From NCBI RefSeq assembly GCF_006345805.1, contig NC_043002.1:54188001-54252000 (forward strand): a DNA stretch of 64,000 bases, in the 5' to 3' direction. The stretch is from Octopus sinensis (taxonomy: Eukaryota). Numbering within the stretch: position 1 is the first letter of the stretch; each line of letters starts with the position of its first letter. Under the pieces are notes generated by a model. It worked only from the letters and a program-made list of their open reading frames with translations, was not told the DNA's origin and searched no databases. Positions 1-64,000 of the stretch are shown here, piece after piece. A program made the position numbers and the translations under genes.

Positions 1-56
1 TTTTTTTTTATCAGGCATAAATAATTCTTGACTGATTTTGTAAGTCGTGCGTTCGA

Positions 57-260
57 TTATGATGATGATGATGATGATGACGACGATGATGCCAAAGACA
101 AGGATAAGAACAGTAAAGGGGATGTGAGGAAGCGGAGGTGGGAACAAGGAATGAAGGGATGAGGAGGGGGGAGGCAGAAATTATGGAGAGGAGGAGATGA
201 TGGGGAGAGGATGAGGATGGGACGGGGAGATGATGATGAGGAGGAGGAGGAGGTATTAAT
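57..260. repeat. (GAT)n and GA/GGA-rich low-complexity tract
   Basis: gatgatgat... at 57-90 followed by purine-rich gag/gga runs; explains the His/Pro-rich minus-strand ORF 11-271. Confidence 0.85.
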
Positions 261-820
261 GTCATTGTCATTTTTGTTATTGATTACAAAACTATTTTCT
301 AATGTTTCAATTAATTTCTATAATCTGTCGTTGGCTCTGTGCCCGTGTGGTATCAGTTGACAAACAGTGATCATTACTATTGCAGTAGCAAACAAGTGCT
401 ACAGATACCGCAGTTGTGTTGATACGTTGACCTACTGACCTCAGAAAATTATATCTTCCTTGACGACCGAGGAAACCGCTAATGTGGCCGACCGACCGAC
501 CTGCTAGGAATAGCAGCCAAATTTCATTCAAATCACACTATACTGTCTTTGAAGATTGAAGGACACATCAGATAACTTGACATAATACTATATGCTTACT
601 TAGAAGCAGAAGGGAAACGAGATGGTTGGATAATATCCATGATCTTGGGTGGTTACGCTTGGGAATCCGTACGGAAAATGTAATGATAGCACGTCCTGTC
701 GCCTCAAACATTGGATAACCCACTGCAGCATTCCATTCCACTCGCTTCTCCTTCTAATCCCTGGCTTCACACTAAACATTACACCCATTTCTTCCTTTGC
801 ACAACGGCGGTCCTCTAGAG

Positions 821-1318
821 CAGTGTTTTCCGACCTATTTTCCCCCAGGTCCCATTATAACTTTCCAGAAAACTGTTTTCCCCACTAGTAGTTTGAAAAA
901 ATCTACTTTATTTTTATTATCTAATGATAAGGCGGCGAGTTGGCAGAATCGTTATCACACCGGGCAAAATACTTAGCGGTATTTCGTCTGTCTTTACGTT
1001 CAGAGTTCAAATTCCGCCGAGGTCGACTTTGCCTTTCATCCTTTCGGGGTCGATAAATTAAGTACCAGTTCAGTACTGAGGTCGAGAGAGAGAAAGAAAG
1101 AAATTTGTTATTTCTAGTAAGTTGAGTAACAACATAAGAAACCGTTTCACAACATTTTCACCAGCAAGGACCCTGCTTTCGTTTAAAATGGGTTTTCCCA
1201 CAAACCCACCTCAGGCTTTTGAGAGGTCCTTCTACACAAATTTTTAAACTCAGCTCGCAGGTTCCCAATACTAGCTTTGTGTACCCCAGAGATTCTTAGA
1301 CCCAGGCTGGGAACCACT
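821..1318. mobile_element. Degenerate non-autonomous hAT-like element interrupted by a SINE
   Basis: Left end cagtgttttccgacct (821); right end aggctgggaaccact (to 1318), whose reverse complement agtggttcccagcct resembles hAT/Charlie TIRs; no ORF. Confidence 0.4.
931..1085 (+). mobile_element. tRNA-derived SINE, family 1 (octopus-type)
   Basis: A-box-like tggcagaatcg and B-box gagttcaaattcc, then core gtcgactttgcctttcatcctttcggggtcgataaattaagtaccagt; homologous copies at about 2670, 5300 and 39545. Confidence 0.8.
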
Positions 1319-2029
1319 AAACGACGATGATGGTAGATACATGTTTTTTGTTGTTGTTTTTTTTTACTATATATGTTTTTTGTTTTATTTAATTGCTTTT
1401 TTCTTGCACTAATTCTTCAATTGCTAGAGGGTTATCAGGCAAATTAATTATCTTTATTGAATTGAATTCTGAAAAAATAGGAAATAACATTATATAAATC
1501 CACTCTTCCACACAATTTTACATGACAGTAAAATCGATAAGAAGAAAGAGAAATGTTTATATTCTGTTTTATTTATTTATTGTATTTATTTCTCTTTTTT
1601 TTTTTATTGTAAACCTAAATTACAATTCGTGTTACAATAACAATTACAACCATTTTTAAGAAAATGCCGCAAGATTTATTTCCACATCGCACCTTATCCG
1701 TATATTTTTAATATTTTCATCACGATAAATAGATAAATATTGATTTTTCAACACTGGCACTAAGCTACAAATATGTGTTTGTTTGTTTGTTTGCTTTATG
1801 GGGTGGTGTCCATAGGGAAGAATATAATGAGTTGGACCGTACCCAATACTTGACTGAAATAAACAAGCAGTTATGTTATTGATCAGAGAAGTGTGAAAAG
1901 TACAATCATCTCTGGCGGGACTGGAAACCATATAGGCAGTCATGGCTGGGTGGTTAAGAAGTTTGTGTCACAACGACGTAGTTTCAGTTTCAACCCCCAT
2001 TGATTACCACTCAAATAAATACATATAAG

Positions 2030-2540
2030 CACAGGCGTGGCTGTGTAGTAAGAGGTTTACTACCCAACCTCATGGTTCCAGGTTCAGACCATATTAGACA
2101 ACTATTGGCACTTCGTCAGTTAAGACAATGTAGGTTCCAGTTGATCCTGTCAACAGAACAGCCTATTCGTGAAATTAACATACAAGTGGCTGGGCACTCC
2201 ACAGACACGCGTACTCTTTCACGTAGTTCTCAGGGAGATTCAGCATGACACAGAATGTGACAAGGCTGGCCCTTTTAAATTACAGGTACATCTCATTTAG
2301 TTAGTTAGTTAGTTAGTTAATTTTTTTGGCTCAAAAAGCTAAAAAGCAAGGCCATGTAGGGGGACATGGAGTTATGTACAGGGTGGTGTTCATGTAAAGA
2401 GTTCAGGCCACTTGAGGTCAAGGGAGACTTTGAACCGAGCGGTCGTCGGCATCTTCACCATCTCGTCTGGCAGCTTGAGCAACGTGAAATAAGTACCTTG
2501 TTCAAGGACACAGTGCACTGCTGGGAATTGAACTCACATT
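2030..2540. mobile_element. Composite SINE-type repeats (tRNA-like head ggcgtggctgtgtagtaag...ggttcagacc; tRNA-like reverse end)
   Basis: A/B-box-like head at 2033-2090, similar to the head at about 4090; interrupted by the CR1 fragment at 2297-2476. Confidence 0.55.
2297..2476 (-). mobile_element. 5'-truncated CR1-type LINE 3' end with (TAAC)n tail
   Basis: Minus strand translates KLPDEMVKMPTTARFKVSLDLKWPELFT* (CR1-group ORF2 C-terminal LP..V......FK..LD motif), followed by a short UTR and (taac)n at 2297-2319. Confidence 0.65.
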
Positions 2541-2667
2541 CATAAGGCCGTGTTCATGGATGGACATGGATGGAACCACATTTGACGATGTGTTTTCTCA
2601 GCCGGAGCTGAATAGAAGATAGTGCTTTCTATTATAAGAACAAGACTTGAAATATTTGAGGAAGGTG

Positions 2668-2836
2668 GAACCTGGTCAATTACATCAATCCCGTGCTTAA
2701 CTGGTACAAATTTTATCGACTCCGAAAGGATGAAAGGCAAAGTCGATCTCAGCAGAATTTGAGCTCAGAACATGAAGAAGGATGAAATGCTGCTAAGCAT
2801 TTTTCCCAGTGTGCTAATGATTCTTATGGTTCAGCC
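2668..2836 (-). mobile_element. SINE family 1 copy
   Basis: actggtacaaattttatcgactccgaaaggatgaaaggcaaagtcgatctc is the reverse complement of the 931-1085 core. Confidence 0.75.
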
Positions 2837-3192
2837 CTATGATTAAGGAACTAAATCATAACAACCATCTAGGTTGCAATAAGCACCTCTTCACCTCTAA
2901 ATGTCTGGTTGTTAACACACCTTGGTTAAATGATAGCACAACGTGATGCCGTGTGACTACAATTCATAATAGAAAGATAAGTACAGTATTACAAGTAATA
3001 TATATTTTCTTTCAGCAAAAAAGAAAAAGAGAAAAGGCAGAAATGAAGGCTGCATACAGTTCATTGAGTCTCTGCCCTACCTCTGCTGTATGCGACTTTG
3101 AGAAACGTTTACATAAAACATTATGCTGTGTCAGAAGTCAACAAGTCATTATGGTTCAGTGCTTATTTCATCATCATCATCATCATCATCAT

Positions 3193-3383
3193 TTAGCGTC
3201 CGTTTTCCATGCTAGCATGGGTTGGACGGTTCTACTGGGGTCTGTGAAGCCAGAAGGCTTCATCAGGCCCAGTCAAATCTGGCAGTGTTTCTACGGCTGG
3301 ATGCCCTTCCTAACGCCAACCACTCCGTGATTGTAGTGGGTGCTTTTTACGTGCCACCCGCACTGGTGCCAGACAGAGCTGGC
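3193..3383. mobile_element. Interspersed repeat/SINE fragment (ggatgcccttcctaacgccaacc family)
   Basis: Near-identical to 58712-58853 over about 140 bp; the reverse complement of the motif also ends the repeat at about 4330-4355. Confidence 0.75.
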
Positions 3384-3956
<573 letters not shown>

Positions 3957-4084
3957 GTTATGATTTCATTTAGGTATAGACTGACTGCAATGCTTCTAAT
4001 AGCAGACGCAGGTGTGGGAGCTGATGAAGATGATTGCAGGACTCTTGTTATTTTGTCATTCATTGAGATACATAGGTACATGGT

Positions 4085-4400
4085 GCACAGATGTGGCAGC
4101 ATGGTAAGAAATTTGCTTCCTAACCACATGGCTCTGGGTTCGATTCCACTGCGTGACACTTGTGAGTTCAATGGACGGAAAATGAAAGAAGCTGGTGTGT
4201 GTGTGTGTGTTACTGTCACCTTGTCTTGACATTGCATGATAACTATAACTAATTATCACCATCATGTTGTTTCCAATTTCCTGTGAAAACAAGTCTAGTC
4301 ATGGGGAAATATTACCTTACTTGGAAATAGGTGAGAGTTGGCAACAAGAAGGGCATCAAACTCAACAAACTCCATCCGATCTATGCAAGCATGGAGAAGT
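4085..4400 (+). mobile_element. tRNA-derived SINE, family 2
   Basis: gtggcagcatggtaag A-box-like, gggttcgattcc B-box, internal (GT)n, 3' ggttggcaacaagaagggcatc-type motif. Confidence 0.7.
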
Positions 4401-4559
4401 GGACATTAACAATAGGATGATGATGATGATATGCGTGCATGTATTTCTGTCAAGACATTTCCAGAAAACTTCACCAAAGCAACCTGTTGAAGCATATCAT
4501 AATGATTATTCCTGAAATGGAAACAATCCAAAAGCCCTGCTCTCTTGGAGCAGATGAGC

Positions 4560-5920
4560 CGTTCTGTGAGAGGTTTGATGCTTTTGAGATTATATCCCTT
4601 AATGAAAAAGAGAGTTGAGGTAATCATTTATACCCAGCAGTAGCCCAGGGAAACTGCATGGTTATTTTGAAAACCCAGTCTACACAGAAACTCTCATATG
4701 ACGTGGAGGAGACACTAAGAAAATAAAGTTTGTCATAGACATAAAGGAAAGAGGAAGATTTTGAATTAGCAGTCATAAGGAAGTATGAACAACAAACCTC
4801 CATGTTCTTTGATATGTAGAAAAACAAAAAATTCAGAAAACTTGGTGAAAACTTCTTGGAGTGATAAACACCATTACACAGTAGATTGTTTATGCCTTGC
4901 TAATGATACTAAACTAAAAAGTGCCATAGTTTTTAAAAGAAAGACAATGCTAAAAGAATCACTGCCAAAGGACAAAAGAGATAGTGGGTGTTTGCCCAAG
5001 AAGGTAAGTAGGTTGATGAAACCATTGTTCTTGAGTGACTGAATGAAGTGTGGTAGAAAAGGTTAAATGAAGTCTAAATCAGAAGTCTTTAATAGATAGA
5101 CATGTTTACAGCACATCTGAGACAAAAAAATTAAATACCACAGAACTTACCAAGCTGTGAAAGCCAGGTGTACATCAGATTTTACAACCACTGGAACGTG
5201 TTGTTGTTTAAAGAAACCCTTCAAAGCTGACAGAAGACCAAGTGAAGCAACTGAATAATAGTTTCAAATTTTGGCACAAGGTCAGTGATTTCATGAGAAG
5301 CAGTAAGTCGATTACATTGATCCCAATGTTCAACAGGTACTTATTTTACCAACCCCTAAAGGACAAAAGCCATAGCCGACCTCAGCATAACTTGAACTCA
5401 GAATGTCAAGATAGATAAAACACTGCTAAGTATTTTTGCCCAGTGCACTAATGATTCTGCCAGCTCACCACCTTTCAACTGGATAATTAACAAAGAGAAA
5501 CAAGTCACAATAGTGAGAAATTTCAGGCACCAAAACCTGTTGACACCTTATCATTGGCTAATTGATCCATGGAACAAAATTCCAGCAGGCAGAGTATTTT
5601 TACAGGATCTCAAAATTCTAGAGATGGAATGCCAAATAATGAGCTGTTCAGAGAATTCATTTGAGGTGGTGAGGAGTAGAAATACAAAATTTAAAATTAA
5701 GTTGAAGACATTGGAGTGTTCAGCAATCTACTTACCAGTGGGAGCAGCATTTGGAGAATATTCTGAGATTTCTCAAAGAATAATAAATAAAATGTGCTGT
5801 GTTGTAGTACAGCACATTCTGGTTTGTTTAGATATTCCAAATAATAAAAATAGAAATAAAACAGAGAAAATGGTGTTGAAATTTTCATTTATTTCAAAAA
5901 TATACAAGTACAAAACTTAG
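4560..5920 (+). pseudogene. Decayed pogo/Tigger (Tc1-mariner superfamily) transposase remnant, split by a SINE
   Basis: KHHYTVDCLCLANDTKLKSAIVFKRKTMLKESLPK (ORF 4785-5042) resembles pogo DDE TV.L...ADG.KL....IFK.K motif; WLIDPWNKIP at about 5550 resembles the pogo C-terminal region. Confidence 0.6.
5300..5470 (-). mobile_element. SINE family 1 copy (diverged)
   Basis: aagtcgattacattgatccc...ggtacttattttacc...gattctgccagctcacc matches the 39600-39766 copy. Confidence 0.7.
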
Positions 5921-6419
5921 ACATTATATAATGAGTAACAATAAAATGAAAAATATAAAAATAAAAAAAATTGATTGAATATATAATGAAATGATCTGAA
6001 AAAAATCTCTGAACATTCTCTTTTCCTCTAAATTCCAAAAACATGCAAAAAAAAAAACAGATTCTAACTAAAATGTGAACAGAAAATGTTTAACATGTCT
6101 ATTTTTCAATGCTGTTCAAAAATCCATTTTTCTATTCACACACTTATTTAGGGATTCAAAACATGCTTGTATATTTTGTCATATATTTTGATTGTGATCA
6201 AGTGGTAGCTGACCCTATATTTTCATAATCTACTCATGGATTCTGAATTTCTAATCCCATATTTAAAAGTAGATCAAAGATGAATGCTACAGATTATGGT
6301 AGTGAGAAAGAAATTTTGTCTGATTAGCAGTGCCCTACTAGGAAGAATACATGGCATTCATTTTGCTGCAACATGGATGCGTGTGTATGTATGTGTGTGA
6401 GTGCACATGTGTATGTGTT

Positions 6420-6532
6420 CTTATACAAGAATGTTGTTGATAGTGACTTCGAAGTTTCTGCCAGCTAACCCAAAACAATGGCTTTAGTTGGTCGAAACTT
6501 CAAAGTCACTGTCAACAACATTCTTGTATAAG
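6420..6532. repeat. 113-bp near-perfect hairpin (39-bp arms)
   Basis: 6420-6458 is the reverse complement of 6494-6532 with two differences; inner ccagctaa/ttagttgg stem. Confidence 0.85.
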
Positions 6533-6799
6533 ACTAATAAATAAAAGTAGAGAATAACCCATTGTAAAATTGTTTTCATTGTCACTGAACATACAAATAA
6601 AAATTTTTATATTTATATATATAGATACGAGGTCAGTTGAGGAAAAAGTGCTATGACCCAGTTTCGTGGTTTGGTGCCAGATGGACTGGCGAAACAAGTT
6701 ATGGGCCTTTGTCTTGTCACCGGTAAGGGAAATTAATGAGGTTGGAAGGTACCTCTGACCCATATCTGGTTAAGCAAAGTTGAGAAAAAAATAAATCTG

Positions 6800-9488
6800 C
6801 CACCCCTTTAAAATGCAGAGAGCTGGGGGTTAGTTGGTCAGTTTGGGCAGAGACAGTCAGTTGGCTAGAGGTGCAGTTGCCGAGAGGAGTTGAGTTGGCA
6901 ACAGAGAGTTGGCCAGAGACAGTCAGCCAGACAATGAGCGGAGGGGATAAGGGAGTGAGATGGAGATGACGGCGAGAAGGCATGGCTATTTGTAGAAGGA
7001 GCTGAAATTGTTGCAGACTCGGAACGTGCGGTAATGTTTATGTTTTTGTTGTTGAATTTTGGATGTTGATGTGAAATGTAAAAGAAAAGAGAAAAGAACT
7101 TGTGAGTTGTGTTAAAAAAACAGAAAGACTGACAAAAAGGAAAAAGAGCATTGTGTCAGAAAAAAAAGAACTGTGGAAAAAAAGAAAAAGAAGGAAAAGG
7201 ACATTGTGACAAACTGTAATCTATTGAAATGTGTCAAAAGAATTGTTGAAGAGAAGAGAAAGACTTTAATTTGGACTGTTTTCGGACGTTGTGTATTGTG
7301 CATGCATTGATTGTTGCTCAGTCGAATCGGTAATCCACCACTTTATCAAAACAAGAACTGCAAAAGAAAGTAAATGATCTGACAAAACGTTTGAAGCAAC
7401 AGCAAAAGGTGTTTGATAAAACTTCCTCTTTACAAAGGAACGCGACAAAGGCAAGTTTTATATTGGCCAACAAAATTGCAAAGCAAAACAAGTCATTCGC
7501 AGAAGCAGAATTTATCAAAGATTGTATGGTTGATGCTGTCAGCGTTGTGTGTCCTGAAGTTAAGTCAAAAGTAGAAGCCATTTCCCTGTCAGGAAGAACT
7601 ATTGTTCGTCGCATTGATGCAATTGCCGTGAATATTCATGAACAGCTGTTAACAGCCAGTGGTCGATTTCAGTGGTTTTCTATTGCTTTAGATGAGAGTA
7701 CAGATATTCAGGATACTGCTCAGTTACTCATTTACATCAGAGGAATTGATGAAAACTTTGAAATTACAGAAGAATTGATATCTATGGAGTCTCTCAAAGA
7801 CACTACTACTGGAAAAGATTTGTTCAACAGTGTCATTAACAGTTCAATCAGGTCTGGATTAACCCTAAATAAACTGGCCAGCATTACAACCGATGGAGCT
7901 CCTTCACTCACCAGTAAACATTCCGGCCTTGTGAAATTGTTGAATGACAAAATCAAAGAAGATTTTCCACTACACAGTGTGTTGTCTTTTCACTGCATCA
8001 TACATCAAGAAAGCCTTTGTAAGTCATCTTTAAAACTCAAACATGTCATCGAACCTGTGGTGCGTGCAGTGAATTTAATAAGATCACGGGGATTGAAACA
8101 CAAGCAATTCCGAAGTTTCTTGGAGGATGTGGAGGCTGATTTTACTGATGTGCTGTACTACACAAATGTCCACTGGTTAAGCATTGGAAAAGTTCTTAAG
8201 AGAGTATGGGACCTCAAAGCAGAGATTCTTATGTTTCTCAAAATGCAAGACATCTCCTGCGACTTTTTAAACGAAATGGAGAGTGACGAATGGGTTTGTG
8301 ATTTTGCATTTGCTGTGTACATAATGCAGAAGCTGAATGAACTTAACACAAAACTGCAAGGCAAAGGTATATTTGCTCATGAATTGTACCTGGAAGTGAA
8401 AGCTTTTCAATGGAAGCTTGGACTTTTTGCCAAGCAGCTGAATGAGCAAAAATTTATTCACTTCCCTCTGCTGAAAACACAGTCTGTTACACAAGAATCA
8501 TCAGACAAGTACAGTTCCCAGTTGATGGCTTTACAAAAGGAATTCATTAGAAGATTTGCTGATTTCAAGGCAGTTGAAGGCCTGTTCGATTTGCTTAACT
8601 CACCTCTTGCCTGTGACATTAAAACAACTACCAAGGAACTGCAGATAGAAGTGATTCATTTGCAAGCCGACAATTCTTTAAAGATGATGTTTGAAAGTAA
8701 ACCACTGGTCGAGTTTTATGCTTCTCTACATTCAAAAAAGTTTCAAAATCTAAAAAAATTTGCAAGAAAGATGTTTGTGTTGTTTGCATCAACTTACATA
8801 TGTGAGCAGACTTTCTCCATCATGAAAATTAACAAGAGGAAGAATCGATCACTTCTCACAGACTCAAATCTTCAGTCAGTGTTAAGAATCAGCACAAGCA
8901 ACTTGACACCTAATTTTGACAAACTGGTAAATGACTGTAGTCAGCTGCATCATTCTCATTGACATTGTTATTTACAGAGCCGCTTTGTTTTTCAAATAAA
9001 TGCTTCAGGTGACGTTTCTAATTTCAGATATCAATTCATATTAATAAACTGTTATTTCTCTTTAAAATCTTTTATTTTGGGTATCCTAGAATTTAAGTAT
9101 AATATTCATCATGGCTGTCCATAATATTAAGAGGTGGTTGTCCACAATTAGTGCAGATTTTACTAGGAAAATTCCATTCCTGGCAATTTGTAAGCAATAA
9201 CAGGCTGTCCAAAATAACCGAGGTTCCTGTAATAATTTCAACTATAGGAGCAAATAACCGAAAAACATGAACCCGATACTCTAAAAAATAAATTAAATCA
9301 CTTAAACCAGGAATATTTCACAAAATTTCCTTTCAATCAATTGTGTGTTTATAGGTCTATAAACGCCTTTAAAAATATTTTCACTTGATTTTTATAAATG
9401 AGGCCCGCCAAGGTTCCAAAGGTGCACTGGGCGGCCCGCGATCAAAAAAGTTCGGCGGCCCGCGATCAAAAAAGTTCGCCCACCCCTG
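6800..9488 (+). mobile_element. hAT DNA transposon; right TIR present, left end not found
   Basis: Right end aaagttcgcccacccctg (9471-9488), reverse complement CAGGGGTGGGCGAACTTT, a hAT-type TIR, preceded by a ggcccgc subterminal motif; left boundary approximate. Confidence 0.7.
7391..8962 (+). CDS. hAT transposase (SPIN/Charlie, GTF2IRD2/EPM2AIP1-like), 523-aa open frame lacking the N-terminal zinc-finger region
   Basis: Catalytic and structural motifs SIALDESTD, ITTDGAPS, FHCIIHQE, HWLS (RW variant), STYICEQTFS; C-terminal dimerisation region RNRSLLTD.NL..VLRI. Confidence 0.9.
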   Translation: MKQQQKVFDKTSSLQRNATKASFILANKIAKQNKSFAEAEFIKDCMVDAVSVVCPEVKSKVEAISLSGRTIVRRIDAIAVNIHEQLLTASGRFQWFSIALDESTDIQDTAQLLIYIRGIDENFEITEELISMESLKDTTTGKDLFNSVINSSIRSGLTLNKLASITTDGAPSLTSKHSGLVKLLNDKIKEDFPLHSVLSFHCIIHQESLCKSSLKLKHVIEPVVRAVNLIRSRGLKHKQFRSFLEDVEADFTDVLYYTNVHWLSIGKVLKRVWDLKAEILMFLKMQDISCDFLNEMESDEWVCDFAFAVYIMQKLNELNTKLQGKGIFAHELYLEVKAFQWKLGLFAKQLNEQKFIHFPLLKTQSVTQESSDKYSSQLMALQKEFIRRFADFKAVEGLFDLLNSPLACDIKTTTKELQIEVIHLQADNSLKMMFESKPLVEFYASLHSKKFQNLKKFARKMFVLFASTYICEQTFSIMKINKRKNRSLLTDSNLQSVLRISTSNLTPNFDKLVNDCSQLHHSH

Positions 9489-9614
9489 GCTTATACAGAT
9501 GAATTATATTCCATCTTGCGGGATGTTTATATGTATATTCTATGATTAAATGTTCGAATTATGAAATGATATGCAGATGACCTTGCATTTGTTTGTTCAA
9601 TAATTTTAGTTTAA

Positions 9615-9616
9615 TG

Positions 9617-9647
<31 letters not shown>

Positions 9648-9685
9648 GTATATATATGTATATATATATATATATATGTATATAT

Positions 9686-9716
<31 letters not shown>

Positions 9717-9767
9717 GTATATATATGTATATATATGTATATATATGTATATATATGTATATATATG

Positions 9768-9826
<59 letters not shown>

Positions 9827-9897
9827 GTATATATATGTATATATATGTATATATATATATATATATGTATATATATGTATATATATGTATATATATT
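9615..9897. repeat. (TA)n array with TG interruptions
   Basis: Directly visible; abuts the 5' end of LINE copy 1. Confidence 0.98.
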
Positions 9898-9907
9898 TGC
9901 ACCACAC

Positions 9908-10603
9908 ATGGCTTTGCTAAGCCAAGTCCTCAAGGTGGACAAAGACAAAGAGAGAGAGATGGAAACAGGAAACACCAACCACAGAGTGTCAAAAAATGAC
10001 ACGCCCACTGCCACAGTCGAAGAAGGCAAGCAGGGCAAACAACAGATAGGCGGCGATGGGGAAACAGAAAATAACCACCCGGATGAAAAGACCTATGCAG
10101 AAAGGAACCAGTGGACAACCGTCCAACGAGGAGGAAAAAAACAGAGAGGAACTGGGGACAAGAAAACCCAGATAACATGCAAATTCTTCCGGAATGGAAC
10201 CTGCTGGCATGGAGAAACAGGGGAAGGATGCAGGTTCGCTCATCCCAGGCCCTATGGAAATTGCATCAAACCCACTCGACCAAAATGCCTTAACCAAAAC
10301 CAGAACAAATACAAGCTGCCCAGAAATATGCAGACATAGTGCGTAATGCCCCAACAAGGAGAAGGCGCACATTTGCAGAGGAAAGCAGACGGCGGCAGCA
10401 GAACAAAGAAATTTTGTGGAAATGGCAGAGAAATTGTGGGACAACTGGCCTGGATACATCGTCTTCAGAGCCAGGGGCACTCACAACAGCACTCAAGACC
10501 ACCACAGTCAAGGGACCCAGGGTGGCCACCGCTGACGCCGGCCCAGGTGCCACACCGTCAGCCTTTATTGACACCCCGGGTGTCTCACCAGTGCTTCTGC
10601 TGA
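9908..10603 (+). pseudogene. LINE copy 1 ORF1 remnant (C-x7-C-x8-C-x3-H finger), about three 1-bp frameshifts
   Basis: [23 protein letters not shown] at 10178-10246; C-terminus IVGQLAWIH...RPPQSRDPGW aligns with copy 2 IVQQLTWLH...RPPQQMDPGW. Confidence 0.8.
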
Positions 10604-13535
10604 ATGTCAGAGGTCTGGTGAAACCCACTAATATGGGTAAAATTCCTTACCTTAGGGACTTGAGCACAAGCAACCATGCAATATGCATAGCACTGACTGA
10701 AACGCACCTGTCAAGCAGTATAGCAGATGCAGAAATACACATACCGAAGTATACTGTTTTTCGGTCGGACAGGAAGGAAAGAACTCATGGTGGGGTTGCC
10801 CTGTACGTCCGTGAAGATGTCACACCCATAGTACTGTTGACACACTCCAACTCAGTCTGTGACACACTGATAGTACACATGAAACAACCGAAAATAGTAA
10901 TATGTGTCACATATCGGCCACCAGTCATGAAGGAGTGTTTGAAGATAGCCTCAGAAGAATAGAAGAAGTCCTGGACAAACTGGACCAGGGTAACACCATT
11001 CTACTGCTGGGAGATTTTAACCTTCCGAAAGTCAAATGGCCAGATGGCCATCTCCTCCCTGGAATGACATCACTTGAACAGAGACAGACAGAGTCCTTGT
11101 TGGCTCTCACAGGCAAGTTTTTCATGGAGCAAGCAGTGCTTTGGCCAACAAGAGGTGAGAATGTCTTGGACCTCTGTTTCACAAGCAACCCGATGCTCAT
11201 CCACAACATAATGGTAACACCAACAATTCTCTCAGATCACAACTTAGTAGAGGTAATGATATATGGTATGAGAGAGTTAGTTGAGACGCAGCCATTAGAA
11301 AATACCACAGGCCTATCCAGTCTAAACTTCCATAAGGCAAACTGGAAGAAGATCAACGAAGAGATCCGAAAACATGACTGGAGTGACTTCATCACCACAC
11401 AAGACACCAACACACATTTCCAACATTTCATGACAACAATACAGAACATATGCCATAAGTTTGTCCCGGAGAAAAAAGCCAGCGGGCATAGGAACGTTAT
11501 TCCCAGAGACAGGAAAATACTTATGAGGCGAAGAGCTAAGCTCTCGAAGCAACTGAATGCACGGCAGAGAAACAATGAGGGACTCCACCTGAAACTTTTT
11601 GAAACGGAAACTGCACTCAAACTTTCCTATGAGAAGGAGAGGGCAGAGAGAGAAGCCAGGGCCATAGAGAATATTAAAACAAACCCTAAAGCCTTCTTTA
11701 AATTTGCGAAAGAAACCACCTCGGTACACTGCAAGATTGGCCCACTCTTTGATAAAAAGGGCTCTCTAACTGAGGACCCCCAAGGGATAAGTGAAATACT
11801 AAAGGAACAGTATAAAAGTGTGTTCACATCCCCTCTGGGGCACATGCAAATCACAAACCCAGAAGTTTTCTTTGATAACACAACACTCCAAAACCAAACA
11901 ACAACCATCGACCACATAGACATAACAGAGAGGGATGTAATATCTGCCATAGAAGAAATGAGAATAAACTCAGCTGCTGGACCAGATGGATTCCCAGCAG
12001 TCCTCCTAAAAACATGCAGGCATGCCCTAGCGGGACCACTGAAGAAGCTCTTCAGTGGTTCCTTGGCTAACGGTAAACTGCCCAGGGCGCTAAAAGAAGG
12101 CACCATATGCCCTATCCACAAAGGAGGGAGTAGAGCAGAGGCCAAAAACTACAGGCCAGTCTCCCTGACGTCACACATAAGTAAGGTCATGGAACGAATC
12201 ATCAGAAAAAAACTGATCACGTTCCTCGAAGAAACTAACCGTCTCACTGACACACAGCATGGCTTTCGCCCAGGGAGAAGCTGCCTTACGCAGCTGTTAC
12301 AACACTACGACTGGGTACTGAAACAACTACTGGATCGCTCACAGGTGGATGTGGTATATCTCGACTTTGCGAAGGCCTTTGACAAAGTCGACCACGGAGT
12401 GATATGTCACAAATTACTCAGACTCGGCATAACAGGAAAAGTAGGTGAGTGGATACATGACTTCCTGAAGGACAGAAGCCAGATGGTTGCAGCCAATGGA
12501 GCCCTCTCGGGAAAGACAACAATAGCAAGCGGGGTGCCGCAGGGCACAGTCTTGGGACCCTTGCTGTTTTTGGTGGCGCTCTCTGACATGCCCTTGGTAG
12601 CACAAACAACATCCCTCACTAGCTATGCTGATGACACAAAGGTAGCACAGGCAATCAAAAACCCAGCTGATGCTGACCTTTTACAACAAGATCTGGATGC
12701 CATATACAAATGGGCTGAAGACAACAACATGCAATTTAATGCTGGTAAATTTCAAGCCTTACAATATCAAGCTGTAAACACATATACATTACAACACAAC
12801 TATACTGGTCCAGGAGGGATCGAAATCCCAGTATCGAAATCAATACGGGACCTGGGGATAGACATGAGTGACGATGCATCTTTTTCTTCACACATCGCGA
12901 AGGTGGCGACAATGTGCAGACGACTCACTGGCTGGATCCTGAGGACATTCCGGACAAGAGACTGCGAGACCATGTTGACACTATGGAGGACATTTGTCCT
13001 AAGCCGCCTGGACTACTGCTCCCAACTGTGGTCACCGCATAGTGTCAAACTAACCACAGAGCTTGAGACAATCCAAAGACATTTCACCAAGAGGATTTCC
13101 ACCATGAAAGAAAAGAACTATTGGGAGAGGCTTAGGGAACTCAATTTGTACTCCTTGGAACGAAGACGAGAGAGATATGCAGTGATATACATATGGAAAA
13201 TCCTGGAGGGACTAGCACCAAATTTTGGAATTGAGAGCTGTTCCAATCCCCGTACAGGACGTCACTGTGTGGTGCCAAAGGTCCCGTCTTCCACATCCAG
13301 GGTAAGGAGCAGATACTGTAATAGCCTGGGGTTCAGGGGCCCTCAGCTTTTCAACAAACTGCCAAGAAAACTAAGAGATCTGCATGATGCGGATGTGGAC
13401 ATTTTCAAAAAACATCTAGACAAGCTGCTTTCCGGGATCCCAGATGAACCCACTGCAAGGTACGAGGGTAACCTAAGGGCAGCAGCTACAAACTCTCTCT
13501 TAGATCAGTGGCCAGCCACGGCAAACTGGACTTAG
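10591..13535 (+). pseudogene. LINE copy 1 ORF2: APE endonuclease + reverse transcriptase, one frameshift near 10925
   Basis: LLLNVRGL, ALTETHL, DRKERTHGGV, YRPP, LGDFNLP, LDLCF, SDHN; RT YRPVSLTS, QHGFR, LDFAKAFD, GVPQGTVLGP, YADD; 877-aa open frame 10902-13535. Confidence 0.93.
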
Positions 13536-13617
13536 AGAGGGTAGCAACAAGGGCGGTGCCCCAGCATGGCCTCAGCCGGATGGCTGAAACAAGTAAAAGA
13601 GTAAAAGAGTAAAAGAG

Positions 13618-13655
13618 TATATATGTATATATATATATATATATGTATATATATG

Positions 13656-13686
<31 letters not shown>

Positions 13687-13717
13687 GTATATATATATAT
13701 ATATATGTATATATATG

Positions 13718-13748
<31 letters not shown>

Positions 13749-13763
13749 GTATATATATATGTA

Positions 13764-13802
<39 letters not shown>
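13618..13802. repeat. (TA)n array
   Basis: Directly follows the tail of LINE copy 1. Confidence 0.98.
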
Positions 13803-13806
<4 letters not shown>

Positions 13807-13809
13807 AAG

Positions 13810-14550
13810 TAATATATATTGTTAAGTAATATTGTTAATAATAGAAATAATAGAAATAAGGCTAATGGAGAAAATAAGGAGAATGAAAATATCAGTGATA
13901 TCTATAACAATAATATGCAGTTGGATAAAAAGACTAACAATAATAATAACATTACGAATAATATAAGAAATCTTGGTAGGACTTTACACCTAAATGATGA
14001 AACAGAAGGATCAAAAATAATAGCAATACTTTAGATATCAGCACCAACTATAGAAATGATAATCAAAATAATAGGAACCTAAAACATCTACCAGGAATAA
14101 TCCAAGGCCTGAAGTTGTTTCTCCTGTGTGTAAGTGTAGAATAAAATCAAAATGCCCGGCACCTGGTCTATGTAGGGAAAATAATGTAATCTATAAATGT
14201 ACCATATCCACGGAGAATAACAAATATTTTACATTGGCTGTACAATTAATTTTTAGCCAGAGTTAGAAATCACATCTCGACTTTTAAATTACGTCATAAA
14301 GCTGGTACCACTACACTTTCAAACAAAATCTGGGAACTCAAAAATAATAATAAAAATTATACCCTTAATTGGGAAATAGTTAGGAGAGCAATTCCGTATA
14401 AAAATAGTAGGGTTGGTTGTCAACTATGCTCCATGGAGACGTACGAAATTCTAAAGCATAGTAAACATAGAAACTTATTGAATAACCATATCGAACTAGG
14501 TCAAGTTTGTGTCCACGCTAAATTGAAGACTTTAAAATATTTTAAATGAT
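13810..14550 (+). pseudogene. Decayed PLE C-terminus (Asn-rich linker, Cys motif, GIY-YIG endonuclease)
   Basis: From 14129 CKCRIKSKCPAPGLCRENNVIYKCTI, then YFYIGCT, then RNHISTF...LSNKIWELK...NWEI...CQLCSMET. Confidence 0.8.
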
Positions 14551-16230
14551 TGGAATATTCGTAACTAGATAGATAGATATAACTTGATTTCTACTAGTAT
14601 AGCACTGCTTTAAGTAGATAACTAAGAGTTCTCACATTACAGTTATCTTTTTCCTTATATCTGCATCAGTTTTTTGAGAACAGGGAAATGAATAGTACTT
14701 ATTCGCTACTTAATTGAGGCTTTTTTAATTTCAAACTCACAATTTTTAAATTCTTAATTTTAAATCTTATTTGTAATATTAATTTTAATTCCTAACTTAA
14801 TCTAATTTAAGTAGCATAACTCTAATAAATTATAATGAGTTACTGTAGCCCCATAATTCTATTTCAAAATTAAATAAATAAGGCTATTCCCTCGGTGATA
14901 ATATGATCATCTTCATTATGATAGACAATCCCCTAACACCTTGTAAATGATCTTATAAGATTTGACCTGTAGTCAGTCAATGTATGAATAATAACGACAA
15001 CTCCTTAAGACAATAAAAGAATAAATTAAATAAGTAAATTTTTAATGACTTTTGATAAGATTATACTTAGATTTTCCTAATGTATTTTCTGGTGATTTAG
15101 CATCTGACCCCTTAACCCTGACTGTGTTATCTCTTTAGATTCTCTTTAAACTCATAGCTGATTTCAACAGCAATAAATTAACGGTTTACTGGTCAAAGAA
15201 TAATATTCTCCTCTAGTTCCTAGATGCCTGTTGATTAAAACCAGACTTGCAGTCTACTAACTCTTCTGTATAACTAGAACCCTCTTTTTTTCTTTTTCTT
15301 TTTTTCCCTTCTTTCCCTATTTCTTTCTCTTTTCTCTTTTTTTCTTTTTCTTCTTCTTATTCTCTGTTTCCTTTTCTCTTCTCTTTTAGTCCCCCTTCCC
15401 CCCCTCTTTTTGCTCCCTCCTCCATTATTTTCTCTCTTTTCTTCTATTCCCTTCTCTATTCTTGGCCGCTCTAGAAAGCCCTTCAGCCTTTAAGAGTTAA
15501 ATAGCTACAGCCTCTTGTGAATAGCAGTAATGTGATTAATGTGGCAAATACCTAATCATATAACAAGGATTGATACCTACCTCATTGTGTTCAACCATTG
15601 AAAAATTTATCGCCTGTGAATATGAAATTCATCTCCATTTCTCTGGAAATTTACATCTACACCATTGGGATTTGTGCATCTATACAAAGGATTAATTCAC
15701 CCTCTCTGTAATGCTAATAAGCAGGAATTGAGACCCACCTCGTTGTAATTAACAATGGATAAATTTGTCTTCTGTGAGTATATAATCCCTCATCATATCT
15801 ATGGAAATTCATATGGATTAGGTCACCTTCTCTGTGATGCTATCAAAACTTTTTAAAATTCTGTGATAAGACTGTACATCATCTTTAAAGAACTTTAATG
15901 AACTTTAGAAATCTGTTTATGTTACTTAATTATCTACATTACTTCATGAGTATAGCCTCAAACACTAGAATGTCTAGAGATCTCACATGTATTTTAGCTG
16001 ATGAGTACGGGACTCGTTTATATGCTGTAATCTTTGCAACTTTTAATAAAACCTGTCCTTGTATGAAACGATCGTACTAAAAACCTATCCATTCTTGTTG
16101 CTTCTTTCTCGCTTATAATCACCCCACATTACTGTATTGTTAAATCAGTATAGTTTTTTTTGGTGCATCTAAGTAGGTACCATATTCAAGTAAATTCATT
16201 TAAATTAACTTGAATCTTTATTGCTCTTTG

Positions 16231-18201
<1,971 letters not shown>

Positions 18202-18355
18202 GACAACATATCTCTCCTCTTCCTCTTCTCTCTTGCTCTCTTCTCTTGGCTCCCAATCTCTCCTTAGGTACATAGACGCTCTCTTTCTCTATTACCCCCC
18301 TACTATTGGATTAATATAACTTAACATAATTAGATAGATAGATAATATATCAAGA

Positions 18356-19246
18356 ATGTCCAGAGCTTGGAAACGTGATGAACTGGCGTGGTTCCTGCGA
18401 GGATGGCAATGTGCTGACGGAGAAAGTCCAAGTAACATAATTGCGGCAGCACTAAGGAACAAAGGATTCAAAAGGACGCCAGCACAAATAGAGCGGAAGA
18501 GGCAAGAGTTCGTACGCTCATACGCACTTGTCAGATCGCACATAAACACACTGGATGCCATTTTTAACAGCGAAAAACGCGAACAAAGTAAAGATGGCAA
18601 GGATGGAGACGCGGGCGCAGATAAGGAGGGTCACCCCCACCTGGTGGACGCCCAGGAAGAAAACTCCAGCGAGAGGCCTGCCCGGGAGGTGAACCCAGGT
18701 ACGGATGCTCCTACCGGCACCAAAAGCCATGGACATGGCGATGAAGAGGCCAAAAAAAGAGGAAAAACTGAAGCTAAAACTCAGACAAAGCCAAGGGGCA
18801 AGGCAGCCAGGGATAGAGGCAAACCTAACTGTCCATATGCCAAAAAGGATGGAAACAAGCAGCGCACACGGGTATGTATGTTCTACCTGAGAGGTGCCTG
18901 CCGGCATGGAGAGGAAGGTGCAGGCTGCCGCTTTGCACATCCGGGACCCTGCCACAGAAACCAACCACCGAAAGGAAATGGGATGGACCACGCATCACCG
19001 GCCCCAAAACGAAGGTACGCAGATGTGGTGCGTACCACAAACCACCAACGTGTTGTTGAAAGGGCAGCTGCTGAGCAGGAATCTTTTTTGTGCATGGCAC
19101 AAAAGATTGTACAGCAGCTAACCTGGCTCCATCAGGCTCAGGCTCGCAGATGGAACTGCCCACAGTTCACAAGACCGCCACAGCAGATGGACCCAGGGTG
19201 GACACCACCGGCAACAGCATACACCTCACCTCGATGCTCCTACTGA
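18356..19246 (+). CDS. LINE copy 2 ORF1, 296 aa: N-terminal Myb/SANT-like (trihelix) region and CCCH zinc finger
   Basis: Intact ATG-to-TGA frame; W...E...IAAALRNKGFKRTPAQIERKRQEFVRSY; CMFYLRGACRHGEEGAGCRFAHP at 18875-18943. Confidence 0.8.
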   Translation: MSRAWKRDELAWFLRGWQCADGESPSNIIAAALRNKGFKRTPAQIERKRQEFVRSYALVRSHINTLDAIFNSEKREQSKDGKDGDAGADKEGHPHLVDAQEENSSERPAREVNPGTDAPTGTKSHGHGDEEAKKRGKTEAKTQTKPRGKAARDRGKPNCPYAKKDGNKQRTRVCMFYLRGACRHGEEGAGCRFAHPGPCHRNQPPKGNGMDHASPAPKRRYADVVRTTNHQRVVERAAAEQESFLCMAQKIVQQLTWLHQAQARRWNCPQFTRPPQQMDPGWTPPATAYTSPRCSY

Positions 19247-22193
19247 ACATCAGAGGACTACTAACACACAGTAACAGGACAAAAGTTCCGTTCCTGAGAG
19301 ACTTTGTCGCATGCAATCAAGCCTTATGCATAGCACTCACAGAAACGCATCTGAAACCGGACATAGCAGATGCGGAATTACACATACCACAGTATGTTGT
19401 ACTACGGACCGACAGGAAAGAAAGAAGTCATGGAGGAGTTGCTATGTACATCCGTGGGGACCTCACACCCCAGGTCCTTTTGTCATACTCAAACTCGGTG
19501 TGTGACACACTAATTGTACACATAAGGCAACTTGATGTAGTTGTGTGTGCTACATATCGCCCTCCAGATGCCCCAAGTCATATGGGCAAGTTTGAGGACT
19601 GCCTTTTAAAAATAGAAGAAGTTCTAACCACATTAGAACAACACATAAGTGTACTTCTCATGGGAGACTTCAATCTACCGAATGTCAGATGGCCCGAGGG
19701 CCTTTCTCTCCCAGGAATGACAACATGTGAACGAGGACAGGCGAGGTCCCTCCTGAACCTCACCAACACCCTGTACATGGAGCAAGTAATACTCCAACCA
19801 ACCAGAGCGGGTAACACACTGGATCTCTGTTTCACAAATAATATGGATCTCATCCATAATGTGAAAGTGACACCGACACTACTCTCGGATCACAACATGG
19901 TAGAGCTGACCATGTACGGGCCAAAAGAGAGCACGGACATGCAGCCTACAAGAAACCCTCAGAGTCTTTCTAGCTTGAACTTCAATAAGGCAAACTGGAA
20001 ACAAATTGAGAAAGAGATCCTCAAACAAAACTGGCCTGAATGTCTCTCCTCGCCGGACATCGACATGATACTTCAACAATTCATGTCTGTAATGCAAGCC
20101 ATATGCTACAAATGTGTCTAGAGAGAAAGGCCACTGTACACAAGAACAAAATCCCCAGAGAGAGAAAAATTTTAATGAGACGGCGCACAAAAATCTCAAA
20201 TCGCCTAAACAAACAAATTGAAAGCAGTGAAAAGTCCCGCCTGAAAATAAAAACTGTTGGAAATTGAAAATTGTCTGCAACTCTCCCATGAGAAGGAAAG
20301 AGCAGACAAAGAAGCCTGGGCTATAGACAACATAAAAACTAACCCCAGAGCTTTCTACAGGTATGCCAAAGAAACAGCTACGGTGCACTGTAGGATAGGG
20401 CCACTCCTTGAAAAGGATGGCACACTCACAGGAAAACCAATGAGGGTAAGTGAAATACTGAATGAACAATTCAAGAGTGTTTTCACTCCACCCCTTGGGC
20501 ATTTCCAAATCAGCAATCCAACTGACTTTTTTACCACTGCAGATATAGAATCAGAGGCGGCGACGTTAAAGTACATCGATATAAAGGAAGATGATGTAAT
20601 AAAGGCTATAGATGAAATGAAAATAGACTCAGCTATTGGCCCCGATGGATTCCCGGCAATCCTCTTAAAAGTATGTAAGAGAGTCTTAGCAAGACCACTG
20701 CAGTTCCTCTTTCAGAGCTTCCTTGCAGCTGGCAAACTTCCAAGGGACTGAAGGAAGGTAAAATATGCCCTATTCATAAGGGAGGTAGCAGAGCGGAGGC
20801 CAAGAACTACAGACCTATCTCTCTGACCTCACACATCAGCAAGGTCATGGAACGAATAGTCAGAAGGAAACTAATCACCTTCCTTGAAGAAAATGACTTG
20901 CTGCCTGACACCCAACATGGTTTCCGACCAGGAAGAAGCTGCTTAACTCAGCTCCTGCAGCACTATGACTGGGTGCTGAAACAACTGCTCAACCACTCAA
21001 ATGTGGAAGTCATATATCTCGACTTCGCAAAGGCCTTCGATAAAGTCGATCATGGAATGATATGTCACAAACTGCGTGATCTTGGCATAGTTGGAAAACT
21101 AGGAGAATGGCTTCACGACTTTCTGAAAAATAGAAGTCAGGTGGTAGTAGCCAATGGGGCCACTTCCATTAGCACGCAAATAGTGAGCGGTGTTCCGCAG
21201 GGCACTGTTTTGGGACCACTACTGTTCATAATGGCCCTCTCAGACATGCCCTCAGCCACGCGGAGAGCCACGATCACAAGTTATGCAGATGATACAAAAG
21301 TTTCGCAGGTAATACAGAACCCTGAAGACACTAGGCACCTGCAATATGAGCTGGACGAAATTTACAAGTGGGCTGAAAAGAATAGCATGCAGTTCAATGC
21401 TGAAAAGTTTCAAGCTTTATACTATCAGCATGCAAAACTGAATGCAATACCCAAGGAATACACTGGACCCGGAGGGATTGCAATCCCAGAGGCACAATCA
21501 GTGCGTGACCTGGGTATTCACATGAGTGATGACGCGACCTTTCATGTACATGTTGCTAAACTGACAGTGAAATGCAGACGCCTGGCTGGATGGATTCTTA
21601 GAACCTTTAGAACAAGAGAACAGGAAACCATGATGGTCCTCTGGAAGACACTTGTTCTAAGTCACTTTGACTATTGCTCTCAGCTATGGTCACCATCCAG
21701 TGTCAAGTTGATCACAGAACTTGAGGCGATCCAACGAAGCTACACGAAGAAGATAGCCTCTATGCAGAATGTAAGCTACTGGGAAAGACTCAAGAGATTA
21801 AAATTATATTCCCTGGAGCGTAGGCGGGAAAGATATGCCATAATATACATCTGGAAGATCCTGGAGGGAAGCGTCCTGAACTTTGGCATCGAGAGTTACG
21901 CAAACGCCAGAACTGGGCGCCACTGCGTGGTGCCTAGGACTCCAAACTTGCCATCAAGATGTAGGACAAGATTCTGTGATAGCCTGGGCTTCCGAGGCCC
22001 ACAGCTCTTCAATATCCTCCCGATGAACCTGAGAGACCTGCATGGGGTGGATGCAGATGTCTTTAAAATGGAGCTGGATCTCTTCCTGTCAGGTGTCCCA
22101 GATGAACCAACTTCACGGCAGGAGGGGCAGATGAGGGCAGCTGCATCGAACTCTCTCATGCACCAAATAGCAGTTGCTAGAAAGCCTCCATGA
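19234..22193 (+). pseudogene. LINE copy 2 ORF2: APE + RT, three 1-bp indels (about 20119, 20250, 20748)
   Basis: MLLLNIRGL, TETHL, GDFN, SDHN, QHGFR, DFAKAFD, GVPQG, YADD in ORF pieces 19090-20121, 20040-20267, 20257-20751 and 20847-22193. Confidence 0.92.
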
Positions 22194-22281
22194 AGTGAAA
22201 CCAAGTAGCAACACCAAATGGCGGTGCCCCAGCATGGCCACAGCTCATGAGCTGAAACTGGAATCAATCAATCAATCAATC

Positions 22282-22297
22282 ATATATATATATATAC

Positions 22298-22339
<42 letters not shown>

Positions 22340-22359
22340 TATATATATATATATATATA
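22282..22359. repeat. (TA)n array
   Basis: Between the LINE copy 2 tail and PLE A. Confidence 0.97.
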
Positions 22360-22593
22360 ATGTGAAATAGAAAGATGAATAATCTTGTAGCAGATTAATC
22401 AAAAGTTTAACCGATACCTTGGTAGCAAAAATCACAGCAGAAGACAGCACGGTTGGAGGTACAACCATATGGTGTTGCAACCGTGCGTTGGTGCGGATAA
22501 TTGAATTTTAAAATTATTGGTGAATTGAAGAAATGGAGCTGAACGAAGATTGAACAGAAATCGTTTTATTTCATTCTACACGTGTTTCGAAAG

Positions 22594-24872
22594 ATTTACT
22601 CGGTAAAGAGATCAAGAAAAATTATAGAAAAACCAATTGGAGTACCCTGAGGAAGGTAAACTTGGAAATTAAGGAAATAATATTTAAACACGGAATTCAA
22701 ATGAGAACGCAGCCGCTTAGCCCTAAGCAACCCAGATTTATAGTGAAGGACCATAAACCGAACTTCCACACCAACCCAGCGCTAAGACTCATATGCCCTG
22801 CTAGCTCTGATATCAGGATAATCAGTAAGTACATTTTAGATAAATATATCCCTAGTTTAGTAAACAAGCTGAAGCTCAGCCTCTGGGCCAACTCCTCGCA
22901 GGTAGTGAAGTGGTTCTCTTCCATCCCCAATAAGAACCGTACTAGGTTCATTCAGTTTGATATCGCCAGCCTCTACCCCTCGATTAACCCTAGTGTGCTA
23001 AATAAGGCCCTTTGGCATGCTCACAACAAGGCTGGCCTCACCAGAGAAGAGATAGATATCATTTTAGTTGCCAGGAAATCGTTTATTAAGTTTGATAATA
23101 AGTTGTGGATCCGTAAAGATACTCCCAATGAATTTGATGTGCCTATGGGTAGTTCGGATAGTGCGCAGATAGCCGATTTGGTCGGAATATATATTCTCTA
23201 CGAATTGTCCGACCAATTCCCGGAGATCGCGGGCGGCCTGTATCGTGACGATTGTCTGTTTTACCTGCAAAACACCACGAACAGAATAGTGCAGAAAACT
23301 AAGAGCAGGTTAGCTAGGTTTTTTAATAGAATGGGCATGAATATAGTTTTTGATAACGAACTCACCAAGGCTAATTTCCTAGACGTTACACTTAACCTTA
23401 ATAGCGACTCATACTGCCCTTACCATAAGCCTTCCACTAATTTGAAGTATGTCAGTGTCTTCTCAAATCATGCCAAAACCGTAACAGACAATTTGGTTAA
23501 AAACATCTCTCTAAGATTGTCTGGCTTGTCCGCCAGTGCCGATATTTTTATGCAGAAAGCGGAATTTTATAACGCCGCACTATCCAAGGCCGGTTATAGG
23601 CAGAAGGTAATTTATATTGATCCGGCCCTTCCGATGCCATCATTCGGTCATCAGGATAGGGCCGTCTATAATAACATAAACAATTTAAGTAGGGACGGGA
23701 TCGCGGCAGGTGCTGGGGCAGTCGCTCCCGCATTTAATTTAGCGAACAAGGATAATTATCGGTCCGGGAGATCTCACACTAACCCAAAACCCGTTATTCA
23801 TCCGAGAATCACCCACCCGAATGCGAGAGCTGGCGTCCCAACCCATCACATAGATAGGAATAAGCATATATGGTTTGTAATTCCCTTTGGTAAGCAGATT
23901 AGAACTAACCTCCCCCTCATGTTTAGACAAGCCATCGCCAATAACTTCCCCAGAAATTCCAAATATTACTCCACGGTTAACTCGCATAAAGTTAGGATAG
24001 CTTTCTCCAACACTAAAAACCTCGCCCAGATAATCGCCTCCCATAATAATAGGCTGCTTACTAAGACCCTATCACCTTTTTCCGGAGGCACAGCCTCTTC
24101 CGTTCCCGGTTTAATGCTCAGTAGGAATAATTATAGTAGTAATAATGATATGAGAGCCAGTACAGTGACTCATAATCTCAGCTCCAGCCAGGGATTACAC
24201 ACTAGGGGTATAGTTATAAATAGGGGTGTTGTAGTTGACGGTAACAATGGCAGTAGGGTAGAGAGTCCCAATAGCAACCCCAGCATCATTTCCGGCAATA
24301 GCAGCACCACGGGCACTAGCAATGACAGCACTCTGATAGATAGTGGAGAATCAGGGGTTATTCCGTTAGTTAATAGTGACATAGTGGAAAATAAAGTAGT
24401 AAGCGGCTGCAGTTCTCGTAACAAATATAGTGACAGTAACGCAGTTCTAATTTCAGAAACTAATCCTAGCAGAATAAGATTCACGTCGGCGAACTCCAAG
24501 ATCAGAAACGCCGTCTACCAATGCAAGGTTTACACGGACTCAGATGTCTACGCTTATGTAGGGGCCTCATCGTCAAGATTGGCTTTGCGAATCTCCAATC
24601 ATTACGCAACTTTTCGAGACATGAATAAACGCCAGACCACGTGACTCAGCAAGCTAATATGGCGATTGAAGGATACGAACTCAAGCTACAGGCTGGAATG
24701 GTCAATTTTGTCGGTGGCCCTCCCATTTGATAGGGGCAGAAGGAAGTGCAACCTTTGTGTCTCCGAACTCTTCCATATATTGTTCGCCAGAGACCGGATG
24801 GTAAACGGACTTTTACAGTCGGCTTTTCGATGCCCCCATTGGCGGCGTTACACTTATCTGGCTTATAAATAA
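22594..24872 (+). pseudogene. PLE A RT + GIY-YIG ORF (5'-truncated; nonsense codon at 24642-24644)
   Basis: RLICP, FDIASLYPSI, DVPMGSSDSAQIADLVG, LYRDD, FLDVTL, PYHKP; VYQC...YVGASSSRLALRISNH...LSKLIW...EWSIL...CNLCVSE. Confidence 0.92.
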
Positions 24873-25514
24873 CGCTTATAAATAATACCTGCACCCATAG
24901 CCCTTGGTAATAAATTCTGAAATAGCCTTTAAGATAATTACGATTAACCACTGCAAGGGGAATTACTCCTGTGAGATAAACGGGGCTTTGTTTTTGACGA
25001 CGGGGGGTTTCTTTGACAAGGCATGATTAGACGAACACACGCACACATAAAACATAAAATATTTTTCTGCCACCCAACGGTTTTTACTGCATTAGCCATT
25101 GTGTAGAGCTGTTTAACAACTGACAGCTGAGCGATCAAACGCACACACGTACACAAAAAATGTTTTCTACCCCTTGACGGAGTTCTCAGCAGTGACCAGA
25201 AAATAGCGCTTATTGCCAACCTGCGCCAGCACACATATATAGAACAGTAAACACACACATGTCTCTAAGTAGATTTTTTCTCGCCCCTTATAATACATCC
25301 AATATTCTTTAAATAGTCAGAACTTTATTCTCGGTCACAAAGAACATCTACACACCCTCACCCACAGGAATGACCGCTGCCTGACCCGTTAAAATCTTCA
25401 ACCACCGGTTCTCAACATAGACTGATAAACAGTTTTGCCATGGGCTCTTAGGAGCCTAGTTCGATTTGTTTTGCTCCGCCTCTGTTCTGTTTTTGTTTTT
25501 TTCAACGGATTTCC

Positions 25515-25607
25515 TATTTCTTCCTGAAGAGAAAGACACAATATGGTCTCATTATTCAATCGGATTTTGGTAAATTGTGCCTTTCGAAACACGTGTAGAA
25601 TGAAATA
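25515..25607 (+). ncRNA. Type I hammerhead ribozyme (PLE A pLTR), predicted cleavage after GUA 25597
   Basis: Stem I tatttcttc/gaatgaaata; CTGAAGA 25524-25530; stem II gaaag/ctttc + cacaat/attgtg; GAAA 25586-25589; palindromic stem III CACGTG. Confidence 0.85.
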
Positions 25608-25654
25608 AAACGATTTCTGTTCAATCTTCATTCAGCTCCATTTCTTCAATTCAC

Positions 25655-25661
<7 letters not shown>

Positions 25662-25737
<76 letters not shown>

Positions 25738-25760
25738 GTATATATATACATATATATACA
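25662..25760. repeat. (TA)n/(TATG)n array
   Basis: Separates PLE A and PLE B. Confidence 0.97.
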
Positions 25761-25940
25761 TTGATTTCCTGTACCCCACTTCTGCCAACCGGATTCTGAC
25801 CTTGAACTATCTCAACGGACAATCTCTTCTGCTTTCACCCAGTCTGGCGTCAACGCATATAGATAGAGAGTTTGTGTCATTTATTTCATGGGCTCCTCGT
25901 GAGCGTTTGTCAAAAAGCTTGTGCATTTTGTTGGAGAATT

Positions 25941-26051
25941 AAGTTCCTGGATTTTCCTGAAGAGAAAGCTGCAAAATGGACTCCTTATTCAATCCGAATT
26001 AGGGACTTTGCAGCCTTTGAAACATATGTAGAAAATAATATAAAGGAATTT
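25941..26051 (+). ncRNA. Type I hammerhead ribozyme (PLE B 5' pLTR), predicted cleavage after GUA 26030
   Basis: attttc/gaaaat and aagttcct/aggaattt stem I; CTGAAGA 25957-25963; gctgcaaa/tttgcagc stem II; GAAA 26019-26022; CATATG stem III. Confidence 0.85.
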
Positions 26052-26285
26052 TGTTAAATCTTCGTTCAGCTCCATTTTTTCCTACACTTAATATATAAAA
26101 CTTCCAATTTCCGCACGGTTTTTATGCCCCATGGTCATAACTTCAACCGTGCCTTTTCTGTTGTGATTTTTGCTACCCAGGTATCGGTTAGCATTTGAAT
26201 TATCCGTAATAAGATAATTCATTTATCTACTTCAATAATCATATACAGCTTCGCCAAGAAACTGCTACCTTAACCGATACCGCAA

Positions 26286-28071
26286 ATGGAGGTGTTCGAG
26301 ATTAACGCGTCCCTTAAGGACATTCCTATACCACCAAAGGAAACCTTCCTTAAGGAAATTGTCTGCAAAACAAATGCATTCATCAACCAGATCAGATGGC
26401 TCGCTTTCTTTCATGATAATGAGGATTTAAAACAGAACCGGTCCGTAACATCATCCGAATATAAGAAGCTTTTCAAGTCGATGGAGACGCCACCACCTAA
26501 CCCCAGACTGAAGAAATTTGAGGACGACTTATGGGGCATTGTAAGGAGCATTAAATTCAGGAAGTCGCCCCGTAGGAATGAACACCTTAGATACCTAGGG
26601 AAAATTACTAAGGATATCAACAGCTCAGACAGAATCCTGGTCCAATCTGACAAAACAAGGAATACTTACAAGATACCTATAAACCAGTACTTAGAATTAC
26701 TCAGGAAAGAGATCCAGAAGAACTATAGAACTACAAATAAGAATACACTGAGAAGAGTTAACTTGGAGATTAAGAAAATTATGGTAAATTATGGGCTTCA
26801 AATGAGAACACAACCCCTTAACCCAAGACAACCTAGATTCATCGTTAAGGACCACAAACCAAATTTCCACACCAATCCAGCATTAAGGCTCATATGCCCT
26901 TCTAGTTCCAACATCGGTTCCATCAGTAAGTACATTTTAGACAAATACATTCCTAGTTTAGTTAATAAGCTTAAGCTTAATCTTTGGGCGAACTCCTCGC
27001 AAGTCGTAAAGTGGTTCTCTTCTATCCCTAATAAAAACAGAACTAAGTTCATTCAGTTCGATATTGCTAATTTCTACCCCTCGATTAACCCTAGTGTACT
27101 CAATAAGGCCCTGTGGCATGCACATAATAAGGCAGGCCTCACAAGAGAAGAAATTGATATAATTCTAGTCGCCAGAAAATCCTTTATACAGTTTGAAGAT
27201 AAGTTATGGGTTCTAAGGATACTCCCAACGAGTTCGATGTTCCTATGGGAAGTTCAGATAGCGCCCAGATTGCCGATTTGGTCGGAATCTATATTCTCTA
27301 TGAATTATCCGACCAATTCCCGGACATCGGCGGCGGCCTATATCGTGACGATTGTCTGTTTTACCTACAGAACACCCCGAATAGAATGATACAGAAAACT
27401 AAAAATAGATTAGCTAGGTTCTTTAATAGGATGGGCATGAGCATAGTTTTTGATAACGAACTTACCAAGGCAAATTTCTTAGATGTCACACTAAACCTGC
27501 ATAGCAATTCTTACTGCCCCTACCATAAACCTTCCACTAACCTAAAGTATGTCAGTGTTTTCTCTAACCACGCAAAAACTATAACAGACAATTTAGTTAA
27601 AAATATTTCTCAAAGATTAACAAATTTATCTGCCAACGTCAACATTTTTAAGCAGAAAGCGGAATTCTATAATGCCGCCCTGTCAAAAGCAGGTTATAGG
27701 AAAAAGGTAACATATATAGACCCGGCCCTTCCGAAACCAGTATTCTATCGTCAGGATAAGTCAACTTATAATAATATAAATAATATAAGTAGTCATGGTA
27801 GCCTTAGGAATGTCGATACAAGTACAACTAGCATAAATATAGATAACATAAATAATTTGCAGTCCAGGGGAGGCCATCGTAGGCCAAAACCCATTATTCA
27901 ACCCAGAGATACCCACCTTAATGTTAGAGTTGACTCTCCGAGCCAGTACAAGAACAGGAAAAACTATATCTGGTTTGTAATTCCCTTTGGTAAACAAATA
28001 AGATCTAACCTACCGTTGCAGTTTCACCAAGCAATTGCCAGAAATTTTCCCAGAAATTCAAGATATTACCC
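26286..28071 (+). pseudogene. PLE B ORF, N-terminal part (RT); 1-bp frameshift near 27210
   Basis: ORFs 26286-27389 and 27206-28195: QSDKTRN, RLICP, FDI..FYPSI, GSSDSAQI, LYRDD. Confidence 0.9.
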
Positions 28072-28641
28072 TGTAAGAGTTAGCACTTCCTTCTCTAAGC
28101 TTGGATTCGAAATCAAATCCAAGAATCATCGGTCGTCAAATACCAATGCATGCAAAGGCGCGAAATCAAGATTCCTTTGTTCTGACAAAAAGTGATGGAT
28201 CGTCTCCCTTTGACCTCTGACCTGAACCAGGTCAGGCGAAGTTTAACTGAACGACCAGTGACCTACTTAAACGATAACTCTCTTGCGATATATCTATTTT
28301 TCTGGCTATTTGAGATTTTATAAATAGAACCGAAAAATCGGTATCTAGGGAGAACCGGAGCCGACGCCTAAACGAACGCTACGCATTTTTGGAGACGACG
28401 AGAGAATATGCATAAAGGTGACTGTCCTGCATGATTTACTCACACACACACACACCATCAAACATATTCTTCTTTAATATGTATTATGTATAAGCATTCT
28501 TTAATATGTATTCTGTGCAAGCATTATTTAATATGCATTCTGTACAAGCAATGTGTAGCATTGCTTACAAATTGATGTAGTGAAAATAAATCTCTAATTT
28601 ATTACAAAACAACTTATGTATTTATTAATACATCCACGACA
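28072..28641 (+). repeat. 5' LTR (570 bp)
   Basis: tgtaagagttagc...ccacgaca; near-identical to 33262-33837. Confidence 0.95.
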
Positions 28642-28643
28642 TT

Positions 28644-28654
28644 TGGTGACCCCG
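28644..28654 (+). promoter_or_regulatory. Primer-binding site TGGTGACCCCG (tRNA-Trp type)
   Basis: 2 nt after the LTR end; complementary to the ...CGGGGTCACCA 3' end of eukaryotic tRNA-Trp. Confidence 0.8.
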
Positions 28655-28760
28655 TAAAACGAATCGCGCCTTCCCCGGAACCAGCTTCATCAACCGCGTC
28701 GAAGAATTACAGTTTGCACATCACCCAGCAACCAAGCAACTGAAAATTCCGACGAAAACA

Positions 28761-29636
28761 ATGGACCTCCCGGAACAGAATCCAGCGGCCAACATCGACA
28801 TGGCATTCCAAGCGGCGATTTCTTTGAAAATTCCACCATTCTGGACCCACGACCCTACATTATGGTTTTACCATATAGAGGCACAGTTTGCCTCTCACAG
28901 AATACTGAGCGATGCGTCTCGCCTTTCTCATGTTATCGGTTCTCTGTCGCCAGAAATAACGAACGTAATACGTGACCTTATCATGGCACCACCCGGTTCT
29001 GTTTCATACGAAGTTTTTAAAACCACGTTGATAAACAGAACCTCCGAATCCCAACAAAAAAGACTTCACCAGCTTCTGATATCGGAAGAATTGGGTGACA
29101 AAACGCCGTCCCAGCTTCTTCGTAGAATGAAGCAGCTTCTCGGAGATGAGACGCGCCCAGAAAAAATATTCAAGCAACTTTTTCTCCAGCATCTGCCCTC
29201 CAATACCCAGGTTGTTCTCACGTCTACCAGAGAAAACACATCCCTTGAAGAACTGGCGGAGCTAGCTGACAAAATAGCCGAAGTACAGCACAAATATCCA
29301 ACGGTATCGACGATGACGCCAGCCGCTCCCAGTACCAATCCTTTCCGTGCACAAACCAGTTCTTCCGAGATTTCGTATTTGCGTGCATTAATGACGCAGC
29401 AAGCTGCGCAAATACAAATCCTCACAGCCCAAATACAAGCCCTAAAGCTTAGTCCCCAGCGTCGAAGCACCAGCCGATCTCGACGAGATGGCAGACGGTC
29501 CCGAAGCCCCAGTGCTACCCGCAACTCACATGACACGTGTTGGTACCACCGAACATTCGGAACACGGGCACAAAAATGTACGGTACCGTGCTCGTTTTCC
29601 TCACCCAGTTCGGGAAACGGCACAGCCAGGAATTGA
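28761..29636 (+). CDS. gag: Gypsy Gag (291 aa, intact)
   Basis: LKIPPFWTHDPTLWFYHIEAQF, LGDKTPSQLLRRM, CWYHRTFGTRAQKCTVPC motifs of Gypsy gag. Confidence 0.9.
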   Translation: MDLPEQNPAANIDMAFQAAISLKIPPFWTHDPTLWFYHIEAQFASHRILSDASRLSHVIGSLSPEITNVIRDLIMAPPGSVSYEVFKTTLINRTSESQQKRLHQLLISEELGDKTPSQLLRRMKQLLGDETRPEKIFKQLFLQHLPSNTQVVLTSTRENTSLEELAELADKIAEVQHKYPTVSTMTPAAPSTNPFRAQTSSSEISYLRALMTQQAAQIQILTAQIQALKLSPQRRSTSRSRRDGRRSRSPSATRNSHDTCWYHRTFGTRAQKCTVPCSFSSPSSGNGTARN

Positions 29637-32600
29637 ACGCGACGGAAGTTCCTGGTTCGCACCCACACAGTCGCCTGTTTTTCGTTTGTGATCGTGTAAC
29701 AGGCACGCGTTTCCTGGTTGACACAGGTGCGGAAGTCAGCATCATCCCAGTCTCCAACACTTCTGGAAAAAGAAAAGAGACATCAGTCTGTCTTCAGGCA
29801 GTCAACCATTCACCCATTCCAACCTACGGTGAACAGTCCCTAACATTGAACATAGGACTACGCCACACATTTCAGTGGGTATTCGTCGTCGCTAAACTGC
29901 CGACCCCTATCTTAGGAGCCGATTTCTTGCATCATTTCGGTCTCCTGGTAGACATAAAGAACAGACGACTTGTCGACACCACCACCAAGCTTACTGTGCG
30001 CGGTATAGCCGCTCGAATGGACACAGTCAGCCCAACTGTAATGCTTACGACAACGACTCGTCACAGTTCCATCCTGAATGAATATCCAGATGTCGCGCGA
30101 CCAGTTTTCCATAACCAGCCGATAAAACACGACGTTACCCACCACATCAAAACCAGCGGTCCACCTGTTGCTGCAAGGCCCAGAAGGTTACCACCTGATC
30201 GTCTCCAGGCCGTCAAGCGGGAATTCCAGCACATGCTCGACCTCGGAATCATCCGCGTTTCCAGCAGCAACTGGTCCTCGCCGATACACTGCGTCCCAAA
30301 AAAATCATCGACCGATTGGCGGGTTTGCGGCGATTATCGATCACTGAATAAAAGCACTATCAGTGATGCCTATCCGGTGTCTTTTCTTCAGGACTTTTCG
30401 AGCTCGCTGCATGGACCTGGTGCGAGCATACAACCAAATCCCAGTCGAACCTGCGGACATCTCAAAGACAGCAGTTACTACACCATTCGGAATGTTTGAA
30501 TTCCTGCGTATGCCTTTCGGTTTACGAAACACGGCACAGACATTCCAAAGGTTTATCGGCATGGTGACTAGAGGTTTGCCTTTCGTCTATGCATACATAG
30601 ACGACATACTCGTGGCCAGTAACTCGGACGAAGAACATAATCAACACCTTCACCTGCTATTCGAACGTCTCCGTCAATTTGGTGTGGTTATCAACCCTAC
30701 TAAATGTTTGTTCGGAGTTGCTTCCCTTTATTTTCTCGGGCACATCGTCGATGATAATGGAATTCGTCCCCTTCCCGAGAAAGTAAAGGCCATCGTGGAT
30801 TTTCCACCACCCACATCTCTCCGCAAATTAAGGGAATATCTCGGTCTAGCGAATTTCTATCGACGGTTCGTGCCCCACCTCGCTGAAATAGCGCAACCAC
30901 TCACGGATTTGCTACGTCAGCGAACCTGCAAAAGGCAGATATAGCTCTGACGGAAGATCAACTCGTTTCTTTCGCTGCCTTGAAAAAAGCGTTATCTAGC
31001 GCTACCATGCTGGTTTATCCAAAACCAGACGCCCCACGATGTTTACTCGTTGATGCAGCCGATTCTGGAATTGGAGGTGTGCTACAACAGCTTGTTGACG
31101 GTATATGGCAACCGTTGTCTTTCTTTTCTAAGCGGTTAAAACCCGCGGAAACCAAGTACAGCACATTCAGTCGGGAATTATTGGCGGCATACCTGGCCGT
31201 TAAGCATTTCCGTCACATGCTAGAAGGTACAAATTTTGCCATATACACCGAGCACAAGCCATTAGTATACGCATTTAACACCAAGCCGGATCGCCACTCG
31301 CCGAGAGAAATCCGCCACCTCGATTTCATATCGCAGTACACGACGGATATACGCCACATCAAAGGGACGACCAACGTAGCAGCCGATGCACTTTCACGTG
31401 CGCAGATCAATGCTATCCACACCACGTCTACAATTGATCTGGCACGTATAGCACTTCTAAAGCTCCGGAATTCGTCATCTCTGAAATTTCAGCATGTTCC
31501 GCTACCATCATCCACAGCCCATATTTGGTGTGATATTTCCACTGGTTACCAACGCCCTTATGTACCACAGAAATATCGTCGAGAAGTTTTCTCCGCTCTG
31601 CATTCTCTGTCACATCCTGGTATTCGCTCCACTCAAAAGCTGATATCGACCCATTTTGTGTGGACCAGTATCAACAAGGATATCAGAGAATGGACCAAGT
31701 GCTGTGTTGCGTGCCAAAAAGCGAAAATCCACCGGCACATAAAATCACCAATTGGTTCATTTTCGCAACCCGACGCACGATTTCAGCACGTTCACATTGA
31801 TATCGTTGGACCCCTACCGCCTTCGCAGAATGATTCGTATTTGCTAACTTGCGTAGATAGGTTCTCGCGATGGCCCAAAGCCTGGCCCTTATCTGATATA
31901 TCAGCAGAAACGGTCGCTAAAACGCTGATATCACAATGGGTTTCGCGTTTTGGCACACCCGCAACAATTACTACCGACAGAGGACGTAAGTTCGATTCCC
32001 ACCTTTTCACCGAGCTGACTCGTCTCCTCGGATGTAAACACACCCGCACTACAGCTTACCACCCTGCAGCAAATGGCATGGTCGAACGCTTTCACCGCCA
32101 ACTCAAGGCATCTATCAAAGCAGCTCCAGACAGTTCTCACTGGTTGGAACATCTCCCTCTCATCCTCCTTGAAATTCGATCCACGATTAAGGAAGAACTG
32201 GGATATACTCCGGCCGAACTCACCTTACCCGGGCAGATGATCAAACCTGTTTCACAAAACTTCCCTGACCCACAACAATATGTGCACCGATTACGGACAT
32301 CCATGTCGCAGTTATCCCCTTCAGGCCCCAGACAACAGAACGTCGTTTCACGTGTCCCAAAAGATATCAACACTTGGACTCATGTCTTCGTGAGGAATGA
32401 TGGGATACCCTCTCAACTTCGACCACCATATTCCGGGCCCTACAAGGTCATCAAAAGAGAACCCAAGTATTTCGTCCTCGATATTGGAGGTAAACGAAAT
32501 ACGGTCTCGATTGATCGTTTAAAAAAAGCTTTCATCGAGGAGGACTTACATTCAGTCCCCTCTTTTCCTCGAACAGACTCGGCAACTCCAGCGAACACCA

Positions 32601-32647
32601 CAGATTCTGCACAACCCCGACACACCAAATCAGGAAGAACAGTTTGA
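29612..32647 (+). pseudogene. pol: Gypsy Pol (PR-RT-RH-IN), -1 frame from gag, disrupted near 30410 and 30950
   Basis: LVDTGAE; WSSPIHCVPK, DYRSLN, DLVRAY, YIDD; [13 protein letters not shown]; H..SHPG..CVACQ, HIDIVGP, DRFSRW, TDRG, NGMVER, GPY. Confidence 0.93.
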
Positions 32648-33248
32648 TGGCCAGCAAGGTTTGTGCAAGTTTTTCGGGTAAGTTCTGAACTCCTAATGTA
32701 TCCATCTTCCTAATGAACACATAACTGCATCACCCACCCAGAGAAATCAAAGAACATTTGTGTACATAAAGAAAAAAAAAAATGAAAACAAAAAAAAAAA
32801 ACTGTCTGTATGAACTTTTACGGAACATTTCAAAATCGAACTTTTGCCGATGAACATTTCTTTCATTTTTGCATGTACATATTTTTTGTTTTCTCTTCAA
32901 AATGCTTTGCTTTCTTATAAATATATTTTTGCTAACTGTATATCCACACAATTTACAAATCTTGTTCTCATGCGTGCTATCACTCGATTTTTTTCGCCAC
33001 TGAAAGACACCTTGCCTCTATTAGACCTCTAGTAGGTTGAGTAATCAATAGACGCACATCTCTTTCAACGCGCCAACATAATTCTGCCTGGGCACATATA
33101 CATATTGCCCACCATATAGCACATACAAACTGTAAACCTTTCATGCATATTTTTATCGTTCAATGTGTAAAAATTTTTTTTTATGCATGCACACAAAAAA
33201 AAAAAAAATACTTTTCCAATATCGTTCGATCTCTGTGGCTTTCTCACT

Positions 33249-33261
33249 AGAAGTGGGGTAG
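33249..33261 (+). promoter_or_regulatory. Polypurine tract agaagtggggtag
   Basis: Immediately upstream of the 3' LTR TG. Confidence 0.8.
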
Positions 33262-33837
33262 TGTAAGAGTTAGCACTTCCTTCTCTAAGCTTGGATTCGA
33301 AATCAAATCCAAGAATCATCGGTCGTCAAATACCAATGCATGCAAAGGCGCGAAATCAAGATTCCTTTGTTCTGACAAAAAGTGATGTATCGTCTCCCTT
33401 TGACCTCTGACCTGAGCCAGGTCAGGAGAAGTTTAACTGAACGACCAGTGACCTACTTAAACGATAACTCTCTTGCAATATATCTATTTTTCTGGCTATT
33501 TGAGATTTTATAAATAGAACGGAAAAATCGGTATCTAGGGAGAACCGGAGCCGACGCCTAAACGAACGCTACGCATTTTTGGAGACGACGAGAGAATATG
33601 CATAAAGGTGACTGTCCTGCATGATTTACTCACACACACACACCATCAAACATATTCTTCTTTAATATGTATTATGTATAAGCATTCTTTAATATGTATT
33701 CTGTGCAAGCATTATTTAATATGCATTCTGTACAAGCAATGTGTAGCATTGCTTACAAATTGATGTAGTGAAAATAAATCTCTAATTTATTACAAAACAA
33801 CTTATGTATTTATTAATACATCCACACATCCACTACA
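33262..33837 (+). repeat. 3' LTR (576 bp)
   Basis: About six substitutions, one CA unit and an 8-bp terminal duplication differ from the 5' LTR (counted by eye). Confidence 0.95.
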
Positions 33838-34748
33838 ACCCCACTGTAAATTCGCACAAAGTAAGGATAGCCTTCTCCAATACTAAAAATCTTTCACAGA
33901 TAATTTCCTCCCATAACAATAAGCTGCTAAATAAGGCCCTCTCACCCATGAGCAGAGACTCTGCTCCGTCAAATTCCAACATAACGCGCAGTAATAGTAA
34001 TAATAATAATAGAACTGGCACAGATATTAGCAACCTTCATACCAACATTGGAGTTAGTAATAGTAATAAGGATAAGAGCACTGATCTCGTCATTAACGTA
34101 GGGAGTCCCAACAATAATATTAGCAGCGGTTTTAACAACAGTAGTATTACGGACATTATCAATCACAGCATTCCCAGTAACAGGGAATATGCAGGTGATA
34201 TTGCCTTAAATAGTAATGATAATGGGGTGAATAATATCGAATCCAGCGGTAGTTTTTACAATCATCATAGTAATAAGAACGCTGTATTAATATCGGAAAC
34301 CAATCCCAATAGATTAAGGTTCTTATCTAGCAACTCCAAGATTAGAAACGCCATTTACCAGTGCAGAGTTTATACTGAATCCGATGTCTTCATTTATATC
34401 GGAGCTTCATCATCGAAATTGGCCATTAGAATATCGAATCATTTTTCCACGTTCCGTGATAAGGATAAGCAACACGCTACGGGGTTAAGCAAATTAGTCT
34501 GGCGTTTGAAGAACGCGAATTCAACTTTTAGACTGGAATGGTCAATTTTATCGGTGTCTTTACCGTTTGATAAGGACAAAAAAATCTGTGCTCTTTGTAA
34601 CTCAGAACTTTTTCATATTTTGTTCGCCCGAGGGCACCTTGTTAACTTGATTGTGCAAAATTCTTTCAGATGCCCCCACTGGAAACGGCATACCTTTTTC
34701 TCATACCAATTCCTAAAAAAATTAGAAAAAAATTTGAATAAAATTTGA
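33838..34748 (+). pseudogene. PLE B ORF, C-terminal part (Asn-rich linker + GIY-YIG)
   Basis: TVNSHKVRIAFSN...NAVLISETNP...IYQC...YIGASSSKLAIRISNH...EWSIL...CALCNSE. Confidence 0.92.
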
Positions 34749-35250
34749 AAGGTGATATCCCTTCCCTGTTAGTATAAGAACTGCTGCCATCCCTGACAGC
34801 AACGCTGTATCCTGCCATGGCCATTGTGGACACCCTCTCTCTATCAAGTGGTCACATACGAACACACAGACACAGTTTTTTCAGTTTCTTGACCATTAAT
34901 ACCTGCTATATCTCTCTCTCTTTCTGCCTTCGAAACACACTGTCACACATACATAGACGCACACACACACTTACATTAAAGCAATTCCTCACACTCAAAC
35001 ACTCTAACACTCATTCTTAAAATAATTCAAATATAAACACCAGTCATACAGAATACATTCACTCTCTTTGATTTTCCTGTACCCCACTTCTGCCAACCGG
35101 ATTCTGACCTTGAACTATCTCAACGGACAATCTCTTCTGCTTTCACCCAGTCTGGCGTCAACGCATATAGATAGACAGTTTGTGTCATTTATTTCATGGG
35201 CTCCTCGTGAGGTTTGTCGAAAAGCTTGTTGTGCATTTTGTTGGAGAATT

Positions 35251-35361
35251 AAGTTCCTGGATTTTCCTGAAGAGAAAGCTGCAAAATGGACTCCTTATTC
35301 AATCCGAATTAGGGACTTTGCAGCCTTCGAAACATATGTAGAAAATAATATAAAGGAATTT
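35251..35361 (+). ncRNA. Type I hammerhead ribozyme (PLE B 3' pLTR), predicted cleavage after GUA 35340
   Basis: Same as 25941-26051 with a canonical G-C closing pair (cttcGAAA). Confidence 0.88.
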
Positions 35362-35556
35362 TGTTAAATCTTCGTTCAGCTCCATTTTTTCCTACACTTA
35401 ATATATAAAACTTCAAATTTCCGCACTAAGGCACGGTTTTTATGCCCCATGGTTATAACTTCAACCGTGCTTTTTCTGTTGAGATTTTTGCTACCCAGGT
35501 ATCGGTTAGCATTTGAATTATCCGTAATAAGATAATTCATTTATCTACTTCAATAA

Positions 35557-35569
35557 ATATATGTATGTA

Positions 35570-35614
<45 letters not shown>

Positions 35615-35672
35615 GTGTGTGTGTGGTGTGTGTGTGTATGTATGTATGTATGTATATATATTTATATATATA
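35557..35672. repeat. (TATG)n/(TG)n microsatellite
   Basis: Directly visible. Confidence 0.95.
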
Positions 35673-36035
35673 TACAGTAAACATAATCGAACACACAGAC
35701 ACAGACCTCTCACCTCACAGCTGTCAGTTTTCTGACATCTACTCATCCACAAACACAATCACGCATTAAGACAGTTATATACAGTCACACACACAGGCAC
35801 TCATTCATAAAAGAAATCATTTAAACCCACCATTCCTTTGACCTGCACTCTCTCACCTTACTATTCTTATGCCTCCCTCCTCCTACTTCGTTTGAACCCT
35901 TGAACCTTTAGAACCTTCTAGATTCTTCTACATTCAGCCACTCTGATGTCACTCCTTATAAAGAGACACTCATTATCGCCATGGGCTCCTTGAGAGCAGT
36001 CAGCTAAAAGGTTTTGTGCATTTTGATGTCGACAT

Positions 36036-36140
36036 AAGTTCCTTGATTTTCCTGATGAGAAATCTGCATAATGTACTCCTTATTCCTTCGGAATTAGGAA
36101 TATGCAGCCTTCGAAACATATGTCGAGAATAAAGGATATT
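36036..36140 (+). ncRNA. Type I hammerhead ribozyme (PLE C 5' pLTR), predicted cleavage after GUC 36124
   Basis: CTGATGA 36052-36058; ctgcata/tatgcag stem II; GAAA 36113-36116; CATATG; stem I attttc/gagaat. Confidence 0.88.
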
Positions 36141-36387
36141 TGTTAACTAGTCGTTCAACTCCATTCTTTCATATACTTATAATTTTAAAATAAACATACA
36201 AATTTCCGCACGAAGACACGTAGTCTATGCCCTAGGGACGTAGCTTCAACCGTGTTCTTTCTGATGTGAATTTGCTACCCAGGTATCGGTTATCTTTCGA
36301 ATTATCCTTAATAAGATAATTCATTCAACTACTCAAATATTCATATACAGCTTCATCCAGATCCTGCTACCTTAACAGATACCGCAA

Positions 36388-38750
36388 ATGGAGTTGTTCG
36401 AGATTAACGCATCCCTTAAGGACATACCAATACCACCAAAAGAAACCTTCCTTAAAGAAATTGTCAACAAAACAAATGCATTCATCAACCGAATTAGAGG
36501 GCTCGCTTTCTTCCATGATAACAAGGACTTAAAACAGAACGGTACAGAAACATCTTCCGAATATAAGAAGCTATTCAAGTCGAGGCAGACACCGCCACCT
36601 AATCCCAGACTGAAGAAATTTGAGGACGGCTTGTGGGACATTGTAAGGAGCATTAAATTCCGTAAATCGCCCCTTAGGAATAAACACCTTAGATACCTCA
36701 ACAAAATTACCAAAGATATAAACAGCTCAGACGCTATCCTGGTCCAATCAGATAAAACCAGGAATACATACAAGCTAGCAAAAAATCAGTATTTAGAATT
36801 GCTCAAGAAGGAAATACAGAAGAATTACAGAACTACGAATAAGGATACACTTAGAAAAGCCAACTTGGAAATTAAGAAAATCATGGTTACTCATGGTTTG
36901 CAAATGAAAACACAACCACTCAACCCAAGGCAACCAAGATTCATCGTCAAGGACCATAAACCAAACTTCCAAACCAACCCAGCTTTAAGGCTCATTTGCC
37001 CTTCTAGTTCCGACATCGGTTCCATCAGTAAGTACATTTTAGATAAATACATACCTAGATTAGTTAATAAGCTTAAACTCAACATATGGTCTAACTCCAC
37101 TCAAGTCGTAGAATGGTTCTCTTCCATTTCTAATAAAAATAGCACTAAATTCATTCAATTCGATATTTCCAATTTCTACCCTTCGATAAACCCCAGCGTG
37201 CTCAATAAGGCCCTATGGCATGCACATAACAAGACAGGGCTGACAAGGGAGGAAATTAATATAATTCTAGCCGCTAGAAAATCCTTCATTCAATTCGATG
37301 ATAAGTTATGGGTCCGTAAGGATACTCCCAACGCGTTCGATGTGCCAATGGGAAGCTCAGATAGCGCCCAGATAGCCGATTTGGTCGGAATCTATATTCT
37401 ATATGAATTAGCCGACCAATTCCCGGACATCTGCGGCGGTCCTTAAGACTATCAAAGTTATCAGCAAATGTCGACATTTTTAAACAGAAAGTGGAATTTT
37501 ATAATGCCGCCTTGTCAAAGGCCGGTTATAGGGATAAGGTATCTTATATCGATCCGGCCCATCCTAAACTAATATCTGCCCATCAAGATAAGATAACTTC
37601 TAATAATAATATAAATAACATAAATAGTGATTTCAGCTCTAGCAACGTCGACACAAATATATTTTACAATAATAATTTACGGACCAGGGGAGGCCAGCGT
37701 AACCCAAAACCCATTCTACAACACAGAAATATACCCTTTAATGTAAATGTCAACACTCTCAGCCATTCCAAGAACAAAAAAAACTATATCTGGTTTGTGA
37801 TTCGTTTCGGGAGACAAATCAGGTCTAATCTCCCTTTACAATTCCGTGAAGCCGTTGCTAAGAATTTTCCTAGGAATTCTAGATACTACTCCACTATAAA
37901 TTCGCATAAAGTAAGAATAGCATTCTCAAATACTAAAAATCTTTCGCAGATAATAGCTTCCCACAATAATAAGCTGCTAAATAGGGTCTCATCACCCATG
38001 AGTAGCGACACCGCTCTTACCTATTCCAACGTAACATACAATAATAATAATAATAGAAGTAGTATGGATATTAGCAACATTCATAGCAGCATTAGCGTTA
38101 GCAATAGTAATAATGATAACATTAGCCAGATTATTAACAGTGGTGGTGTTAGTGGTAATAGTACCAGCATTCTAAATAACAGTTATATTATTGATGATAA
38201 CAATCGCAGCATTCCTATAGCCAGGGAATTTGCCGACGATATTACAACTAATAGTAATGATAATAAGATGAATAGTATCGTGGCCAAAGCCAGCAACAAT
38301 TTTTACACCTATCACAACAATAAAAACTCTGTCTTAGTATCAGAAACCAACCCCAACAGATTAAAGTTCTTATCCAAAAATTCCAAAATTAGAAACACCA
38401 CTTACCAATGCAAAATCTCTTCTGGAACCGATGTCTACTTCTACATTGGCGCAACCTCTTCTAAATTAGCCCAAAGGATCTCCAACCATTATTCCACTTT
38501 CAGAGATAAGAGAAAGCAACACAGCACGGGGCTAAGCAAATTAGTCTGAAGAACAATAACACTACGTTCAAGCTCGAATGGTCCATTTTATCGGTGTCCT
38601 TCCCGTTTGATAAAAGCAGAAAATTTTGTGGCATCTGTAATTCCGAACTTTTTCATATTTTGTTCGCCTAAGTCCCTTTAATAAATACAATCGTCGAAAG
38701 ATCCTACAGGTGTTTACACTGGAAAAGACACACCTTTCACTCATATAAAT
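36388..38750 (+). pseudogene. PLE C RT/GIY-YIG ORF with deletion at about 37440 and nonsense codons
   Basis: DQFPDICGG is joined directly to the RLSKLSANVDIF region, so LYRDD is absent; GIY-YIG YIGATSSKLAQRISNH retained. Confidence 0.88.
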
Positions 38751-39286
38751 AGTGACTAATATAGATAAACCCTCGATTTCCAAAAAAATTTTTGCTATAT
38801 TTCACCCCAATAGTCAAAAAGATTTTCTTATATTCCCAATTACTACTATCCATTCTGGCGTTGCTTCTCACCTCGCCCGATTCTTTCTCCCTTTCGCTAT
38901 CTACTTTCCTTTCTCTACAGTAAACATAATCGAACACACAGACCTCTCACCTCACAGCTGTCAGTTTTCTGACATCTACCCATCCACAAACACAATCACG
39001 CATTCAGACACACACATACACACATTAAGACAGTTATATACAGTCACACACACGGGCACTCATTCATAAAAGAAATCATTTAAACCCACCATTCCTTTGA
39101 CCTGCACTCTCTCACATTACCATTCTTATGCCTCCCTCCTCCTACTTCGTTTGAACCCTTGAACCTTCTAGATTCTTCTACATTCAGCCACTCTGACTTC
39201 ACTCCTTATAAAAAGACACTCATTATCGCCATGGGCTCCTTGAGAGCGTTCAGCTAAAAGTTTTTTGTGCATTTTGATGTCGACAT

Positions 39287-39391
39287 AAGTTCCTTGATTT
39301 TCCTGATGAGAAATCTGCATAATGTACTCCTTATTCCTTCGGAATTAGGAATATGCAGCCTTCGAAACATATGTCGAGAATAAAGGATATT
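39287..39391 (+). ncRNA. Type I hammerhead ribozyme (PLE C 3' pLTR), predicted cleavage after GUC 39375
   Basis: Identical core and stems to 36036-36140 (CTGATGA 39303-39309, GAAA 39364-39367). Confidence 0.88.
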
Positions 39392-39428
39392 TGTTAACTA
39401 GTTGTTCAACTCCATTCTTTCATATACT

Positions 39429-39805
<377 letters not shown>

Positions 39806-39879
39806 TTAAATATATATACATACATATATAGCCCAAGCAAAGCCACAGTCTATTGACTGAAACAAGTAATATTAATAAC

Positions 39880-40710
39880 TACAATGAAAATTAGCATTGA
39901 ACAGGTATACATGGAGACACAACTTGGTCCTTAAGGTTATCTTCAATGCTATAAAGAACCAAATTCATCTCAACAACACTGAGAAAAAACCGTTAGAAGT
40001 ACCATCTAGAGATTTCATTACCTTCATGCGACCAGGTCAGCGAATCCGTTTCAAGAAGAAGATCAAGAAACTTCCTGTGAGAAATGAAAAGTGGAACAGC
40101 TATTGGGAGGTAACTGCAGATTTACCTGGGTGCCAGGTTTTCTTTCCCATCCCAATTACGAAAAAACCAGATATTTTGATGTGGTGTGAAAGAAGGAAAG
40201 TTGTAAATATAGTTGAGCTAACGGTTCCTCGTGAAGATAATATGGACGCAGCTCAGGCTCGAAAATTTAACCGTTATGTAAACCTCCTCAAGGAATGTGA
40301 AGACGCAGGCTGGAAAGCAAAACATTTTCCAATCGAAGTCGGATGTAGAGGGTTCGTTAGACACAGTGTGAGACGACTGTTGTTATTGCTAGGCCTAACT
40401 CATTGTAAAGTCAATACCACCATGACCGATATCCAATCTACAGTGGAGAAGGCTAGCCACTGGATTTGGTTAAAAAGAGACGATGAGCGATGGCTAGAAG
40501 GATATTGAGCTTTATTTGATAACCAGCTGATCTAGCAAGCGGGGCCTCATATCAGTGAGGGGGGGGGGGGCGATGCACATTGATGGCGTCGAGAGGTAGG
40601 CCTCAAAACGGCGCGCATTCTCTCCTGATGACCCCATACACTTGCTGGCTTCCAGTATACGTAGCTATTGACTGGTAGCACTTGCATGTGCAAGTTGTTT
40701 GCAAGACATA
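39880..40710 (+). mobile_element. 5'-truncated RLE-type non-LTR retrotransposon (HERO/NeSL-like), ORF 39897-40508
   Basis: RYTWRHNLVL, KPDILMW, VELTVP.E......RK..RY..L, GW....FPIEVGCRGF restriction-like endonuclease signature. Confidence 0.85.
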
Positions 40711-40740
40711 TATATATGTGTGTGTGTGCATGTATGTATA

Positions 40741-41127
40741 TACTAGCAGTATCGCCCGGCGTTGCTCAGGTTTGTAAGGGAAATAACTATAAAGCATTTT
40801 TAGAGAGTTATAGCCAAAAAATAGCAAAAAAAACGGAAAAAATTATGGTAAATTTTTTTTTGATAGTTAAAAAAGGTGGAGTTGCGTCACCTACAAAGTT
40901 TGTGGTTTGTGTTCCTGATTCTCGACCCCATGTCGAATTTATCGATTTTTTTCAGAACTGGGGGAACTTTTCAAAATTTTCGCTGCGTTAGTTTTGAATT
41001 ATGACATTGGGCTATGTGTGTGTCAAGTTTCATCAGAATCGGTTGAAAGCCGTGGTCAGGGTGAGGGTACAAGCAAACAGACACACAGAAACACGCACAG
41101 ACAAACTGCCGTTTATATAGAGAGATA
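40741..41127. mobile_element. Non-autonomous Helitron/Helentron (DINE-1-like) element
   Basis: Starts tactagcagtatcgcccggcgttgctc; ends with a caga/caca microsatellite and gtttatatagagagat, matching the DINE-1/HINE layout. Confidence 0.55.
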
Positions 41128-41208
41128 TATATATATATATATATACACATATATATATATAACTTGCACATGCAAGTGCTACCAGTCAATATATATATAT
41201 ACATACAC

Positions 41209-41622
41209 ACACACTACACAATAGATTATACATTAATACAGTACAATAATTACAATCAATATGGTGAGATATAACTAAATAAATATAACAAGATATAAAA
41301 ATACATTTACATTATAACTGACAGCTGTTTCGGCCATGAAGATAGGTATGTCTCATTTAACCTATTAGCCATATAATGCAGGTATAAATGAGACATTAAC
41401 AAGAATATCTTACGGCCTCTTCGGAGATTCTAATGCAAGTATGAGTACAAACCCTAAAATAATTTACATATAAATATGAGTGCATACATACTCATATTCT
41501 TACATATATGTAATGTAAATGTATTTTTATATCTTGTTATATTTATTTAGTTTATATCTCACCATATTGATTGTAATTATTGTACTGTATTAATGTATAA
41601 TCTCATTGCTATTGTGTAGTGT
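41209..41622. repeat. Inverted repeat, about 90-bp arms (41223-41313 and 41512-41603) plus 14-bp extension; probable PLE inverted-pLTR remnant
   Basis: Arms are reverse-complementary with one indel. Confidence 0.85.
41310..41435 (-). ncRNA. Hammerhead-like motif with U4C core variant inside a foldback
   Basis: Minus strand: cattagaatct CCGAAGA ggcc...(aagata/tatctt, tgtctcattta/taaatgagaca)...ggcc GAAA CAGCTG TC agttataatg. Confidence 0.65.
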
Positions 41623-41872
41623 TTTAATAAAGTATATGATTCGGTATTATCTGATAGTTGATGATTGATTTAGATATATTTCTCCATTTTCTCATTTTGT
41701 ATTATTAATTTACGGTAAAAATAATTTTACCTTTGCCCACCTAATACAGTAAATGAATTAATTGCATCGCAATTTTTAACATTTATGTATTAGCTTTGTT
41801 GGGTACTTCTCTAGCAGTATATTGGATATATGTTATCCCATGGAGGGTTGAATTTACAACCCCTATCTCATT

Positions 41873-41903
<31 letters not shown>

Positions 41904-42259
41904 TTTAATATTATTACTAACACTTCATGACGTCATGACCTGTTACCAGCTACAGCGAAAAGAATAGTTATGAAAAATGAATCACCATCGATAATATTTT
42001 CACAACTATATTTTATCAATGGCAGTGAGGTAAGTTTTGAAAAAATTAGACAGGGCACCTCATTCGCAAGGGAATCGAGACTTTTCCTGGTATTCTATTC
42101 TATTTAAAATAATCGAAAACAGCTACGTCTACTGCTCCACTTGGTCTTCAACAAACCTATACCCCCCCCCCTCCTGGGCGCCCAGGAAAAATCTTGATTC
42201 CCTTGCAGATGAGGTGCTCCGTCTAATTTTTTCAAAACTTACCTCACTGCCATTGATAA

Positions 42260-42860
42260 AATATGTGGCCCATAGCAAAGAAGCCCATAGCTTAAAGCAG
42301 AGAGCGAAGGTTTCATCCTGGCTGCTCAAGATCAAAGCCTATTAACCCGGAACTACCAGGCCAATGTGATCAAGGCTAATCGACCAGACATAATTGTTAA
42401 AGACAGGGAAGAAAATACCTGCAGACTAATAGAGGTAAGCGTCCCCACTGATAAAAATATATCTGTAAAGGAATTTGACAAACTTAGTAAATATAAGGAC
42501 CTGGAAATCGAAATACAAAAGATGTGGAATCTTAAAACAAAAACTGTTCCTGTCATTGTAAGTGCCCAAGGTATGATAAAAAAAGGATGTCAGAAACACC
42601 TAGACAATATCCCTGGAGAACCATGTCTCAAGGAAATCCAAACGATTGTGCTAACGAGTACTGCCCACATCCTTAGAAAAACCCTATCAATGTAAATGTT
42701 TGTGTTGTATTACATGGAGATATTTCTCTACTTCCCCTCCCCAAGCTTTCAGCTATATTTCAACAACTCTTAACCTTCACTTGCCCTAAGGCGCTGGGTG
42801 TGCCCCAGCAAGTGATTGCATCAAACATGCAGATTAAAAGTAAATGACAATAATAATATT
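42260..42860 (+). pseudogene. R4/Dong-like RLE retrotransposon 3' fragment 1
   Basis: IKANRPDIIVKD...LIEVSVP.D.N...KEFDKLSKYKDL (ORF 42366-42695); ends in aataataat. Confidence 0.85.
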
Positions 42861-45030
42861 TTCCCCATTGAACAAAAAGGGTGTCGCCGAGGCTCATACG
42901 GATGCAAAGATCAACTGCTAATTAATCGTATGATCCTTGAGAACTGTCACAACAAGCGCAGAAATCTCAGCTCCGCATGGATTGACTATAAAAAGGCCTT
43001 CGACAGTATACCGCATTCATGGATCTTGAAATCGCTGGACATCTTCAAAATTTCCCCTGTGATTTCAAGCTTCATGAAGCATAATATGTCGTTGTAGAAT
43101 AGGAATCTCCAATTATACCACTGTAATGGAGTACTTGCCTCAGAGAATATAAACATCAACTGTGGCATTTTTCAAGGTGACTCACTTTCACCTCTAATAT
43201 TCTGCATAGCCCTAATACCCCTTACAAGAGAATTAAAAAGAACAGGGTATGGGTATAAAATTGTCAATAAAAAAATAAGCCATCTATTTTATATGGATGA
43301 CTTAAAACTCTATGGTAAAGACAATAATGAACTTGAAGGCCTATTGCACACTGTGAAAGCATTCAGTGATGACATCGGGATGGAGTTTCGGCTTGAGAAG
43401 TGTGCTAAGGTCACTTTCCAGAAAGGGAAAGTGAAGACCACAAATTCAGTCGTGTTAGATGTTGACACAGTCATAAGAGAACTTGAGCAAGAACAAACCT
43501 ACAAATATTTAGGGATAAATGAAAGCTCTGGTATTCAGCATGCAAGCATGAAAGAGAAGATCAGGAAGGAATGTTATAGGAGAGTTCGAGCAGTCCTGAA
43601 ATCTGAACTAAATGCACGTAACAAGGTGTTAGCTATAAATTCCTTAGCAGTTCCAGTTGTTACTTATAGCTACAATGTGTTGAACTGGAATATGAGTCAA
43701 GTAAAGAAAATAGATAGGAAAATACGCAAGCTGCTGAGTTGTAATAGGATGTACCACCCAAAGGCAGACGTAGATCGCCTTTACCTCCCCAGAGCCTAAG
43801 GAGGCCGTGGCCTGATCCAATTTGAACTAGCTTACAAAACAACCACAATTGGACTGGCCAAATATCTTGAAATAACGAATGACTGGATGCTAAAGCTCGT
43901 GGAAAATCACGAGAGACGAAAGAAGCTTCATTCTATCATAAAGGAAAGCAAAAAAATTTGCTATTGATCTCGTGCAGGATACCCAAACTGAACAACCCGA
44001 GGGAAGTACGGCAACTACTGTTGCAAAGAAGGTGAAAATAATGGCAACGACAAAAGCGCACGAGCAATTGGCTGATAGGTGAGAGGAGAAACCTCGGCAC
44101 GGCAAATATGTGGCCCATAGCAAAGAAGCTGATGTTGACCAGAAGCAAACCCATCAGTGGCTACGGAGCTCAGGGCTAAAAGCAGAGAGTGAAGGTTTCA
44201 TCCTGGCTGCTCAAGATCAAAGCCTATTAACCCGGAACTACCAGGTCAATGTGATGAAAAATGGAGCAGACTCAAAATGCCGATTCTGCAACGACATGAT
44301 TGAAACAGCGGACCACCTAATCTCTGGATGTAAAGTCTTAGCACCAGTGGAGTATAAATTAAGACATGACAGAGTTGGCCAATATCTATACTGGCATTAC
44401 AATATCAAAACTGCCAACAAGTGGTATAATCACCACCCTGAAGCTGTAACTGAAGGAGAAAATGTAACGATTCTGTGGGACTTTCCAGTACATACAGACC
44501 GAACCATCAAAGCCAATAAACTGGATAATGTTGTGAAAGATCAAAACAATAAAGTTTGCTTATTGATCGACATGAGCATCCCCTGTGATCATAATATCTC
44601 AGCGAAAGAATTTGACAAGCTCAGAAAATATAAAGACCTGCTCATTGAAATTGAGAAAATGTGGCATCTCAAGGCGGTTACAATACCAGTGATCGTAGGA
44701 GCACTAGGAATGATCAAGAAGGGAACCGAAAATTATATGAGAATGATCCCTGGCTTACCATCCCTGCAAGAAGTGCAAAATATTGTCTTAACTGGTACAT
44801 CACACATATTGAGAAGAGCATTGTCGATGTGAGAACTATTACTACTCATGTATTTTAATTTAACTTTATTTCTATCCAAAAATTAAAAAATGAACGAACT
44901 AGTGAGTTTAGTTTAATGGCCTACCAATGTATACTATGAGTTTCTTTGCCCTAGGAGTCAGGAAGACACTCGGCAAGAAATGGAAGCAAATTTGAAAGAA
45001 GAAGGATGATAATAATGGTAATAATTATTA
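42860..45030 (+). pseudogene. R4/Dong-like RLE retrotransposon fragment 2 (RT, CCHC, RLE), several stops
   Basis: EQKGCRRGSYGCKDQL, WIDYKKAFDS, GIFQGDSLSP, YMDDLKLY, CRFC...ETADHLISGC, RHDRV, IDMSIP.D..I..KEFDKL.KY; gataataat tail near 45008. Confidence 0.9.
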
Positions 45031-45225
45031 CAAAAAATGAACATTGTATTCTAACCCAATTTTTCTCTTTCTTTGTTTAAAAAAAGAACTTTCACCCAAT
45101 TAAATACACTCTCCCTTACTTAAATTATTTTGTCAGCATTTTCTTCATTTCCTTTTTTTATATATCACAACTCGTGTTCCACATCTCCTTTTTTAAATAT
45201 CATATCCCTGCACGAGATACAGAAA

Positions 45226-48200
45226 ATGCCTACAAAAACTGAAACCACCCTAATCAACTTAAACGAAGAAATCCTACAGGAACTCAAAAACATCAACACC
45301 AACCTCTCTGTACTAGTCAACAAATTGGACTCCACTAATGAGGAAACCATTACCGGACACAAACCCTCCGAAATCGGCAATAAGCTACAAACTCTGTGTG
45401 ATACGATCCACACCTTTTTCACCACCATGAACCCAGCCAAAAACAAAGAAGAACCATGTCAAATTGATTCATACAAACTGAAAAATCATATAATCCCAGA
45501 ATGGAACAAATCCCTCAGAGACAGAAAGTTCTCCTTCTGAAAAATGATTAGAAACAACAACAAGGCCAATATATACGAAAAATGGATGAACTCTACCCCT
45601 CTAACTCTTCCCCGCAAAATACAATTAAAAGCCATTCCCAATGAACCTGAACCTCAAAGACGACTTAGAGAAAGAATGGCATTAGAGAGACTGAAAACAG
45701 AGATTGAACTTCTCAAATTAAGGGCCCAAACAAATGAGGAAAGAGTCAAAACAATCGATGAAGAGATCCTCCTCGTAATAAATAACAAGGCCAAAAGCCT
45801 CCACATAGAGAAGATCTCCAAGTTATGGAAAGATGACTGCAACAAAGAGGAACTAAAATCCCTACAACGCTGGGAAAAGAGTGCCGCCTGGTTCCTAAAC
45901 TATGAATCGACTTTCAAAACAGATTACTCTTCCAATAACCCATTCATAAAAATGGGAAAACCAGGAACCCAACCACACAACTACTCCGCCAACCCTCCAA
46001 CCTCGAACAAAAGAAGGAAACAGCATATTGAAGATGTAACTTCTTACCCCACGTCCATAAGGAGGAATAAGAACCCTGGAAACCCTCACCACCAGAATTA
46101 CATTAACGAATTTCCCCCTTCAAGGAGACACTATACACAACAACTACTCGAATACCTTATTAACAAATAATAGAGGATACCACTACCAGGATAGACACAA
46201 CAACGTCCACACCACGAGGGGACAACAAGGTAATTTTCACTTTCTCAACTCTCACAATACACAACAAGCCCATACCACTCGATACAAGCACCCACGTAGG
46301 CCACTCATATCACCACAATCCAACATGACACAAAGAAACACACACCAACACCCGCAATACAGGAACACCCCATTCTATCCACAACCATGAACGCGAACCA
46401 TATTTCACAACAAGGAATATAACAAACACGCAGGACCTCTTAACACCAACAGACAACCCCTCTACCCCAACCATTTTTTAGACACAGCACACAGATACAG
46501 GCAAACAAAATAACACAGGACAGGGAAGAGAAACAGAAACTAATTAAAGTCATCAATTTAACCAATACAGAACCCAACCCCAACCTTCTCAACTTACTCT
46601 CCAAAGGTCTTAAATTCACACCAAACCAATACGAAATGAAGGAAGACATTACAGAATTTTGTAGAAAATTACGACTTAGTGAGGAACTATTCGACCAGCA
46701 CAATGAGGATGAGTCACTAGCTAGAAATAAAAGCAACTACACCCCACCAAAAGGTAGAAATAAAATCCTAGACGAATTCTGTGAGCACATTACAAACTTC
46801 CCCTACCAACACTTACACAAACCAAAACCCAAACCAAACCTCAACAAGAAAGAGTGGGAAGAAATAAACAAATTAAAAAATGAAAGATCTATCACCATTA
46901 AAGAGGCCGACAAAGGAAGTGCAGTAGTCTTAATGGAGACAGAATACTATATCAACTTAGCACTCTCCACCTTGGAAAATGGAACATATTACGAAAAGAC
47001 TGAACACTACAATCAACAGAAAATTATGAGAAACTTAAAAACCCTGATCAACCCCCACAAAGAACTCACTAACAAAGAATTCAACTTCATCACAAATTTC
47101 ACTAGTAAAACCAGCCTCTTCTACGGTATTCCCAAAATTCATAAAAGCGAATTAATAAGTAAGGCATGCAAGGAAGCCACAAACTCTGTAATCAATGTCC
47201 CCTCACCAAATGACCTCAAATTGAGACCTATAATAGCAGGTTCCGCTTGCGAAACCCACCGCCTTAGCAACTTCATTGATACCCTTCTTAAGCCCTTCCT
47301 CAAACACATTAAAAGCTACATAAGGGACGATCTAGATATGCTCAACCACCTCCCCAATACACTTCTTGCTGAACAAACCCTGCTAGTAACATTCGATGTA
47401 ATTAATCTTTACTCCAACATCCCCCACAACCTAGGAATAGAAGCTATCCAATTCTGGCTGGTTAATTACTCCAACAAACTCCCACACCGCATCAAAAAGG
47501 AATTTATTTTAGGACTCAAATTCATCTTAGAGAATAATTTCACCTTCAACAACAAATTCTAGACAGAAATCAGGGACGGCAATGGGAACGAAAACAGCTC
47601 CCACTTACGCCAACCTAGTCATGGGATACCTGGAAATCACTCTCTATAATAACGTTCTTAACCAATTTGGCACCACTCTCCACACACACATAGAGAAGAA
47701 CTGGAAGAGATATCTTGATGACTGCTTCATCCTTTGGCCCGAAACCATCGAGAAGCTTAAAGAATTTCACACCCTTATAAATGGGCTCAACACAAACATT
47801 ATTTTTACAATGGAATACAGCACTCAACAAATTCCCTTCCTCGACATCCTCATTAAAATTCACAACAAAAAAATAGAAACAGACATATACTACAAGCCCA
47901 CAGACTCCAAGCAATACCTCCCTTTCAATTCATGCCACCCTAGACACATTAAAATTAACATTCCCTACAACTTAGCCAAGAGAATTTGCACTATAGTCTC
48001 CAATAAAAACACCCATCTCTTACGTCTACAAGAACTTAAGGACACATTAACAAGCAGGGATTACCCCACGTCACTAATTGACAATGGGATCTAACGTGCC
48101 CTAAAACTCAGCACACAGGAACTTAGACGCCCTAAACCTGTTACATCGAAACCCCATACTCTACCATACATCTCTACACACAACCCCCTCAACAATGAAG

Positions 48201-48767
48201 CTTTTGACACCATCCTCCAGAACATTCCTGTATTAAAAAAGGACCATAGAATGAACCAAATCCTCCTAACACACGAAATCATAAAGAGCAAAAGGCAACC
48301 CAAATCATTGAAAACCATCCTAACAAATGCCAAAGTACTGCCAACCACAACAACTAAACCCACAGTAAACAAATGCAATAGACCCAACTGTGGTATATGC
48401 ATCAACCTAATAGAAGGTCCGGAATTCCTTTTTAAACAAGGACATTTCACAGTAAAACAACTTCACATGCGCATCAGAAAACCTAGTATATGTCTTAACT
48501 TGCTCAGGCTGTAATGAACACTACATAGGCCAAACTAAAAATAGCCTCCGCCAACGCATGACTGTCCATAGATCCCAAATAAAAATACAGGAATACAGAA
48601 AAATAGCACTTAGTGCACATATTGATACCTGTGCCGCACAACTTCATCCCAATTTTAGAATCTTTCCCCTCTACAAATTTAAAGACAATGCCACTCATAC
48701 CCAGCGAATAACCATGGAATCCCACCTTATTAATAAATACAGACCACTTCTAAACACATCCCCCTAA
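45226..48767 (+). pseudogene. PLE D ORF (long N-terminus, RT, thumb, GIY-YIG), multiple stops and frameshifts
   Basis: IKEADKGSAVV, YGIPKIHK, LRPII, FDVINLYSNI, GTAMGTKTAP, RYLDD, FLD, KPTD...HP.H....IPY, CNRPNCGIC, YIGQT....RQRMTVH. Confidence 0.9.
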
Positions 48768-49634
48768 CACGAACCCACAACAAACACACTTACACCTGCA
48801 CACACCCTACACACACTTTTACCCAGATATTAACACCATGACACACGCAAACATATGGTTCCACACATACACATAATTTGATACGGGTGCAAAACATCCA
48901 ACACTATTTTTTGGAAATGACTAAATATTGACTTCACACAAACACGTTGCTTCCCGATACAGGCACAAGGCCAGCAGAACTATAAATATTGAAAATTGTA
49001 CCCACACATGCACACATATATACACGCGCGCGCCCCAACATACATATAAACACACACACACACACACGCACACACATACATACATATAGCTCTTCCTGTC
49101 CTAAATGAACTTACTTTTCCAGCTCAAATTCAGTCAAGCGGAAAATACACTCCTTAACTACGCGCTCAGTCAAGCGGAAAATACACTCCTTGCGCTAAAA
49201 AGCTATTCAAAATATCTACATGACGTCTACTGACCAGCCTGAACAATAAGAATTTTTCGAAAACTCCATACACCACCTACACCAACATTCATTCTAAACA
49301 TTCACATGACCTCTCTATTATGACCACATTCACGTGACCTCTTTATTATGACCAGTAAGAAATTTTAGGCGCCATACCAGCCAAATTTTAACATCTCTGG
49401 AGCCTATTTTCTTACCCCAACACCAACTTCCATTCAAACATTCACGTGACCCCTTTATAATGACCAATCAAAATTGTATTGACCATTGTCCACAAGAAAT
49501 TTTAGGCGCGAAACCAAGCAAATCTTAAACAACTCTGGAGCCTATTTTTTCACATATAAGAGACAGCAAACCCAATATAAAGTCAGATAAGAGAAAATAA
49601 TCAATCAGAAAGGAACTCTATCTCACTCAAAATA

Positions 49635-49675
49635 TCTTTTGATAAGCATAACAAATGCGCAACCGGTAAACTCTT
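49635..49675 (+). ncRNA. Degenerate minimal hammerhead-like motif (U3-A8 variant, A13C)
   Basis: TTGATAA gcat aacaa atgc GCAA CCGG TA; weak stem I. Confidence 0.35.
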
Positions 49676-50655
49676 ACTTTTTTTATTCTACACTGAAATC
49701 TGACATTGAACTTTTCCATAAAAAACTGTATATTACACGCTTTTACTAAATATCTTATTCTGAAACAGAACACTGTAAAGGACTCTTACTTTTTTTCTTA
49801 TACACTGAAATCATTCACAAAAAATGAACATTGTATTCTAACCCAATTTTTCTCTTTTTTTGTTTAAAAAAAGAACTTTCACTCAATTAAATACACTCTC
49901 CCTTACTTAAATTATTTTGTCAGCATTTTCTTCATTTCCTTTTTTTATATATCACAACTCGTGTTCCGCATCTCCTTTTTTAAATATATATATATATATA
50001 TCTCGTGTCGTTGGGTTTTCCCACGCCTGTCTCCGCGGTACCACTCTTCCATCTTCCCCTCAGCTGGAGTCCTTTTTCCTTAACCCCCCCCCCTTTTTCG
50101 TTACACACACGCGCACACATATACACACCTTGCCTATATATATACATCACTCTTACACACATTCAATCTACTCATTAATACCACCACGACACTGGACACA
50201 CACACACACTACTACTCAACACACGCTGGCACGCTACATACGCCCCCACCCCTTCCCCTCCCTCCCTTCCTCCTTTTTCTTACTACTGACCTCCCTTCCT
50301 CCTTCCTTCTTTTTCTTAGTACTGACCTCGTCTGCTAGCTGACCACTAGTCTCGCCCTACCTCACACGCCTACACACAGACGCACACACTAACACACACA
50401 TATATTTTTTTTTGTTTTTTCATCTCGCCTCACACACACACATACACACACGCACATGCACACACTCACACATACACACACATCTGTTGGGTTACCAACC
50501 TTGTCTCCACTCTTTTGCCTTTAAAAACCCACTTTTCTCTTGTTATCGTCAACATCCGCCTTTCACCATGTGCAACTCGTAAACACCAGTCGTCTTTTTT
50601 CTCTTTCCCTGTTGCCCGCTCTGGGATCTTTCTTTCCTCTCTCTTCTTTCTTTAT

Positions 50656-50690
50656 GTTTCCGACGAAGAGCTCCGCTCGAAACGTCATAC
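50656..50690 (+). ncRNA. Degenerate minimal hammerhead-like motif (U4C)
   Basis: gttt CCGACGA a gagc tcc gctc GAAA C GTC atac. Confidence 0.45.
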
Positions 50691-50806
50691 CTCCCTGCTT
50701 CCATCTCCTGAGCGCCTATTAATAATAATACTGTAATTGTTCCTGTTGTTGTTGTTTTTTTGTTTCCCTTTTGGATTAAAATTATATATATATATATATA
50801 TATATA

Positions 50807-51235
50807 GGGAATTTGGAGGGATATTTTATCTGGGCGGATACTGTATTATCTCTCGGTTAAGTTCCAGTTAACAGCCAACTACAATGATCAGTATCTTACG
50901 TCTGTGTATACATTTAGTTGTTAGTAGCTCCATGAATTCTTCTGATGGTTAATTCTGTGTACTCTTTGCTGGACAGTGAAAATTGTCTGGAGTATATATC
51001 ATTATTAATAATAAAGAGTATGGAGACTTGTACATCCACAAAAATTATTTTATAGTTATATACAGCATATTATAATGACCTACAAGTGTTTCTGCTACAG
51101 CGACTACTCATTTTGCAAATGCAGTCTTGCAATATTGTCAATGCAGCTTCATCAGGGTTGTGGTTAGCTGTTAACTGGAACTTAATTGAGAGCTAATATG
51201 GTATCTGCCTGGATAATATATTCCTCCAAACTCAC
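50807..51235. mobile_element. MITE with about 85-bp imperfect TIRs
   Basis: gggaatttggaggg...gttaagttccagttaacagc (from 50807) versus gctgttaactggaacttaa...cctccaaactcac (to 51235). Confidence 0.7.
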
Positions 51236-51249
51236 TTTTATAATAATTG

Positions 51250-54200
51250 AAGTTTTTTAACAAGCAAATAAGGCAGAGTACCAAAGAATGGAGAAAATAA
51301 GCATCAACACTTCTTTTAACACATTAGTGCCCAATGTATGACAAATCATACGAAAAACCTTACCAAAGAAAAATAATTTTAAAACTCTTACCTCTCTACC
51401 TTTCATTTCAAAACCTATACCAATACAAACTTTAACAATTTCTCTAGTAACAACCCTTTCCTAAAAATAAGAAAATCAAAACAACACTCAAACACTGATT
51501 CACACCTGTCTAAAAATAGGAACCATCACCCCTACCAAAAAAAGAATACAGGACCTAACCCATACTTTGTAAGCCTCCAGTGATACAATATCACGAGTAC
51601 TCTAACTTCAAACAGAAAGGAAAAATCACTACCTGCAGGATAGACGTTGCAGCCTCCTCCCCCACATAAGGAATTACCAACAAAATTTTTGTTCCAACAA
51701 TCTATTAAACAACCATGCACAACCCGCAATAATTACCAACGACGGCCCCCTAAAACACCACATCCGAACATGGGATATCAGGACACACTTTTCAATACCG
51801 TTCCAAGAACTCACACCATAAATCACAACAGAGCACCCTGCAACAACAAGGAACAACTACATAATAGCTACTGCCTCAACCAGCACAATCATTTTTTAGA
51901 CCCAATACACAAAGACAGAGACACAAGATAGCACCAAACAGGCAGGAGGAACCAAAAGTGATAAAAATTATGAATCTAATTCACAAAGTACTAACAGCAA
52001 ACCAAATCAATATACTCTCCAAAGGGCCCAAGTTTACACCCACCTCACAACACTCCAACTACAATGATATGAAAGAAGACATCACGGAATTCTGTAGAAA
52101 ATTACGACTCGCTGAGGAGCTATACGACAAAAATGAGGATGAATCATTGGTCCGAAATAGAAGTAACTACACTCCCTCAAAAGATAAGAACAAAACTCTT
52201 GATCATTTCTGTGAACACATCTCGAATTACCCATATCAACATATGCACAAAAACAAACCAAACTTCAGCAAAAAAGAATGGGCTGAGCTGAACAAATTAA
52301 AAGATGACAAAACAATAACAATCAAAGGGGCTGATAAAGGGAGTGCAGTTGTCTTAGACCTAAAATCCATGTTAAACCTATACAAAGAAGGGCTCCCCAA
52401 CAAAGAATATGATTATATGACCAATTTCAAAAGTAAAACCAGTCAATTCTATGGTATTCTCAAGATATACAAAAGTGAGAAAATAAGTAACGCATGCAAG
52501 ATAGCTACAGACATAATAATTAAAGTCCCTACTCCGAATGACCTCAAATTGAGACCTATAATAGCAGTAACTTTTTAGATACCCTCTTAAAGCCATTCCT
52601 CAAGCATGTCAAAAGCTTCCCAGCCTCTCTGATTCCTTCTCTCCCTCTCTCTCTTGGTCACTGCTTCTTCTCTGATTCCTTCTCTCCCTCTCTCTCTCGG
52701 TCACTGCTTCTGTCCTCGCCTTTCACCCTCCTTGGTCCCCTCTCTCTCTTACCCTCTTGCGACTTGCTGCCTCAGCCATTCTGTTTCCATCGGCCGCTTG
52801 TTCAACATGTGTCTTATCACCAAAAAGGTAATTATTTTTCCACACTTGCTGATATTGTTTTTGTGTCTCTCTTTTTGTCTCAAAGCCGTAGGGCGCCTGT
52901 GTCATCCATGTTTTTAACCGTTACTGTCTCCAAAAAAGATTTTTCGTTTCATGTTCGTCTCTGTTGCGTTGCATTCTTTCCTTCTGTGGCTGGCTGATTC
53001 AGAGCGGATCTCAGAATTAAACAGCCGAAATCTGCGATGAGGGATCAGTTTCTGACTGAAGAATGAAGGCTTTGAATGACCCGTTTGTCTTTTTGTTCGT
53101 CCCTTCGTGTATTTCACGTTATTTATTTATGTAAAGGTTTATTATATAAGGGACAACATGGATATACTCAATCACCTTCCTAAAATAAACAAAAACACCC
53201 TACTAGTATCAATCAATGTAATCAACCTCTATTCCAATATGCCCCACAACCTAGGAATAGAGGCAATTCAATTCTGGTTCGAGAATTATGCCAACAAACT
53301 CCCACATCACAACAAAAAAGAATTCATGATAGAAGGGCTAAAATTCACCCTGGACAATAACTACTTCGTTTTCAAAGACAACTCCTACCGACAAAAATTG
53401 GGGACTGCGATGGGTACAAGAATGGCCCCCTCCTTTGCTAATCTAGTCATGGGATATCTAGAAATTAGTCTTTATCATAAGGTTCGAGAAAAATACGGCA
53501 GCCCATTCTCCCTCTACATAGAAAATAACTAGAAGAGATACCTGGATGACTGTTTCATTCTTTGGCATGAAAATATAGAGAAACTTAAAGAATTCCAAGC
53601 ACTTATAAATGGACTTGACGTAAACATTCAATTCATGATGGAATATAGCCATCAACAACTTCCCTTCCTCGACATCCTCATTAAGAAATCTAACAACATA
53701 ATAGAAACAGATATATACTATAAGCCTACGGACTCCAAGCAACATCTAACGTTCAACTCATGCCACCCCAGACACACCAGAATGAACATCCCCTTCAACC
53801 TAGCAAAAAGGATATGTACTATAGCTTCTAATGTAAACACCAGAGACACACGACTACATAAACTAAAGGATACACTCATCGCCAGGAACTACCCACCTTC
53901 ACTAATTGACATATGCTTTCAACGTGCCCTTCAACTCAACATCCAGGAATTCAGACATCCCAAATTAAAGAAGGATTTACAACCAAAAGCCCTACCATAC
54001 ATCTCCACACACAACCTTCTCAACAATGAAGCCTTCAACACCAGCCTTCAAAACATTCCCCTGCTAAAAAAGGACCACAGAATGAACTTAATTCTCCAAA
54101 CACACACCATCATAAAAAGCAAACGACAATCCAAATCTATGAAAAGTCTCTTAACACAAGCCTGAATATGCTCAACAACACAGAAGCCGTCAGTAAAAAA

Positions 54201-54620
54201 ATACGGAAGACCCAACTGTGGAATATACATCAATTTAATTGAGGGATCAGAGTTCTTCAAACAGGGACAACGTTCCACAGTGAAAAGCAACTTCACATGT
54301 GCTTCGGAGAACCTGATATACACACTAACCTTCTCTGGGTGTCAAGAGCAATATATAGGCCAAACAAAACACAGTCTACATAAAAGAATGGCTCTACACA
54401 CATCCCAGATCAAAATTTCCCAAAACAGAAAAATAGCATTCAGCCAACACATACACATTGGTGCAAATAACAAAAATCTAAGCTTCAGAATTTTTCCCCT
54501 AATTCAGGGACGATACAACCTGTAGCCAACGAATTAGTAAAGAGATTCTATTACAAAATACAGAACCCTTTTGAACACGTCTACAACAAATGACATATCC
54601 ACCACGGCCTTAGAATAACA
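51250..54620 (+). pseudogene. Penelope-like element E (relative of D), decayed, with an insertion at about 52620-53110
   Basis: IKGADKG, YGILKIYK, LRPII, GTAMGTRMAPSFANL, YLDD, KPTDSKQ, HPRH, YIGQT. Confidence 0.85.
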
Positions 54621-54949
54621 CAAACACACATGCAAATATTAAAAATGATACACTCAAGAGATTCCCAAGAATTCATTAAAAAACTGTACCAATCACTGCA
54701 ATAATCCATAACGAGCCACTTTTAGGTCACTTGACCATTTAACATCTTACTACTATCATACTACCTACATTCCTTCTTATTCACCCTTCTCTTCTTCTTC
54801 CTCTCCGCCACCTCATTCCTAACTGTACCACTATTGCTGTTTAGGATAACACCTACACAAATTTTATAAACAAAACATTCAAAAGAGATGTTTCAGGAAT
54901 TCAATCACTACTACCGTCCACAACAGGTCACTTTTACATATGATGGCTC

Positions 54950-56560
54950 TCCAGCCATTACTGCGAAGGTTGAGTAGCATCCCGAGAGAACCAGGACTAG
55001 AGGAGTTTGTTACAGCTTATGCAGATGATATCACTATCAGCATAACATCAGTAGCACACCTGCATGAAGTGGGTAAGACTACTGAGGCTTACAAGGAGGT
55101 GGCAGGAGCAAAGATTAACCAGGAAAAGTCAGTCGGCTTGCAGCTCGACACCTGGGTTGGCAAGTCGATGCCTTCAGACAGTGTTGTTGGGCGCTGGACG
55201 GAGGGACTGGTTAAGTTGCTGGGAGACTGGTTTGGACCAGGCCTCCAGATAGAGAAGAACTGGACGGAGGTATTGAGCAGCGTGGTTGCAGTAGTCGAGA
55301 CCTGGTCTTGGCGGTGGCTATCCCTGAAAGGGAGGGCAGAGGTGGCCAATGTGTTTATCGCATTGGTCATTACCTACTGCCTGACCGTCGTGCCCTGTCT
55401 GGATTCGTGGTTGACCAAGTTGGAGAGCCAGCTCTTCCGGTTTTTGTGGGAGAGCAAGTCGCCACTTGTGAAACGCTCTGTCTGTTGCCAAAAGCCTCTA
55501 AAGGGAGGTTTAGGGATGCCTTGGTTAATGATGTGCAGACATGCGTTGAGATTGAGGCACCTCTGGACTCTCCTGGATAGTGAACAGGTGTGGTCGCCGC
55601 TGGCCAGACAAATGTTCCCTGGGTTCAAAAGTTTTTGTGAAGAGGAATCCTGGTGTTCTCGTAGATCGAGGTTCAGTGAGTGGCATAAAGAGTGCCGTAA
55701 GGCCCTCTTGCTATTCCGGCACTCGGGCAATGCCAGCTGCAGGGGTTCCACGCGGTTTTTATATAGTGGGTAGATAGTCTAAATGCGACGATGGCCTGGG
55801 GTCGACTCTAGATCTCGGATTTATTCAACTGGACAGCCTGTTTTACCGTACATTCGGGTTGAGAACGTTGGACAATTTCCAAAAGTCCTTAACCTGGCAA
55901 TGCTACAGAGGTGCCTTGCTCGTTCGGGATAAGCTCGCAAGACATGGTGGACGTCAGTCGCCAACCTGTCCAAGATGCAGGGGGACAGGGAAACCGTCCC
56001 TCACGCCATTGTTCAGTGTCCGGAGATAACTGAAATGTGGGCTTATGCTGAACACCTGTTGTCCGGCGAAGGAAGAGTACAGCTGTCGACTGAGTCAATT
56101 ATAAAAACTGACCCACCGGGAGTTCTAACGAACGAAGGTAAGAACTTGCTTTCTCACAGTTGTAGCAATAGCAAAAGAGGCAGTATGGAAGACTAGGGTA
56201 AAAGGAATTAAGACAGACAACTTTATCTCTGGTCACAATTTACGATCTTTCTTTTCTTTTCATTTGAAAAGGAAGCTGTGGCTGGAGAAGTATCTGTCGG
56301 AGTGTACGTTCCAAAAGAGATGGAAGCATGTTGCACGAGTTGGGCGTGCAAGGAACCTTGTGAATAGACTGGTCAAAAAGAAAAAGGTACCAGCAGTACT
56401 CCAGACTGATGACGAGCAAGACTCAGAAACTAGTCTCTGGATGTGTCAAGGCCGACAGGAAGCATTGATGCATCTTAGGGCTAAATAGCAGTGGTGTGAT
56501 TCCCTTCATGGAACTGTCACGTTAAGTTGACAGTATACAACTGCTCTATCGTACCACTAC
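54950..56560 (+). pseudogene. L1/Tx1-clade LINE 3' fragment (RT C-terminal half + CCHC)
   Basis: AYADDITI, GAKINQEKS, LSLKGRAEVAN, LFRFLW, KGGLGMP; CPRC...ETVPHAIVQCP. Confidence 0.85.
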
Positions 56561-56609
56561 TGCTTTTATCTTTCTGAGATATTTGGAAATGTAATATTTC
56601 TAATTTATC

Positions 56610-57600
56610 GTCTAATAAGGATATTTTTGACAAAAATGCAGACTACTTTAATATGGCACTTAGTAAAGCTGGATACAAACAAAAATTGAAATATTATCCT
56701 AAAAATATGGGCATCAGATTCTTCAACATGATGTTTCCTATATTAGCAATGATTTTAAACAAATAGCCAGGAATACGAATAAGCATAGGGTAGGTAAGGT
56801 TAAATGTCCAAATGTGGAAAATGATATACAAAATATGAGAATCAATGTATTACTTCGTTCTTCTAGTCATCCTTATGTTATCAGGAATACAAATAACAGG
56901 ATAAAATAACAAACTCATTATATATTCAATAATGCTCGAAAATTTGAAAATTATGATGCATCTCCTGGTAAAAACGGCATTGTTTGATTCATAGTTCCAT
57001 TCACTAAGCAAATTAAGGGTAATTTGGTTGGAACCTTATACAAACTTTTCTCTAAACATTTTACAAAGAAAAATAGATATTATGATATTATTATCCCTAG
57101 GCTTCTTAGAATTGGTTATTCCATATCTAATAAATTTATGCCAGATCATATCTTCAATTAATGAAAGAAAATTATCTAATTTTTATAATAATTTTAACAG
57201 GAGTAAACACCATAAAATACTAATGGAATAAACTTTAGTAATGAAAGTAAATTTGAGACATCTAGTGTGCAAGGGGATACAAACCATGTTAAATCCCATC
57301 CTAACCTCTTGAATGTAGATAAAATGGCAAGTAGCAATTATACTGAATGTAATGATAAGAAACAGAGTAATAATATGAGTACTAATGAAAATACTTTTTG
57401 TGATTACAGGGTTAGAAGTTATTTCTTGCCAGTCGGGATACTTAAAACCCCAAGGTATGATTTTGCATCGATTTGTATTTACTGCAATATTCTCCTCATG
57501 AGAAGAATGAAACTATTGTGTTGTTTATATCTGTTATTTCATAATACAGTATATGATTATAGTACAGCAAATTTCTAACTTCGAAATTGCAATTGAGAAT
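56610..57600 (+). pseudogene. Highly decayed PLE of the A/B/C family (thumb + Asn-rich linker)
   Basis: NKDIFDKNADYFNMALSKAGYKQKL and FIVPFTKQI resemble KAEFYNAALSKAGY and WFVIPFGKQI of A-C. Confidence 0.65.
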
Positions 57601-57659
57601 TTACCAAAAATTTTTTTAATTGGGAATTTTATGTGTCATGTCGCCTGCAGATAGCGTTA

Positions 57660-58680
57660 TTGTAGAGGAAGAGAAGTTTAGGTATGAGTATGTTTGTAGT
57701 GAACGGAGGTGGTAAGAATGGAGTGAAGAATGCTGACCGAAATGTCAAGAAAGGAGACAGAGGTGTTGGAGATAGTGCAGGAGAAGTGGAGGGCAGGATG
57801 GAAGGATTTAACGAAAGAGAGGAAGGAGTCTAGATGTTCGCGGGAGAGTGAGGTGGCATTGATACAGTCGTCAATATAACGACAGTATAGTTCAGGAATG
57901 GGACCAGTGAAACTAGAGAATATTTGGGCCTCAACATAGCCAATGAACAGGTTCACATAGTTGGGGCCCATTCGCATTCCCATGGCCACTCCTGAGACCT
58001 GTTGGTAGAACTCGCCCGCGAATGAGAAGCAATTAAGAGAAAGGACAAGTTCGGACAATGAGTGTGGAGGTGTTGGGTTCGGGGTTGGGGCGGAGGTCGA
58101 GAAAGTGTTGAAGTGCACGCAGTCCTTCGTGGTGAGGGATGACGGTATAGAGGCTCTGGATGTCCATTGTAAAGAGGAGTTTGGAGGAGCCAGGAGGAAA
58201 GGAGAAAGAGTTGAAAAGCCGGAGAGCCTAGTTGGTGTCGTGGACGTGAGAGGGAAGAGACGCCACTAAGGGGGCAAGGACACAGTCGAGGTATTTTGAG
58301 ATAAGCTCGGTGGGGCAGTTACAGGTGGAGACGATGGGGTGGCCAGGGTTGTTGGGTTTGTGGATTTTGGGGAGGAAGTAAATGGTGGGGGTGCGTGGGG
58401 TTCGGACAATGAGGTTGGATGCGGTGTAGGGGAGACAGGAGGATGAGATGAGGTCGTGGACAGTAGAGGAGACCGTCTGTTGGTAGCTAAGCATGGGGTC
58501 AGAGGACAGAGGGGAGTAGAAGGAGGGTTAGGGTAAGGGTTGCGCGCCACACCACCACAGCTCCACCCTTGTCGGCCGGTTTAATGACAATGTCAGCGCG
58601 CCGTCGGAGGAAACGAAGAGCCAAGAGTTTGGCTGGGGAGATGTTGGGGCGGCGGTGGCACCTGGAAAAGTTGAACCACT
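57660..58680 (-). pseudogene. Neptune/Poseidon-type PLE RT fragment, minus strand
   Basis: IKPADKGGAVVVW, YFLPKIHKP..PGHPIVS, GVAMG.RMGPNY.NLF.GYVE, CRYIDD, FLD. Confidence 0.88.
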
Positions 58681-58711
58681 CCAACGCACGCTGACAAGCA
58701 CCCACGAAAAG

Positions 58712-58853
58712 TTGGACGGGTCAACTGGGGTCTGTGAAGCTGGAAGGCTTCGTCAGGCCCAGTCAGATCTGGCAGTGTTTCTACGGCTGGATGCCCTTCC
58801 TAACGCCAACCACTCCGCGAGTGTAGTGGGTGTTTTTTACGTGCCACCTGCAC
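58712..58853. mobile_element. Copy of the 3193-3383 repeat family
   Basis: ggggtctgtgaagc...ggatgcccttcctaacgccaaccactcc...tacgtgccacc shared. Confidence 0.8.
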
Positions 58854-58864
58854 GTATATATACA

Positions 58865-59997
58865 TATTTATTACACACATGTGAGTGAGAACACAGATAT
58901 TTTTGGTATCTAACATGTCAGATACTGCGAGCGCTGTCTGATTGGTCAATCCATGGTGATGACCCGAGGTCACGGTGACGGCACTACTTTTGTCATTCAT
59001 AAGTTACAACTAAACTTCATTCATTACTTTCACGAGCAGGTAGAATGTAGCCATGTAATTAAACAAACATACTATCTTTTTTATACCAGATATCACTTTA
59101 AGTCATATACACATAAAATATAAACATTTCTGGTGGTAATTCAATTTTTTGTTGCCAAAAAGATCACGACATATTTCGTCTGCTCGTTGATACTCTTGCA
59201 GTGCAGGTAGATCTATCAACAAGATGGCTACTGTTGTCGATATCAGGGTGAATGATTTTGTTAAGATTGATGGTAAAGATGGGGGAAGAGTGTTATCCGT
59301 TGTTCAACCTCTTGGAACATACAGAATGTTCAAAGTGAAGATCAATACTGGCCAAGTTCGACATGTTGCTGGATACAGGTTAACAAAGGTACCTGAAACA
59401 GTGTCATCGACGAGTGGATTGTCATCGAACCCTAGATCTAACATCCCTGATGAGGTGTACAACAAACTTTTACGTGACGATTTCTTTGATGAGAGCAATA
59501 ATGAACTTGAATTTCAACCGAGGCATGATCATTCTGGAATAGACAAATTCGTTCAAGGTAATCAAAATAAAAACACTCTTCGGAAAACAAACTATGATGT
59601 TAAACGATTGTTTGCTTTCATGGCGACATGCGTCCAATTGAATCTATCAACAAAAGTGAACTTTGTGACATTTTGTGAAAACTTAGCGCTATAAAGTCGG
59701 ACTATCTTCCTGCGGCATGACATCTTTTACAGTTACACATTGTAACATCACTGACGTGAAATCAAGCTGTATTCATGCGCGCTTCAACACGATGTGAAGA
59801 ATTTAGTTATTGGGTTAATAAAATATGGTCGTTTATTCGTGTGTAATAAATAAAATACCAAACTCATTCCCTATGGATACCGTATTTATTACAACTAGTG
59901 GCTTGTAAACGTATCTAACTCGCTTTCGCTCGTTAGATACGTTTACAAGCCACTCGTAATAAATACGGTATCCATAGGGAACTCGTTTGGTATTCTC
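58865..59997 (+). mobile_element. Internally deleted Crypton-like (tyrosine recombinase) DNA transposon
   Basis: 14-bp IR tatttattacacac/gtgtgtaataaata (58865-58878 and 59839-59852); 141-bp terminal hairpin with ACTCG-type bulges; truncated ORF with Crypton core-binding motif. Confidence 0.65.
59224..59694 (+). pseudogene. Truncated Crypton/DUF3504-family protein N-terminus
   Basis: IDKFVQGNQNKNTLRKTNYDVKRLFAFM resembles the N.NT..KT......F motif preceding the YR domain in Crypton/ZMYM/KCTD1-type proteins; catalytic domain absent. Confidence 0.55.
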
Positions 59998-60048
59998 TAT
60001 ATATATGCATGTATATATATATATATACATACATGTATATATATAATA

Positions 60049-61895
60049 TATGTACCCAAAAAGGATTTACAATACAGTCAAAGCACTAAACCTAAAGAAG
60101 AGACAAGCGTCGAGACTAAAACATATTTTAATGACGAACCTGAAGTCCAAGCTATACATACACCTTGCCACTAAAGAAAAGGAAAAGCGAGAGGCCCTCT
60201 CAAAAGTGAAGAACTTACTTAATAATCAAGAAATGAAACAGTTAAAAGAACTACTCCGTTGTGAATGTAACTCCGTATGGAACAGGTGCGTACAACACTT
60301 TGAAGAGAAACTAACATGGACGATACAAATACCATACATCCAGCCAACAACTTAACAGTTTGACAAAACTGAATCGATTGATGGGATCTCTATGAATGAT
60401 AAACCAGTAGATGATGACCAGCTAACAAGAAACGTAAGAGTGTACGGAGGAGTACAAATGGATACTGATGAACTCGCGGCCTTAGAACTCCCTCCAAAGT
60501 TCGCCACGTATAATAAGGTTAGTAAGATATCAATACTATCTGACATTGAAAAATGCTTCACCAAACTTAGATGGAGAACACACTTTAACCACAACCAAAA
60601 TCCTGACACTCAATACATGTCTGACTATAACCATTCCATACGTTGTTTCTATGATAAACGTGACATGTCATTTGACATGAAAAGGGTCTACCCTACCAAC
60701 TTACCCTTCAACAAAAGAGTATGCATGCCACCCTATACCGACGCTGCTTTGAAAGCAAAGTTTACCCTTACTAAATCCAAGCTTCTATCAGCTTTCTTTA
60801 ATTACACCCAAAGGCATATACAAGAACGATCAGTAAATAAGACCCACAGTCTTGACACCAAAATTAAGAAAGGCCTTAACAAATTAAAAAATCGTATCAA
60901 AAACAGAGAGATTGTATGCTTCCCAACTGACAAGTCAGGTAGAATGTCTGTTGACAACATATCTAATTACATTTCAAACATGCAACCACACATCAGAGAC
61001 ATGACAGAAACTACAACACTCGAATACATCAAAAACGAAAAAATCATTAATGCTCACATGGGGATGTGGAGTATCATTCTCCAGTCGGAGAAACGCACAG
61101 CAAACAACTTCTTAACCACCAACAATGAAATCCCACCCCTATATGGCCTTCGCAAAGATCATAAGAGCCACATGGATCATATACTTGGGCCACCCACCCG
61201 ACCCGTTTGTGGTGCCAACAATGCAAACAACCACAAAATATCATATTTTCTCTCACAATTCCTACGACCATTAATAGAGCTATCTGCGGATGTATGTGAC
61301 AGTACTGAGGACCTCCTTAGCAGGATCCGCAAATGCAACAACACGTGTGACCTCAGGAACCACATCGTAGGTAGCATGGATGTGGTATCACTATACCCCT
61401 CCATCGATGTAGACTTTGCTATCGACAAATGTATAGAAATAATTAGTGAGAGCAATATGATATTTAAAAATGTGGATGTATATGAACTAGGGCTCTTCCT
61501 GGCCCTAACGTGTACCAATGAATACCTGACGCACAATGACCTTCTGTATACTTGTCCCACCCGTAACAAACGAGGTAGACCACCTACCATTACCTCAGCA
61601 TACAGAAAGACTCACTGTGAGCGCTGGCAGGGCTGGATGAAGCCGGACTACCCACCTTCAAATGCACACATTAGAACTACCATCGCACATGCTATCGGTG
61701 TCAGCCTGAGAATTACACTTAAAACACATATTTTTAAGTTTGACAACAAACTGTATAAGCAGACGAAAGGCAGTGCTATTTGGAGTAGGGATCGCCGGTG
61801 ACGTTGCAAACCTCTTCATGGTATGGTGGGACAGACATTTTATACAGTGCCTAGCAACCCGTAACATCCACTTAGCAATGTACTCTCGTTACATC
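60049..61895 (+). pseudogene. Divergent Penelope-like element F RT, cut by an LTR element at the Y-I-DD motif
   Basis: LELPPKFA, IEK...KLRW, FPTDKSG, LYGLRKDHK, RPVCGA, SMDVVSLYPSI, YKQ..G.AIG...AG.VANLFM, MYSRYI then insertion. Confidence 0.8.
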
Positions 61896-62220
61896 TGTGG
61901 GATGACGTCAGCAGCGGGGTGTGTTGACCGGAAGCTGGGGCAAGCGGAAGGGGTCAGCCGTCAAGCGTGCGCAGGGGGCGAAAGTTGACCTTTCCAACGT
62001 GGGTCGTGCTGGCGACAAGACGTGCGAGGAAGTCGCTAAAGGGTTTGGGGCTAGCAGCTGCTATTGTTAGTGTTCGGGTAGGGCTGTGAGGAAGGACCAG
62101 CCATCTCTGGAGGATCTCCGTCACCACGAAGAGAAGGTAGGTGCCTCTATATTCAAATCGCACACACTCACTACAAGCTATTTCGGCAGTTCGTAAACAT
62201 TCACATTTTTTTTCAACACG

Positions 62221-62985
62221 ATGTCTGCAAAAATTAGGATCGCCAGTGACGTCGTCAGACCTTTTAACGGCGAAGGCGATGTAGTGGCCTGGATTCAGAA
62301 AATCAGGCTGGTGGCGAGACTGCAGGGCATAAGCGACGTGGCGAGTCTTATGGCGCTGTATTTGGAAGGGAGTGCGTTGTCACTTTACCTAGAGATGGAT
62401 GTCGAAGAACGGCTCTGCGATGAGAATATAGAGCGGCGCTTGTGTGACGCATACACGGAATGCGAGTACACAGCTTTCGCTAAGCTAGGTGCAATCAGGT
62501 GGACAGGAGGCCAGGTGGATGATTTTGCATCGGAAGCTAGAAGGCTAGCGACTCTGGCCGGGTTTGCCGGAGAAGGACTGGAGAGAGCAGCCCGACTGGC
62601 GTTCGTGAATGGGTTCCCCGATGATGTAGGGATTCACCTACAACGACTGCCCGGGGTCAAAAAGATGCCATTGAGCGAACTTGTAACTCATGCTCGCGGG
62701 TTAACGAGACACTCTGGGCAGAAGGCGATAGCGATGGCGGTGACGGAGGCGCGTAAAGACGGACGACGTCCCGAGAAAGAGGTACAGAAGCCCACCGTGC
62801 AACGAGAGCGGCCGTTCTCAGGACGGTGTTTTAGATGCCAGGGACCGCACATGGCGCGGGACCGTACGCAGCCAGGGCCCGTTTGCTATCGATGCAGGCA
62901 GACAGGGCACATTGCCCGTGATTGCGGCCAGGGAAACGACCGCGGGGAAGTTGCTGCCTCTCGAACTTTCCCCTCAAACGAGTAG
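62221..62985 (+). CDS. gag: Gag with zinc knuckle(s), 254 aa
   Basis: CYRCRQTGHIARDC intact knuckle plus degenerate CFRCQGPHMARD. Confidence 0.88.
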   Translation: MSAKIRIASDVVRPFNGEGDVVAWIQKIRLVARLQGISDVASLMALYLEGSALSLYLEMDVEERLCDENIERRLCDAYTECEYTAFAKLGAIRWTGGQVDDFASEARRLATLAGFAGEGLERAARLAFVNGFPDDVGIHLQRLPGVKKMPLSELVTHARGLTRHSGQKAIAMAVTEARKDGRRPEKEVQKPTVQRERPFSGRCFRCQGPHMARDRTQPGPVCYRCRQTGHIARDCGQGNDRGEVAASRTFPSNE

Positions 62986-64000
62986 AGGCGCTATTGGAGA
63001 CGCTGCCATTGATTGACGTGGAGGCCGAGGGGGAGACGTTCAAGGCCCTTGTGGATACGGGCTGTACGACCACCCTGGTGACTTTGAGGGTGACGAAGGA
63101 ATGGAACGGGGTGTGTAGTGTCCGGGCGGTCGACGGCAGCGAAATCCGTTGCAGAGGCAGCAGCAAGGTAGAGATAGTGGTGCGCGGCGCGACGCTAAGG
63201 CTACAGGCAATTGTGGCCGAACGCGTGATAAATGGAGTTGATGTGGTGATGGGGATGGACGCCATCAACTGCCTCGGTGGCGTCAGGGTTGTGGGAAATG
63301 AGGTCACGTTCGGAAGCGTGGGGGCGTCGTGCACTGCGAGTCAGGATCGCCAGAGGGAGCAGATCCCCACGAGGGACTGCGCCGCTTACACCATCGAGGA
63401 CAAAGACTTTCAGGCGGCGTTCGATGGTCAGCGGTGGATGATAGAGTGGAAATGGAAGGACGAGCCCCCGACACTGGAGAACAGGGTGAGCTGTTACCAG
63501 CATACCCTGAAAGGCCACGCCAGGGTTGAGTTTGAAGACGAGGTGGAGAGGTGGATCGAGGAAGGGGTCCTTGTCCCTTGGAAGGAGGAGGTAGCGGGCG
63601 GAGTGCTACCCCTGATGGCGGTGGTGCAGCCTACGAAGGGAAAAGTCAGACCGGTGCTGGACTTCAGGGAGCTAAACCAGCACATATCGTGTCACACAGG
63701 AGGTGAGGCGACAGACGTTTGTGGTGAGGCATTACGTAAGTGGAGACAGTCGACTGAGGCAGCGACGATTGTCGACTTGAGATCGGCATACTTGCAGCTC
63801 CATGTGAGCGACAAACTATGGCGATATCAGCTGGTGCGGTACAAGGGCCGGACGTACTGTCTAACCAGGCTGGGTTTCGGGCTGAATTCCGCTCCGAAGA
63901 TCATGGCGGCAGTGCTTAGGTCCGTCCTAGGGAAAGACGGCAAGATTAGAAAGGCCACCAGCTCCTACATTGACGACATTTTGGTGGACGAAACTGTAGT
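62931..64000 (+). CDS. pol: Pol (protease + RT N-terminus) in the -1 frame, open to the window end; absent from the ORF track
   Basis: Hand translation: LVDTG (63048-63062), KVRPVLDFRELN, VDLRSAYLQ, RLGFGLNSAP, YIDD (63966-63977); no stop codon seen. Confidence 0.88.

Follow-up and report, generated by a model that had tools for sequence, protein, structure and literature searches.

We identified a block of about 59 kb, running from ~4.6 kb to the end of the window (the whole 64,000-nucleotide stretch of Octopus sinensis DNA analysed here), in which nearly all coding transposable elements (TEs) face the same way. Between positions 4560 and 64000, 16 well-supported coding TE insertions lie on the + strand and 1 on the - strand (two-sided p = 2.7e-4). 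This bias does not come from duplication, has persisted through time, is absent from control loci and recurs in a second block. The best explanation, towards which we lean, is a strand-specific filter, with transcription of the minus strand as its likeliest form; that transcription is the filter, and in which direction it runs, we infer.

Transposon sequence makes up ~81% of the block (~48 of 59.4 kb assigned to TEs), and (TA)n accounts for ~3 kb more. The 16 + strand insertions comprise a hAT, two CR1, six Penelope-like elements (PLE), two Gypsy, three restriction-like-endonuclease (RLE) LINE pieces, an L1/Tx1-like element and a Crypton. The features of the block are as follows.

4779-5039, + strand: unverified 87-aa open stretch, no Pfam match at E≤1 and no homologue at E≤1e-3; left out of the count
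5237-5494, - strand: tRNA-derived SINE (nhmmer E=1e-71 with a model of the four window copies)
7339-9454, + strand: hAT with a GTF2IRD2-like transposase, 523-aa ORF at 7391-8962 (Pfam Dimer_Tnp_hAT)
9900-13617, + strand: CR1-like LINE "a", intact 877-aa ORF2, (TA)n-flanked (Exo_endo_phos_2 and RVT_1, E=3e-30)
14075-14555, + strand: PLE remnant, GIY-YIG region, PLE-1-like (tblastn 34%, E=5.6e-12, against the PLE-1 B C-terminal stretch)
16231-18201, no strand: 2-kb (TA)n microsatellite (Tandem Repeats Finder)
18338-22290, + strand: CR1-like LINE "b" with zf-CCCH ORF1, APE and RT, frameshifted (zf-CCCH, Exo_endo_phos_2, RVT_1, E=1e-31)
22331-25660, + strand: PLE-1 copy A, 660-aa ORF (self-blastn, tblastn to copies B and C)
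25761-28071, + strand: PLE-1 copy B, 5' part, with left terminal repeat 25761-26244 (self-blastn)
28072-33837, + strand: Gypsy-type LTR retrotransposon 1, inserted into PLE-1 B and facing the same way (DUF7041, RVP, RVT_1, RNaseH, integrase)
33838-35562, + strand: remaining 3' part of PLE-1 copy B, including the right terminal repeat, resuming past the Gypsy insertion
35673-39438, + strand: PLE-1 copy C, bounded by terminal repeats of its own at 35673-36187 and 38916-39438 (90.9% identical)
39533-39789, - strand: tRNA-derived SINE, (TA)n-flanked (nhmmer E=1e-71)
39888-40505, + strand: LINE 3' fragment with C-terminal restriction-like endonuclease, 206-aa open stretch (HERO in the earlier note)
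42279-42692, + strand: R4/Dong-like LINE 3' fragment, endonuclease domain (tblastn 62% identity to 44506-44820)
42816-44832, + strand: R4/Dong-like LINE, RT, zinc finger and endonuclease domain, 5'-truncated (RVT_1 E=9e-24, zf-RVT)
45023-49808, + strand: PLE-2 copy 1 (weak RVT_1 plus GIY-YIG, E=6e-6)
49809-54600, + strand: PLE-2 copy 2 (70-75% DNA identity to copy 1)
54850-56500, + strand: L1/Tx1-like LINE piece, C-terminal RT and downstream region (RVT_1 E=2-4e-6)
56596-56694, + strand: short PLE-1-like remnant (tblastn E=2e-6 to PLE-1 A/B)
57186-58900, - strand: PLE-4, frameshifted, the one minus-strand coding TE of the block (weak RVT_1)
58866-59672, + strand: Crypton 5' fragment, first 135 aa of a tyrosine recombinase protein (homology; N-terminus at 59224-59628)
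60356-62100, + strand: PLE-3, 481-aa open stretch (PLE-type RT by motif only, orientation from ORF length)
62197-64000, + strand: Gypsy-type LTR retrotransposon 2, gag, protease and RT start, cut by the window end (zf-CCHC E=3e-6, gag-asp_proteas E=1.5e-4)

A six-frame Pfam scan covered both strands and took in every stop-free stretch of 60 aa or more, with low complexity removed. On + it returned hAT dimerisation, APE+RVT_1 (twice), DUF7041/RVP/RVT_1/RNaseH/integrase, RVT_1+zf-RVT, RVT_1+GIY-YIG, RVT_1, and zf-CCHC with gag protease, while - gave a single, weak match to RVT_1 (57.2-59.0 kb). The resulting count of 16 on + and 1 on - is close to that of the earlier note (19 of 21 pieces on +). 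On neither strand of the window did open stretches of at least 60 aa, a length that short exons escape, contain a Pfam domain other than those of TEs, and the block is gene-free, as the same note describes the window. Its PLE remnants on + at 14.1 and 56.6 kb are supported by homology searches, which place the first at 14.26-14.56 kb, and its PLE on - near 57660 by the weak RVT_1 together with the tblastn/phmmer relation of PLE-4 to PLE-2 (E=1e-14 to 1e-16). The "pogo" it had placed at ~4.8 kb is the stretch without Pfam match or homologue, and the CR1 it had placed on - at 2297 gave no match at E≤0.1 against 120 CR1 proteins. The + strand hammerheads it had mentioned were likewise not recovered: Rfam searches at the gathering threshold, at E≤1 over the whole window and at E≤10 in the PLE terminal repeats found no hammerhead ribozyme, and a core-motif scan found no canonical hammerhead core whose helix II had 4 bp or more.

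Relatives of these elements were found within and beyond the window. The hAT is 96% identical in amino acids to an O. sinensis copy and 95% to an O. vulgaris copy, and 97.6-97.8% identical in DNA to copies at Octopus loci L007/L008. CR1-like LINE "a", which ends in a hairpin followed by a short microsatellite tail, has 3067 homologues, the top named one from Argonauta hians; "b" shares 69% DNA identity with it (dN/dS 0.07-0.19) and 94% with a copy at L008. The piece at 39888-40505 is 38-55% identical to the C-termini of proteins with RVT_1 upstream, the 5'-truncated R4/Dong-like LINE is related to the RLE-LINE proteins P0122/P0127, and the L1/Tx1-like piece has relatives at L002, L003, L006 and L007. 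HERO, R4/Dong and L1/Tx1 clades have been reported for O. vulgaris (PMC13282606). The Crypton fragment matches O. sinensis LOC115217879 (DUF3504 + Phage_integrase) at 93% and O. vulgaris P0132 at 94%, and its DNA is 93-96% identical to Crypton copies at L002/L003.

Among the PLEs, the hallmark combination of an RT with a C-terminal GIY-YIG is present in PLE-2, and PLE-1 and PLE-4 are linked to PLE-2 via tblastn/phmmer (PLE-1 copy A by phmmer); PLE-3 has no Pfam, PDB or in-window relative. Copy A of PLE-1 is preceded by a short inverted terminal-repeat fragment (22331-22591). The terminal repeats of copy B (25761-26244 and 35068-35562) are 95.6% identical, and its ORF is broken exactly at the insertion point of Gypsy-1, which has ~570-bp LTRs (98.6% identical) and a 4-bp target duplication, ACCC. 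The two PLE-2 copies carry 183-bp 5' repeats that are 96.7% identical. Many elements of the block retain long open reading frames, indicating that it is more than debris. Four copies of a tRNA-derived SINE, overlooked in the earlier note, lie in the window; the two inside the block are both on -, and that at 5237-5494 has a B-box-like GAGTTCAAATTCC head on the - strand. Between most elements lie shorter (TA)n tracts (9619-9896, 13618-13802, 25660-25758, 39437-39543).

The earlier note had cautioned that tandem PLE or R4 pieces might not be independent. We found that adjacent same-family pairs (PLE-1, PLE-2, R4-like, CR1) differ with dN/dS of 0.05-0.26 and dS of 0.7 to >2, indicating separate insertions from active lineages and removing that concern. 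Local tandem duplication, for which a dN/dS near 1 and a small dS are expected, is ruled out. In individual comparisons, PLE-1 C and B gave dS 0.74-0.99 and dN/dS 0.10-0.26, PLE-2 copies 2 and 1 gave dS 0.95-1.5 and dN/dS 0.12-0.21, and the R4/Dong-like stretches at 42279-42692 and 44506-44820 gave dS 2.1 and dN/dS 0.11. Collapsing same-family neighbours left a ratio of 12:1 (p = 0.003); the nominal p of ~3e-4 and the collapsed ~3e-3 both refer to a single window picked by eye from an unspecified number and so carry a look-elsewhere cost. The repeats of the + strand elements also form age layers: with the rate that PMC13282606 implies, the identities of 90.9% for PLE-1 C, 95.6% for PLE-1 B and 98.6% for the LTRs of the nested Gypsy-1 correspond to ~13 My, ~6 My and ~2 My. 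The same-strand bias has therefore persisted through time, over ~2-13 My.

Six control Octopus loci (220 kb), a small sample centred on hAT or Crypton copies rather than random, were balanced, with ~6 TE matches on + to 6 on - and an AT skew near 0. A second same-strand block of ~60 kb is present in O. vulgaris at L003 (OX597825.1, ~68.506-68.571 Mb), which was found via a gene model built of same-strand TE ORFs, a route enriched for such blocks. All of its 12-13 retroelement or pogo pieces lie on +. It begins immediately downstream of POLH, a minus-strand gene, at that gene's 3' end, and the O. vulgaris annotation has no minus-strand gene across it.

Under the filter that we favour, at least 17 autonomous elements of about ten families would have settled successively in (TA)n-rich DNA over ~13 My, and almost solely those with their coding strand on + would have been left. 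The filter would be a long RNA polymerase II unit on the minus strand, spanning the whole block. Insertions sense to this transcript would introduce polyadenylation signals, splice sites and promoters of their own and be lost, while antisense insertions would be tolerated, or favoured where the transcript is a piRNA precursor. Three observations count against such a filter: the block SINEs are sense to the proposed transcript, the long ORFs are kept, and the polyadenylation hexamers AATAAA/ATTAAA show no minus-strand depletion relative to the expectation from base composition (observed/expected 1.10 on - and 1.09 on +). The block fits a one-strand piRNA locus and equally any long opposite-strand transcript.

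It is possible that the transcript belongs to an ordinary minus-strand gene, whether as a long intron, as a 3' extension or by read-through, and that selection against sense TEs acts with no piRNA role; the transcript might also be a lncRNA of such a gene. An antisense excess of LINE and LTR elements within introns is well established, and a large part of the genome consists of introns and the neighbourhoods of genes, which gives this explanation a high prior. L003 abuts the 3' end of POLH, and the SINEs, having neither polyadenylation nor splice signals, are unbiased as the model expects. However, the bias far exceeds known intron values (P = 0.002-0.05 for antisense fractions of 0.6-0.75), the minus strand has no exon-like non-TE domain in stretches of at least 60 aa (short exons are missed at this length), the hexamers lack strand-specific depletion, and no minus-strand gene is annotated over L003.

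More doubtful is that the block is a uni-strand piRNA cluster, in which a single minus-strand precursor would be processed into piRNAs antisense to nearly every autonomous TE family of the genome, and antisense insertions would be kept for the silencing they confer. Of the flamenco-like cluster proposed in the earlier note, the gene-free, ~81% TE, at least 59-kb block stands, with an orientation that is near-uniform for target-primed (TPRT), integrase and DNA-transposon elements alike, while the expected Gypsy-specific bias does not and the SINEs face the opposite way. The block is a TE-dense, gene-poor locus of the tens to hundreds of kb seen in clusters, and its TE copies are overwhelmingly one-stranded (16:1, or 12:1 collapsed). 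A bias of ~94% is within the flam-like range and far above usual intron values: 16 or more out of 17 has a probability of 0.48 at p=0.9 and of 0.007 at p=0.65. Many families are sampled, young and old copies alike. L003 lies outside any annotated minus-strand gene and just downstream of one, much as flamenco adjoins DIP1. Flam-like loci were first spotted by genomic TE strand bias and later confirmed by sRNA-seq (PMC10643416), the main slug piRNA clusters are unidirectional (PMC12506671), and molluscan piRNAs are expressed in germline and soma (PMC6128900). Against this, clusters cover ~0.3% of a mollusc genome (PMC6128900), a low prior, and the enrichment and bias of flam-like loci are borne by Gypsy/ERV elements and confined to Gypsy (PMC10643416), whereas here 2 of 17 elements are Gypsy-type and the bias is borne by CR1, RLE-LINE, L1/Tx1-like, PLE, hAT and Crypton. 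Finding a second block among a handful of loci also suggests that such blocks are commoner than typical piRNA clusters.

An origin with no transcript at all, by fixed-orientation homing to (TA)n or element tails, or by replication-direction bias, plus chance and window choice, is unlikely. In its favour, (TA)n bounds nearly every element, head-to-tail arrays of a single family occur commonly in this genome (such as those of 2-5 SINE copies at L005-L007), the PLE and R4 neighbours of the window are head to tail though of distinct lineages, and, with collapsing and the SINEs taken into account, p is ~0.003-0.004, a value that many of tens of thousands of windows would reach by chance. However, (TA)n is identical to its reverse complement and so gives no orientation, families that are unrelated and differ in their tails face the same way, runs in the controls never exceed same-family arrays, and a second block exists. 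Moreover, an insertion mechanism is an unlikely cause because all seven elements that are not target-primed share the strand: Gypsy-1, Gypsy-2, the hAT and the Crypton in the window, and two Gypsy pieces and a pogo-like ORF at L003.

Repeats make up about two-thirds of cephalopod genomes, and the activity of TEs in the octopus brain is a matter of debate. In the literature searched, we found no description of cephalopod piRNA clusters or of the origin of octopus piRNAs. We put forward, as speculation, that Octopus has discrete domains of at least 60 kb with practically all autonomous TEs, of any class, on one strand, and that the window and the POLH block might be the first cephalopod uni-strand piRNA master loci, guarding beyond Gypsy-type elements against LINEs, Penelope-like elements and DNA transposons. 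If they are piRNA source loci, they would give concrete coordinates for a cephalopod's TE-control system and an example of a one-strand cluster without Gypsy specialisation. If they are ordinary long transcription units, they would represent an unusually strong TE orientation filter, with a bearing on gene annotation; the O. vulgaris annotation makes one same-strand block a spurious 59-kb gene.

Compared with known systems, the block shares with intronic antisense bias a one-strand excess of autonomous TEs that little affects SINEs, but reported intronic antisense fractions are moderate, roughly 55-80%, against ~94% here, and no flanking exons were seen within the window. As in Penelope-like arrays with direct terminal repeats, PLE-1 B and C carry such repeats and sit head to tail; unlike those arrays, neighbouring copies here come from lineages dS 0.7 to >2 apart, indicating neither one insertion nor local duplication, and no hammerhead motif was found. 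Flamenco and flam-like loci (PMC10643416) are similarly gene-poor, TE-dense, tens to hundreds of kb long and mostly one-stranded, with nested insertions of differing age, and are recognisable from per-strand TE content. They differ in being specific to Gypsy-type LTR elements, whereas LINEs and Penelope-like elements dominate here beside two Gypsy copies, and in the documented transcription, promoter and piRNAs of flam. The clusters of gastropods (Deroceras laeve, Arion vulgaris; PMC12506671), Lymnaea and oyster (PMC6128900) were defined by small-RNA reads and the octopus block by its DNA sequence. These species belong to the same phylum as the octopus, and their major clusters, numbering in the tens to hundreds, are one-stranded and repeat-rich, as is the block described here.

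We collected stop-free stretches of at least 60 aa from all six frames, discarded the low-complexity ones and packed the rest by strand and position into 40 pseudo-proteins, all of which were scanned against Pfam. On the minus strand, 16 packs yielded a single weak RVT_1 match at 57.2-59.0 kb, and among these stretches non-TE families had zero matches on both strands of the window. The transposable elements (TEs) and related features are as follows, several with the source of the assignment in brackets:

909-1162, plus strand: tRNA-derived SINE
2600-2858, 5237-5494 and 39533-39789, minus strand: three further SINE copies
7.3-9.0 kb, plus strand: hAT dimerisation domain (Pfam)
10.9-13.5 kb, plus strand: CR1-like LINE with APE and RT (Pfam)
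14.26-14.56 kb and 56.6 kb, plus strand: remnants of Penelope-like elements, PLEs (self-comparison)
16231-18201: 2-kb (TA)n microsatellite, almost pure (990 units, 84% matches)
18.3-22.2 kb, plus strand: second CR1-like LINE with zf-CCCH ORF1, APE and RT (Pfam)
22.33-25.66 kb, plus strand: PLE-1 copy A (self-comparison)
25.76-35.56 kb, plus strand: PLE-1 copy B (self-comparison)
28.6-32.6 kb, plus strand: full Gypsy-type set from DUF7041 to integrase (Pfam)
35.67-39.44 kb, plus strand: PLE-1 copy C (self-comparison)
39888-40505, plus strand: piece of a restriction-like endonuclease LINE (RLE), a 206-aa stretch matching the C-terminal restriction-like endonuclease domain of proteins with RT upstream
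42.28-42.69 kb and 42.8-44.8 kb, plus strand: fragment and copy of a related LINE, the copy with RT and zf-RVT (Pfam)
45.0-49.8 and 49.8-54.6 kb, plus strand: two copies of PLE-2 (self-comparison), bearing a weak RT and a GIY-YIG match at 46.6-49 kb (Pfam)
54.9-55.8 kb, plus strand: RT (Pfam)
57.2-58.9 kb, minus strand: PLE-4, frameshifted (self-comparison)
59224-59628, plus strand: N-terminal part of a Crypton (homology search)
60.36-61.8 kb, plus strand by ORF length: PLE-3, a 481-aa ORF with PLE-like RT motifs
62.2-63.5 kb, plus strand: zf-CCHC and gag protease (Pfam)

Counted as insertions, the coding elements divided 16:1 between the plus and minus strands (p = 2.7e-4). The ratio was 12:1 when same-family neighbours were collapsed (p = 3.4e-3), and 16:3 when the SINEs were added (p = 4.4e-3). 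Open stretches of at least 100 aa, counted without overlap across the window, totalled 13,310 aa on plus and 1,000 aa on minus; this cruder measure agrees with the Pfam scan. The strong same-strand orientation described in the earlier note, which had listed 19 plus-strand and two minus-strand pieces, is real and was borne out by the 16:1 count. Its list of TEs was essentially right and its details somewhat over-specified: the pogo element at 4.8 kb had no Pfam match at E<=1 and no homologue, the minus-strand CR1 at 2297 found no match in the homology search, and the plus-strand hammerheads were negative in Rfam at three stringencies and in a core-motif scan.

With Pfam at E<=1, the pogo, RLE, Crypton, PLE-1 and PLE-3 pieces and three minus-strand ORFs gave no informative match, and a PDB sequence search with PLE-1 was negative. 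PLE-3 had no detectable relative in Pfam (E<=1), in the PDB sequence search or within the window; judged by its RT motifs alone, it is a putative PLE. The Crypton piece covers the N-terminal 135 aa of a DUF3504/tyrosine-recombinase protein, with 93-94% identity to proteins of O. sinensis and O. vulgaris, and the hAT transposase ORF (7391-8962) shares 96% identity with annotated copies in O. sinensis and 95% with those in O. vulgaris. The window thus almost certainly belongs to the O. vulgaris/sinensis group; exact look-ups of three of its ORF products found no recorded protein, and every match in the homology searches stayed below 100%. The same hAT (GTF2IRD2-like, 7339-9454) is 79-81% identical to proteins of Oratosquilla (mantis shrimp), Palaemon (prawn) and Scyliorhinus (catshark) and only ~51% identical to that of Elysia (sea slug), a distribution suggestive of horizontal transfer between marine animals. 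For the CR1 ORF2, the best named relative came from Argonauta hians. The clade names HERO, R4/Dong and L1/Tx1 given in the earlier note are putative; all three clades have been reported in O. vulgaris (PMC13282606). The 3′ ends of the two CR1-like LINEs (13530-13617 and 22200-22285) share a conserved 25-nt motif, GGCGGTGCCCCAGCATGGCC..., in a hairpin-like 3′ UTR, followed by an element-specific short microsatellite, (GTAAAAGA)3 or (AATC)5, and then by (TA)n; the motif also marks truncated copies in three of the other Octopus loci (L003-L005). A possible short CR1 tail at ~39.85 kb was dropped, as its blastn-short match was not significant.

TEs were assigned to ~48 of the 59.4 kb of the block at 4560-64000, and (TA)n bounds nearly every element (9.6-9.9, 13.6-13.8, 16.2-18.2, 22.3, 25.7, 35.6, 39.4-39.5 and 39.8 kb). 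It is plausible that TA-rich microsatellite DNA served as a landing pad and accounts for the pile-up of TEs; since (TA)n reads the same on both strands, their common orientation cannot be set by it. The 2-kb tract also gives rise to long spurious ORFs in either direction and to dozens of Rfam miRNA-family matches below threshold; such matches at E<1 were rejected as (TA)n/(TG)n artefacts. Other repeats were seen as well. An unclassified one is found at 2947-3368, near the left edge of the window, and again in the same orientation at 58532-58885, where it immediately precedes the Crypton fragment (protein level, 84-88%), and a 94% identical 100-bp piece of it lies on the opposite strand of L003 (14749-14849). 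Two perfect-centre palindromes (6419-6533, 115 bp; 59846-60002, 157 bp; ~82% self-complementary) and a pair of inverted repeats separated by 200 bp (41211-41314/41511-41622, 93%) may be MITE-like or hairpin-forming elements.

The SINE, ~250 bp long with four copies in the window, had been overlooked by the earlier note. Its sense strand was set by a polymerase III box-like head, its likeness to tRNA being confined to box motifs, and ARAGORN found no tRNA gene. By this head, both block copies are opposite to the other block elements. SINE density was 0.06/kb in the whole window (two copies in the block), 0.01/kb in L003 and ~0.2-0.3 copies/kb in control loci L005-L007, the SINE being much rarer in the other controls. 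Arrays of 2-5 head-to-tail copies occur in control loci, for example at 34436-35152 and 12325-12930 of L007.

We then considered whether the neighbouring copies count as independent insertions. PLE-1 copies A, B and C are arranged head-to-tail, and the same-family neighbours (PLE-1 A/B/C, the PLE-2 pair, the R4-like pair and the CR1 pair) differ by a dS from 0.7 to above saturation with dN/dS of 0.05-0.26. This divergence under purifying selection indicates that they arose in active lineages before insertion, and dN/dS ruled out local tandem duplication of the PLE and R4 neighbours. PLE-1 B and PLE-1 C are each framed by direct terminal repeats of their own, 95.6% identical in B and 90.9% in C; Gypsy-1, nested in PLE-1 B, has LTRs of 98.6% identity and is marked by a 4-bp target duplication. 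At the rate implied by an O. vulgaris repeat study (JC 0.09 for 25 My; PMC13282606), PLE-1 C would have inserted ~13, PLE-1 B ~6 and Gypsy-1 ~2 My ago, all on the plus strand. Judged by these sequence comparisons, the same-family neighbours are separate events in time, and tandem copies do not explain the bias away. The earlier caution about non-independence survives in part: because head-to-tail single-family arrays are common in the Octopus genome, the insertions may still be linked in site and orientation, which is why we give several counts (16:1, 12:1 and 16:3).

For comparison, seven other Octopus loci were fetched via proteins from the homology searches. Six of them (L002, L004, L005, L006, L007 and L008; 220 kb in total, O. 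sinensis and O. vulgaris sequence around hAT or Crypton copies) served as controls and were compared with the window by means of an identical TE-protein library and ORF metric. The controls were balanced, with ~six TE matches per strand with the central gene left out, roughly equal open-stretch totals per strand and an AT skew of -0.03 to +0.03. Strand counts by blastn between the window and the loci were set aside, because the orientation of the loci confounds them. In the window, GC was 28-49% per 4-kb bin, the plus strand was A-rich all along and the AT skew was +0.09. The AT/GC skew of the block is real, but TE sense-strand composition accounts for it, and it was rejected as an independent sign of transcription.

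The seventh locus, L003 (O. vulgaris OX597825.1:68,501,018-68,580,161), proved to be a second same-strand block. All its TE matches from 5 to 65 kb were on the plus strand (PLE-1 twice, RLE-LINE/PLE-2, Crypton, PLE-2, a pogo-like DDE_1 ORF, Gypsy twice, CR1 twice, mariner twice and L1/Tx1-like three times), minus-strand matches were confined to 0.4-2.9 kb, and the AT skew was +0.10, close to that of the window. The detected autonomous TEs are one-stranded over ~65 kb (5,000-70,000). POLH lies on the minus strand to the right of the block, its last exon spanning 72,630-73,901, so that the block is directly downstream of a minus-strand gene and not inside an annotated one. The O. vulgaris annotation places here a 59-kb, 608-aa 'hypothetical protein' gene (P0132) strung from Crypton and mariner ORFs. 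As L003 was reached via P0132, ascertainment accounts for the shared orientation of the three Crypton/mariner pieces of this model, and blocks of this kind are favoured by the route; the remaining 12-13 pieces lie outside the model. L003 is neither the window nor its orthologue, as two 50-mers (<=3 mismatches) were absent and the element order differs. A tandem repeat of ~1.58 kb period was also seen at 27,000-32,000 of L003, each unit having the same 118-aa and 147-aa plus-strand open stretches.

All seven elements that do not move by TPRT lie on the common strand (Gypsy-1, Gypsy-2, hAT and Crypton in the window; two Gypsy and the pogo-like element in L003). As these use integrase, transposase or tyrosine recombinase, their co-orientation points to a filter on the inserted copy and not to insertion chemistry. 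The filter would be transcription across the region, the known filter of this type; autonomous TEs in sense orientation introduce terminators, splice sites and promoters. The transcript would run on the minus strand and could be a piRNA precursor, a host-gene intron or 3′ read-through, or another long non-coding RNA. Polyadenylation hexamers showed no strand-specific depletion, which speaks mildly against any strong purge of terminators; an asymmetry of polyadenylation signals was uninformative, base composition accounting for it. An ordinary transcription unit is a possible, tentatively held explanation, favoured by its prior since transcribed genic DNA is a large fraction of the genome, and the strength of the bias goes against it: the probability of at least 16 of 17 is 0.0001 at 50% antisense, 0.007 at 65% and 0.48 at 90%, which favours a piRNA precursor. 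The uni-strand piRNA cluster of the earlier note comes close behind, still at a low probability; its prior is small, as such clusters make up ~0.3% of a mollusc genome (PMC6128900), and it is a reasonable candidate, not a finding. Non-transcriptional causes, chance and window selection take up the remaining probability, and the seven elements argue against a cause in LINE/PLE insertion chemistry or replication direction.

We found no description of cephalopod piRNA clusters in a literature search. What this analysis most usefully provides is the coordinates of two candidate loci, namely the window and the block next to POLH. In Drosophila, flam-like loci were found by per-strand LTR content and confirmed later by small RNAs (PMC10643416). 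The bias at those loci is confined to Gypsy, whereas Gypsy is a minority in the octopus block; in structure the block resembles a uni-strand cluster, and it departs from the Gypsy-specific pattern. In slugs, the major piRNA clusters are unidirectional (PMC12506671), so that one-stranded clusters are to be expected in molluscs.
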